A stretch of DNA of 64,000 nt from Mobula hypostoma (Eukaryota). Numbering within the stretch: position 1 is the first letter of the stretch; each line of letters begins with the position of its first letter. Both the position numbers and the translations under genes were made by a program. The stretch spans positions 23,004,001 through 23,068,000 of the forward strand of contig NC_086097.1 in NCBI RefSeq assembly GCF_963921235.1, read 5' to 3'. Below the pieces are notes generated by a model. That model saw only the letters and a program-made list of their open reading frames with translations. It was not told where the DNA came from and did no database searches. This document shows, piece by piece, positions 1 through 64,000 of this stretch.

Positions 1-603
1 GTTCAATTTAGTTCAGTTCAGTTCGCAGTAATCGCTACCGTGGCAATGGACAGTGTGGGTGGAAGGAGAGAGAGAGCAAAACGAATGAATATTCAAGGCT
101 TCCAGACAGACCTTCACAGTCAGCTTTCGGGTGAGTCCTTTGTGATGTCATCTGAGGTCACCGACCGTGACCCCTCCATTTCCAGATACGATCGTTTCCC
201 TGCGGTGAACCTGGCACCCAGGCAAGGGTGGACACACACCAAGTTCCCGCCGATCGTGCCTTTCCACCCTGTGCGTTTATGGCCCGGTACTTCCCACTGA
301 CTTGTGAGAGACGCACCGCTTCCAGGGTCTTGTTACCTCGGGTGTCGTGTGTGTCCTGCCTTAGCGAACCTGTCCCTTTTTATCCCCCTGCTGGGGTATC
401 GCCTGTCCATCACTTCAAACAGTTCAGGGTTCAAAGGGGGAGCCGCTCTTGACAGCTCTCCTTCCTTCATTAACATCTCCAAATGCTGCTTCTTTGTTTT
501 CCTTATCTCTCTCTCTCCTGAAGACAGGTGGCAGACCAACTGCTGATTCCACTGGTGCCAGCCCAGGCCAGCTACATCTTAATCTATGTGTATTCTTGTC
601 ACA
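1..603 (-). mobile_element. LTR of a retrotransposon (probably Gypsy-type solo LTR), running off the window start
   Basis: The minus strand begins TGTGACAAGAATAC (TG terminus) and contains a TATA-like GGGGATAAAAAGGG. The segment is richer in CpG than its flanks and has no credible ORF. The other terminus is not visible. Confidence 0.55.
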
Positions 604-654
604 CAGGATTTTGTGTTTTATGGATCAATAACATGGTGTATCTATTGTACATTT

Positions 655-845
655 AGAAGTCATAGTGTCATAGAGCACTACAGCACAGAAACATGCCCTT
701 TGGCCCATCTAGTACACACTAGCCTAGTCTTCTGCAGAGTCCCATCTACCGACACCTAGACCATAGCCCTCTATACCTCCCGCATCCATGTACCTATCTT
801 AAATGTACAAGTGAACTCACATCTGCCACTTCTGCAGGCAGCTCA
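655..845 (-). mobile_element. CR1/HER1 LINE 3' end fragment
   Basis: Same 3' sequence (ctacagcacagaaac...ggcccatctagt...catccatgtacctatc) as copies near 34050, 35200 and 46740. Confidence 0.65.
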
Positions 846-1916
846 TGATGAAGTCATGTGAAATGCATTGCCAATTAGAATTCTGGCAAAGTTAGTTGGG
901 AAAATAACACTTTCTAGCCATAGTCAATCAAGAAATAAATAATCGGTCTAAGAATGTCAGGAAGAAGTGCTAATATTCATTGGAATATATTGAATAAATC
1001 TTTCCTACCAGACTGCTTAAAGTTATCCATCTATGATCATCAGTGAAAGCTGATGTCCATAGCTTTTGGATGCACATCAAGGTTTGGTTTGATGCTTTCA
1101 AGCTCATGCATAATAGACAGGAGGAGGATTGATTTGATTTTGAAATTCCACGAGGCTGATCCAAACTCAATCACAGTCATGCATTTGCATTATTTCTAAT
1201 GTTCAACAGGCATGTCATACTGAATATCACATTTTTAATGAAGATCATGCCTTGATGGTCTTAACACTTCTAGGTGTCATATTAAGCAATAAAAATATGA
1301 AAAGCTGATTTCAAGTAGCTTTCCTGAAATTCTGGGCATTTCTTTAATAAGCTGAGGGAAAAGTAATCAAGCAGCGGCTTGTTGAACCCCTTAGGGAAAT
1401 GGAAATCTAATACATTAGAGCAGGGGGTCCCAACCTAGCATCCATGGACCCCTTGCTTAATGGTATTGGTCCATGGCATAAAAAAGACTGTATTAGAGTC
1501 ACTTCCATCATTATCAAGAATCAACTTTATTCTCCAAATACATTTACATGCATTAGGAATTTGCTGTGATATGCAACAGAAAGAGCATTCAACTATAATA
1601 AAAAATTAAGAATTACATAAAAATAAAAAATAGAGGTTAAAATATAGAAATGGAATAAAATGTGCACAAATACATAGTATAAATACCATCATGTATGTAC
1701 ATTTTTATCATCATTATAAAAAGTGGTTTAAAATGTTTACAGTGCAGTGCAGTGACTGAGATAATATATAGAATGGGTGGGCAGGAACTAACTAGAATGG
1801 TTGATCAGATTATAACAATAGTTATGTAAAGCATGCTTATCAATGAAAATTATTGAGGCAAAAAGAATAGCAAAAGTATACAGAAAGTAAAAAGGCTCGC
1901 TGAAATTTTGAAAGCC

Positions 1917-2162
1917 GTACAGACAGAGTCCATAGAGGGAAGATTGGCCCCTGTGATGTACAGACAGAGTGCATAGAGGGGAGATTGACCCCTGTGATGT
2001 GCAGACAGAGTCCATAGAGGGGAGATTGGCATCTGTGATGTACAGACAGAGTGCATAGAGGGGAGATTGGCATCTGTGATGTACAGACAGAGTCCATAGA
2101 GGGGAGATTGGCATCTGTGATGTACAGACAGAGTGCATAGAAGGGAGATTGGCCCCTGTGAT
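1917..2162. repeat. 41-bp minisatellite, 6 copies, derived from a LINE ORF2 fragment
   Basis: Unit GTACAGACAGAGT(C/G)CATAGAGGGGAGATTGGC(CC/AT)CTGTGAT. The minus strand continues the LINE peptide AWCGNCSARDHKKLQRVVDAAQHITGANLPSM. Confidence 0.95.
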
Positions 2163-2544
2163 GTGTTGAGCTGCATCTACAACTCTTTGTAATTTCTTGT
2201 GGTCACGTGCAGAGCAGTTGCCACACCAAGCCATTATGTATTCAGGCAGAATTTTTTTTTTAACACTGTCTCTGCCTCCTTTCACCGCCAATTTATGAAT
2301 GAGATTTCATATGCAAGAAGCTAAATTTTACTTCCTAAGCAATCTTTCCATTTCTTAGCCAATCATGCTAAAGCATGGTGTGTTTGATGTTGCCATTATT
2401 TACCCTGCTTCAGTGTGGTGAAATTTCAATGCATCAATTTGCCATGCTGTTAGAAATGTTCTGAATTATATTTTGAAATGGGTGAATGTTTTCCTTGTTA
2501 CTTTGTTCATGTCTTCCAACATTGAAGTATTTCATTTATTTATT

Positions 2545-2815
2545 TTGATAGCGTGTGGAATAGACTCTTAACGGCCCTTCAAGCCACACTGCCCAGCAAA
2601 CCCCCAATTTAATCCAAGCCCAATCATGGGACAATTTACAATGACCAATTAAGCTACCAATCGGTATGTCTTTGGACTGTGGGAGGAGACTGGAGTATCT
2701 GGAGGAAACCCAAGCGGTCATGGCGAGAACGTACAAACTCCTTAGAGGCAATGGCAAAATAGAACCTAGCTTGCCTGTACTGTAAAGTGTTGTGCAAACC
2801 ACTATGCTACCTTGC
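2545..2815 (-). mobile_element. tRNA-derived V-SINE (HE1-like)
   Basis: The reverse complement contains the V-domain core gtttgtacgttctc...gggtttcctccagatactccagtctcctcccacagtccaaagac and the A-box-like gtagcatagtggtt. Confidence 0.75.
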
Positions 2816-3179
2816 CCTGTGTGTATGCTGTGCCATCGCCAGCGGTGAGACTCCGATTTTTGCTCACAGAATATTTTTAGGGATTTGAATCATAGCTGAG
2901 AAGCCTCAGCAAAACACATTATGACAAGATGGAAAAGAGATGAAAAATTACTAATTAATTGATGCAGCCATGCACGCACACATTGCCAACAGATGTTCTT
3001 ACCTACTGTGCTGTAGCCTCCAAGGGCAGCTCACCAATACCAAACATGTAATCGTCCACAAATTAAGTTCATACTTGATTCCCACTGGTTGGCCACAATG
3101 CACAACATCTCATGGCAGGTGGGCTGTGCCTCATCTTGATATAAATGATAGATACAACTCAATTCATCACAGGCAAATC

Positions 3180-3645
3180 CCTCCCCACCCTGGAGTACAG
3201 TTACAAGGAACACAACCACAAGTAAGCAGCATCCATCAGCAAGGACCCCCACTACCCAAGCCATGCTCACTTCTCACTACTACTGTTGGGCAGGAGGGAC
3301 AGGAGCCTTGGGTCCCACAACATCAGGTTCAGAAACAGTTATTACCCTACAGCTATCAGGCTCCTGAATTAGTATGAATGACTTTGCTCTCTTCAACATT
3401 TAGCTGACTCCACAACTGATAGTCTCACTTTCAAGGACTCTGCAACTCGTGTTCTTCGTGTTATTCTTTTTATATTGTATGATTTGTTTCCTTTTGCACA
3501 TTGGTTGCGTATCAGTCTTTGTTTATGTATAGTTTTTTTCATAAATTTTTTTGTATTTGTTTTCCTGTAACTGCCTGCAAGAAAATGAATCTCAAGGTCT
3601 TACATGGTGACATATGCATACTTCTATAATAAATTTACTTAGAAC
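3180..3645 (+). mobile_element. Rex1/Babar- or L2-like LINE 3' fragment
   Basis: Degenerate ASIxKDPHxPxHAxFSLLxxGRR motif. The 3' UTR ends aataaatttactt, shared with copies near 35500, 50780 and 60100. Confidence 0.6.
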
Positions 3646-3899
3646 TTTAAAGAAAATGCCAGTTGGTGGCTGTTAGTCAAAATAATACTGAGTACAAGTC
3701 TTCTAAAAATACGTAGTTATCGGTGTAAGTGGGAGATTGATCACTTGGCAAGTTTTTTTATTGCTAAACAAATATGATTATTGATTTGTGGTGGTGTGAT
3801 GGAGTCTTGAATGGGTTCAGTGGTCAGAATGTCTAGACAGTCACGCAGTGAAGTGTAAAAAAAAACTAGGAAGAAATAAAAGATGTATAAGCACATCCT

Positions 3900-4825
3900 T
3901 CCCTTCCTGACCCCTCTCCAACTTCTATAAAGATCATTCTCTACATGATTCACTTGTCCACTAGTCCCTTGGCACTGATCTCCTCCTGGCACTTATCTCT
4001 GCAAGCCCCTACACCCCAAACAGTCCCTCCATGTGAGGCGACACTTCACCTGTGAGTCTATCAGTGTCAGGTATTATATCCGATACTCCCCGTGTGGCCA
4101 CCTCTACATCGGTGAGACCTGACACAGATGGGGGGGAGGCTGCTTTGTCAAGCATCTTTGCTCTACCCACTGCAAAAGGCAGGATCTCCCATTGGCTATC
4201 CATTTCAATTTGACTTCCCATTCCTTTACTAACCTGTGTGTCCATAGCCTCCTTGGCTGCCACAATGAATGCAAACTCCAGTTGGTGGACCAATAGCTCA
4301 CATTCCACCTAGCTGGCCTCCAACCTGATGGCATGATCATCAATTTCTCTAACTTCCAGTAATTTCCCTCCCCTCTTCCTTTCTCCCTTTATCCATTCCC
4401 CATTCTGGTTCCCCTCTCACCCCTTTTTTTCTCCTCTCCCACCTATTATTCTGTCTGTTTCCCCTCCTCCTTCCCTTTCTTACATGATCCACTCTCCCTT
4501 CCTATCAGGTTTCTTCTTCTTCAGCCCCTTACCTATTCTACCGATCACCTCCCAGCTTCTTTCTTCACTCACACCTCCCACACCCATCCATCTTCCCCAT
4601 TGCCTGATCTCACCTATCACCTGCCAGCTCGAACTCCTTACACCTCCCCCAGCTCTTATTCTGGTTTATGCCCCATTCCTTTCCAGTCCCGATGAAGGGT
4701 CTCGGCCCAAGTACATGGATTGCTTATTCCTCTCCATAGATGCTGCCTGACCTGCTGAGTTCCACCAGCATTTTGTGTGTGTTGCTCAGGATTTCCAGGA
4801 TCTGCAGAATCATTTGTGTTTATAA
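3900..4825 (+). mobile_element. Penelope-like element 3' remnant (GIY-YIG endonuclease fragment plus pseudo-LTR with degenerate hammerhead)
   Basis: 4030-4119 translates HVRRHFTCESISVRYYIRYSPCGHLYIGET (YIGET motif of Penelope GIY-YIG) and then hits a stop. A pyrimidine-rich tract follows, then cagtcccgatgaagggtctcggccc and the tail gatgctgcctgacctgctgagttcc. Confidence 0.85.
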
Positions 4826-4894
4826 TAGTCAGTTAAAGCTGTGCTAAGCTTGCTGAATAAGGCCGGTAGGACTGCAGATTTTCACCGTTTTAGT

Positions 4895-5590
4895 AAATAT
4901 TTCACCTTTCACCCTAAACCTATGACCTCTAGTTTAAGTGTCACCCATCGTTAAGCCGGTAATCATTCATCTGATTCGTACCCCTCAGAGTTTTATAAGA
5001 TCAGCTCTCATTCTCTGCCATTGCAATAAATGAAGTCCTATCCCATTCAACCTTCCCCTGAACTTTAGGTCCTCACCTTCTCTTCTGTCAGCGAGTTCTA
5101 GGTATTAGCCACACTGTGTATGAAAAATACCTCAAACCCTCTTTAAGACAGCTGAAACCTATTTCTGCTATTCCTCAGGAAAAAAAAGTTCTGACTCTCT
5201 CTATCCTGTATGTGCTTCTTATAATCTTATAATTCTCTAAAAGTTCATCCTTCAGCCTCATTCACTCCAGTGAGAACAAATCTAGCAATTTATCTAATCT
5301 CTACCCATAACTGAAGTCCTCCAATGTAGGCAACATCTTGTTCAGTCTTGTCTGCAATCTCTCCAGTGTAATCACATCCTTCCTAGTGACCGGAACTATG
5401 CGGAACATTCCAAGTGTGCTGTGACCAGTATTTTGCAAAGTTGCAACATAGCATCTTAATTTTCATGTGCTTTGTCCCGAGCTAACAATATAAACATGCC
5501 AAATGCCTTCTGCAACACCCTATCTACATGTGTTACCCCTTTCAATGAACCATGGACTTGAGTGTCTCTTGGTTCATCAATATTCCTTTG
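4895..5590 (-). mobile_element. Decayed CR1/HER1 LINE fragments
   Basis: The minus strand resembles the CR1 ORF2 C-terminus (VQVHGSLK..QVDRV.KKAFG...HLE...QF.S), with several indels. Confidence 0.65.
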
Positions 5591-7769
5591 TGCCCGACCA
5601 CTCTGCTTCTTCTGGTAAGATGGTGGCACACTTGATCGCAGCCCCCTCTCAATGTCCAACAAAAAGTGCCATTGACTGTCTTAGGTATTTTTCTTGTGAT
5701 TTCAAGACCCTGTTGGACATTGGTAATACAAAATACTGCAAGTCTGGTCCATGGTTCATTGGCAAGGCTGACTGTGCTACAGTTGCGTGGCCTTGGTTGC
5801 TGGGCGGACCCAGCCTTCATGCCGCGGCGCAACCTGTCAGAGCTACCCAGGGACGGTGTGGGAGGAAGCAGACATATGGTGGGTGCTCTGGATTCCATGC
5901 TTGGTTGGGGACTGGCCCCTGCAGGCTGGCTCTCCCACTGGCACTACTCCTCAGTGTTCGCACCCAGGATATAAGCTGGACAGAACTTCATCTGCAGCTG
6001 GCTCAGTGTGAGATGAGGTACTGTTGCGATCTTCTTCTTGCTTAAATGTGGCTCTAAGACACTATCTCAGGCACCATCAATCTTCAGACCATGACACGCA
6101 GGAGCCTGTGCAAATATATTGGTAACTGTATATGCTATGTACCATGTGTAACTGTATGTGTTGTATTTGCACCTTGGCTCCTGTGGAACAATGTTTCGTT
6201 TAGTGATATATGTGTATCTGGTTGAACGACAATTAAACTTGAACTTTATATGTTTTGCCTTTATCCAACTTAGCAAAATGCATTACCTTGCACTTTTTGG
6301 AATTAAAATCTAAATTTTTCACCTGAAGCATTAACTCTTCCTTTCAGTCTTTGACATAACTGAGTACTTTGAACTTGTGTTTAATGTTAGACCAGAGGAG
6401 GTACTTTCAGCATCTATGTAATTTCAGAGTGAAGAATAGCTGATGAAGACAGGAGCAGAATTAGGCCATTTCACCCATCAAGTCTGCTCGGCCATTCTAT
6501 CATGGCTGATTTATTCTCCCTCTCAATCCCATTCTCCTGCCTTCTTACCATAAACTTTGACATCCTTACCATGGAGGCCAAGTCATTAGGTATATTTAAA
6601 GTGGAGGATGATAAGTTTTTCCTTAATAAGAGAGCCAAAGTATATGGTTAGAAGGTAGAAGGCAGGAGAATGGGATTGAGAGGGATAATATATAAGCCAA
6701 AATTGAATAGCAGAGCAGTCTCGATTCTGCTCCTATGTCTTATGGTCTTATAACCTTGTGGAATCATTCTCTTATTACCTGTGTTCTTCATGCCCTCCAT
6801 TTTTGCATGCCACAGCACCGATTTCCAGTTCCGGGTGCCTGCCTCAAGGATTTAAGAATAGAACGTGCATCTCTCTCTCTCCCTCTCTCCCCTATCCCTC
6901 TCTTCCTCCTCCCTCTCCCTCCCCCTCCCTCTCCCTCTCCCCTCCCTGTCTGTCTCTCTCCCCCCCCTCTCCCCCCTCCCCCCTCTCCCTCCTCTTTCTC
7001 TCTCCCTCTAGATTGTAGACAGATGGGAGAATTTATAATGGAGAATAAAGAAATTCCAGAGGAATTAAATAGCTATATTGTTTCACCAGAAATACTAGGA
7101 GAATGAGGAATTGGGAAATAAATATTAGTAAAACAGAACTACTTGAGAAGTTGGTGAAATCAAATCCCAAGAACCTAATGATTGACATAACAGAGTTTTC
7201 TCTGCAAAGATTATAAAAACACTGATCTTTTAAACTTTTACATATTCTGGAATTAATTGTATGGATTGGAGGTTTGTAGGAAATTGGGATGTGAGGAAAT
7301 GAAGAATTACTGAGCTCCAAACTCTCAGACTTCCTGCTGATACAAGCAACTTTACAGGCCTCTTCCTATGTTTTACTTCTCCCTTTGATTTCTTCTGACA
7401 GTCACAGAAGAACAAACTTTCCAGTCGGGTTTTTGTACCTTAAAGGATTTTCTTTTGCTGCAAAAATACATGATTTCGTTAAGTACTAGCTAGTGTGTAT
7501 CTACTGCCATGCCTTTCAATGGATGTTTCCAATCAGCCGTGGCTATCTCTCCTCTCATAGTTTCCTTTGTTTAGGATATACAGTAAGACTTAAATCTTGA
7601 ATTGAAGTACATCACTTGCAAATTCCGTGTAGAATTCTATCATGTAGGTTAGTTTATGAACATGGATTGCAAATTGGTTTTAGAATAGAAAGCAAAGACT
7701 GGGAATAAGTAGATATTGCGGGACATAGTAGATGGTAACTGGGGGGATATAATAGGAATTGTTGAGTTA

Positions 7770-8005
7770 ACTGTGGTTAGCACAGTACCAGCGGCCTGTG
7801 TACAACTTCCGCCGCTGTCTGTAAGGAGTTCTGTCCGTGACCACGTGGGTTTCCTCCAGGTTTCCTCCCACAGTCCAAAGACGTACCAGTTGGTAGGTTA
7901 ATTGGTCATTGTAAATTGTCCCGTGATCCCTAAGCTAGGGTGAAATACCGGTTGCTGGACTACTTGGCTTGAAGGGTCGGAAGGACCAGTTCCACTCTGT
8001 ATTAA
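7770..8005 (+). mobile_element. V-SINE (HE1-like)
   Basis: gtggttagcac...ccgtgaccacgtgggtttcctccag...ctcccacagtccaaagacgtaccagttggtaggttaattggtcattgtaaattgtccc. Confidence 0.75.
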
Positions 8006-8009
8006 TTTA

Positions 8010-8692
8010 TTAGATTAGATTAGATTAGATTAGATTATGAGGACACGCAGTCCTCTTTTATTGTCATTGAGTAATGCATTATTAAGAAATGATACAATTT
8101 GTTCCTCCAGAATGATATCACAGAAACACAAGACAAACCAAGACTAAAAAAAACTGACAAAAAACACATAATTATAACATATAGTTACAACAGTGCAAAG
8201 CAATACCGTAATTTGATGAAGAACAGACCATGGGCACTGTAAAAAAAAGTCTCAAAGTCTCTCGAAAGTCCCATCATCTCACGCAGATGGTTGAAGGGAG
8301 AAACTCTCCCTGCCATGAGCTTCCAGTGCCGCAAACTTGCCGATGCAGCACCCTGGAAGCACCCAACCACAGTCCGACTCCGAGTCCATCCGAAAACTTC
8401 GAGCCTCCGGCCAGCCCTCCAACACCTAGCACCGAGCACCATCTCTGCTTCGACCCCGGCAACAGGCAATAGGCAAAGCCAAGGATTTGGGGCCTTCCCC
8501 TCTGGAGATTCTCGATCGCACAGCAGCAGCAGCAGCGAAGCAGGAATTTCAGAAGTTTCTCTAGGTATTCCTCCGTGCTCTCACGTCTGCCTCCATCAAA
8601 TCAGTATTGTGCACGGCCCCTAGTTAACAGATACAATATCATTTTGGAGCGGCCGCGCGCGCTGGGTCGCACCGCCAACTTCTCCTCCCCTT
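8010..8692 (-). mobile_element. Non-autonomous LINE-derived retroposon with (AATCT)n tail
   Basis: The minus strand starts with a GC/CpG-rich 5' region (gaagttggcggtgcgacccagcgcgcgcggccgc) and ends aataaaagaggactgcgtgtcctcat(aatct)n. It is inserted into the A/T tail of the preceding SINE. Confidence 0.6.
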
Positions 8693-9612
8693 CTCTCTCA
8701 TTATTTAAATAAATAATGTACAAACTTCTTACAGACAGCAGCAGGAATGGAACTTGGATCAAGATCACTGGCACTGTAAAGTGTTATGCTAACCATTAGA
8801 CTAACCATGATTAGCAGAACAGGGTCGAAGGGCCAAACGGCCTAATCTTGCTGTGATTTCTCATGTTTGTAATACCTTTCTGATTGTGAGGCGAGATTGA
8901 TGTTTGTGCCTAATTTAATTAAATATTTATACACAATATTTTTCCTTAAAAAGCCTGCATCACAACTTAACAAAGCCTAATTAGACATCATTACTTTAGA
9001 AAACATGGAAACTGATATCATAGCATATCTCATGGTTTAACATAATTACTTGGGGGAATTGCTGATGAGTGAGTCAATGCTACAATCAAATTAGTAGCTC
9101 ATTGAGGACACTACATTTGAAAAATTATATCCTGTGCATTTAATCACTTGTCGTTGTGAATGTAAAATTACACTGTGTTGTTAACTGGGAACAGTTAATT
9201 GCATAAAGAGGTTTATAGTGAAAATGGAGGTTAGCTTCCATTGCTGGGTTACCAAAGCTTGGTGCAGCAAATGGTACAGTGTTCACTTTGGAAGACAAAC
9301 AGATATTGGAGGCATTCAAGTAACACGGTCAAGACCTCCAAGACTACGCTTGATGCTAAAAGATTTAAAAACAGTTATGACCAGGAAAGGAAGCAAAGGA
9401 GGGATAATAGAGCCAACAATTATAAGTGATAATGTCAATCACTATTTCTGCAAGTTACATTAATTCAGTAGCTTTAAGACATCTTGGGACTTTTCACAAA
9501 AAGTATTCTACACTAAAAGAAACATAGAAAATAGAACATTACAGCACAGAGCAAGGTCACGAGCCCGTGACATTGTGCTGACTTTTTAACCTGCTCTAAA
9601 ATCAATCTAACC

Positions 9613-9692
9613 CAGGGGTTGCCAAACTGGGTTCCATGGACCCCTCGGTTAATGGGAGGGGTCCATGTTTTAAAAAAGGTTGGGAAAACCTC
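9613..9692. mobile_element. 80-bp hAT (Charlie-like) MITE
   Basis: Termini CAGGGGTTGCCAAAC...GGTTGGGAAAACCTC with an imperfect 8-bp TSD ATCTAACC/ATCTAACT. It interrupts a CR1 fragment. A related copy lies at ~1422-1490. Confidence 0.7.
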
Positions 9693-10244
9693 ATCTAACT
9701 CTTCCCTCACAGAGCCCTCCATTTCCCTGTCATCTATTTGCCTATCTAAAGAGTTTCTTAAATGCCCCTAATGTATCTGCCTCTGCCACCGCCCCTGGCA
9801 GGATGTTCCATGCACTCACCACTCTCAGTGTGAAGAACCTCTGATGTCCCTCTAACACTTTCCTCCTAACTTAGTAAGAATAGGAGTAGGCCATATAGTT
9901 CCTTAAGTCTGCTTCACCATTCAATGTGGTCATGGTTAATATATTATCTCATATTTTGGATTTCTACCTTTTTCCCCTCCTGTGTGTCACATAGTGGATG
10001 TGGAATTAATTTTCCCCCGACTGAGATGTTTAGAACCAGGCCTTATTGTCACAGATTCAGAGGTCAGCCATTTTGTTCAGAGAAGAGAAGTAATTTCTTT
10101 AACCAGTGAATGATGAACCTTTGGAATTTTCTGTTCAAGAAGGCTCACAGCCTGAGCAATTAAGTGTGTATAAGACACAGATTGATAGTGTTTTAGAAGC
10201 TAAGCCTATCAAATGATATGGAATTAGTACAAGTACAAGAGAGC

Positions 10245-10870
10245 AGCTGCGCAAGTTGGTCAGGTGGTTAAGAAAGCATATGGTGTGTCGGCGTTTATTA
10301 GTTTGGGAATTGAGTTCAAGAGCCACAAGTTAATGTATAAAACTCTGGTCAGATCACACTTGAAATATTGTGTCCAGTTGTGGTCACCTCAAGCCAGGAA
10401 GGATGTGGAAGCTACAGAGAGGGCATGGAGGAGATTTACCAGGATGCTGCCTGGATTAGAGAGCATGTTTTATGAGGAGAGGTTGAGTGAACTAAGGCTT
10501 TTCTTGTTGAAGCAAAGAAGAATGAAAGGTTACTTGAGAGAGGTGAATAAAATGATAAGAGACATAGATAGTGTGGACAGCCAGAGCGTTTTATTTCCAG
10601 GGTGGAAATGGCTAATACAAGAGCACATAATTTTAAGTTGATTGGAGGAAAGTAGAGGGGAATGACTGAGAGCAGTAAGTGTAATGAACACACTGCCAAG
10701 AGTTGTGGTAGACACAGAGTCATTAAGGATATTTAAGAAACTTTTCGACATGTGGATGAAAAAAATGGAGGGCTATGTGGGAATGAAGGTTTATATTGAT
10801 CTTGGCATATGTTAAAAGGTTAGCACAACATCATTTGCTAAAGATTCTGTGCTGTGCAGTACTTTTCCAT
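10245..10870 (+). mobile_element. CR1/HER1 LINE ORF2 C-terminal fragment and 3' UTR
   Basis: ORF 10264-10641 contains KTLVRSHLKYCVQLWSP...RRFTRMLPGL, the typical CR1 RT C-terminus. Confidence 0.85.
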
Positions 10871-11531
10871 TTTCTACATTCAAAGCAAATGGAGCAAGGT
10901 GAAAGATCATGACCTTTTTGAATGGAAAGGTAGGCATGAGGGGCTGAATAGTCTATTCGTGTGTTTTATTTTTTAAAAGACATGTAGAAAGGTATATAGA
11001 TAGGGAAGGCTTAGGTGGATATTGGCCAAATGGGGCTACCATAAATGGGTTCTTGGTCAGCATGGACGATTGGCCGAAGAGCATGTTTTCAAGGTAGTTT
11101 ACTCCATGAATCTTACATTCTTAATTGCAGCAACAAAGGGAATGAATTTATACCAAATGCCTTTCTTACAAGAAAAAAAACTTGGCAAACGTGTATTTTA
11201 GCACAGTGATTTATGATGTTTTCATCACCTGCCAATTCCTTGAAAATTCCTCCTGCATCAAGCCTATCATCTGTAAAATGTATTTAGTTTATTTTGTGAG
11301 GACTACATGATGGCTTTCTTAACATTAACACTTAGGAAAGGGAGGCCACATGTATGAATTTTCTTTGTGCTGACAAACCACAGAAGGGTAACCAACATCT
11401 TGTCAGTGGCTTTGTCTTGTTAATTTGCTTCGATGACTCTGACTAGTTTTAAATTTCACAGTCACACTCGAGAAACAGGGCTTCTTCCACCCCAGCTCAG
11501 TGCTTCTCTCTGACCTCTGACCTCTTCTCTC

Positions 11532-11690
11532 TGGGCAGCATGGTAGCATAGTGGTCAGCTCTATCACTTTGCAGCGTCAGCTTCACTGATTAGAGTTCGA
11601 TTCCCGCCACTGTCTGTAACGACTTTGTACGTTCTCCCGCGAGAACGTGGGTTTCCTGCTGGTGCTCTGGTTTCCTCCCACGTTCCACAA
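11532..11690 (+). mobile_element. V-SINE (HE1-like), 3' truncated
   Basis: A box TGGTAGCATAGTGG, B box GAGTTCGATTCC, then the V-domain core. Confidence 0.75.
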
Positions 11691-12089
11691 AAAGCGTTGT
11701 GATTTATTTCTGTGGTCACTTTCTCTCTTACTGGTGTCCTTAGCATGGAAGCAAAATAAAGATGCAGGAATTACAGAGCAAGTCAGGCAGCAGCTTTAGA
11801 AAAGGAAACAGAACTACAATTCCAACTGAAGACTCTTTGCCAGAATTGGGGAGGACAGAAAAAGTGTTATTTTTAAATTGCAGAGAAGTTGAGAGATAAT
11901 TGACAGCTCAAAGAGAATATCACTGATAGAGAGAAGCCAGCATTGACCTGAGAATATTCTGCCGATGGATCAATAAAATTAGTAGGTTTATGAGGGAAAT
12001 TAGAGAGAGAACAAAGAAGATGATATGCAAAGGTTGTGAAATGCAGGTCAGAGCAGGCTCTTCCTTTGTTCTTTTGATTTTGGAATAGA

Positions 12090-12790
12090 CCGTAAGACCC
12101 TACGATACAGGAACAGAAGCAGACCACTTGGTCCATTGACTCTGCTCCGCCATTTCATCATGGCTGATCCAATTTTCCTCTCAGCCCCAATCTCCTACCT
12201 TCTCCCCATATCCCATCATGCCCTGACCAATCAAGAATCTGCCTCTGCCTTAAATATACATAAGAACTTGTCCTTCACAGCTGCTTGTGACATACAATTC
12301 CACAGATTCACCATTCTCTGGCAAAAAAAAAATTCCTCCTCATCTCAATTCTAAAAGGATGCCCCTCTACTCTGAGACCTCTGTGTCTTAGACTTTCTCA
12401 CCATAGGAAACATCCTCTCCACACCCACTCTATCAAGGCTTTTCACCATTTGATAAATTTCAATGAGGTCAGCCCTCATTCTTCTGAATTCTAGTGAATA
12501 TTGGCCTGGAGTCATCAAACACTCTTCATCTGACAAGTCATTCAATCCTGGAATAATTTTCATGAACTCCCCTTGACCCTGTTCAGTTTCAGCACATTTT
12601 CTCTAGGACAAGGGGCCCAAAACTGCTCATAATCCTCCAAGTGAGGCCTCACCAGTGTTTTATTAAGTCTCAAAATTACATTCTTGCTTTTATATTCTAG
12701 TCCTCTTGAAATGAATACTAATATCTCATTTGCCTTCCTTTCCACAGACTCAACCTACAAATTAACCTTTAGAGAATCCTGCACAGGGAT
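12090..12790 (-). mobile_element. CR1/HER1 LINE 3' fragment
   Basis: Minus-strand ORFs LVRPHLEDYEQFWAP and EFRRMRADLIEIYQMVKSLDRV. Confidence 0.85.
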
Positions 12791-15054
12791 TCAGTTTTTT
12801 GAATAATGGAAGAGGCTTGGCAGAATAAGCCTGAGGCCTAGTTTTAGACTCGGTTGGGATTGAATTATAATATTTCTTCACTTAAAATGTTGAATTCTCT
12901 CCCAGAAGGGCTGGTGAGGTTCAATCATTGAATTCATTCAAACCAGATCAATAGGATTTATTTTGGACATCAGAAGAATTGGATATAAGGCAGAAAAATG
13001 GTGTTGAGGCCTAAGATCAGCCATGATGCTATTGACTATGGATCAGATTAGACGGGTCAGACTAACCCTAACTCTAATGCTGCTGTTATTTCTTTTGACA
13101 ATTAAACCATATAGTTTGATAAATGTAAAAAAATATATAATGAAGCAGATTTCGTTATAAGCAGTAATCAACATTGAGGCATTCGATCACAAGATACTTT
13201 CTCCTTAATAATATATCCAATTATTACATGAGCAAGTTTACATTGTGACAATCACCAGCCCTGGCAAAGTTTCCTATAACTGTTCAAAAAAATCCACAGA
13301 CTGAGTCTCAAAGTTAAAAGTATATCTATTATCAAAGTATGTAAACATGAAGCAACTTTGAGATCGGTCTCCTTACAGGCAGCCACTAAACAAGAAACCC
13401 AAAAGAACCCATTTAAAAAATGATCAACAAACACCCAATGCTCAGCGAGAGAGGGAAAAACACACACACATGCGCACACGCACACACACACACACACATT
13501 GTGTGAACAGTAAAAGCAAGCAACAGCATTCAGAATGAACGTGAGTCTATAGACACAAAGCCTGGAGTAGCCAGAGGGGGCCCGCAATCTCATCCACCCA
13601 CTTAGTTCCTTCAGCAGTTTGGTTTTTTTTGTGCTCCAGAACCCAGCATTTGCAGCCTCCTGTGCCTCCAAAACTATACGTATGACTTGGATCTATATTC
13701 AAAACTCTTTTTCCATTGTATCTGAACTCCTTGACCACAGGAAATGAACCATTCAACAGTATCCACTCTGATCCTGTTCAGGAACCTGAAGTAAAATAAT
13801 AATGAGCAGAATTACACGGGAACAGCAGGACCCAACCAAAGGAAAACACATTTAATAACATGTTCACCTCTCAAACTCCAACATCCACAATCTGTATTTT
13901 CAGTAATAGATTTTTTTCATATAGGTAGGTAGGTTTCAACAAGATTCATTGCTACAGGCAGCTATGGAGACCAATTCTTTATGTATACCTAAGACAGAAG
14001 TTGATAGATTCTTGATTGATCAGGGCATGAAGGGATACGGGGGTAGGGTGGTGGGGGGAGGAGGCAGGAGATTGTGGCTGAGAGGAAAAATGGATCACCC
14101 ATAATAAAATGACAGAGCAGACTCGATGGGCCAAATGGCCTGATTCTGCTCCTATCTCTTATGGTCTTATGGCCAAATGGCCATATTCTTCTCCCATGTC
14201 TTCTGGTCTTCTGTTGGGCAACCCTTTCAAAATGGAGCAAATAGACAGAATCTAACAGAGTGTTGGTACCAACCTGAATGAAATGTGAACTGTATCGATT
14301 TATTAAAGTACACCTGCTTCTCAAAATGGATAATTACTGTTCTTTGTAAAATCTTAAGAGAATGAGAAGGCCACTGGTATCATGTCTTATCAAAATAATT
14401 GTACCTTACAATTTTTTATCAATGTACTTTAGGGGGCTTAATTTTTAGGTGACTGGAGGAAAGTATAGTGGGAATGTCAGAGGAAAGCATTTTACGTAGA
14501 GATTGGTGATGCATGGAGCACCCTGCGAGGGGTAGTGCTAGAGGCTGATACATTAGCAACATTTAAGATACTACTCTTAGATAGGCACATGGACAGAAGA
14601 AAAAATAGAGGTCTGCATGAGAGGCAAGGGTCAGATTGAAGACCATAAGTCATAGGAACAGAATTAGACCATTAAGCTCATCGAGTCTTGCTCCAGCATT
14701 CCACCATGACTGAACTTAGAGTAGATTAAAATGTTGGCACAACATTGTGGACTGCATTACCTGCGCTGTGCTATAATGGTCTATGTTCTATGCTCTACTT
14801 CTGTCAGAACTTTCCAAAACTGTCTCCTGTTTGGAAATTACTTTCAGGTGTATGATATTGGTAGATGTGATTGCAGACAAGTGGTGGATCTGGGGTACTG
14901 TGGAGCTCAAAGACACAGGTGCAGAAATTCAGACCAGCAATTGATAAATTGACATTATGGTACCAGCTGCATCTTATACTTTAGAAGTCTGGTTACATTA
15001 ATATCTATGGAATTGCATGTTGTCAATATGACTTGCAGTTTGTTCTAACATGAG

Positions 15055-16120
15055 TACCTCATATTCTATCTTGGTAGGCTCCAACTTGATGACATCAACA
15101 TTGATTTCTCTAACCTCTGGTAACTAGTCTCCTCTGTATTCCCCTTCACAACTTATTTTTTCTTATTCCTCTGGCCCCTTCATTCCTTCTCTTTCCTCAT
15201 TCCCACCCTTACAAACTGCCCATCACCTATCCCCTCTCTTTCCTCATTCCCACCTTCACAACCTGCCCATAACCTATACCTTCTCTTTCCTCATTCTCAT
15301 CCTCACAACCCGCCCATCACCTATACCTTCCTTCCTCATTCCCACCTTCACAACCTGCCCATAACCTATACCTTCTCTTTCCTCATTCTCATCCTCACAA
15401 CCTGCCCATCACCTATACCTTCCTTCTTCATTCCCACCCTCACAACCTACCCATCACCTATACCTTCTCTTTCCTCATTCCCACCCTCACAACCTGCCCA
15501 TCACCTATACCTTCTTTCTTCATTCCCACCCTCACAACCTGCCCATCACCTATACCTTCTCTTTCCTCATTCTCATCCTCACAACCTGCCCATCACCTAT
15601 ACCTTCTTTCTTCATTCCCACCCTCACAACCTGCCCATCACCTATACCTTCTCTTTCCTCATTCTCATCCTCACAACCTGCCCATCACCTATACCTTCTT
15701 TCTTCATTCCCACCCTCACAACCTGCTCATCACCTATACCTTCTCTTTCCTCATTCCCACCCTCACACCCTGCCCATCACCTATACCTATTATTGCATGC
15801 TCTACTATCCCCTGCTATCAGATTCCACCTTGTTCAGCCTTTTGTCTCTTCCGGCTATTACTCCAGCTTCTTACACTATCCCCACTTCACCCCCACCCCC
15901 CTTTCCCTACCCTATTACCCTATGCACCTGAATTCACCTATCACCCATCAGCTTATCGATTTCTCCTCCCCTACCCTCTTCCTTTCCAGCCCTAGTGAAG
16001 GATCTTGGCCCAAAGTCTCAACTGTCCATTTCCCTCCATTCATACTGCCTGACCTGCTGAGTTCCTCTCAGCACTTTGTAAGCGTTGCTGCTGATTTCCA
16101 GCATTTGCAGAGTCTTGAGT
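15055..16120 (+). mobile_element. Penelope-like element 3' remnant containing a minisatellite
   Basis: Colinear with 4290-4820 (ctcatattc...ctccaac...gatttctctaac...). It ends with a degenerate hammerhead region and ctgcctgacctgctgagttcc. Confidence 0.75.
15185..15787. repeat. 45/47-bp minisatellite, about 13 copies
   Basis: Unit TATACCTTC(TC)TTTC(C/T)TCATTC(C/T)CA(C/T)CCTCACAACCTGCCCATCACC, with long and short units mostly alternating. Confidence 0.95.
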
Positions 16121-16215
16121 TTTGAAGTGTGTTCGCATGTCCATCTCATTCATGGTTTTGTTGGTTGCCTTCTTTTATTTATTTTGCTCTGTCCGCTCTC
16201 CGTGATCTCTTACCT

Positions 16216-16445
16216 GGGGCGGCACCGTAGCATAGCGGTTAAGGTAACAGTACTGCAGCCCCAGTGACGCGGGTACAATTCCCACTCCTGTCTGTGAGGA
16301 GCTTGTATGTTCCCTCCGTGAGCATGAGGGTTTCCTCCGGGTGCTCCCTCCACTTCCCTCCCACATTGAAAAGATAGAGGGTTAGTATGTTAATTGGTCA
16401 CGGGCTCATTGGCCGGAAGACCCTGTTACTGTGCTGGATCTGTAT
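16216..16445 (+). mobile_element. V-SINE (HE1-like)
   Basis: gggcggcaccgtagcatagcggttaag...gggtttcctccgggtgctcc...ttaattggtcac. Confidence 0.75.
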
Positions 16446-16465
16446 TTTAAAAAAACCTTCCCCAC

Positions 16466-16713
16466 TGTTCTGTTTTGTAACTTCAAAACATTACACTAAT
16501 TCAGGGGAAAACACAGGTGTCTGAAATGCGGATCTAACTTTGAGCTAACTTTAAGCGAGATGCGCGTCTATCATGTGGTAGCTTGATGACGTATGCAATT
16601 CATGTGTTTATACATTTAACTCATAATGAATTATTTAATCAAACAATAACACTTAATCAAACAATATATATACAAGATTACTCAAACATGACTTAAATAT
16701 TAAATACACAACA
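16466..16713 (-). mobile_element. Gypsy-type 3' LTR with adjacent polypurine tract
   Basis: TGTT...AACA inverted termini. On the minus strand GGATGGAGGGAGGG (PPT) immediately precedes TGTTGTG. The decayed sequence to ~17145 is probably internal region. Confidence 0.7.
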
Positions 16714-18407
16714 CCCTCCCTCCATCCTGTCCTCAACCTCGCAAGCTCAGTATTTGCGTGTGTAAAGCCTGGTTGCCATAGAAATCCATGAGGTTGAGGA
16801 CTGGACCAGCTTGGAAGTACACATTTGCTTTTCTTACATGAGAGCAAAGGTAACAGGCTCTTCTGGCCGATCCCATAATGAGGGCCGGAGCACCGTCTCA
16901 ATTCATTATGTTCATATAGTACTCCTTCAATACATGTGGCATGATCTGCCCCTCTTGTGGCAAAGGAGGTTTGTACAATCGAAGAATCTTTGTTGCAGAA
17001 GATCTGGTAGACTGCACCCTTGGTGTGCTGGTGATGGAAGTGGTAGGGATAGAGTTCATTAACAGGGATGTAGCTAGTTACAGAACATAATGCAATGTTC
17101 CATGACTGATCCTTGCAATTGTCTTTGATGAGGCAGGTATCCAAATTAAATGTTTTAATCTGGCACTTCCTGTGATGAACACAGAAATTATCTTAAGTAT
17201 TGGTATTAGTTTGTTATTAACACATGTACCAAGATACATGCTTGTGTTGCGTGCTGTTCAAACAGATTAAATCATCACACAGTGCTTTGAGGTAGAACCA
17301 AATAAAGCAATAACAATGCAGAATGAAGTGTAAAAACTACTGAAAAAGTGTAGTGCAGAAAAATGATAAAATGCAAGATCAGAACAAGGTTGATTGTAAG
17401 GCCAAGAGTCCATCTTGTCGGAGAAGGGGTTCTTTCAACAGTCAGATAATAGTGGGATAGAAGCTGTCCTTGAGAATGGTGGTACATGCATTAAGGCTAT
17501 TGTATCTTCTGCCTGATGATAGTGGGCAGAAGAGAGAATGCCCAAGCTGGGGGGGTCTTGGAAATGTTAGTTTCAGTTGCGATTAGATGGGACAAAGACT
17601 GATAACTACTTCATGAAGATCTCTTCAGTCTTTCCATGACATCTGGTATCACCCTTATCAACTGATAATGCTGTGTGTAATAAATAGGATTAATTCTAGT
17701 ACTTTGAACACTGGAGAGTTGTGGTTCAAAATCTTTACAGGAAATTAATTTTCCTGAAACAGTAATGAGGAACTGCTGAATGTGAGAGGTACCAACCTTC
17801 ACCTATCGTTGTCATCTTGTGGCTGAAGTCGGTGTAAGTGATTCCATGCCACCATTCCAAGACGGTTAGGAAGTCTTCCTGGTGCCTCATGTAGTATTTC
17901 CACCTGTAAGGACAGCAATAAAGCAGCAGGCGCCTTCTGTTGGCTACTCTATCCTTAGTACATACCATTGCATTTCCAAGAATTTGATGTGCTCTCTGGG
18001 ACATTGTTGACAGATGTGATAATATTGTACCTCAGTCATTTGTGCTAAATGTTCTGAGAATAATTGGATGTTGGTTGCACTCACCTATTGATATTTCCCA
18101 TCGTAAAGGCAAGCTCTTTTACTTTTTCAAAGAAAAATTCTCTTAAACAGATTTTTTTCCCTCTATTATTATGTATTGTATTGTACTGCTGCTGCCACAG
18201 ACAGCAAATTTCACGGCAAATGCTAGTGATATTAAATCTGATTCTGATTCTGATTTAGGTGGGCTAACTCCACAGCCAAATTTGAATTTTTCAACCAGAC
18301 TTTGCTGTAGAAATCACTGACCTTTCTTCTGCCTCTCTGCCCATCCATTCTGAGCCAGTTGTGCAGTTCGTATTGTGTCAAATATTGATTTTTTGCAAAG
18401 AAATAGG

Positions 18408-18645
18408 ATGGCGTGGTGGCATAGTGGCTTGTGTAACACTATCACAGGCTCAGAAACCCAGGTTCAGTTCTCACCACTGTCGGTACATTCACCCCGTGAT
18501 CATGTGGGTTTCCTCCGGCTGCTCCGATTTCCTCCCACATTCCAAAGACAGGCGGGATAGTAGGTTAATTGGTCACATGGGTGTAATTGGATGGCATGGG
18601 CTCATTGGGCCAGAAGGGCCTGTTACTATGTTGAATCTCTAAATC
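18408..18645 (+). mobile_element. V-SINE (HE1-like)
   Basis: A box gtggcatagtgg, B-box-like caggttcagttc, V core gggtttcctccggctgctccgatttcctcccacattccaaagac. Confidence 0.75.
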
Positions 18646-19760
18646 AAAAAAAAAGTTGAGAAGCTTAAACCACAAACAATTTCAGGGCCACAGCTGACAG
18701 CACTTTTAAACACTACACCAACAGAAGCTCATTTTGAACATTGAACATATAGCATTACAGTACAATATAGGCCTTTTTGCCCACAATGTTGTGCTGACCC
18801 TTTTAATCTACTCTAAGATCAGTCTAGCCCTTGCCTCCTACATAGAACCATTTTTCTGTTATCTGAGTGCCTGTGAGAAATTCTTAAATGCCCATCAGGT
18901 ATCAGCCTCTACCAGCACCCCTGGCAGTGCGTTCCTTGTACCAACCACTCTCTGTGTAAAACACCTACCCCTGATATCCCCCCTATATAGTTTTGTTCAA
19001 AATGTTATATCTCTTCATATTACCCATTAAGGCCCTGGGAAAAAGTCTTTGGCTGTCTAATCAGTTCTACGTCTTTTATCATCTTGTACACCTCTATTTG
19101 CTTAGATTCCCTCATTTCAAAGAACATGTGAGAAATTTAGGGAGCATTTCAAGTCCTCTGAGTGAACCGTTTTCTTGCAGGTACGTGCTATATACTGATG
19201 CAGCAGTCAGGCATGAGAAAGCTGGCAAATTATAGTCCATTTCCGATGACTTGCGACCAAATCTCACTTTGGTGGTGGACTGCATTGAAAATGCAGTCAG
19301 GAATGACTGGTTTAGGATTGCAGTATCTCACAAGATTAAATTGGGAATAAAGGCATAGAACTGCTCATTATATAATCAGACTGTTTTATGACCTGACAGA
19401 AATGATGTATTCAGGTATTTAAATGTTAAATATAGATAGTGAGATCTGTATTTCTGTAAAACACCCATGACATTTTTTGTAAATGCAGATAAAGTTAAAA
19501 TGAAGTTTTGCTCAGTTGCCCAGTCTTAACTTAATGCTCCTAAAATTCCAGACAACTAACAAACAAGGATTAGAAGACCTTGTGAAATTTCAGGTACATG
19601 TTATGTCCAGTGCTGAATGAATTCTCACAGTTTCAAAAAGCAGTCTGCCAAAAGCCAGCCTCATTCAGCAGAATGGCCCAAACCCACATTTCCAAGAACC
19701 ACGAGAGACATCGTTCACAAACCGAGCAGGAGTGTCTGTGTGTTCATAAAAACATGTATT

Positions 19761-19891
<131 letters not shown>

Positions 19892-20785
19892 TGCAGGGAG
19901 AGAATGTCTGCATATGTGTTTGTTGAGTACCTGTCTGCAAGTCAGAATCAGCTTTATTATCACTGACACACTGTATGTTGTGAGATTTGTTTTATAGCAG
20001 TGGGATATTAAAAGCCATAAAAAGAGATTCAAAGTTGCAATAAATAAATAAGTAAACAAACAGTGCAGAAGTGGAATAGTGAGATAGTGTTCTTGGCCTC
20101 GAGAAGAGGATGGTGAATCTGTGGAGTTCATTGCCACAGGCAGCTGTGGGGCCAGTTCACTGGGTGTATTTAGGGTGGAGGTTGACAGGCTCTTGGTTAG
20201 TCAGGGCATGAAAGGTTACGGGGAGAAGGCAGGAGAATGGGGTTGAGAGGGAAGTGAATCAACCATGATGAAATGGCGGAGAAGATGCGATGGACCAAAT
20301 GGCCTAATTCTGCTCCAATGTCTTATGGTCTAAGCAGACATGTCTTGGGTGGCAAGGGTCCTTAATCGGATGCATCACTTTGAGGCATCACCTTATGAAG
20401 ATGTCTTTGATGGTGGGCGGGGGGGGGGGGCTAGTCCCTATAATGGAGCTGGCTGAGTTTACAACCCTCTACAGCTTTTCCCAATCCTGTGCATTGGTGC
20501 CTTCGTACCAGATGGTGATGCAACCAATAAGAATGCTCTCCACGGTACATTTGTAGAAATTTGCTAGTCTTTGGTAACAAACCAAATCTCCTCAAAACAC
20601 CTAATAAAGCATAGCCACTGGCTCATTTTTCCCAATTCCATTAATGTAGTGGGTCACTAGGACATTACCTCACAGTTGTGCTCACTATTTTCATTACTTA
20701 TATATTTTTTATACTTCTTACAGTAACACGGTAACTTTTCTGTATTGCACTGTACTGCTACCACAAAACAACAAATTTCATGCAG

Positions 20786-21540
20786 TACACTGAGTGGTCG
20801 TTTTATGAGGTACATGAGATATCTAATAAAGTGGCCACTGAGTGTATGCTCATGATCTTCTGCTGCTTTAGTCTATCCATTTCAAGATTTGATGTGTTGC
20901 CTGTTCAGAGATGCCCTTCTGCACACCTCTGCTGTAATGCATGGCTATTTGAGTTACTGACTCCTTCCTTTTGGCTTAAACCAGTCTCTTCTGATCTCTC
21001 CCATTAACAAGGTATTTTCACCCGCAGAACTGCCGCTCACTGGATTTTTTTTTGTTTTTTTTCACTGTTCTCTGTAAGCTCCAGAGACTATTGTGCGTGA
21101 AAATCCCAGGAGATCAGCAGCTTCTCAAGTGTTCAAATTCCCATCTGGCACCAACAATCATTCCTCTGCCAAAGTAACACACATAAAAGTTGCTGGTGAA
21201 CGCAGCAGCCCAGGCAGAATCTCTAGGAAGAGGTACAGTCGTCTCGGCCCGAAATGTCGACTGTACCTCTTCCTGGAGATGCTGCCTGGCCTGCTGCGTT
21301 CACCAGCAAATTTTATGTGTGTTGCTTGAAATTCCAGCATCTGCAGATTTCCTTGTGTCTGCCAAAGTAACTTTGATCACATTTCTTCCTTATTCTGCCA
21401 TTTGGTCTGAGCAACAACTGAACTTCTTGACCATGTCTGCATGCTTTTATGCATTGAGTTGCTGCCAAGTGATTGGCTGATTAGATATCTGCATTAACGA
21501 GCAGATGTACAGGTGTACCTAATAAAGTGGCCACTGAGGA
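20786..21540. mobile_element. Non-autonomous Tc1/mariner element, interrupted by a Penelope fragment
   Basis: Termini TACACTGAGTGG...TTTATGAGGTAC and GTACCTAATAAAGTGGCCACTGAG. The body matches copies at 23293 and 52084. Confidence 0.75.
21179..21357. mobile_element. Fold-back Penelope pseudo-LTR insertion with 14-bp TSD
   Basis: TSD TCTGCCAAAGTAAC at 21165-21178 and 21358-21371. Inverted arms of ~65 bp flank the 3' half of the hammerhead (gtctcggcccgaaatgtc). Confidence 0.85.
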
Positions 21541-21829
21541 AACGTCACTGATAATAAACCTAATTCTGAGTGCTCAGGGAAGTCATGCTTTTTCAAGGAA
21601 GCTTGAAGATCGTCTTTAATCATTTCTTCTGACCGCCTTGTAATCTCTTACTTTGCAGCGCGAGGAATATTTTTTGTTCAGAGAGTCTGGCTCACAGCTG
21701 CTCTGGTAATCTTGGCTGTCAGCAGGACTGTAAGCAATGTAGATAGGAGATTGAACAGACAGATGAATAGTAGGTTAAATTTTGTGGAGAAAAGTACAGA
21801 AAGTGTTGACAGATGAAATATCAAAATAT

Positions 21830-22340
21830 GAGGGTGCAGAAGAGGTTCACCAGGATGCTGCCTGGCTTAGAGGGCATGTGCTATCGTGAGAGGCTCGATA
21901 AACTTGGGTTGATTTCTCTGGAGCGACAGAGGCTGAGAGGAGGTCTGATAGAGATTTACAAGATTATGAGAGGCATAGGTGGAGTGGTCAGAGATATCAG
22001 TTTCCCAGGGTTGAAATGTCTAATACCAGAGGGTATGCATTGAAGGTGAGATGGCGTAGGTTCAAGGGGAATGTGAGGGGTAAGTTTTTCACTCAGAGAG
22101 TGGATGGATGTCTGGAATGCACTGCCTGGTATGGTGGTACAGGCATTAGGGGCTTTTAAGAGGTGTTTGAATCGGCAAATGGATATAAGGAAAATGGAGG
22201 GATAAGGGATATGGACATGGTGTAAGTAGGAGGGATTAGTGTTTTAGTGTTTTTGACTTGCTTTTTAGCTGGTTTGGCACAGTATTGTGGGGCAAACGGC
22301 CTGTTCCTGTGTTCTATGAGAAATGATCTGTGTTCTATGT
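21830..22340 (+). mobile_element. CR1/HER1 LINE 3' fragment
   Basis: RVQKRFTRMLPGLEGMCYRERLDKLGLISLERQRLRGGLIEIYKIMRG. Confidence 0.85.
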
Positions 22341-23292
22341 CTATTAACACGAGAATACAATGAGAATGGAACTCATAAATGTGTTTCTTTTAAATTTGGG
22401 GAAGAGAAATTCTAAAGAGATATTCCTGAATCAGGCCTAATCATCAGTTAAATTCACAGAGTATCAGCTTTGAATTCTTCTGAAGCCATTTCCCAGAATA
22501 AATGATAGCAATTCAGATTCCATCTTATATTCTCAGCAGAATTTTCTTTTCCACGAATAATAGTCTGCCAGTTAGCTGCAGTGATGGCCCCCAAGACAAT
22601 TTAGACTCTGGTGTGTCCAAATCTGGATGCACCTCTTCAGAAAGGACATCAAGGTCATAAAGAGACTCACTAAACTTGACTTGCAAGGCTAATATTGATC
22701 GCCTTAGAGCACAGCTTAAGAGGACATTAATCAAGGTGTTCAAAATTCTGAGGGCTTTAGATAGAATTAATGGGGAGAAGCTTTCAATGAGCAGGTAAGA
22801 TGAAGACATAGATATCAGGTAATTAGCAGAAAGAACAAGGTGGCAGGGAGGTGAAAGGAGGGAGACAGACTAATTCAATAGTAACTATAATTGCAAAATT
22901 GGGTATGGTAAATGAATGAAATGGTTGGTGTGTGGAATGCACTGCCTGAGTCAGTAGTGGAGGCAGATACACTAGTGAAATTTAAGAGATTACTAGACAG
23001 ATATATGGAGGAATGTAAAGTGGGGGATTATATGGGTGGCAGGGTTAAGGGTCGGCACACTATTGTGGGCCGAAGGGCCTGTACTGTGCTGTACTATTCT
23101 ATATTCTATGTTCTATGAAATTATAGGCTATGAGAAAATAATGAGTTTTTGGGTTCAATTGCAAAATTCATTTTTGAGAAAACAGTATAACTAAGATAGG
23201 CCAAATGGATCCTGTGTTGATTTTAGTTCTATGACGCATTGTATAAGGCGTTTTTGTGATGAGACGAGAATTGGGAGACTATTCATTAAAAA

Positions 23293-24200
23293 TACACTTA
23301 GTGACCACTTTATTGTGTACCTCCTGTATGTAATAAAGGGGCCACTGTGTGTATCTTTGTAGTCTTCTGCTGCTGTAGCCCATCCATTTCAAGTTTCGAC
23401 ATGTTGTGCGTTCAGAGATACTCTTCTGCACACTGCTGTTCTTTGTTTGTGCATTACGTGGTGTTTCATATGTCATGGGCGATCATGGTCTTTCCATGAT
23501 CATGATTGTTCTTGGCAAATTTTCCTACTCAAGTGGTTTCTTCTGGCACTGTCCTTACAAGACAGGTGACCCCAGCCATTGGCTGCTTGGTATCAGTGGT
23601 CATATAACCAGGACTTGCGATATGTACCAGCTGCTTATAAAACCTGATCCCGTGGCTTCACGTGACCCTGACCAGGTGGGGGTGGGGGCGGAGATAAGCA
23701 GGCGCTACACCTTGCCCAAGGATGACCTGCAGGCTAGCGAAGGGAAGGAGAACCTTACATCTCCTTTGGTAGAGACGCATCTCTACCCCACCACCCTTAA
23801 CACTGTTTTGAGTTACTGTCACCTTCCTCTCAGTTTGAACCAGTCTGTTCACTCTCCTCTGATCTTTCTCATTAACAAGGCATTTTTATCTATAGAAATG
23901 CTGCTTGCTGGATGTTTCTGCACCATTCTCTGTAAACTCTGCAGACTGTCGTGTGAGAAAATCCCAGGAGATCAGCATTTTCTGAGATACTCAAATCACC
24001 CAGTCTGGCACCAACAATCATTCCATGGTCAAAGTCATTTAGATCACATTTCCTCCCCATTCTGATATTTGGTCTGAACAACAACTGACCCTCTTGACCA
24101 TGTCTACACACTTTTACGTATTGAGTTGTAGCCACATGATTGGCTGATTAGATATTTGCAATAACGAGCAGGTGCACAGGTGTCCCAAAATACTGAGTGT
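23293..24200 (-). mobile_element. Tc1-like element remnant with an inserted SINE
   Basis: TIR-like TACACTTAGTGACCACTTTATT. The minus strand encodes MGRKCDLNDFDHGMIVGARLGDLSISENADLLGFSHTTVCRVYREW, a Tc1 transposase N-terminal helix-turn-helix. Confidence 0.8.
23462..23797 (-). mobile_element. SINE with RTE-like 3' end
   Basis: The minus strand ends aaaccacttgagtaggaaaatttgccaagaacaatcatgatcatggaaagaccatgatcgcccatgacat. A homologous + strand copy lies at ~39440-39650. Confidence 0.55.
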
Positions 24201-24564
24201 AGATGTGACATGATACAGGTGCTGGAAACCATGAAAGATTGTAAATCTGTGAATATGGTAGATTCTGTCATTTGAATAGCTTGTGAGGAACAAGAAGACG
24301 CACACGTAAGATCGTGGAGAAAAGAATGGTGCATTTAGGGAATTTTTTTCTGTGGAAGGATGTCAGAACATGAAATGTGAAAAGTAATTTCTTGGGGGGA
24401 AAAGCAGGTAGGTATGATGAGATAGAAAGCTGTTTCAATGACAGGAAGACTAACATTTGCTGAACAATGCAAATCACATACCCGAGGAACTCAGCAGGTC
24501 TGGCAGTACATATGGAGGGAAATAGTTGGCACAGTAGTGTACCAGGTAGCGCAGTGCTTTACAG

Positions 24565-25336
24565 CAGCGGTCCCCAACCACTGGGCCATGGACCGGTACC
24601 GGGCTGCAGAGCATGTGCTACCGGGCCGCAAGGAAACGATACGAGTCAGCTGCACCTTTCCTCATTCCCTGTCACGCACTGTTGAACTTGAACATAGGGT
24701 TGCCAACTGTCACGTATTTGCCGGGACATCCCGTACATTGGCCTAAATTGGTTTGTCCCATACGGGACGGCCCTTGTCCTGTATTTCCCCCGCTAAGGTA
24801 GAGTGTTCTTATGAAACCTTTCGTGCCGAAATGGCGTGAAACGAAGAAGCAATTCCCATTAATTTATATGGGAAAAATTTTGAGCGTTCCTAGACACAAA
24901 AAAATAACCTACCAAATCATACCAAGTAACACATAAAACCTAAAATAACACTAACATATAGTAAAAGCAGGATTGATATGATAAATACACAGCCTATATA
25001 AAGTAGAAATAATGTATGTACAGTGTAGTTGGGAAGATGAAGGCAAAACTGATTTGTGGGGGAAAAAAATCAGCACGTACGCGCATGCGCATACAGGTGC
25101 CCGCGCAAGTCTTCATGGTCATGGTCGTCTTTCCTGGGGTAAGGTGTCCCGGGATTTGACTGCTACTTTTGTCCCTAATTTGGGAGTGAGAAAGTTGGCA
25201 ACCCTAACAGTAAAAGACATGTTGAGGCGAGTTTAATCCTACTTGAACACCGCCCCTCCCCCCCCCCCCGGTCAGCCGGTCCACAAGGATATTGTCAAAA
25301 ACCGGTCTGTGGTGCAAAAAAGGTTGGGGACCCCTG
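24565..25336. mobile_element. hAT (Charlie-like) non-autonomous element
   Basis: TIRs CAGCGGTCCCCAACC / GGTTGGGGACCCCTG. Perfect 8-bp TSD CTTTACAG at 24557-24564 and 25337-25344. It splits a V-SINE (~24526-25590). Confidence 0.92.
24695..25206. mobile_element. Nested hAT (Blackjack-like) MITE
   Basis: 14-bp TIRs TAGGGTTGCCAACT / AGTTGGCAACCCTA with subterminal GTCCCG/CGGGAC motifs. No TSD is visible. Confidence 0.8.
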
Positions 25337-26552
25337 CTTTACAGCACCTTCTGTAAGGTTAGGTTTCGATTCCCTCCGCTGCCTGTAAGGAGTTAATATG
25401 TTCTCTCTGTGACCATGTGGGTTTCATCTGGGTGCTCTAGTTTCCTCCCACTTTCCAAAGGCGTACAGGTTAGAGCTAGTGAATTGCGGGCATGCTATGT
25501 TGGAGCTGGAGGTGTGGCAATACTTGCAGACTGCCCCAATCACAATCCTTGCTGATTCGAGTTGATGCAAAATGATGCATTTCACTGTATGTTCCAGTTC
25601 AAGTTTGTTGTCATCTGACTGTACATATATCCAACCAAACAAAACAGTGTTCCTCCAGACCATAGTGCACCCACAATACATATTTCGTATAGAGCACCTA
25701 AAACAAAATGTTACCACAGATAAGTTAATAAAACATAATTCAAAATGCATGTGAAGTACACAGCATAGGTAAGCAGTAGATGGTACAGTAAACAGTAAAC
25801 AGTAAACATCTCACTGACCTAGTGATGAGACCTTGATGATGGCAGGGTATTCATTAGTCTCACAGCCTTGAGGATTCAAGCTATTACCCAGTCTGACTCA
25901 AGCAGCCATTCAGTGAATTAATAGTTGATCTGCGAAAGAAATTAGATATATTTAAAGTGGAGTTTGAAGGTTTCTTGATTAGTAAGGGTGTCAAAGGTTA
26001 CAGGGAGAAGGCAGGATTATGGGGTTGAGAGGGAAAATAAATCAGCCATGATGGAATTGTGGAGCAGAGACGATGGGCCGAATGGCCTAATTCTGATCCT
26101 ATATCTTATGGTTTTATAGTCTTAGGGTCTCCCTGAGAGAGAATCCATGTCCAAAATGAGCAAAAGAGGCCTCTTCCTTGTGGTAAAATAAAGGAAATGC
26201 CAATGGAACGCTCTGACATCTGAGCGGTCTTCAGTGCAGACTGAAATGAGATTTACAACTTGATGTGGTGCGTCTTTGATGTTCACGTGATCAAATAATG
26301 AATTATCTCTGCACAAAATTGAAAAACAAATGTTTCAATAAATATCATGGGCACACTAGACAGCTTTATAGTTAGTCTAAGGTAAAGGTTTATTCCCTGG
26401 ATGCATTAACTTGTAATAATATTTATGTTGATTTAATTTATTGAAGTGTTAGTTTATCACATTTTCTTCAGAAACTCCATTAAGAAGTTTTATTACATGA
26501 TAGATTAACAAATATGCTCTTGTGAGATCTTGGCAAAGTAATGAAAGAGCTT

Positions 26553-26571
26553 CACACGAGGAAATCTGCAG
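26553..26571 (-). mobile_element. 19-nt Penelope terminus with 12-bp TSD
   Basis: ATGAAAGAGCTT at 26541-26552 and 26572-26583 flanks CACACGAGGAAATCTGCAG, the reverse complement of the element end seen at 21341-21357. Confidence 0.75.
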
Positions 26572-29500
26572 ATGAAAGAGCTTGATAGTTTTTAAAGAAT
26601 AATTCACAAATTTATCCCCAGCATCTCTCAGGCTTTCATCATCATTGCTTTAACAGCTATTTCCTTTCTTCACTTAGTATTGAAATAGTCAGTGCAGTGG
26701 CCTGAATTGTCTGGGGCAATATATCCTTATTTGCTCTCATTACTCTCAAATCCAAACCAAATAATCACAAAGGTGCAATGGGAGTATTTGATGGTATCCA
26801 TCAGAGCTGCACGCACGAATCACCATCACCGTGTCGCCCCTGAAGTAATGGTTGCACAGTACAGATGAACCGTGGAGAGCATTACATCTGGTTGCATCAC
26901 TGTTGAGTATGTGGAGGGGCAGGTGGACTACTGCATAGGATCAAAGTAAGCTGCCGAGGGTTGTAAATTTAGTCAGCTCCATCATGGGCACTACCCTCCA
27001 CAGTATCCAGCACATCTTCAAGGAGTGATATCTCAAAAAAGGTGGTGTCCTTCGTTAAGGACCCCTATCACCCAGGACATGCCCTCTTCTCATTGCTACC
27101 ATTTGGAATGAGGTACAGAAGCCTAAAGGCACACACTCACAATTCAGGATTAGCTTCTTCCCCTCTGCCATCCGAATTCTGAATGGACAATGAATCCATG
27201 AACACTACCCCTCTACTTTTTTATTTCTATTTGTTTTTTGCACTACTTACTTAATTTTACACAATTTTCTTTTTTCTCTCTATTATTACGTCTTGCTGTA
27301 GTATTGTACTGCTGCCATGCAATCAACAAATTTCACGAAATATCGAAATATGCCAGTGATATCAAAATTGATTCTGATTCAGGTTATGCAAATCCTGGGT
27401 ATTCCTGGGTTGTCCAGCGTGCACTGCTGTGCAGCAGTTTACTCTCTGACCTAACGTTTGCTGTCCGATAGCGAACTTGACACTGTTGCACAATGCACAT
27501 ATCTCAATTGGCTGTTGAAGTACAACCAAATTTCTCCCCTCTATTTTAACAGAAAAGAATAATTACAAGATTTTAAGACTTTCTTTTTAAAGACTGGCTT
27601 AATTTATCAAGTGTACATCGAAGCATTGAAATATATTGTGAAATGTGTCATTTGATTCGAGGATGTGATGGGGGCAGCTCACAAGTGTTGCCATGTCTCT
27701 GTATCCAACAGAGAATGCCCACAACTTACAAACGATAACCCGTAACTCTTTGGAATGTGACAGGAAACTGAAGCACTCATGCAATTACAGGGAGGCCGTA
27801 CAAACATCTTACAGACAGCTGTGGGAATTGAACCTCAATCTTACTGCTGGTACTGTAAAGCGTTACACTAACTACTGTGCTTCCAAGCCGCCTAATTAAA
27901 ATTTGATCATCTACAAAGGATTTCAATAGGGTATTAGATTAAAACTACTCTCGAGTAAGGATTGTAAAAATAACTACTAGTTTGGCAATGTACATATCTT
28001 AAACTGTTTGCAAGTATTGTATTTAGAAAAATTAAAGTTTTTTGTTTGAGTTGTTCAATGTGGGTAATAAAACACAGTAGAGGTTGGAAGCTGTCTAAGT
28101 CAAGGAAAAATACTTTTAACAAAGAAAGGCAACAGGAATGTTTTTTTTTCAAATTTTAATTGTGACTCCTCCGGCTCACATTTATCTCTGCTTTCATATT
28201 GTATCGTGAATTGCTCATTGACATTTCAATGACATTTAGCAGAAATTGCTTGTCTTCAGCCCCCTTTGTTTTTTTTCAGCCTATTATTATTTGTTTAAAT
28301 GAACTTTCAGTGACTGTAGAAAAGATCGGAACAATAAAATGACTTCATTGAGCTGCAGTTGAAGAAAAGGTATGGCTGGTCGGACAGCACTTAGCGGAGA
28401 ACTTTTTTTTTGACAATTATATGTGAAAATGAGTCAAAGTGCTAAGCTTTGAAAGGCCATGTGCTCTGCAAGCTGTGTGCAGTATCTGATGTCAACATAG
28501 GACAGATTTCATGTAATTAATCCTATGAGCACTCCTTAAAGTGTGTGCTCCCGATGAGCAGTTCACATTCTCTGCATTCCTCAGATGCTTTTCAACTCCA
28601 CCATCAGTGAATTTTCTGAGTGTAAGAAAATTTTTATCCTAATTTTAGAATGAATGCTGCTTTCAAATCACTCCTCCTCCTTCCGAATTCCCCTCCTCCC
28701 CAATCGTTACCCTCTTTTTGCTCCTCCATTGCTCTTCCTTCAGAATCAACCCTGTTTTCACATTTCCCTTTTGATTGTTTACCTTTCCAATCACACCATC
28801 CCCCCCCAGTTGTCCACCATCAAGGCCATATCCTAAAGGCAATGCTTCATGAAAAACTCTCACTGCCTAGGACATGCTCACTTCCCATTATTGCCATTAG
28901 GAATGAGGAGCAGGTGCCTGAAGACAAAAACTCAACGTTTAATTTTATTGAGTTACAGCGCAGAATAGGCCCTTCGTGCTGAGCTGCTGGGCAATCTTTG
29001 ATTTAAACCTGGCATAATCACGGGACAATTTACAATGATCAATTAACATACTAACCTGTAGGTCTTTGGACTGAGAGGAAACCGAAGCATTCAGAGGAAA
29101 CCCACGTGGTCACAGGGAGACCTCCTTACAGGCAGCAGCTGGAATTGAACCTGGGTCACGGAAACTGTAAAGCGTTATGCTAACCACTGTGCTACTGTGC
29201 TGTACTGTTCCCATTTTCTTCTCCTTTGCTATCAAATTTCTGAAAAAGTCCATAAACTCATGAACATTACCTCACTATTTTGCTTTCTTTTTGCATTATT
29301 TACTTATTTATTGTATTTTTCTTATTGTAACTTGTCGTAACAATGAGGATGAATTTCTTTAGCCAGAGGGTGATAAATCAGTAGAATTCATTGTCACCGA
29401 CAGCTGTGGAGGCCAAATCATTGGGTATATTTAAAGCAGAGGTTGATAGGTTCTTGATTAGTCAGGGTGTCAGAGGTTACAGGGAGAAGGCAGGATAATA

Positions 29501-31009
29501 GGGTTGGAAGGGACAATAAATTGACCATGATGGAATGGTGGAGTAGACTCAATGGACCAAATGGCTTAATTCTGCTTCTATGCCCTATGGTCTTATGGAC
29601 TTAAGATCTGATTTTTTAAAATGTATTGCGCTGTACTGCTGCCACAAAGCAGCAAATTTCATGACATATGACAGTGATAATAAACATGATTCTGATTCTG
29701 ATTTAGACTAAGGCCACTTGCTGAACTCCAGAAGTGTTCATGCCTTCCTGACTATTCTGTCCTCCTTGAGTAGTTTGTTTTTGGTTGGTACAGAAACTGC
29801 ACGGTGGCTGGCAGATAGGAAGGCTCTACAATGGGTAGTCAAAACTGCCCAACGCATCACTAGTACTAACCTACCTACCATCAAAGACATGTATACAGAA
29901 AGTTAATAATCATGACCCACCCTGCTCATGGACTCTTTGTCCCACTCCCATCAGGGAGGACCCACTAACTCCACCACTACTTTATTATCTCTGTCAGGCA
30001 CCTTATGTACAGCCCAGTGTCACTTTATGTTAAAGTACATAAGCTCTCTTATGTATTTATATATATTGCTTTTTTATTATTACTGTGTACTTTATTTTGT
30101 GTGTGTGTTTTTTGTGTTGCATCAGATCTGAAGTAACAATTGTTTCATTCTCTTTTACACTTGTGTACAGGAAATGACATTAAACAATATTGAACCTTGA
30201 ATCTTGAGTCTTTTACAGTTGACTTCACAATTATGGTTTCAGAATCAGATTTATTCCTAATGCATGTAAATATATATGGCACAAAGTTGATCCTTGACCC
30301 TTGATCCTTGACCTTTGAAAGGCCCTGAAGCTCTCAATCATCTCTACTCCATCCCTTCATTTTAGAACCATAACTTCTAGGGGTGACTGAATTCAAGTGT
30401 TTAAAGAGCTGAGGGACTTTACTTCCAGTAAGAGAATACTGTTTGAAGTGACAAACTGCTTTAAAATAATTGCCAAAAAGCATAAGGCAGTTACAAAAAA
30501 TATTTTTACTCATTAGGCTAGAATGCATTGCCTGAAAGAGCACTGGAAGCAGATTCTAACGGGAGCTGATAGAGTACTTGGAAAGGTCAAACCATTGGGG
30601 TTATGTGGAAATGGTGAGAAGGAACTGATAGATCTGATAAGCAGTGGAATGATATGAGACACTGTGGCGGGGTGTCAGATGTGTGCTGTCAATAGCTTTG
30701 GACCTTGCACAATCATGCTGGTAACTCAGGATTTTGTGCAAATTGACAATAGAAACTGTCAGCAGGTCAGGCATTATTTGAGGAGAGAGAGGCAAAGTTA
30801 CTGCTCCAGGTTGAAGCCCTTGTTCACTGGACCAGGCCGTTAATAATATGGCAAAGTGATCAGCTAGACAGAATCAAAGAATCAAAGCTCTTTAATTGCC
30901 TTCTATGTTTACTGGCATTAATACTGTGAAAATAAAACAACAAAAAGCATAGTTTTCTTAATTTGGGCTTTTGACAATTGATATGTGTGGAAGGCTGCTA
31001 CAACTGTCA

Positions 31010-31672
31010 GGCAACATGCACAAAATGCTGGAGGAACTCAGCAGGTCAGGCAACATCTATGAAGCGGATTAAACAATTGACGTTTCAGGCTGAGACCTTT
31101 CATTACGACTAGAAAGGAAGGATGCCGAATCACCTCCATCCCACCTCCTTCCTTTTGTTCCACTATCCTCTCCTATTAGATTCTTTCCTCTTGCACACGG
31201 ACCATATCCCTCCATACACCTCCCATCCATGTACCTGTCCAATTTATTCTTAAATGTTAAAAAAGAACCTGCATTTACCACCTCGTCTGGCAGCTCATTC
31301 TATACTCCCACCACCCTCTGTATAGAAACCATAGAAAAACTACAGCACAGAAACAGGCCTTTTGGCCCTTCTTGGCTGTGCCGAACCATTTTCTGCCTAG
31401 TCCCACTGACCAAAGTCTTCAGCTCTCTATCTCTTCCATCTATCAACCGCCAGCTTCTCACATCTTTGCCCTCTCCCCCAGCCAGCTATCTACCTTACCT
31501 CTCACCTAGGCTCACCTATCACCTGCCAGTTTGTACTTCTCCCTCTTCTCCCCTACCTTTTTGTTCTGGTTACTTCCCACTTCCTTTCCAGTCCTGATGA
31601 AGGGTCTTGGCCTGAAATGTTCACTGTTTGCTCCTCTCCATAGATGCTGCCAGACTTGCTGAGATAATCCAG

Positions 31673-31719
<47 letters not shown>

Positions 31720-31760
31720 GCTCCAGATTTCCTTTATCTGCAGAGTCTCTTGTGTCTACA
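31010..31760. mobile_element. Inverted pair of Penelope pseudo-LTRs with intervening CR1 fragments
   Basis: A minus copy at 31010-31115 and a plus copy ending cagtcctgatgaagggtcttggcctgaaa...gatgctgcc...(TG)n...ctgcagagtctcttgtg. Confidence 0.75.
31589..31626 (+). ncRNA. Minimal type-I hammerhead ribozyme motif (Penelope-associated), slightly degenerate
   Basis: CAGTC-CTGATGA-AGGGTCTTGGCCT-GAAA-TG-TT-CACTG. Both core boxes are intact and stem II can form. Stem I pairs 4 of 5, and the ACGT palindrome has become ATGT. Confidence 0.65.
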
Positions 31761-33581
31761 ATTGTCGGAGCGAACTGAAGGATCCTGCACAGATGGTGTT
31801 CAAAATAACAGGTAATTTATTAAAAAGCTGATGGGCACCAGGAGATCAGCCAAAGCCAACTTACCCGAGCTTGAATTTGGTTCAGCTTTTAGATTCCCAG
31901 TAAAACCACGATTTGTTAACAGAATGGTGGCTGCAGGAGGATTTAATTAAGACCATAAGACATAGGAGCAGAATTAGATCATTAGACTCATCGAGACTGG
32001 TCTGCCATTTCACCCCCATTCCCTGCCTTCTCCCCGTAGCCTTTCACACCCTGATTAATCAAGAACCTATCAACCTCCACCTTAAATACATCCAGTGACT
32101 TGGCCTCCACAGCCGTCTGGCAATGAATTCCACAGATCACCACTCTCTGGCTAAAGGAATTCCTCCTCATCTCCATTAGGTAACAGACTAGGTTCTGTTT
32201 ACAGAATAAAATGATTAACCACGAATCTAACAGTAATTCCATTTTTCTATAACAACGAAGGGTGCACGCTATAACACAATTAGTGAAGTTCCTGAAGCTT
32301 GGATGTTGTTACTACTGCAGTCCATGCCTCTACTTCTATACTTTTTCTGCAGTTGTCTCTTGCCATATTAGCACAATCCACATGTCTGCTTACTGGTTAT
32401 TAGCTCTCAATCTTCTTTCTGCTACCACACTCGTCCCACTAGAGGAAATGTATCTTTTTTTTATGACAATTGCTTGACTTCAGGAGCATCCGAGTGAACC
32501 TCTTCTTCACCCTCTCGAAAGCCACCCTCTTCCCTGGGCTGAAATGGCTAACGAAAGGGGGCATAGTTTTAAGGTGTTTGGAAGTAAGTACAGAGGGGTT
32601 GTCAGGGGTAAGTTTTTCACACAGAGAGTGAGGGGTGCGTGGAATGTACTGCCAGTGATGGTGGTGAAGGCGGAAACAATAGGGTTTTTAAGAGATCCTT
32701 AGATAAGTACATGGAGCTTAGAAAAATAGAGGGCTATACGATAGGGTAACTCTAGGCAGTTTCTAGAGTAGGTTCCATGGTCGGCATAACATTGTGGGCC
32801 AAAGGGCCTGTAATATGCTGTAGATTTCTATGTTCAATGTTCTATCTTCTAACAATCATTCCATAGTCAAAGTCAGTTAGATCACATTTCTTTCCCTATT
32901 ACGATATTTGGTCTGGACAACAACTGAAGTTCTTGACCATGTCTGTGTGCATTGACGTGCAGCCACATGACTGGCTGATTAGATTTTTGCATTAACAGCA
33001 GGTGTACAGGGGTACCTAATAAAGTGGTTGTTGAGTGTGTATTGAGCCAGGAGAAAGGCAATTTGATGTAGTAGAAATATTTGAATTAATTTACATAGCT
33101 ATGGGGAGAAAGCTTGGGAACAGATTTAAATGGACAATCCTTTCAATATGTCATGGTTTGTGTGGGTGATTGTATAATTTTGTGATTATATGAAACATAA
33201 ACCAGTTTTTCACCAAGCATTTCATTATTTAGTACAATATTATTACATTGTGTAATGTGTACTGTTACTCTGAAGAAAAGGACAGACATTAAAACCAACA
33301 GTTAATATTGGCTGAGAACTTGCCTTGGGAGATTTGTAGAATATAATGTTATGCTATGAACACAGCCACCAGTTGGCTTTATTAACTGCAGAGGAACGAA
33401 AGGCTTTGCACATGTACAAGCTGGCAACTTGCCTCTATTGCTCTCTTTAAGATTAAAAATGAAGTCTGAAATGAAACTTTTTATATTTCTGATCAAGTAC
33501 TTACAGGACACAAATGACACTAATAAGACACTGAGCTACATATTGTAATCCGTGTAATGTCTGCTTTGGATGAGTGGCATT

Positions 33582-33865
33582 GGGTGGCATGGTAGTGTAG
33601 TGGTTAGCACAACACTTTACAGTACCAGCAACCTGGGATCAGTCCCTGCTGCTGCCTGTAAGAGTTTTTTACATTCTCCCGGTGACTCTATAGGTTTGAG
33701 GCAGCTGCTCTGGTTTCCTCCCACATTCCGAAGATGTACTGGTTAGTAATTAATTGTCCATTGCAAATTGTCCCGTGATTAGGCTAGGATTAAATCAGGG
33801 TTGCTGGGCAGCACAGCTCGAAGGGCTGGAAGGGTCTATTCAGCATCGTATCTCAGTAAATAGAC
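33582..33865 (+). mobile_element. V-SINE (HE1-like), near full length
   Basis: gggtggcatggtagtgtagtggttagcac...ggtttcctcccacattcc...gctcgaagggctggaagggtcta...gtatctc. Confidence 0.8.
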
Positions 33866-36037
33866 TTATAAATCCTGTTGAGCTATTTCAATGGTACATG
33901 GTTTTTTTAAATTATACTAATGTGATGAAGACACAATTAATTTGGTCCAGTAAGGCAATCCTCAGCAGACTGCGCACCACAGGGGACTCCTTATACTCTG
34001 CTTCACTTTTACCTTATATATCAGCCGACTCATGAAGTTGCAGAGTCTTAGAACACTACAGCATAGAAACAAAAGCTTTGAGCCATCTGGTCCATGCCAA
34101 ACTGTTATTGTGCCTAGTCCCATCGACTTGCATCCAGACCATATCCCCCCATACCCCTCCCATCCATGTACTAGTCCAAACTGCTCCTCGATGTTGGAAT
34201 CGAACCCACATTTACCACTTCCACTGGCAGCTCATCTCACGTTCACACTACCCTCTGAGTGAAGAAGGTCCCCCTCCGGTTCGCCTTAAAAATTTAATCA
34301 TTGTATTTTACAACATGGAACGTGCAATATTTGAGTGGGGCAGCTACTGTTTCTTTTAATTTTATAGGTGTCTGTTTTTAATTCAGTTGTAACTTAGATG
34401 TCATTCTAAATAACTCAGACATTATTTTTTAATGTAGTCAGTGTGCTTTTAGTAACTGGATTGCCTGTATGCTGTTTTGCACAGAATGGAATAGTACTTC
34501 AATCTTCTGGTGTCCTCAGCAATGACAATAAAGCTCTAAGTTTCCCTCTGTAGCTTTTTATTTTTCACCCTTAACCCATGACCCCTCTTCAGGGTTCAGG
34601 GTTGACGGAACACTGATCTCTGAAACTTTTAGGCTCTGGTCATCGCCCCAGAATTTTGAATAAAAAGGTCTTGTCAGTCTCAGTGCCGTCCAGTGCTGCT
34701 GGCAGGGTAATCTTTCAAATGAAATATAAAATCAACCATTCTCTTGCCTGAATGACAAGTGCTCAACATTTCTGATTAAACAACTTTATCAGAAACATTG
34801 TGCATTTTACTCACTTCCTTCTCCACAGATGCTACTGAGTACTTCCAGAATTCTCTCTTTTATTTCCAATTCATAACATCAGCACTGTTTTACTTTAGTT
34901 TAAAATGATAAGATACACCACGGTAGCGTAGTAGGGGGTGGGGGAGTTATATATGTAACATTTTCTAATTAGGCAATATCTTTCTGGAATCACATTGAGT
35001 CATAGCCCACTGCTCCAATATAAAAGCAGAAAATACTGAAAATACTCAGCAGGACAAGCAGCGTCTGTGGGGAGTGAAAGATAATGTGATGTTTCTTGTT
35101 AATGACCTAGCTCCAGCTGCTCTCTCAAGTTAATATGATTAAACCCATGGCATTATTTTCAGTAGCGCAGAAAGATTATATCTATTGGAGTCATAGTGTT
35201 ACAGAAAGTACAGCACAGAAAGAAGCCCATTGGCTCATCTAGTCTGTGCTGAACCATTTAACCTGTCTACTCCCATCAAGCTGCACCCAGACCATAGCTC
35301 TCCATACCCCCACCATCCATGTACCTATCTAAACTTCTCTTAGATGTTGAAATCGAGCTCGTATACACTGCTTGCGCTGGCAGCTCATTCCACACTCTCA
35401 CCACCTTCTCAGTGAAGAAGTTTCCCCTCATGTTCCCCTTAAACTTTTCACCTTTCACCCTTAACCTATGACCTCTAGTGGGGAAAAAAGTACTCTCACC
35501 TTTGTTAACAAAACAGATGATCAACTTTGAACTGATTCAGCAACCTACCGGCTCCCTTTCAAGGACTCTACCACTCATGTTCTCAGTGTTATTTATTTTT
35601 TACATGCACAATTTGTCCTCTGTTGTACATTTGTTGTTTGTCAATCTTTGGTCATGTTTAATTTTTTAATAAATTCTATTACATTTTTTTATTTTCCCGT
35701 GAATGCCTGCAAGAAAATGTACTATGTACTTTGATACTAAATTTACTTTGACTTATCCCTTTATTGACACATTGGTACTTGTAGGAGCTCAAAATGCATG
35801 GACTGCTCTGCCTTAGAGTGAATTCTTTGTGAGTACACCTTTAGCTCTGCCACGCATTGACACACTCAAAAGCAGAAGCAAATTACTATGTTACAGTATT
35901 ACAGTAGGACACAGTCAATGTCCTACTGTGTTTTCAAATGCCTGGCTGCTACCTAGAATAGTTCCTGATATTGAGTCACTTTGTCACTTTATCATTCCCT
36001 GTCAGGGTCACTTTAGTGCATACAATCGGTCCATATA

Positions 36038-36554
36038 CAGAACTGTGCAAAAGTCTTGGTCACGTAGGTGTAACTAGGGTGCCTAAGGCTTTTGCTCAGT
36101 ACTGTAGTAATTTTGTGTATTGCACTGTACTGCTGCTGCAAAGAAAAACAAATTTCATGACAAATATGAGTGATAAACCTGATTCTGATATGGACGGAGA
36201 GCGGAAAGGGAGCAGGGAGAGGGAAATTATGTTTGGGAAAAGGGGAAGGGAGAGGGGAGGGAGTGGGGAGTACCGGAGAGACTTTCCGTAATGATCAATA
36301 AACCAGTTGTTAGGAATCAAGTGACTTTACCTGGTGTTTCAGGGCTGGGTGTGTCTGCACCCACGCCACCTCCTGCCCCTGGTGCTTGTTTTGTCCCACT
36401 TGTCCCACACCCCTCTCGTGACGCTCCAACCTCACCAACCCCAACATTCTTCGCTCCTGCCAGATTTACAAGCTCAGTCTCCGCTCCACGTTGACAAATA
36501 CAGTACTGTACAAAAGTCATAGGCACCCGAGCCTAAGACCTTTGCACAGTACTC
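36038..36554. mobile_element. Tc1-type MITE composite (two tiny TIR pairs bracketing ~400 bp)
   Basis: CAG(T/A)ACTGT(G/A)CAAAAGTC TIR pairs at 36038-36104 and 36501-36554, each flanked by TA. Confidence 0.7.
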
Positions 36555-38861
36555 TACATAGCTAATGTATATATGGTGACACACAGTTACTTGTACACTG
36601 TGTTGTATAGGTTTGCTTTTATATTTATATTCATTAGGTTCTTTTGTTGTTTTTTATTGTGCCCTTTATGCTTATTGTGTTTTTTTGTGCTGCATCGGAT
36701 CCGGAGTAACAAGTATTTTGTTTTCCTTTCTGAAGAATGACAATAAACAGTATGAAATCTTGAATGTAGTTTCAAGCCTTCCTTTGAGAGCCTTGATGAC
36801 ATTGGCCCACAGTGCTGATAGGAAGAGAGTGCCTGAACTGTGAACTGGGTATAATGACAAATGTCCCCAGTCGAGGTTGCATGGGAGGCTGAGTATAACT
36901 AGGATGAGATTACAGTGCTGTATCTTTAACTAAAATTAAGACACTCATATTTGAGCACAGCGCTGAGTGAACGTGACTGTGTGTGACCGATTAATTCTAT
37001 TGACGGAATAAAATAATGAATCTTCTGCACTCTTAGCTTTAAAGATGCTTCAGATGTTGACAAAGGTCTCAAATTTGGGGGGAATTAATGCAACATCTTA
37101 TTCCCAAGTATCTTCACCTCATTATTCACATTCTTAATATTCTCTTTTTCATAAAGTTGCATTAAAAAAGGTTGTTCTATATTTTATGATGGTGGTAGGT
37201 CAGACCAGCCAGCCCCTGAATCATCCTTGTGGCTGCATTAACTGTTTGCAGCATTACTGTTGCATTAGAGTTTTGGGTCAGAAATCATAAAGCATAGGAG
37301 CAGAATTAGGCCACTCAGCCCACCAAGTCTGTTCTGCCATTCAATCACAGCTGATTTATTATTCCTCCCATACCCATTCTCCTGCCTTCACCCCGAAACC
37401 TCTAACGTCTTTACTAATCTAGAACCTATCAATCTCGCCTTTGAATATACCCAGTGACTTGGCTGCATAACAATCTGTGGCAATGCATTCAACAGATTCA
37501 AAAGCCTCTGGCCAAAGAAATTTCTCCTCATCTCTGTTCTAAGGCGACGTCCTTCTGAGTTGTGCTCACTAAGGTCTTGCTCTCACTGCTGTACGTTAAA
37601 GCAGAGTGGGTCACAAGTGGCCACTAAGTGTCAGGCAGTGAATACGGAAGTCTCAAACCAGACCTTCCTGGTAGATTCTTGACAATTTGTGCGATCAAAA
37701 TTCTTTTCAACGTCCTTCAAAATATCCGATAACTAAATTCATTTGAAACAGATTTAAAAACAACTGGTAAGAAATTTTTTTTAAAAATCACAGAACACTG
37801 AGAAATTAATTAGAAAGTTCACATTAATTCATTGCTGGAAATCTGAACTAAAAGCAGAAAATTTTAGCAACTGTCAATATCAGACGGTATCTGTGAAAAC
37901 CGAGTATGAACTCTGCTTCTCTTTTCTGAAGTGTTGCCTGACCTACTGAATGTTTTCAACAGTTTTTTTGTTTTTATTCTATACTTATCTATCAACTTTT
38001 GAAGTCTACCTTCAAATAAATGTAGCTATTCTGCGTCTAACACCCAGGGCTTGTGTGAAACCATGGTGTGGGACTGAAGCTCTATCTGCTTCTCGGGTCC
38101 AGCACAGTTGATGGACGGTGCTGAGATGAGAGGCAGTGCTACGGGTTAGACCTCCAGCCTTTGGCCTCCCGTACACTCCTGACAGGCACAGAGATGCACA
38201 GTTCACCCGGTCCTTCTGAGCTGCCAGCAAAAGTTCAGAACACATCGACTCAAAATAAAAACAAGCATGTTTGTGAGAAAGTCTAACTATTCTTTGCTTG
38301 TTTTAATGCTATATGGGACTGATTGGTAAGTCACAGGAGGATCAGCGTTATCCAGGAATCTTTTGTTTGCCTCTTTGATATTAAATATGAATGGATGGAG
38401 AAACAGAACTACATTTTGCTGAATTCAGAGCGATCAGTGCAGAAAACATATTAAAATGCCATAGCCTCTGGTCAGGGCTTTGATTTTTCATTTTCATTCT
38501 GCCTGCAGAGGTCTCAGTGTCCAGGAACAGCAGAGGGGAGCTGTGATCTGTGATCTCTGCATGAGGTCCAGGCTCTCCAGCGATTCCTGGACTGACTTAA
38601 ATAGCCATGAACGTGCTCAGTTGCTGAACCAGTGAGGCATTCCTCCCAACACAGTCGGCTGTTCGTGCACTTGTACTCTCACACAAACTTTACAGGGCAG
38701 GCAACTCAGGTTCAATTCCTGCCACTGCCTGTAAGGAGTCTGTACGTTCCTCCTGTGACCGCGTGGGTTTCCTCCGGGTACTGTGGTTTCCTCCCGTAGC
38801 CCAAAGACGTACCGGTTGGTAGGTTAATTGATCATTATAAATTGTCCCTTGATTAGGAACC

Positions 38862-39406
38862 ACTGCCACCGACATCAGTTTCAAACATCAGTCATCAGCC
38901 AGCACACACAGTACATTTTACTAAGTACACTTTATAGATATCACTAAGTCTATGAAATTAATATAAGCTCAATACAGAAAAAGGGAATGGAAAAGGCACC
39001 AGACTTATCAAGGTTCAAGTTCTTCATGCACACATTGGAGCTCAGGAATTTCTTCGGGACCACCCTGACCCCGTCGACTCGCAGCTCGAGACCACCCGGA
39101 GAGATCGACCGGAGCCTTCCCACACGTCCGTCGTCCTTCCGGTCTCTCCTCTGACTCCCCACCAAAAAACCCCGTTCCCAGTCATATGAGACAGCATTAT
39201 CACCCCAAGAAAGGATAACATGGACACCCATTGGCTAATAGTACCTCTGCTATCTGTATTAACCCAAGCAAATTTCTAGCTAGATACTTTCTCAGCATTT
39301 AACATAACATAGAAGCCATTTTAATGCACATACGCAGCAATTTAAAAGATTAACATAACAAAGAAGCCATTTTAAATTTAACATAACAAAGAAGAAACCC
39401 CGTACA
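38862..39406 (-). mobile_element. Truncated LTR, same family as 61153-61760
   Basis: Colinear similarity (catcagccagcacac, gctcgagaccaccc, gatcgaccggagcct, cacccattggctaat). It ends ...CCCCGTACA, and the other end is replaced by a V-SINE. Confidence 0.8.
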
Positions 39407-39884
39407 CATTCATCACACAAGTGCATGTTTAGCATTCTCACATGTGCATGTTCGATCAGGGTCACGTGAAGCCATGGGAGCAGGTGGTGGATGGTTGTAC
39501 GAGCAGCTGGTGCATATCACACGTCCTGGTTATGCGACCACTGATACCAGGCAGACAATCTCTGAAAAGCATTGATAATAGCTGGGCAGGGGGGTGGTGG
39601 GGGACTAAGATTGCTCACGTCATATGACACAGCACATAACGAACAAATGTATGATGTTACCCATTCATTTTGAGAGTACTATAATATAAAAGCAAGGGTG
39701 TAATGCTGAGGCTTTATGAAGCAGTGATGAGGCCCCACTTGGAGTGTTGTGAGCAGTTTTGGGCCCCTTATCTAAGAAAGGATGTGCTGACATTGGAGAG
39801 GGTTCAAAGGAGGTTCACAAAAATGATTCCAGGGTTGAAAGGCTTGTCATATGAGGAGCATTTGATGGCTCTGGGCCTCTACTC

Positions 39885-40459
39885 CAGACATCCCACCTCT
39901 CCCGGAACTTCTGGCAGTCTCCCGCATATTAATAATGGCTCCCTGATGCCCACAAATTATATACAATATCATGGAAATCAATTTTTTTGAGAGTGAGCGA
40001 GAGAAAAGCAACAGAGAGTGAGAAAGCGCGAGCGAGCGAACAAGAGAGAAAGCAAGCGAGAGCGCCTGAGAGCGTGCGAGCGACCACGAGAGAGAGCGAG
40101 CGAGAACGCGCCATGGCAGAGTGTTCCAAAAAATATAAAACATACGTCACCCCAGACTACACTAAAGTGTACCCCTGCCTAATAGGGGTCAAAAATAATG
40201 ACAGTGTTGCTCGCTGCACTGTTTGCAACAGTGACTTTTCTATTGCCCATGGTGGGTTAAGACTGTAAAAGACATGCTGAGGTGAGTTTAACAGGTGTCA
40301 TTCATTCATTAGCATAGCTAACATTATTTAAACTAGCTGGCTAGCTGCTAAGGAGCTACTCTATTGCAGACATCCCACCTCTCCCGGAAGTTCCAGGAGT
40401 CTCCTGCAAATTGATGGTGCTACCTCCCTGAAATGAGTTTTTGCAGGGTGGGATGTCTG
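39885..40459 (+). mobile_element. Non-autonomous hAT-superfamily transposon with 6-bp TSD
   Basis: 13-bp TIRs CAGACATCCCACC / GGTGGGATGTCTG. TSD CTACTC at 39879-39884 and 40460-40465. An internal second copy of the left end starts at 40367. Confidence 0.88.
40113..40281 (+). pseudogene. Transposase first exon remnant (BED-type zinc finger), frameshifted
   Basis: Kozak GCCATGG, then MAECSKKYKT...ARCTVCNSDFSIAHGGL, a frameshift, DCKRHAE, and a GTGAGT donor. Confidence 0.65.
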
Positions 40460-41335
40460 CTACTCACTGGAGTTCAGAAGAATGAGGGGTGACCTTGTTG
40501 AAACCTACTGAATGTAGAAAGGCCTTGATAGAGTGGATGTGGAGAGGGTATTTCCTGTGGTGGGAGAGTCAAAGACCAGAGGACACAGCCTCAGAATAGA
40601 GGAGTGTCCTTTTAGAATGGAGATGAGGAGTAATTTCTTCAGCGAGAGAGTGGTGAACCTGTGCAATTTGTTGCCACAGGCAGTTATGGAGGCCAAATCA
40701 TTGGGTATATTTAAGGCAGAGGTTGATAGATTCTTGATCATTCAGGCAATGAAGGGATATGAGGAGAAGGCAGAAGATTGGGGCTGAAAGAGAAAATCAA
40801 TTATTCATGATGAAATGGCAGAGCAGACTCGAAGGACCAAATAGACTAATTAAATTCCTATATCTTATGGTTTTATGCACCATGTATACACGCCATCAGA
40901 ACCACCACTTGGAAAATAGCTTCTGGCTTGATGTCTGGAGCCATAAATCTACTTAGGCCTGATTGATAGAGTATGTCAATGTGTAATTCAAGGAAGGGGG
41001 GACAGATTATGTCCATGATACCATTACAGATGAAATGAAGTGCTTACCAGTCCAACTTCTAATATGCATAGGCAGCTTAAATGATGAAACGGGGTTGATG
41101 AATATCTGGACTGCAAGTAGCCTAAATCTACTGCACCACATTCATAAAGACCACACAGAGAAATTGATGTTTTATCCTTGGGGAAGTAGAATGATGCTAC
41201 AGGATGTTTACAGACGGTTCCATCTCTGTATCCTGTACAAAAGTTGGGACGGCTCGCTGCTCACAACAAACAGCGAGATGAGAAATCCACTACGAAGTGA
41301 TGAACTACTTCTTTACAGGTATATGGGTTCTCATC

Positions 41336-41368
41336 CTGATGAAGGGTCTCGGCCCGAAATGTCAACTG
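41336..41368 (+). ncRNA. Hammerhead core in a 5'-truncated Penelope fragment (stem I 5' arm missing)
   Basis: CTGATGA-AGGGTCTCGGCCC-GAAA-TG-TC-AACTG followed by the family tail to ~41435. Confidence 0.5.
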
Positions 41369-41729
41369 TTTACTCTTTTCCATAGATGCTGCCTTGCCTG
41401 TTGAGTTTCTCCGGCATTTTGTGTGTGTTGCTTTCGATTCTAGTGGTCATCTTTTTTTTAACCAGTAATCAGAAGTTCTCCCCAACAGGAGCTGGGGATG
41501 AAGGAAGACAAAATATAAACAAAAATGTGGTGTTATTTGATGCCAATAACAATTTTCTACCTTTATTCCTGAACAACTTTGTGTTCAGTGTGTAGTACTA
41601 ACAGTGAATGTGCCAATTTTGGCTCTGGCATCATGCCTGTTGTGTAAAGGTTGTGGTAGTTTCTGCATGCTGATCTTCCCAAATAAGATTCATTTTCTTT
41701 TTTCCTTTTCTCTTCCATGACCCACGCAG

Positions 41730-42031
41730 CCAGGGAAGACAACTCTGCAACATTCCGAGGATCGGAGTACTTCTGTTATGACCTGTCGCAGAACCCCATC
41801 CAGAGCAGCAGTGATGAGATCACCCTGTCCTTCAGGACCTGGCAGCGAAACGGGCTGATCCTGCACACAGGGAAGTCAGCTGACTATGTAAACCTAGCGC
41901 TGAAAGACGGAGCAGTTTCACTAGTCATTAACCTGGGATCTGGTGCTTTTGAGGCGTTGGTTGAACCAGTAAATGGGAAGTTCAATGACAACGCCTGGCA
42001 CGATGTCAAAGTGACACGCAATCTGCGACAG
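41730..42031 (+). CDS. NRXN3: Neurexin-3-alpha coding exon (N-terminal part of LNS domain 2), 302 nt, phase 1 to phase 0
   Basis: Encodes (A)[100 protein letters not shown]. Polypyrimidine tract with cag acceptor, and CAG|gtaatg donor. The residues [12 protein letters not shown] and KDGAV favour NRXN3 over NRXN1. Confidence 0.95.
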
Positions 42032-43327
42032 GTAATGGTGGAGCCGCGTGTTAAGCTGCTAAACAGAAAAAAAACACAGGCAGGATGGGAAGAGATAAAA
42101 TGAAGTGGTCATGTTCACGTAAAACGACACAGGTCAATCTATGTATCCTTTCCCCCTACCTTTCCTCCTCCCTCCAGAGAAAAAAAAACTTTGCTAATGG
42201 TTTATTTTACAGCCCATTTTCTTTACCTTTCTTCATTCTCAGTTTAGTTTGTTTGGTGTCCTATCTTCAAAAAGCTTGATGGCTTTTATTTCCTAAATTT
42301 CTGGTTCCCATGGTTCTGTTGAGGCTTTCAATCTGGTTCCCTTATTTTGTGATGCATTTCTTATTATTTATTGGTTTTAGTTGTTTTAACCATTTTCATG
42401 AACGAAGGCTTAGTTTTTTGGGCAATAACGTTGTATGCTGGAATGATTGTAAACTCATGTTTTCTACACGGCTGGCTGCAATTCTTTTCCTTTGTCTGTA
42501 TATGTGAGTGATTTTCTTAGCTCGGACTGGAGCACTAATTATCCTTGTGTTGACCCATTTTACTTCATTCTTTGCTTCCTTAGGCAGAAATCTCTGTCAG
42601 GGGCCATCACTTTTCTTGATGGCTTTGGACGACTGAATGCTCCTGTTAATAATAACCTCACCCTGTAAAGGTCCCAGGACTAGTGACACTGATTATGCCT
42701 TCTGCAAGAGAGCTTCAAGAAATCAAGCCTGTTTCTTATTACTGCCTGGCAGTATTGCTGTTGAACTTTAAACGAGAGTCAGTACTGGTGTTTTTTCTCA
42801 ATGGTTAAATGGAGGGTGTTGTCTCTTTCTGCCTTAGAGTATCTCCAATAGTACTTTTGGATATTGTGTTGTAATTAAATTGGTCTACTGGTTTGTTTAT
42901 TTCTAGGAAGATTCAATTAAGTTAGAAAGAGGAATTGTAGCTTGATTATATGTAACCAGGACAACATTTTGAGATTATAGCCCTGATGTAAACCAGATTT
43001 TCCAAATTAAGTCCCACTAAGGTTGATAATGAAAGAACATTGACAATGACACATTGACGGCGCTAATAAGCTAATCCAGTTTTAGGATCAATTTCAGGAT
43101 TTAATAAAGTCTGGTTTGTGGTAATGCTAATGTTTTTGATGAGGCATACAAAACTAAGCTTACTGTTTTTTTAAAAAGAAATAGAGGTCACTGTGTCATT
43201 TGATGAAAAAAAAATTAATTAATGACAAAGAGTTGTTGAGAACTATTTTACTCGTTTTTTGGTCTGCTTTGGTCCTGTAAATTTGTTGCATCTTCTCTAT
43301 ATGTCAATGACACGCTTTTAAAAAGAA

Positions 43328-43394
43328 ACTAACACTAATCATTCATGGAATGTGTCATTTTACTAACCGTTACCTAACCAACTAATGTACTAAC
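43328..43394 (+). promoter_or_regulatory. Cluster of ACTAAY / branch-point motifs upstream of the SS2 exon
   Basis: ACTAAC 43328, ACTAAT 43334, TACTAAC 43361, CCTAAC 43373, ACTAAT 43381, TACTAAC 43388. Confidence 0.7.
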
Positions 43395-43479
43395 ACCCGA
43401 ATTATCATCATGTTTTATTTTAAGTAACAATCGTTCTGTTCACAATTTTTAATTTCCTTTCTTCCCCTTTTCCGCAAAG

Positions 43480-43524
43480 CACTCAGGCATTGGACACGCT
43501 ATGGTAAACAAACTACATTGTCTG
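43480..43524 (+). CDS. NRXN3: Neurexin alternative splice site 2 mini-exon: 24 nt (HSGIGHAM, ends 43503) or 45 nt (HSGIGHAMVNKLHCL)
   Basis: Polypyrimidine tract and aag acceptor. CACTCAGGCATTGGACACGCTATG|GTAAACAAACTACATTGTCTG|gtagat matches the known 8-aa and 15-aa SS2 inserts. Phase 0 at both ends. It is absent from the ORF track. Confidence 0.95.
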
Positions 43525-43902
43525 GTAGATATCATTCTTATTGTCTCTTTTTTTGGGTTTGCCGTGTGTTCCCCTCTTCCTCCCCCCCTTCCTTTTTTTT
43601 GTTCAGTGTAGACACCATTACAATGAGGAAATGGGGTTGGTATCTCACCGCTTACTTCAGTCACCTTTTTTCTCTTTCCCGTTTCCTTTCCTCCTCCTAC
43701 CACAACCAGTTTGTTTCGTTTCTCTTTTGCCAGTTTTTCTTTTCCTTTTTTCTTTCTCGTTACCACACACTTAGTTCAGACCATCGTAGGGCCTTTAGCC
43801 TAAAGAGCGAGCCTCTGCGTCACTTGGTAGTGGCTCTGGGCTAACTGACCAGAGCTCAGTTATCCCCAGGAATGGGCTCTGCCAGCTACATTATGTACAT
43901 AG

Positions 43903-44389
43903 TGCATGGCATGAACAAATTTAAACTTCAGTGTTACTGGGAAAAAAAGAAGACCCCAGAACAACCTCCATCCAACATCTGCCTTCTAACCTACTTCCAC
44001 TAACATGTCTATTGTTAACCTCTTCCTCCTCCTTTTCCCCTGGACTTTCCTTTGTCCACTGCATACACACCACCCCTCCTATCCCTCTCATGTGTTTATC
44101 TGCATGCTAGTGACAGCAGTGCGACTGTAGCTTCCCTCCCCCCAACCCTTGTTCCATGGCTTTGGTTTTTTGCATGAGTGTGTCGAGTTTGGCACATGCA
44201 TGATTTTTCCTTTGGTTTGGTTTTCTTTTTGGTTTCTTTTCTCTTTAGTTTTATTTTTTTTCTGAGTTAAGAACGAGGTGATGCAGCTGCTCACAGTGAT
44301 GAAGTTGGTGACTTTTTTCATAGTTGAGCTTTTGACTCATGTCATGCACATTCATGCTGTGGACGGTAAGAGTTCTCTCCTAATGCATG
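43903..44389 (+). promoter_or_regulatory. RBFOX-type TGCATG cluster downstream of the SS2 exon
   Basis: TGCATG at 43903, 44101, 44171, 44197 and 44384, plus GCATG at 43909. Confidence 0.7.
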
Positions 44390-44832
44390 CTTGTTAGTGT
44401 TCAAATAAAACTTAGAGCGGGGACAAGAATTACAAAAAAAAACTCTCTGATTGATTTCTCCAACTCAAGTATTTTTTAAAAGAAATAAATTGGCATAAAA
44501 CAATAGATGGTTCCATTTTCTTGCCTGGACTATTCTGCACTGTTCTCATATGATATAAAAACACAGTTTGGACCAATCCAAGTGGAAATCATGGATAAGG
44601 AGCAAGAACCTACAAGCATGGGCAAAGTAAATGAAAAAAAGTTCTGCTACAACTTTATCGACTGTATAAATACAGACCAGAAAATGGGACTTCCAAGTAT
44701 TCACTCAAAGATTAGGATCAAAATGTAAAGCAGAGATAAACACGAAAAGATTAATAAACTCAGGCAGGTGCCAGACAGCACAATGTGTAAAGGTCACTGT
44801 TGGCCATTTTCTTCATTATATCCTTTGAATAG

Positions 44833-44994
44833 GTCACCATTTCAGTGGACGGTATCCTCACTACGACGGGTTATACCCAAGAAGACTACACCATGCTGGG
44901 GTCTGATGACTTCTTCTACGTTGGTGGAAGTCCTAGTACAGCAGATCTGCCTGGCTCTCCTGTCAGCAACAACTTCATGGGATGCCTCAGAGAG
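44833..44994 (+). CDS. NRXN3: Neurexin-3-alpha coding exon (C-terminal part of LNS domain 2), 162 nt, phase 0 to phase 0
   Basis: Encodes [54 protein letters not shown]. Acceptor aatag|GTC, donor GAG|gtagag. It joins in frame to the upstream exons. Confidence 0.96.
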
Positions 44995-45775
44995 GTAGAG
45001 AGTCGGTTAATTGAATCTATTGTATTGTTGTGAATTTGATAATTGTACATTATATTGAGATTACAGTGCAGAAACACGGTCTTCTGCACTCTAACACTTG
45101 GTTGTCTATGCCTGTGTCTATTTCCTGTTACGGATGCATGGAGCAAGAGCGCCAACAGACCAGTATGATTAATGATTAATGTCATGTTAATAGTGGTACA
45201 TGCTGGGTAACTTATGGTGCGGGAGCCCGCTGAGGCAGAACGCACACTTGAAAGCCCGTGTCCACGCACAGGGGACCCAGTTGATTCACTCCACGGCCAG
45301 ACGGCTGCATACTCACTTGCCACATTCTCGCAATTGATCAGAGATGATCGTGTCCCACCAGAAGCCCCTTCAGACCGATGTCATCTGAGCTTAATCACAC
45401 GCGGTAATGCTCGTCAATGTTTTTGTCTAGACTTCCTGTGAATGCATCTGCGCTACTTGCTTAAGTTAATCCATGCGGTAGCAAGCTCCACGTTCAGTCT
45501 TATTCCCCTTCGGATTTTTCGGTCGTCACATTTATACCATCTGGATTTGGACACTTTCCTAACTCCACGTGTGAAAAAATGTGTTTTTTATACGTAAACT
45601 GTTAATTTCGTTATCATTTTAAAGGCTTCACTTAGGCCAAAGAAACTTAGAAATCTAGAGCAGCAAAAGCGGCCGTTCATCCCATCATATTCAGGCTGGG
45701 CACTTCTCCAATGCTTCAGCTTGCGTGGTTTACCTTCACGGTTACAACCACTGAACTCTGCTGCCATGCTTACTG

Positions 45776-46045
45776 GGTGGCACGGTGGCATAGTGGTGAG
45801 CACGCACTTTACCGTGCAGCCAGCAGAGGTTCATCTCCCGCTGCTTCCTGTAAGAAGTTCGCACGTTCTCCCCTTGACTGCGTAGGTTTGCTCCGGGTGC
45901 TCCAGTTTCCTCCCACAGTCCAAAGGCACACTGGGCGATAGGTTAATTGGTCCTTGTAAATTGTCCTGTGTTTAGGCTATGGTTAAATTCGGTGATTGCT
46001 GAGCAGCGTGGCTCGAAGGGCGGATTCCGCACTGTATATCAATGA
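45776..46045 (+). mobile_element. V-SINE (HE1-like)
   Basis: gggtggcacggtggcatagtggtgagcac...gcacgttctcccc...ctccgggtgctccagtttcctcccacagtccaaag. Confidence 0.8.
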
Positions 46046-46544
46046 AAAAGAATGTTTTTGACATCCTGCCTGGTGGTAACATTTGAAATGAATGAAAATG
46101 GGGACTGGTTGGTGGTGGTGGAAAACTGAGGAATTTGGTGAAAGATGTGAAGAGCTGATGCCAAACAGTGACATGACATGGGAGAGAAGAAACATCAGCT
46201 GACACTTTGCCGTATGGGTCTGCTTTTTCCCCATCCTTACAGAATATGACATCTGGTAAGTTTGCCATTGCTTTTGTTGACAGAGGTGCTGATGCCATTC
46301 AAGAAATTGTAATGCATCATTAGCTTTACAGCTTCACTCAGCTGTTGTAAACAGTGTCACATTGCTGCAAGATCTTAAGATCATCAACAGGCACATTACA
46401 ATATTGACCCATCTAGATTCGTAGCAACAAGTAGTAAAGAAAGTGGCTACTCAGCACATTGACCTGATGTCGGGACATTGAAAGGACTCTCCAATCACCC
46501 TGGAGCATTTTTTCCTTTTCTCACAACTTTACAGGTTGTCTTTT

Positions 46545-47910
46545 TCAATCATAAAACAGAGGAACAGAATTAGGCCATTCAGCCCGTCGAGTCTGCTCTG
46601 CATTTTCCTGTATTAGAACCTAAAACAGTATAGCATGGTAAAGGCCCTTCAGCCCAAAATATTGTGTGGACATTTTAATCTGCTCTAAGATCAATCTAAC
46701 CCTTCCCTCCTCACTGAGTCAGAGACTCATAGATACATAGAAAACTACAGCACAGAAACAGGCTCTTCAGCCTATCTAGTCTGTGCCGAACCATTTAAAC
46801 TGTCTACTCCCATTGACTTGCACCCAAACAAGTTATGGGGATAAGGCAGGAACTGGATACTGATTGTGGATGATCAGCCATGATCACAGTGAATGGCAGT
46901 GCTGGCTCGAAGGGCCGAATGGCCTACTCCTGCACCTATTGTCTATTGTCTAAACCATAGTCCTCCATACTCCTCCCATCCATGTACCTATCCGAACTTC
47001 TCTTAAACTTTGAAATCAAAATTGCATCCACTACTTGCACTGGAGGTTCATTCCACATCTCACCACTCTCTCAGTGAAGAAGGTTCTCCTCATGTTTCCT
47101 TCAATCACTTCATCTTTCACTCTAGTCTCACCCAACCTCAGTGGAAAAAGTCTGTTTCATAATTTTGTGTAACTCTATCAAATCTCCCCTCAATCTTCTA
47201 TGTTCGAGAGGATAAAGTTCTCACTTATTCAATCTTTCCTTATAACTCAGGTCCTCCAGTCCTGACAATATCCTTGTAGATTTTCTCTGTACTCTTTCAA
47301 TCTTACTTACATCTTTCCTGTAGGTTGGTGACCAAAACTGCACACAATACTCCAAACTAGGCCTCACCAACATCTTATACAACTTCAACATCCCAACTCC
47401 TACTTTTGATTTATGAAGGCCAATGTGCCAAAAGTTTTTTTTACAACCCTATCTACCTGTGATGCCACCTTGAATGAATAATGGACCTATATTCCCAGAT
47501 CCCTTTGTACTTTAGTGCTCTGCCGCTCTCTATGTAAGTGAGTGCAACCTCTCAAATTGGTCCTCCCAGATTGCAATGCCCCATACTTGTCTGCATTAAA
47601 TTCCATCTGCTGCTTTTCTGCCCATTTTTCCGTCTGGTCCAGATCCTGCTGAAGACTTTGATAGGCTTCTTTGCTGTCAACTACACCCCCAATCTTGGTG
47701 TCATCACAGACTTGCTGATTCAGTTAACTACAGATTAACCACATCCAGATTGTTGATATTGATGACAAACAACAGACCATGGCCCTCCGTTTTCCTTTCA
47801 CCCATGTGCCTAGGAGTCTCTTAAATGTCCCTAATGTATCTGTCTCTACCACCACCCTGGCAGTGCGTCCCACACGCCTACCAATCTCCTTGTTAAAAAA
47901 CCTATTTATC
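46545..47910 (-). mobile_element. Cluster of nested CR1/HER1 fragments
   Basis: Several 3' tails plus an ORF2 end (reverse complement encodes LYKMLVRPSLEYCVQFWSP). A + strand tail is inserted at ~46830-46952. Confidence 0.75.
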
Positions 47911-48540
47911 CAATTCACCTTTGAAAATTATTGTTGAATCTTTTTCCAGTACTAGAGCATTACAAATCATAAGGACTTGCAGTGTTGGTACTTCTGGAGA
48001 GCGAGATTAGATTTTGAGTATTGTGAAATTTTCAAGAAACATAGAAGAGTGCTTAAGGTTCATATGTGGATTGCAATAAGAACTCGTTGACTCACCTATT
48101 GTGAAGGATTAATTACTCATTACCACTTGACAATGAGAACAAAGAAATACTATAACCTTACAAAACAAGTGTGGATTATTGTCAAAAGGCTCAGTGGGAA
48201 TTGTGTGTCATGATGCATGATTTAAACCACAGGTTTTGGGGAATCATTTCAATATATGTGAGCTCAGCACATACATACAAAACTCCGATTAGACAAATCA
48301 GGCGAAAGAAAAATTCAACCAACAATTGTGCGGCATTATTTCAGTCTGCCCTCAGAGGAGATGGCTCATTTTAATGCTAATAAACTGAACTGAATAGAAA
48401 TATTTGAAACAAAGTGAATTAACTTAAAAATAAGCTACTTTATTCTCAAGGAGCATGTTTCTGATTTGTACTCCCAATGGTGAGTCTCACTCACCAGGAA
48501 AACGTAGCAGAGATTTGGTCACACTATGTCATAAACACTG

Positions 48541-48756
48541 CCAGCTGGTGGCGTAGTGGCATCAGCGCCGGACTTTGGAGCGAAGGCTCCCGAGTTCGAA
48601 CCCAGCTGGCTGCCTTGCATGCTTTCCATCCATTCTGGGTTGAGCGTCGAGCTAGCAACTTGGCCTCGTAAAAATAAGAAAGCCTGCTAAAAAAATGCCG
48701 TCATGACGGTGTCCCGATGACTCCACTCAGAGTTAAGGGCTTTGTTCTTCTTCTTC
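48541..48756 (+). mobile_element. Full-length tRNA-derived SINE with (TTC)n tail
   Basis: A box TGGCGTAGTGG, B box GAGTTCGAACC, tail GTTCTTCTTCTTC. Perfect 15-bp TSD ATGTCATAAACACTG at 48526-48540 and 48757-48771. Confidence 0.9.
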
Positions 48757-49286
48757 ATGTCATAAACACTGGAGATTCTGCCGATGACAGAAATTGTGTG
48801 CAACACACACAAAAACTGCATGAGGAATACAGCAAGTTGGGCAGTATCTGTGGAAGTGAATAAACAATCAATGTTATGGGCCAAGACACCTAGATATATT
48901 TTCAGATTTAAGAGATGCAGCAAGGTAACAGGGCATTCTGGTCCAGTGAGCCCTTGCTGCCCAATTACACACATGACAAATTAACTTAATCACTCATACA
49001 TCTTTGGAATGTGGGAAGAATCCAAAGCACTCGACCGCAGAGAGAATGTACAAATTCATTACAGACAGAGGTGGAATTGAGGCTAGTTCACTGGCGCTGT
49101 AGTAGCATTACGCCACCGTGATTCCTGATGAAGGATCTCGGCCTGAAGCGTTACCTGTTTATTTCCTTCCTCAATGCTGCCTGACTTGCTGAGTTCTAAC
49201 GTGCTGGACACACCATGTGTACATTTCTCTAACAACTAATTTAACTGGTCAGAATATCAATGCTAAACACGTTGCAATTTAAAATA

Positions 49287-49940
49287 CAGTACTGTGCAAA
49301 AGTCTGTGGCACACAAGATTTTTAATATAAATTTTGTTTTAGATGTTTATTTTATGTCTTCTACCAGTAGAAAATAGAAGATTTTAGATTTCAATGCATT
49401 CATTTTCCAAAAAATTAAATGTTACAGAGAAATTTTTGTATTTCATTTAAGAAAGTAACATATTAAGTAATAGACCACTTTTCAAATAAAAACACAAATT
49501 ATGTTGTAGGTATAAAGCCCAGTGCATGATTAAACAAAGAGAATAACCAGGTGCTAATGATCAATGACATAGTGATTCGAATGAACTAAACTGATTAACT
49601 GAAACAGAAACGGGTGTAGAAGGAATCAAACTGGAAGGACAACTAATCTAAGAAGCAAGCAAGACAGCTCAGGTCTGCAGAACTGTGGTAATTTCTCCAA
49701 GATGCTTGGAACAACCTACCAGTTGATTTTCTTATTAAGCTGCCCAACAATGTACCAAACAGAATTGATGTAGTTTTAAAGGCAAAGGGTGGTTACACCA
49801 CATATTGATTTGATTTAGTTTTATACTGTTACTGCTCTTAATTTTTTTCAGAGTTAGAAATGTTTCATTTTATTATTTTTGACAGTGTCTTCACTTTACA
49901 GGTTTTCTTTATATGTGCCTAAGACTTTTGAACAGTACTT
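49287..49940 (+). mobile_element. Internally deleted Tc1-like transposon
   Basis: TIRs CAGTACTGTGCAAAAGTCT / AGACTTTTGAACAGTACT. A remnant of the transposase C-terminus (LQDAWNNL...RIDVVLKAKGGYT) is present. Confidence 0.8.
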
Positions 49941-52083
49941 CACCTCTCTTCAACCCAAAGAGCCAGACAGGTGATCCATCCTGGCCTTCTCTTGAGATAG
50001 CGATCATCAAGGAAACTTGTATTCAGCACGTTCAATTAACCCCACATCGGGAAATAGCTACCACTGGGAATATGCAGACCTTTAGATGAATTGTAGAGTG
50101 GATCTACTCAAATTTTAAATATTTATTTAGTTATAAATATTAATTTCCAAATCATTTGTTTTTCCTGGAACCTGAAGTATTGTGTGATGATTGACCGAAA
50201 GAAACACCTTTTTTTTTATTGGGAAATTTAAGATTGCAATAATAATCAAAAAAATTGAGCCAGCACTCCTTGGACAGAACTCAGGAAACTTTTGAATGTA
50301 TAAGAGGTGGCAGAAGTAGCCTGCAAATGAAATTTGATGCTAAGACAACTGTTTAAACAGAAACCAGTATTTAATAGTTTTCAATGGCCCTGGAATAATT
50401 GCTTGGTCTTCATTGACTGAAGCCTTTTGGTCACACCTGTCTGTCACAATCAGCCCAATGCTCTATTGTTTCCACACTCACCACTGAGTGTCCAGGGATA
50501 TCTCACAGTCACCAGATTAATCAGTGACGGATTTCCACCATCCAGGATACATCCTTTTCTCATTACTACCATCAGATTTCTGAACTGTCCATGGATACCA
50601 TCTCATTATTCATCTTCTGCACTATTTACTTGTTTTTGTAACAGAGTATTTTTTATGTCTTGCAATGACCTGCTGCTGCAAAACAATGAATTTTATGACA
50701 TATGTCAGTGATATTAAACCTGATTCTGTCAGAGATCCAACTCTGTAGGTTGAGCTGCCCCTCAAGCATCAGACTCTTGAACAAAAGGGGGTAACTACAC
50801 TCATTTGCCCATCCAGTGAGATGCTTCCGCAGACAATGATCTCACTTTAAGGACTCTTTATCTCATTATCTCATGTTCTCATTATTTATTGTTATTTCTT
50901 TATATTTGCATTTGCACAATTTGTTGTCTTCTGCACTCTAGTTGATCTTTCATTGACCCTGTTATAGTTATTTCTATAGACTTGCTGAGTATGCCCGCAG
51001 GAAAAGGAATCTCAGGGTTGTATATGGTGACACATATGTACTTTGGATAATAAATTTACTTTGAGCATCGAACTCTAGGTTGAACAGAGGAGTTTTACGA
51101 GGGAATCACTCAGTCCGTGTTTGCTTTTGCAAGGTGACACATTGCGAGCATCTACAAGTATATTACATTGACGAGTTACCAGTGAACCACTGCTGCATCT
51201 GGAAGGAGCTAGATAATGAGAAAGGGTAGAGATGAATGGGTGAACATTGCATTTCCTGCAGTTGCTCAGGGGAACTGACAAGAGAATTAGAGTGGGTGTT
51301 AGTGAGGATGGAAAAGTGAACCAGCAAGTCATTGAAAGTTGAAAGTCGATGGGAGGGGACGATTTGTCAGATGGTGACATTATGTTAGAGATGGTAGCAA
51401 TTATAGATGATTGGCTGAAAATTGAGATAGGTGAAGACATGGTAAGGAACCCACACAAAATGCAACAAATCAGGCAGCATCCGGAGTTCAGTGTAAATTT
51501 ATGATCAAAGTACATGTGTGTCACCATATACTGCCTTGAGATTCATTTTCTTGCAGGCATTTACAGGAAAATAAAGGAATACGATAGAAACTATGAATAC
51601 CAAAGATTGAGAAACACCCAAAGCGCAAAAGGCAAGTTGTGCAAATTATTTAACAAATTAAACAAATAATACTGAGTTGCAGAATTCTTGAAAGTGAGTC
51701 TGTAGGTTGTGGAGTCAGAGTTGAAGTGAGTGAAGTTATCCACAGAAGTTTGGGAGCCTGATGGTTCTGGGGTAATAACTGTTCCTGAACGCGGTGGTGT
51801 GGGACTGCAGACTCCGGAACCTCATCTCCAATGCTGGTAGCGAGAAGACAGCATGGGTGAAGGTCCTTGATGAGGGATACTGCTTTCTTGTGCAGCGCTT
51901 CATGTAAATAAGCTCAATGATGGGGAGCAGCTTGTCGGTGACAGTCTGGCCTGTATCCACCCCTGTTTGTAGACATCTTCATTCAATGGAGGGGAATAAA
52001 CAGTTGACGTTTCAGTCCAAGACCGTTTTCTTTTGGATTGTAAAGATGTTAATGACCACAGGATTGGTAGGACTGTTGTAACT

Positions 52084-52925
52084 CATACTCAGTAGCCTCT
52101 TTATTAGGTACATCTCTACACCTACTCATTAATGCAAATATCCAGTGAAGCAATCGTGGCAGCAACTCACTGCATAAAAGCATGGAGACATGATCAAGAG
52201 TTTCAGTTGGTGTTCAGACTAAACTTCAGAACGGGGAAGAAATGTGTTCAAAATGACTTTGACTGTGAAATTATTGCTGGTGTATGGTATATGGAGGAAT
52301 TTAAGGTGGGGGCTTATATGAGAGGCAGGGTTTGAGGGTCGGCACAACATTGTGGGCCGAAGGGCCTGTACTGTGCTATGTTCTATGTGTCAGATGGGGT
52401 GGGTGAGGTGAGTATCTCTGAAACTGCTTATCTCCGGTGACTTTCACACACAACACTCTCTAGGGCTTAGATAAAATGGGGAGAAAAGCAAAAAAAAAAT
52501 CCAGCGAGTGGCAGTTCTGTGGGCAAAAATGCCTGTTAATAAGAGAGGTCACAGAAGTATGGCCAGATGGGCTCAAGCTGACAGGAACTCGAATAACCAC
52601 TCGTTATAACAGTAACATGAGAAATTCTGCAGATGCTGGAAATCCAAAGCAACAAACACAAAATGCTGGAGGAGCTGAGCAGGTCAGGTAGTGTCTATGG
52701 AAATGAGAAAACAGTCGATGTTTCAGGCCGAGACCCTCCTTCAGGAAGAGGGGGCTCATCCCGAAATATCAACACTTTGTTCATTTGTGCCTGGCCTGCT
52801 GAGTTCCTCCAGCATTTTGTGTGCGTTGCATTAGAATAGTGCAGAAGAGCATCTCTGAATGCACAATTCGTCAAACCTTAAAGTAGATGAGCTACAGGAG
52901 GCAACTAATAAAATGGCTAGTGAAT
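52084..52925 (+). mobile_element. Tc1-like remnant interrupted by a CR1 tail and an inverted Penelope pseudo-LTR pair (52615-52830)
   Basis: Same family as 20786 and 23293 in the opposite orientation. Arms cacaaaatgctggaggagctgagcagg / cctgctgagttcctccagcattttgtg. Confidence 0.7.
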
Positions 52926-54060
52926 GTCGATTAGAATGGCTGGAGCAAGTATAAGGGTCTGGCTGGACTCTGCCTAATCCTATCTTTTATATTATGGTGA
53001 GTGGCAGAACTGACTTGAACAGATAAATATCTTATTGTTTCAATTTTCTAAACAGGGACGGGTGGCTGAAAGGTTTATTCTTTCCAGCAATGGAAAGATG
53101 ACACTGGTTATTTTTTTTCCCTCCTGGCTTATGTTATTACTTGATATTTCCACAGAATATGCATGGGATATGTATGCACTGGAATATTTAAGATGATTGG
53201 TGTCTGAGAGTTTCTGCTGTGAAACAGATGGTGACAGAGAGGGCACTGAGAGAAATTTGTGGCTCACTTTGCAATTTGCTTGCAAAATTGCTCGTGGTTG
53301 AAACTGCCGGTTATCATAGATGATTTTTTTTTTCTTTTGCCATTTCATGTAAATCCGAAGGAAATTTATATAATGTAAAATGACAACTGATGGAGAGAAT
53401 ATGATAGAAAGAGTTGAGAGATTTTTGAGTAGCATGAGTCATGTTTGAGAAAGATAGTAATTTATGACTGGAACGCCTCTGTGAATTTAATTATTCACGC
53501 TTGCAAAGTGGATTTCCACATGATGGCTGATGCCATTGACATAAAATCCTAAAAACTGTTGTGTCTCCATTTATCAAAACCTGCCATGGTCAGCTTGCTG
53601 CTGAACCTTTCCTCCTCCTGCCTTTTAACTTGCAGTGGTCCTGATCTGTGATGGTATTGAGAGAGATGGAGCATTTTAGAGGTATGTTTTGCAGAAAATA
53701 CCAAGCTTACACGTAAGGTGTGGTTCCCACTGCTGTCTGAAAGGAGTTTGTACGTTCTCCCCATGACCACATCGGTTTCCTGAGGTGCTCCGGTTTCCTC
53801 CCACAATTCAAAGACATTCATAGAACATAGAATAGTACAGCACAGTACAGGACCTTCGGCCCACATGGTTGTGCAACCCTGAAACTCTGCCTCCCATATA
53901 ACCCCCCACCTTAAATTCCTCCATATACCTGTCTAGTAGTAATTAACATTGGTATGTTAATTAGTCATTGTGAATTGTCCCATGATGAGGCTAGGATTAC
54001 ATTGGGAGTTGCTGCCTGGCACAGTTTGAAGAGCAGGAAGGGCCTGTTCTACACTGTATC

Positions 54061-54575
54061 ATAGTCATACTTTATTGATCCCATGGGGAAATTGGTTTTT
54101 GTTACAGTTGCACCATAAATAATAAATAGTAATAAACCATAAATAGTAATATGTAAATTATGCCAGGAAATAAGTCCAGGACCAGCCTATTGGCTCCAAG
54201 GGAGGAGTTGTAAAGTTTGATGGCCACAGGCAGGAATGACTTCCTATGATGCTCTGTGTTGCATCTCGGTGGAATGAGTCTCTGGCTGAATGTACTCCTG
54301 TGCCCACCCAGTACATTATGTAGTGGATGGGAGACGTTGTCCAAGATGGCATGCAACTTAGACAGCATCCTCTTTTCCGACACCACCGTGAGAGAGTCCA
54401 GTTCCATCCCCACAACATCACTGGCCTTACGAATGAGTTTGTTGATTCTGTTGGTGTCTTCTACCCTCAGCCTGCTGCCCCAGCACACAACAGCAAAAAT
54501 GATAGCACTGGCCACCACAGACTCGTAGAATATCCTCAGCATCGTAATGTTAAAGGACCTCAGTCTCCTCAGGAA
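54061..54575 (-). mobile_element. Rex1/Babar-like LINE 3' fragment inside a SINE tail
   Basis: Open minus frame FLRRLRSFN..MLRIFYESVVASAIIFAVVCWGS...SHPLH...RKSFLPVAIKLYN. Confidence 0.8.
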
Positions 54576-55189
54576 TATCTCAATAAATAAATACATTTAC
54601 CAAACTAAGAAGGCCTCAGTGGTTTAGTGGTTAGCACAACAATTTACAGTGCTGGTTGTAAGATCAGGATTCAAGTTTATTTATTTAAGATTCAAGATTA
54701 CAGAATGTTTATTGTCTTTCATCAGTACACAGGTGCAAAGGAGAAGAAAATGATTGTTACTCTGGATCTGATGCAGCATGAGAAACACAATATGCATAAA
54801 CAACACAATAAAAACATAGAACTATAAATACATAAGTTTATCTTATTTCCATAGGCTGATTGTATGTCCATAAAGTGAAGCTAGGTACAGGAGTATCTGT
54901 ACATAAGGTGAGTCTGACGTGAAATAATAAAGTAGTGGTGGTGGGATGGATTAATGTGTGGAGGCATTGTTCAGCTTGATAGCTGAAGTGAAATGCCTCT
55001 GGTGGTCTTGGAATGGATGCTACATAGCCTCTTCTCTGATGGGAATAGGACAACCAGTCTATGAGCAGGGTGGGTGGGTTCCTTTGTGATATTGCCGGCC
55101 TTCATCTGACACCTTTCTGAATATATGTCCTTGATAGTAGGTAGGCTGGTGCCTGTGATGTGCAGGACAATTTAAACTCCCTGTTATAG

Positions 55190-57165
55190 AAAGCCTGCAG
55201 CACAAAGCTGTGCCGAACATGTCCTTACTTTAGAAATTATCTAGGGTAACTCATAGCCCTCTATTTTACGAAGCTCCATGTACCTATCCAGGAGTCTCTT
55301 AGAAGATCCTATCATATCTGCCTCCACCACTGTCGCTGGCAGCCCATTCCATGCACTCACCACTCTCTACGTAAAAAAATTACCTCTGACATCTCCTTTG
55401 TACCTACTTCCAAGCACCTTAAAACTGTGCCCTCTTGTGGCAGCCATTTCACCCCTGGGAAAAAGATTCTGACTATCCACATGATCAATGCCTCTCATCA
55501 TCTTATACACCTCTATCAGGTCACCTCTCATCCTCCGTCACTCCAAGGAAAAAAGGCTGAGTTCTCTCAACCTATTCTCATAAGGTACGCCGTCCAATCC
55601 AGGCAACATCCTTGTAAATTTCCTCTGCAGCCTTTCTATGGTTTCCACATTCTTCCTGCAGTGAGGCGACCAGAACTGAGCACAGTACTCCAAGTGGGGT
55701 CTGACCAGGGTCCTATATAACTGCAACATTACCTCTCGACTCCAAAACTCAATCCCACGATTGATGAAGGCCAACACACCGTATGCCTTCTTAGCCACAC
55801 AGTCAACCTGTGCAGCAGTTTTGAGTGTCCTATGGACTCAGACCCCAAGATCCCTCTGATCCTCCACACTCCCAAGAGTCTTACCATTAATACTATATCC
55901 TGCCATCATATTTGACTTACCAAACTGAACCACCTCACTCTTATCTGGGTTGAAGTCCATCTGCCACTTATCAGCTCAGTTTTGCATCCTATCGATATCC
56001 TGCTGTAACCTTTGACAGCCCTCCACACCATCCACAACACTCCCAACCTTTGTATCATCAGCAAATTTACTAACCCAAGCCTCTACTTCCTCATCCAGGT
56101 CATTTATAAAAATCATGAAGAGAGGGGCTCCCAGAACAGATCCCTGAGGCACACCACTGGTCACCGACCTCCATGCAGAATATGACCCGTCTACAACCAC
56201 TCTTTGCCTTCTGTTGCCAAGCCAATTCAGGATCCGCAAAGCAATGTCCCCTTGGATCCCATGCCCCCTTACTTTCTCAATAAACCTTGCATGGGGTACC
56301 TTGTCAAATGTCTTGCTGAAATCCGTATATACTACATCTACAGCTCTACCTTCATCAATGTGTTTAGTCACATCTTCAAAAACTTTAATCAGGCTCGTAA
56401 GGCACGACTTACCTTTGACAAAGCCATGTTGAGTATTCCTAATCATATCATGTCTCTCCAAATGTTCATAAATCCTGCCTCTCACGATCTTTTCCATCAA
56501 TTTACTGATCACTAAAGTAAGACTCACTGGTCTATAATTTCCTGGGCTACCTCTACTCCCTTTCTTGAATAAGGGAAGAATATTCACAACCCTTCAGTCC
56601 TCCGGAAACTCTCCCGTCCCCATTGATGATGCAAAGATCATTGCCAGAGGCTCAGCAATCTCCTTCCTTGCCCCCCACAGTAGCCTAAGGTACATCTCAT
56701 TCAGTCCCGGTGACTGATCCAACTTGATGCTTTCCAAATGCAAAAGCACATCCTCGTTCTTAATCGCTATATGCTCAAGCTTCTCAATCCACTGTAAGTC
56801 ATCCCTACAATTGCCAAGATCCTTTTCCATAGTGAATACTGAAGCAAGTATTCATTAAGTACCTCTGCTATCTCCTCTGGTTTCATACACACTTTTCCAC
56901 TGTCACACTTGATTGGTCCTATTCTCTCACATTTTATCCTCTTGCTCTTCACATACTTGTAGAATGCCTTGGAGTTTTCCTTAATCCTGTCCGCCAAGGC
57001 CTTCTCATGGCCCCTCCTGGCTCTCATAATTTCATTCTTAAACTCCTTCCTGTTAGCCTTATAATCTTCAAGATCTCTATCATTACCTAGTTTTTTGAAC
57101 CTTTTGTAAGCTTTTCTTTTCTTCTTGACTCGATTTACAACAGCCTTTGTACACTACGGTTCCAT
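55190..57165 (-). mobile_element. CR1/HER1 LINE, ~2 kb, decayed reverse transcriptase
   Basis: PGNYRPVSLT, QHGFVKGKSCLT, DFSKTFDKVPH, SGVPQGSVLG, KFADDTK and LVRPHLEYCAQFWSP, spread over several frames. Confidence 0.95.
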
Positions 57166-57487
57166 TTTATCATCTGAAAATCCAAACATACAGTGAAAGG
57201 CATCACTTGCATCAACAATCAACACACCTGACGGAGTGCTAGAGGCAGCCCACAGGTGTCGCCACATATTCCAATGTCAACATAACCTGCCCACGATGCT
57301 CAGAACATGACAAATAACGAAAACAACAACAGCAAAACAAGCCCCATTCCTCCCTCCTACCTGCGCACGTACACAGTCCTCCAATCCCAAGATAATCCAT
57401 CTTCTTTGGCCTCCAGCCTACAGCAGACTTGGATTCAGACTCAGACATGCAGGCCTCGGACCTTGATTACCCCAGCGGACTTGCAGA

Positions 57488-57590
57488 CTTCGTCCTGACG
57501 AAGGTTCTTGGCCTGAAACGTCAACTGTACCTCTTCCTAGAGATGCTGCCTGGCCTGCTGCGTTCACCAGCAATTTTGATATGTGTTGTG
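57488..57590 (+). ncRNA. 103-nt Penelope-derived insertion consisting of a hammerhead motif plus tail
   Basis: GTC-CTGACGA-AGGTTCTTGGCCT-GAAA-CG-TC-AACTG. 8-bp direct repeat CTTGCAGA at 57480-57487 and 57591-57598. Confidence 0.65.
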
Positions 57591-59009
57591 CTTGCAGAGA
57601 TTGGAGTTCAATCTCCAGCACTGTCTGTAAGAAGTCTGTATGTTCTCCCCATGACTGTATGGGTTGCCTCTGGGTGCTCCAGTTTCCTTTCACGTTGCAA
57701 AGACATACAGTTTAGGGTTAGTAAATTGTGGGCGTGCTATGCTGGTGCCAGAGGCATGCTGACACTTGTGGGCTGCCCAGCACATCCTCAACACAAACAA
57801 TACATTTCACTGTACAGTACATGTGACAAATTATACTAATCTCTTGAAAAACCCTCTTTCAACAGCAAACATACTGGACCATTGCTCCATAGACCCATGT
57901 TCTGATCCACTATAGCATCTTGGGGAACTTAAACTTGATTGATGAAATAAATCTGGAAGTTAAACGAAGGTGACTGCAGAACTAGTCATAAAATTCCACG
58001 TCATGTAAGGCAGTGATAATAAGACTGATTATGATTCTGGTTAGATTATATATGAACCCTGTTCATAAATATTCTTTGGCAAATCAAATCTATTGCCTTT
58101 ACTTGTCAAATCTTTATGGAACTCCAGGTCCATCAATGTGATTGACTTTTAGTGACTCCTAGCGCTGAGGCAATTCAGGATGGACAATAGGTAACAGAAC
58201 ACAGAAAATTACCACACATTGCAGGTCCTCCATCCCAAAATAATTGTTGGCATTTTCAGTAGTGTCTACTTTTTTCAAATAAGTATGTAGAAGTAAAAAT
58301 ATTTGTACACCAGAAATTCCAACAGGAAAATAAAAGGAAACTTCCCTCCTCAATATGTCAAACGTGGAACTGACTATCATGGAAAATGTTTACAAAAACT
58401 ATCTTCGAACTTTGAAAACATGAATAAAAACAATGCTTGAGGAAGAAGGGAATAGAAAGCTATGTTGAAAGCCTAAGAGGAGGGTGGTTCAGTGGGTGGA
58501 GACTATTGGGGTTCATAATAGATCAGGTAGACTGAATGGCTTGGCTCTTTGCTGAATATTTTATGCAATTCTTTGTATATTGAATTCCCATGTTTTAGAA
58601 AAATATTGCACACTTCCCAAGAGATCTGTGTCTGAGATTCTGCTCCAAAGAGTGCTCTTTCAGTTCTTCATCTAATCCTATCCTTTTGTCTTATATTTAT
58701 GGCAAACTAGATATGAGCACGTCAATAAATTCAGGGACAAAATGATGGCAGAATCCTTTGATTCAAAACCTTCCTTTATATTTTTTGCTCAGTTCTTATT
58801 ACCAATGAAATGGTGCTGAAATTATGACTATTAAGGGAAGGTGAAATGCAGGGGGAAAGCAAAACAAGACTACGCACAGCAAAATAAAGAGGAGAACATT
58901 GGGTAAAGGAAGTGCCAATGAATCAGCTTGCATTAATGGTGTATGATGAGTTACCTCTGTGAAGCAGCAAAATTAAATTGTCAAGGAATTTGTAGAGGAG
59001 TTGCATGAG

Positions 59010-59300
59010 GAGTGGCATAGCGTTTAGTTTTACGCTGTGAGATCGGGTTTTAATTGCTGCTGTCTGTAAGGCTGCTTTCACATTCACTCTGTGACTGTGT
59101 GGGTTTTGTGCGGGTGCTCTGGTTTCCTCCAACATTCCAAGGGTGTATGAGCTAGGATTAGAAAGATGTGGGCATGCTCTGTTGGCACTGGAAGCATGGC
59201 AACACTCGTGGGCCGCCCAGCACAACCCTCGCTGATTTGATTTGATGTAAACAGGTGCATGTCACTTTGTGTTTTGATGTATAGAAAATAAAGCAAATCT
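59010..59300 (+). mobile_element. V-SINE variant
   Basis: V core gtgggttttgtgcgggtgctctggtttcctcc with the alternative 3' part gggcatgct...ttggcactggaagcatggcaacact, also seen near 25400, 27600 and 57600. Confidence 0.7.
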
Positions 59301-59504
59301 TTAAATCTCTATCTTTGAGGTAGGTCAATGACATGGGTTCTCAAAGTAGAGAACAGTAGGAGAGAGAGAAGGCTAATACCATACTGAAAATGGCACAATG
59401 CATTTATGAGGGGTTGGTATCTGGAAGCTAGGATTGTGAAGTACAGACGTGCAAGGGAGTATAGAGGTGGGGGGCCAAGATGAGGTGACACAATGTACAC
59501 AACA

Positions 59505-60085
59505 TATTAGACCATAAGACCATAAGATTTAAGAGAAGCATTAAGCCATTTGGCCCATTGAGTCTGCTTTGCCATTTCATCGTGGCTGATCCATTTTCCC
59601 TCTTAGCCCCAATCTCCTGTCTTCTCCCCATATCCCTTCATGCCTTGACCAGTCAAGAATCTATCAATATCTGCCCTAGGTAAACCCAGTGACTTGGCCT
59701 CCACAGCCACCTGTGGCAACAAATTGCACAGATACACCACTCTCTGGTGACAGAAGTTCCTTCTCATCTCTGTTCTAAAAGGATGTCCCTCTATTTTGAG
59801 GCTGTGTCCACTGATCTTAGGCTCCCCCATCATAGGAAATATCATCTCCACATGCACTCTATCGAGACCTTTCGACATTTGATAGGTTTCAATAAGGCAC
59901 CCATCATTCTTCTGAATTCCGGTGATTGGAGGCCCAGAACCATCAAACGCTCCTCGTATGACAAGCCTTTCAATCCTGGAATCATTTTTGTGAACCTCTT
60001 TTGAATCCTCTCCAGTTTCAGTATGTCCTTTCTGAGATAAGGGGCCCAAAACTGCTCACAATACTCCAAGTCAGGCCTCAGCGGT
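59505..60085 (-). mobile_element. CR1/HER1 LINE 3' fragment, continued at ~61095-61960
   Basis: EYCEQFWAPYLRKDILKLERIQKRFTKMIPGLKGLSYEERL. It is split by a Rex-like LINE and a solo LTR. Confidence 0.85.
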
Positions 60086-60087
60086 GC

Positions 60088-61090
60088 TCAAAGTTCAAAG
60101 TAAAATATATTATCAGAGTACATATATATCACCACATACAACCCTGAGATTCTTTTTCCTGTGGGCATACTTAGCAAAACAGTGACTGCATACAGTCACT
60201 GAACAACAAACTGTGCAAATACAAATGTAAATAAATAGCAATAAATAATGAGAGCATGAAATAACAAGATAAAGAGACATTAGGGTGAGACCATCAGTTG
60301 TGGGAACACCAGAAATAGAATCAGTGGAGCTCTCCCCTTTTGTTCAAGAGCCTGATGGTTGAGTGGTAGTAACTGTTCTTGAAATTGGTGGTGCGAGTCC
60401 TGAGGCTCTTGGATCTTTTACCTGATGGCAGCAGCGAGAAACGAGCAAGGCCTGGGTGGTGAGGATCTTTGATGATAGATGCTGCCTTTCTACAGCACCG
60501 TTTCATGTAGATATGCTCACTGGTTGGGAGGGTTTTACCCATGATAGACTCGGCTGAATCCATGACCTTTTGTAAGACTTTATTCTCAAAGGCATTGGTA
60601 TTCCCACACCAGTCGGTAATACAGCCAGTCAGTACATATTTCACTGCACAAGTTTGTCAAAGTTTTTGATGACATGCCAAATCTCCAAGGACTCCGAAGG
60701 AAGTAGAGGTGCTGCTGTGCTTTCTTTGCAATTACTTCTGTACGATAGGCCCAGGACAGGTCCTCTGAGATAGTGACACCCAGGAATTTAAATTTACTGA
60801 CCCTCTCCACCTCTGATCCTCCAATGAGGACTGGCTCATGGACCACTGGTAGACTCACTGATAGACTCTCACGGACCTCTCATTGAACTACTGATTGACT
60901 CTCCTGAAATCTACTATCAGTTTCTCGGTCTTGCTGATACTGAGTGATTGCTTGTTGTTATTACACCACTCAGCCAAATTTTCAATCTCCCTCCTGTATG
61001 CTGATTCATCACCACATTTGATACGGCCCACGACTGTGGTGTCATCAGCAAACTTGTATGTGGTGTTGGAGTTGTATTAGCCACATGGTC
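60088..61090 (-). mobile_element. Rex1/Babar-like LINE RT fragment
   Basis: The minus strand encodes KFADDTTVVGRI, FKFLGVTISEDLSW and KAASIIKDPHHPGLARFSLLPSGKR. The tail is (TTTGAAC)-like. Confidence 0.85.
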
Positions 61091-61152
61091 ATAGGTGTAA
61101 AGGAGTAGAGTAGAGCTTTATAAGGCCTCAACATTACATCCTTGCTTTTATA

Positions 61153-61760
61153 TGTAACGTTCAGTTATATTGGCTCGTGTATGTCTAGGGGAAATCCAGC
61201 CCAGCACCTGCCTCAACACTCCCCACAGGGTCGTATGCCGCTCGAATCAATCACAAACATCAATCATCAGCCAGCACACCCAGTAAATTTTAACAAATAC
61301 ACTTTATAGATATTACTAATTCTATGACATTAATATACATTTGATACAGAGAGGAAAGTAATGAAAAAAAAAGGCGCCAACACTTATCAAAGTCCAAGTT
61401 CTTTGCACGCTACGTTGGAGCTCAATTCGACTTCAGACGACCACTCGAATTCCGTCGACTCACGGCTCGAGACCACCCTGAGTGATCGACCGGAGCCTCT
61501 CCACACGTCTGCGGTCCTCCTCGTCTCTCCTCCGACTTCCCGCCAAAACTCAGTCCACAGTCATATCATACAGCATGGCATCCGAAAACAAAACGATACA
61601 TAACCACCCATTGGCTAATGGAACCCTGTTATCTCATTTTAAAGTAAAACAAACTGCTAGCGCAAACTCTCTTCAGCGTTAAAGCACAACAAAGCCGCAT
61701 TCCCCAGATTAACATAACAAAGTCGCTATTTTAAATGTAACAAAAGAAAGACCCCATACA
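61153..61760 (-). mobile_element. Complete solo LTR (608 bp, Gypsy-type)
   Basis: TGTA...TACA termini with 4-bp TSD TATA at 61149-61152 and 61761-61764. The flanks rejoin into the CR1 sequence seen at 12683-12715. There is a CCAAT box on the minus strand. Confidence 0.9.
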
Positions 61761-62849
61761 TATATTATAATCCTCTTGAAATGAATGCTAATATTGCATT
61801 TGTCTTCCTCACCACTTACTCAACCTGCGGACTAACCTTTGGGGAATCCTGCACAAGGACTCCTAAGTCCCTTTCCACCTCAGATTTTTGAATATTCTCT
61901 CCATTTAGAAAATAGTCTATGTTTTTATTTCTTCTACCAAAGAGCATGACTATATATCTCCAACACTGTATTCCATGTGTTCTTTAAATCAAGAAGATAA
62001 AATGCACCGATCCTGTGCATTGGTGCCTCCAGACCAGCCAGTGATGCAACCAGCCAGGCTTCTCTCCAAGGTACAACAGGAATCGAGTACAACTCTGTTA
62101 TATTAGCATTTGTTATATTGCACATTTAGTTCTGCAGGTCAGGGTACATTTGTAGCCAGTCTCCTCTTCCTGAGCTTCGACATAGCCTGAAGATCAAGAT
62201 GTGAGCAGCCTCTGCACGCTAAATTTAAAACTGAGGATTAAATTGAAAACTGTGTTGCACTGACATTACTTTACTGCTTGTTAAGTAGAATACTCAAGGT
62301 CACTCTTGTCTTCATGTCTTTTCCTGCAGTACTCCCAAGGATGTAATGCAAATTTGCTTTTTTTTTGAAAGGAAATGCAAAAAGCAAGATTATTACAGCC
62401 CTCTTGTGAGTTTGACTTGAGTTATTAGGGTTTGTCTCTTCTTTGTAATAAATGGAGTAGGTACCATTCCCTGCTGTGTATCTTTGATCTGCTGTCTTAC
62501 TATCATCTCTTCCCTGGGCATACATCTGCTTGACGAACACAGCCACCCACCTCAATTATCTTTATAGAGATCAGCGGTCGCTTTAGGAGTATTGCTTTTC
62601 TTTTCCACGGCAGGTTCCCGTGAAATCGACGTGGTAATCAATATTCAGACTAATTGATGCCTCAGTTTAGAAAGACTTCATGTGAAATTGAGCCCAGAAT
62701 ACATTGTCAGCTGTTGACTTAGTTGATGGCACTCTGGAACCTAACTTGAAAGGGTCTGATTCACACCCGGGAAAGTGTGCTGTATGGCTCCTTGCAAGGT
62801 AGACTGCAGAAAGTATTCCAGGAATGGTCATATAGAGATAGAGGGAGTT

Positions 62850-63570
62850 ATGTGCACCAAGTTCTTTGGAGATCACATCATGGATGACTTCACCTGGTCT
62901 TTTACTGTCACCTCCCCAAACACAAAGGCACAGCAGTGCCTTCAATTCCTAAGGAGATGAAGACAACTGAAGCTCCTGCTCGCCCATCTTAACTGAATTT
63001 TAAAGAAGCACCATTGAGAGCGTTCTCACAAGTTGCATCTCCGTCTGGTATGGGAGCAGCAGAGCATTGGACCAGAAGACCTTACAAGGAATATGAGAAC
63101 GGCTGAAAGGATCATAGGGGTCTCCCTACCAGCGAACGGGGACATCTATCAGGAGCGCTGCAAATGCAGGGCCCTTATCAAGGATCTGACCCATCCATGC
63201 AGCAACCTCTTTGACTGTCTACCATCAGGAAGGAGACTCCAATACATAAAAACAAGAATGATTATGATGGGAAACAGCCTTTTCCCTCAGGTCGTTAGGC
63301 TTCTGAACTGCCTGCCGCATCGCATTTGAAGTATCATCAGCTAATCTGTTCTGTACCTTACAATACTTAATTTATGCACTCTACTTTGTTTATCTATGTG
63401 TGTAATTCATATGTAGATTTTATCCTTAAATTCCAAAGTTATTGTGTGTTATATGCGTGTTATGTGTAATACTGTGCTTTACACCCTGGTTTGGAAGAAT
63501 GTTGTCTCGTTTGACGGTATACATGCACATAGTTAAATGACAATGAACATGACTTGACTTGAAAAGTAAT
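62850..63570 (+). mobile_element. Rex1/Babar-like LINE 3' fragment
   Basis: KAQQCLQFLRR...RTAERIIGVSLP...HPCSNLFDCLPSGRR...FPQVVRLLN, with tail (ACTTG)n. Confidence 0.75.
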
Positions 63571-63781
63571 AAAAAGGAATTCAGTTCAGAGAAATGAGGC
63601 AGTGCAGTTGGGTAGGGGAAACAAGGCAAAGACAGTGGTGGGAATACATAGTGGTCCAGTTAGATACCTCATGGGTTTAGGGACCCACATTCAATCTTGA
63701 GCCTTGATACTGTCCATGTGGAGTTCAACTGGGTCTTGTGTCCTTCCACATCTTAAAGATTAAACTTATTTGTCACATGTA

Positions 63782-64000
63782 CAGTACTGTGCAGAAGTCT
63801 TGGGCATCCTAGATTTTTTATCTGGTTTCAGATGGTGTGGCCTCCAGAGAGCCCTGATCTCAACATCATCAAGGCTGTCTGGGATTACCTGGAAAGACAG
63901 AAGCAGACAAAACAGCTAAAGTCTCTAGAACAACTGTGGCAAGTTCTCCAAGATGTTTGGAACAACCTACCAGCTGATTTTCTTATAAAATTGCACGGCA
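63782..64000 (+). mobile_element. Tc1-like element, left end
   Basis: TA then CAGTACTGTGCAGAAGTCTT, followed by a WPPESPDLNIIKAVW transposase motif remnant. Confidence 0.8.

What the first reader, a model, noticed from the sequence alone, without database searches (positions are those of the whole stretch)
4684..57590. Dispersed family of hammerhead-ribozyme-bearing Penelope fragments throughout a neurexin intron
Seen: at least 10 related copies (4684+, 15985+, 21241+, 31075-, 31589+, 41336+, 49125+, 52000-, 52711-, 57492+) give a by-eye consensus CAGTC-CTGANGA-AGGGTCTCGGCCY-GAAA-CG-TC-GACTG. CAGTC/GACTG forms stem I, CUGANGA and GAAA are the catalytic boxes, GGGT/GCCC forms stem II, and stem III is reduced to the palindrome ACGU before a GUC cleavage triplet. 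One copy is attached to a YIGET GIY-YIG remnant. Known: Penelope-like elements carry minimal type-I hammerheads thought to cleave as dimers through a palindromic stem III. Inference: this is a high-copy ribozyme retroelement family in this genome, and most copies are sense to the neurexin pre-mRNA. Every copy here has at least one defect, which could reflect neutral CpG decay or selection against cleavage of the host transcript.
Basis: partly seen in the sequence, partly recalled or inferred. Interest (0 to 1): 0.8.

Follow-up and report, generated by a model that had tools for sequence, protein, structure and literature searches.

The report
Penelope retroelement tails with hammerhead motifs
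These are decayed tail fragments of a hugely amplified Penelope-like jumping gene that carries a small hammerhead ribozyme motif, a known kind of element, scattered through the introns of a neurexin gene with no sign that they affect it.

Summary
All ten listed copies exist, plus about five more fragments, and they belong to one repeat family. The family is the non-coding 3' end of a Penelope-like element (PLE). Fuller copies elsewhere in the genome carry a reverse transcriptase plus C-terminal GIY-YIG open reading frame (ORF), then about 320 nt of untranslated region, the hammerhead motif, and about 70-110 nt to the 3' end. The motif has most features of the published minimal type-I PLE hammerhead, but its helix II is short and Rfam models miss it. 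The genome holds 72,574 cores within 2 mismatches. No window copy is intact. Damage is mainly CpG decay (39.6% vs 10.0% of sites changed) or truncation at insertion. Orientation is unbiased (47 sense, 44 antisense in 264 kb), so nothing suggests selection against cleaving the host transcript. The span is not one intron: two neurexin-1-like exons lie inside it. Extra points: the commonest variant has a G-U wobble at 10.1-11.1 (39,061 exact copies vs 6,969 with G-C). About 17% of young copies sampled begin sharply at the 5' edge of the motif; no abrupt end at the predicted cleavage site. This is a new member of a known kind, of moderate interest.

The parts
3982..4362 (+). Decayed C-terminal GIY-YIG endonuclease coding remnant of a 5'-truncated PLE copy (reads ...HLYIGET* with several stops); ORF end near 4362
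   Evidence: tblastn of the GIY-YIG ORF from L010: 48.7% identity over 119 aa, E 1e-25; translation
4364..4832 (+). 3' untranslated region, hammerhead motif (CAGTC starts at 4684) and tail of the same copy. The motif is dead: CCGATGA replaces CTGATGA and the GAAA region is disrupted
   Evidence: nhmmer E 8e-107, model columns 2-452; motif status; sequence
15797..16130 (+). 5'-truncated copy; motif near 15985 with both boxes mutated
   Evidence: nhmmer E 3e-29
21170..21368 (.). Head-to-head inverted pair. The minus arm is 21170-21252 and the plus arm is 21241-21368. The plus arm starts inside helix II, so the CTGANGA box is absent. The minus arm ends at the reverse complement of GACTG
   Evidence: self-BLAST 88% over 159 nt; nhmmer hits on both strands; sequence
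24469..24524 (-). Short fragment of the region downstream of the motif (no hammerhead part)
   Evidence: nhmmer E 7e-5, model columns 344-400
31006..31120 (-). Copy with GAAA and ACGT kept but first box GTAATGA
   Evidence: nhmmer E 1e-24
31418..31769 (+). Long copy with both boxes intact. The ACGT palindrome and helix I are lost to CpG-type changes, and a (TG)n tract near the 3' end is expanded
   Evidence: nhmmer E 6e-74
35032..35079 (-). Weak fragment of the region downstream of the motif
   Evidence: nhmmer E 4e-4; not inspected further
41334..41437 (+). Short copy that begins at TCCTGATGA, so it has no helix I 5' strand. Both boxes and helix II are intact. It lies about 300 nt upstream of a neurexin exon
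   Evidence: nhmmer E 9e-28, starts at model column 307
41729..42043 (+). Host exon: neurexin-1-alpha-like LNS2 domain, first part
   Evidence: phmmer to 3qcw_A residues 228-332, E 2e-89; Laminin_G_2 hit at window 41831-42040
44833..44994 (+). Host exon: second part of the same LNS domain (approximate ends)
   Evidence: Laminin_G_2 hit at window 44812-45000, model positions 60-122; translation
48758..48887 (-).
   Evidence: nhmmer E 6e-20
49118..49197 (+). Short copy beginning at TCCTGATGA; GAAG replaces GAAA
   Evidence: nhmmer E 4e-14
51984..52026 (-). Fragment from helix II to just past the cleavage triplet; first box absent
   Evidence: nhmmer E 2e-5
52614..52833 (.). Head-to-head inverted pair. 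The minus arm is 52614-52746 and begins at TCCTGAAGG, where A9 has become G. The plus arm is 52734-52833
   Evidence: nhmmer hits on both strands
57492..57588 (+). Short copy of the young subfamily beginning at GTCCTGACGA. Both boxes are intact, helix II is weakened and G1.1 has become A
   Evidence: nhmmer E 3e-29, starts at model column 306

Best explanation
The copies are dead, mostly 5'-truncated insertions of the 3'-terminal region (the pseudo-LTR part) of a canonical endonuclease-bearing Penelope-like retroelement. This element has amplified enormously in this cartilaginous-fish genome.

[quoted passage not shown] The endonuclease has a Neptune/Nematis-type CX4CxxC linker. After the ORF come about 320 nt of pyrimidine-rich untranslated region and then a 38-nt minimal type-I hammerhead motif. 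The motif consists of helix I (C/U)AGUC with GACUG, the CUGANGA box, an unpaired A, helix II GGGU/GCC(C/U) with a CUCG loop, the GAAA box, the palindrome ACGU in place of helix III, and the GUC cleavage triplet. A further 70 nt (or about 110 nt with an optional tail) leads to the 3' end.

Shown here: the anatomy, the link to the ORF, the copy numbers, the decay pattern and the insertion architecture.

Inferred from published work on other PLEs: two motifs pair through ACGU to form a dimeric ribozyme that cuts after GUC. The copies spread by target-primed reverse transcription that starts at one of two sites near the 3' end.

In the neurexin gene the copies are passive intronic debris.
For: Family and extent.

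Parent element: L010 carries ORFs with RVT_1 (E 4e-5) and GIY-YIG (E 9e-4), followed by the 3' region with the motif. Full-length relatives P0013 and P0040 have both domains; GIY-YIG passes Pfam's cut-off in both, RVT_1 only in P0040. The ORF stop-to-motif spacing of about 320 nt is the same in window copy 4684 and in L010.

Abundance: 72,574 cores within 2 mismatches, against a control of 0. There were 49,104 first-look candidates for the N-terminal ORF. All 125 scored were 87-100% identical, and 19 sit in an open frame of exactly 1,043 aa.

PLE hallmarks:
- Variable 5' ends with common 3' ends in two classes. 28 of 91 hits end at model columns 396-415 and 42 of 91 at 429-454, which matches an optional tail.
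- Tandem upstream copies in 3 of 8 loci.
- Among the first 100 exact cores, 9 head-to-head pairs lie within 1 kb, against 1 tandem pair and 0 tail-to-tail pairs.

Motif features match the list in PMC4209133. The minimum-free-energy fold of the monomer forms helices I and II. The motif is more alike between old and young subfamilies (34 of 38 positions) than the flanks (46 of 64 and 31 of 40).
Against: No Rfam hammerhead model matches, even in intact copies at E up to 10.

Cleavage was not and could not be tested here.

The commonest variant has G10.1-U11.1 instead of the conserved G-C: 39,061 exact copies against 5,864 + 1,105.

The predicted fold also pairs GA(U/C)G of the first box with CGUC, which would compete with the active core.

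No abrupt 5' ends lie at the predicted cleavage site. In the genome sample, 0 of 20 examined copies end there with unrelated DNA and 1 of 20 is an inverted junction there. In the gene sample, 3 of 91 hits start at model columns 337-345.

Only 1 same-strand pair within 1 kb was seen among 100 cores, so most copies have no partner in cis for a dimer.

Pfam scores of the ORFs from the one copy scanned fall below the curated cut-offs. No RT tree was built, so the Neptune label rests on the linker motif alone.
Confidence: 0.88

Rival explanations
1. The hammerhead-like motif is kept for a reason other than self-cleavage. It might be a protein-binding site, part of the promoter or start-site region, or a structure needed for reverse transcription. 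In that case it rarely or never cleaves in vivo in this family.
For: - The G-U variant at 10.1-11.1 outnumbers the G-C variants 39,061 to 6,969.
- No abrupt 5' ends lie at the cleavage site, while about 17 of 100 young copies end at the motif's 5' edge.
- In vitro work on an Anolis PLE found that hammerhead mutants did not affect insertion and that no RNA-seq reads began or ended at the cleavage site (PMC11167929, passages).
- Naiad PLEs thrive without the motif (PMC8557442, passages).
Against: Most descriptor features of the minimal PLE hammerhead are present together, and in the older consensus the G10.1-C11.1 pair is present as well. Related PLE motifs cleave as dimers or with protein help in vitro. 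Templates that were cleaved may simply leave no insertions, so missing ends at the site do not show that cleavage is absent.
Confidence: 0.25
2. The short copies of 100-140 nt are an independent SINE-like non-autonomous family, or a retrozyme, that merely shares the hammerhead with PLEs. They would not be truncated PLE copies.
For: - 22 of 91 hits start at model columns 302-310.
- 12 of 20 examined young copies begin abruptly at T304, A305 or G306 next to unrelated DNA.
- A 2026 preprint argues that animal non-LTR retrozymes derive from PLE terminal repeats (Results section read).
Against: The short copies occur in both the old and the young subfamily and follow the sequence of the autonomous element's 3' end in each. 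This fits by-products of the PLE, not a separate lineage. They are dispersed single copies, not tandem arrays; only 1 tandem pair was seen among 100 cores. All lengths between short and full are also found.
Confidence: 0.1
3. The motifs are host-serving intronic ribozymes that regulate the neurexin pre-mRNA.
For: Seven of the ten listed copies are sense to the gene. One copy lies about 300 nt upstream of an exon.
Against: 0 of 9 window copies that span the motif are intact. Orientation in 264 kb of the gene is 47 sense to 44 antisense (p = 0.83). Decay follows the CpG pattern expected of unconstrained DNA. The same sequence occurs more than 72,000 times genome-wide on both strands equally, 36,260 against 36,314.
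Confidence: 0.01

Closest known systems
Minimal type-I hammerhead motifs of Penelope-like elements (Cervera and de la Pena 2014, PMC4209133; Lunse, Weinberg and Breaker 2016, which I saw only as cited and described in PMC6765202)
   Same: - CUGANGA and GAAA boxes.
- Short helix I of 5 bp.
- An unpaired nucleotide between A9 and G10.1.
- G10.1-C11.1 in the older and two of the young variants.
- Helix III replaced by a palindrome (ACGU), which implies a dimeric active form.
- Location in the terminal repeat region of a PLE.
- Most copies are single and truncated, and opposite-strand pairs 40-830 nt apart are frequent.
   Different: Helix II is only 4 bp with a tetraloop, whereas 6-8 bp are reported for Schistosoma and Drosophila PLE motifs. 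The commonest variant has a G-U wobble at 10.1-11.1. Sequence heterogeneity is low: 39,061 identical 33-mers, in contrast to the extreme variability the paper stresses. Copy number is about ten times the 4,000-9,000 it reports for coelacanth and Xenopus.
Neptune-clade (or Nematis-type) endonuclease-bearing PLEs of fishes
   Same: A single ORF with RT followed by a C-terminal GIY-YIG domain. A CxxC lies inside the GIY-YIG core and a CX4CxxC linker lies upstream of it (defining features from passages of PMC8557442). Other shared traits are 5' truncation, partial tandems, inverted upstream copies and an optional tail.
   Different: No phylogeny was made here, so clade membership is not shown. In my literature searches, PLE hammerheads in cartilaginous fishes appeared only as one sampled species in a 2026 preprint.
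Poseidon PLE of Anolis carolinensis (PAc; Frangieh et al. 2024, PMC11167929, passages)
   Same: Two adjacent 3'-end classes separated by a 30-45 nt tail, which fits two internal start sites of reverse transcription. A hammerhead is present. No sign that cleaved RNA is the template.
   Different: In PAc the ORF starts inside the hammerhead, so the motif sits at the 5' end of the unit. Here it lies about 320 nt after the ORF stop and 70-110 nt before the 3' end.
Animal non-LTR retrozymes (Cervera and de la Pena 2020, PMC7229834, passages; Li et al. 2026 preprint, abstract and Results)
   Same: Type-I hammerheads likely to act as dimers, a link to PLE terminal repeats, and copy numbers up to the 10^5 range (axolotl).
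   Different: Retrozymes are tandem arrays of canonical hammerheads that give circular RNAs. The copies here are dispersed single insertions of a minimal motif; only 1 tandem pair (460-nt period) was seen among 100 cores.

Membership tests
Penelope-like element (canonical, endonuclease-bearing) | One ORF with reverse transcriptase followed by a C-terminal GIY-YIG endonuclease | tested here: met
   In L010, an RT ORF (RVT_1 E 4e-5) overlaps and runs into a GIY-YIG ORF (E 9e-4), both below Pfam cut-offs. Relatives at 53-54% identity, P0013 and P0040, carry both domains; GIY-YIG passes the cut-off in both, RVT_1 only in P0040 (P0013: 29.4 vs 29.6 bits). Open frames of 1,043 aa occur in 19 of 125 scored copies.
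Penelope-like element (canonical, endonuclease-bearing) | [quoted passage not shown] | tested here: met
   By inspection of the L010 ORF...VIYCVRCSQCGILYIGET... followed by histidines. The feature is defined in PMC8557442 (passage).
Penelope-like element (canonical, endonuclease-bearing) | Insertion architecture: 5' truncation, partial tandems (pseudo-LTRs), adjacent inverted 5'-truncated copy, optional 30-40 bp tail | tested here: met
   5' ends are spread over the whole model, while 3' ends fall in two classes (28 and 42 of 91). Tandem upstream copies occur in L034, L038 and L039. There are 9 head-to-head pairs among 100 cores, and two such pairs lie in the window.
Penelope-like element (canonical, endonuclease-bearing) | RT groups with PLE and telomerase RTs in a phylogeny | not tested
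   No named reference sequences were on hand. The homologues found are unnamed or labelled 'uncharacterized'.
Neptune clade of PLEs | CX2-5CxxC zinc-finger-like linker upstream of GIY-YIG | tested here: met
   CKWNKCYTC lies about 40 aa before the GIY-YIG core in L010 and L009. The feature is shared with the Nematis clade, so it does not decide the clade.
Minimal type-I hammerhead of PLEs | Catalytic boxes CUGANGA and GAAA in order, separated by helix II | tested here: met
   Present in 46,030 exact genomic copies of three variants. In the window, both boxes are present in 3 of 9 copies that span the motif.
Minimal type-I hammerhead of PLEs | Helix I of 4-6 bp closing the motif, with the cleavage triplet UH before its 3' strand | tested here: met
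   (C/U)AGUC pairs with GACUG (5 bp; the outermost pair is G-C in the old subfamily and G-U in the young). GUC precedes G1.1.
Minimal type-I hammerhead of PLEs | [quoted passage not shown] | tested here: met
   The A after CUGANGA is changed in only 2% of 56 copies.
Minimal type-I hammerhead of PLEs | Conserved G10.1-C11.1 pair | tested here: inconclusive
   G-C is present in the old consensus and in variants with 1,105 and 5,864 exact copies. The commonest variant, with 39,061 exact copies, has G-U.
Minimal type-I hammerhead of PLEs | Helix III absent or 1 bp, with palindromic positions 15.2-16.2 that allow a dimer | tested here: met
   A15.1-CG-U16.1 gives the palindrome ACGU. It is kept in exact copies and lost by CpG decay in 36-43% of older copies.
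Minimal type-I hammerhead of PLEs | Helix II longer than usual (6-8 bp) | tested here: not met
   Helix II is GGGU/GCC(C/U), 4 bp with a CUCG loop. This is a reported tendency, not a requirement of the published descriptor.
Minimal type-I hammerhead of PLEs | Self-cleavage after H17, as a dimer | not testable with these tools
   No RNA run was confirmed as RNA, and only assembled contigs were available, which cannot show RNA ends.
Rfam hammerhead families (Hammerhead_1, _3, _II, HH9, HH10) | Score at or above the family's gathering threshold | tested here: not met
   No hammerhead hit at gathering score or at E up to 10, either in the window or in loci with exact cores. From my own knowledge, these models expect a helix III that this motif lacks.

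The most novel reading that the evidence does not exclude
In this family the hammerhead sits exactly at the 5' end of the RNA that is copied. About one in six young insertions begins at T304, A305 or G306, the first bases of helix I. There the sequence (C/T)(C/T)AGTCC fits an initiator-like start-site motif (consensus recalled, not tested). Snap-back inverted arms start at the same point, as expected when reverse transcriptase runs off an RNA end.

On this reading, every copy that keeps the upstream pyrimidine-rich region would fire short transcripts running from the hammerhead to the tail. Internal initiation of reverse transcription would then turn these into SINE-like mini-copies of 100-140 nt, which account for much of the ribozyme load of the genome.

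No abrupt ends lie at the cleavage site, and a G-U core variant outnumbers the G-C variants more than five-fold. This would mean that efficient self-cleavage is not what selection maintains in this element.
Probability: 0.3. Interest if true: 0.55.

Novelty: new member of a known kind. Interest (0 to 1): 0.35.

Why it matters
What the hammerhead does for Penelope-like elements is still an open question. This genome offers an unusually large and young natural data set for it. It holds at least 46,030 exact and 72,574 near-exact motifs from one family in 3.5 Gb, many copies with long open frames, three core variants with very different success, and a sharp record of where template RNAs ended.

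That record argues that uncleaved RNA was the template. It agrees with the one in vitro study of a PLE.

For annotation, the case shows that Rfam-based scans miss this whole class, so a descriptor or a family-specific profile is needed. For the neurexin gene itself, the copies are ordinary intronic repeats.

Tried and rejected
- **Rfam scans.** Rfam at gathering score and at E up to 10 on the window and on intact copies found no hammerhead. This is a limit of the models, not evidence against the motif.
- **Generic box pattern.** CTGANGA...GAAA alone is not above chance in the window: 9 matches against 6.0 expected. Only the family-specific core is.
- **PDB searches.** Sequence searches of the Protein Data Bank with the RT and GIY-YIG ORFs gave nothing.
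- **Exon search at the window ends.** A Pfam scan of 122 open frames at the two ends of the window found none. The exons were located instead by a Laminin_G_2 search of the genome.
- **RNA evidence.** No RNA holder was listed. Laying contigs of four runs showed only that summed depth falls about 700-fold at the element's 3' end (L039 1120/1121). Contigs cannot show RNA ends, and the runs are not confirmed as RNA.
- **Dimer fold.** The minimum-free-energy cofold gives a trivial extended duplex and says nothing about the active dimer.
- **Earlier findings of this scan.** Nothing was found by place, sequence or words.
- **Lunse et al. 2016.** Not held, so its motif definitions could not be checked.
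- **Full-length RNA starting at the motif edge.** Not confirmed. In 8 loci with the ORF start, 3 have long tandem upstream copies, and the one short upstream copy (L035) is an older, separate insertion.
- **Splice-acceptor reading of the sharp 5' end.** The sequence there is a polypyrimidine tract followed by CAG. I rated this reading less likely because the upstream flanks of short copies are AT-rich or repeat DNA, not exon-like.

Full report
**1. The observation**

A 14-nt core with up to 2 mismatches matches 8 times in the window against 0.19 expected. The 24-nt core with up to 3 mismatches matches 4 times against 0.00 expected. The generic pattern CTGANGA...GAAA is not above chance on its own, at 9 matches against 6.0 expected.

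Self-BLAST and alignment show copies of 100-470 nt that are 75-85% alike. A profile built from four copies finds 15 hits in the window. These are the ten listed copies, second inverted arms at 21170-21252(-) and 52734-52833(+), and fragments at 24469-24524(-), 35032-35079(-) and 48758-48887(-).

Rfam reports no hammerhead in the window, at gathering score or at E up to 10. It also reports none in loci that carry exact cores.

**2. What the repeat is**

The window's own genome is 3.48 Gb in 200 contigs, and the window lies at C1:23,004,001-23,068,000. The reversed-pattern control gives 0.

Loci around exact cores share a common 3' end and differ in how far they reach upstream, by up to 880 nt in the first eight loci.

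One 9.9-kb stretch (L010) shows the parent element. It contains:
- an N-terminal ORF;
- a 645-aa ORF with RVT_1 (E 4e-5);
- a 301-aa ORF with GIY-YIG (E 9e-4);
- then 322 nt to the motif and about 95 nt to the end.

These Pfam scores are below the curated cut-offs. Relatives at 53-54% identity carry both domains, with GIY-YIG over the cut-off in both and RVT_1 over it in one. The ORF has CKWNKCYTC upstream of ...CVRCSQCGILYIGET.... These are the linker and the in-core cysteines that PMC8557442 gives for Neptune/Nematis-type and canonical PLE endonucleases (passages).

The best named protein hits are unannotated predicted proteins of a devil ray (91%) and of sharks (65-74%). The host is therefore a cartilaginous fish.

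In the window, 3982-4293 matches the GIY-YIG ORF at 48.7% identity (E 1e-25). It reads ...HLYIGET* with several stops, and the ORF ends near 4362. That is 322 nt before the motif at 4684, the same spacing as in L010. Copy 4684 is therefore an old PLE copy of about 850 nt, truncated at its 5' end.

**3. Abundance and state of the family**

A search with the N-terminal ORF gave 49,104 first-look candidates. All 125 that were scored are 87-100% identical, and 19 lie in an open frame of exactly 1,043 aa. The family is young and may still be active. I did not try to single out any copy.

Exact counts of the 33-nt core:

| Variant | Position 7 | Position 11.1 | 10.1-11.1 pair | Exact copies |
|---|---|---|---|---|
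| CTGATGA...GGCCC-GAAA | U | C | G-C | 1,105 |
| CTGACGA...GGCCC-GAAA | C | C | G-C | 5,864 |
| CTGACGA...GGCCT-GAAA | C | U | G-U wobble | 39,061 |

The variant with a G-U wobble in place of the conserved G10.1-C11.1 pair outnumbers the two G-C variants together by 5.6 to 1.

**4. Anatomy of the motif**

Read 5' to 3' on the element's sense strand:
- helix I 5' strand, CAGUC in the old subfamily or UAGUC in the young;
- the CUGA(U/C)GA box;
- an unpaired A;
- helix II, GGGU-CUCG-GCC(C/U);
- the GAAA box;
- CG;
- UC, with cleavage predicted after this C;
- GACUG, the helix I 3' strand.

A15.1-C-G-U16.1 is the palindrome ACGU. The short helix I, the bulged base after A9, G10.1-C11.1 (in the G-C variants) and the palindromic 15.2-16.2 are features that Cervera and de la Pena list as emerging beyond their search descriptor (PMC4209133; I read parts 1-2 of 4: abstract, results, discussion and the start of methods). 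Helix II is shorter here, at 4 bp, than the 6-8 bp they describe.

The predicted monomer fold forms helices I and II. It also pairs GA(U/C)G of the first box with CGUC, which would compete with the active core.

Between the old and young subfamily consensus, the motif is identical at 34 of 38 positions. The next 64 nt match at 46 of 64 and the tail at 31 of 40. This is a modest excess of conservation, and it is shared with two other blocks of the 3' region.

**5. The copies in and around the window**

I fetched 200 kb more of the same gene (C1:22.80-23.00 Mb) and analysed it together with the window, 264 kb in all. The profile gives 91 hits, 47 on the sense strand and 44 on the antisense strand (binomial p = 0.83).

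Of the 56 hits that span the motif:
- both boxes are intact in 12 of 33 sense and 10 of 23 antisense copies (Fisher p = 0.78);
- all my criteria are met by 2 of 33 and 1 of 23. The criteria are both boxes, helix I of at least 4 bp, helix II of 4 bp, the UH triplet and no indel;
- in the window, 0 of 9 meet them.

Changes from the ancestral motif fall on the eight CpG positions in 39.6% of cells (174 of 439, of which 151 are C>T or G>A). Elsewhere they fall in 10.0% of cells (157 of 1,572). The odds ratio is 5.9 and p = 1e-42.

The four CpGs hit C11.1/G12, the ACGU palindrome, the cleavage site C17/G1.1 and loop II. Ordinary methyl-CpG decay therefore disables the motif quickly.

An exact G-C core lies in sense orientation inside the same gene at C1:23127605. 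Nothing here points to selection against sense copies, although the sample of intact copies is very small.

**6. The host gene**

Laminin_G_2 exon matches on the + strand run from C1:22.50 to 24.55 Mb, and two fall inside the window. The open frame at 41687-42100 matches neurexin-1-alpha residues 228-332 (3qcw_A, E 2e-89). Frame 1 at 44833 onward reads the second half of the same LNS domain.

However, the span 4684-57590 covers parts of at least three introns, not one.

**7. Insertion architecture and a sharp 5' terminus**

The 3' ends fall in two classes. 28 of 91 hits end at model columns 396-415, and 42 of 91 end at 429-454. This matches the optional 30-40 bp tail known for PLEs and the two adjacent start sites of reverse transcription found for an Anolis PLE (PMC8557442 and PMC11167929, passages).

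Among the first 100 exact cores of the commonest variant, 9 head-to-head (-,+) pairs lie within 1 kb. There is 1 tandem pair and there are 0 tail-to-tail pairs. Two such head-to-head pairs are in the window.

The 5' ends are not spread evenly:
- 22 of 91 hits start at model columns 302-310, the first bases of helix I, against 3 of 91 at columns 337-345 around the cleavage site. By eye, the upstream DNA of these copies is unrelated.
- Genome-wide, I extended the exact core upstream in 3-nt steps. The counts are 39,061 -> 35,322 -> 28,864 -> 26,387, giving retentions of 0.904, 0.817 and 0.914. The excess loss falls at the TTA step.
- Of the first 100 copies with GTC + core, 23 lack TTA. I fetched 20 of these 23. 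Twelve end abruptly at T304, A305 or G306 next to unrelated DNA, 5 are inverted junctions at the same point, and 3 are point variants. That gives at least 17 of 100.
- At the cleavage site, 34 of the first 100 copies with an exact downstream 30-mer lack GTCG. Of the 20 of these 34 that I fetched, 19 are point changes, mostly at CpGs, with homology running on upstream. One is an inverted junction and none is an abrupt end.

They never had a full helix I.

**8. How it most likely works**

*Shown:* the element's make-up, its copy number, its decay and where its copies begin and end.

*Inferred from published PLE work:*
- Copies arise by target-primed reverse transcription that starts internally at one of two sites near the 3' end.
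- Upstream inverted arms arise when the enzyme snaps back.
- Two motifs pair through ACGU into a dimeric hammerhead that cuts after GUC. Activity is low in vitro unless helped (PMC4209133; PMC6765202 and PMC11167929, passages).

*My inference from the termini:* the RNAs that were copied mostly carried an uncleaved motif, and a sizeable share of them began at the motif's 5' edge. Inverted arms start at the same base, which suggests an RNA end, not trimming of DNA.

The sequence there, (C/T)(C/T)AGTCC, fits an initiator-type start-site consensus that I recall and did not test. PLE promoters and start sites are known to lie in the terminal repeat. In Drosophila virilis Penelope the promoter is TATA-less, and its intron ends at the 5' end of helix I (PMC2377424 and PMC6765202, passages; PMC4209133).

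A start site at the motif edge, an RNA processing site and a strong stop for the enzyme all remain open.

**9. Comparison and novelty**

Minimal hammerheads in PLE terminal repeats, their dimer design, their mass occurrence as single truncated copies and opposite-strand pairs are all in print (PMC4209133). PLEs of the Neptune and Poseidon groups and derived retrozymes are reported for vertebrates including one cartilaginous fish (2026 preprint, abstract and Results read).

Three searches combining Penelope with elasmobranch, Chondrichthyes or hammerhead terms turned up no description of this family. I have no access to repeat libraries such as Repbase or Dfam, where it may well be filed.

What is particular here:
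- the scale: more than 72,000 near-exact motifs in 3.5 Gb, against 4,000-9,000 reported for coelacanth and Xenopus, and about 120,000 canonical hammerheads in a salamander genome given as 28 Gb in the preprint (PMC7229834, section heading);
- the uniformity of the motif;
- the success of a G-U core variant;
- the sharp 5' terminus.

I file it as a new member of a known kind.

**10. Limits**

- No cleavage assay was possible.
- No confirmed RNA data were available.
- No RT tree was built.
- The sense/antisense test rests on one gene and 264 kb.
- The supplements of the papers were not read; supplementary figures of PMC4209133 may show fish motifs closer to this one.
- Lunse et al. 2016 could not be read.

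Noticed in passing
window 41334, 49118, 52746(-), 57492; L026:4143 and 8044, L030:2133(-), L040-L059: Many copies begin within a 3-nt window (T304/A305/G306 of the model) at the first bases of helix I, next to unrelated DNA. This applies to at least 17 of 100 young copies sampled and to 22 of 91 hits in the gene sample. The sequence there resembles an initiator-type start site (recalled consensus).
   Followed up: partly
genome-wide counts; example L039:986: The core variant with G10.1-U11.1 and C at position 7 has 39,061 exact copies. The two variants with the canonical G10.1-C11.1 pair have 5,864 and 1,105.
   Followed up: yes
window 21170-21368 and 52614-52833; G000:C1:109231/109307, 2546803/2546844, 4659449/4659491: Head-to-head inverted pairs of the 3' region, joined at or near the motif, are common. 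There are 9 pairs within 1 kb among 100 exact cores and no tail-to-tail pairs. Some junctions are perfect palindromes.
   Followed up: partly
model columns 357-364 and 417-424; e.g. window 4743-4750 region and 57547 region, L006 after the motif: An 8-nt block, AGATGCTG, downstream of the motif is the exact complement of CAGCATCT in the optional tail, in both old and young subfamilies. The two blocks bracket the shorter 3' end and could form a stem around the start sites of reverse transcription.
   Followed up: no
G000 loci listed (e.g. L039): Many copies of the parent element keep long open frames; 19 of 125 scored lie in a frame of exactly 1,043 aa, at 88-91% identity to the copy used as query. 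The family may still be mobile.
   Followed up: partly
window 41729-42043 and 44833-44994 (+): Two neurexin-1-alpha-like exons (LNS2 domain) lie inside the span that the finding calls an intron. Copy 41334-41437 ends about 300 nt before the first exon.
   Followed up: yes
window 20783-20849 and 23290-23356: Two near-perfect 67-nt hairpins match the mir-9256 model on both strands, far below its gathering score (33-40 bits against 80). They look like copies of a palindromic repeat, not microRNA genes.
   Followed up: no
window 60589-60879 (-) and 63757-63999 (+): An open frame with an ALKBH8_N match (27 bits, above its cut-off of 21) and one with the end of a DDE_3 transposase domain (24.5 bits, below its cut-off). 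These are probably remnants of other mobile elements.
   Followed up: no
window 19763-19882 and 31686-31730: There are long (TG)n tracts. The second is an expansion of the short TGTGTG run that belongs to the element's own 3' region in copy 31418-31769.
   Followed up: no
G000:C1:5927975 and 5928435 (+): Two exact cores lie on the same strand 460 nt apart. This is a tandem of the untranslated region, motif and tail unit without an ORF, and it has the layout of a retrozyme-like dimer. It is the only such pair among 100 cores listed.
   Followed up: no
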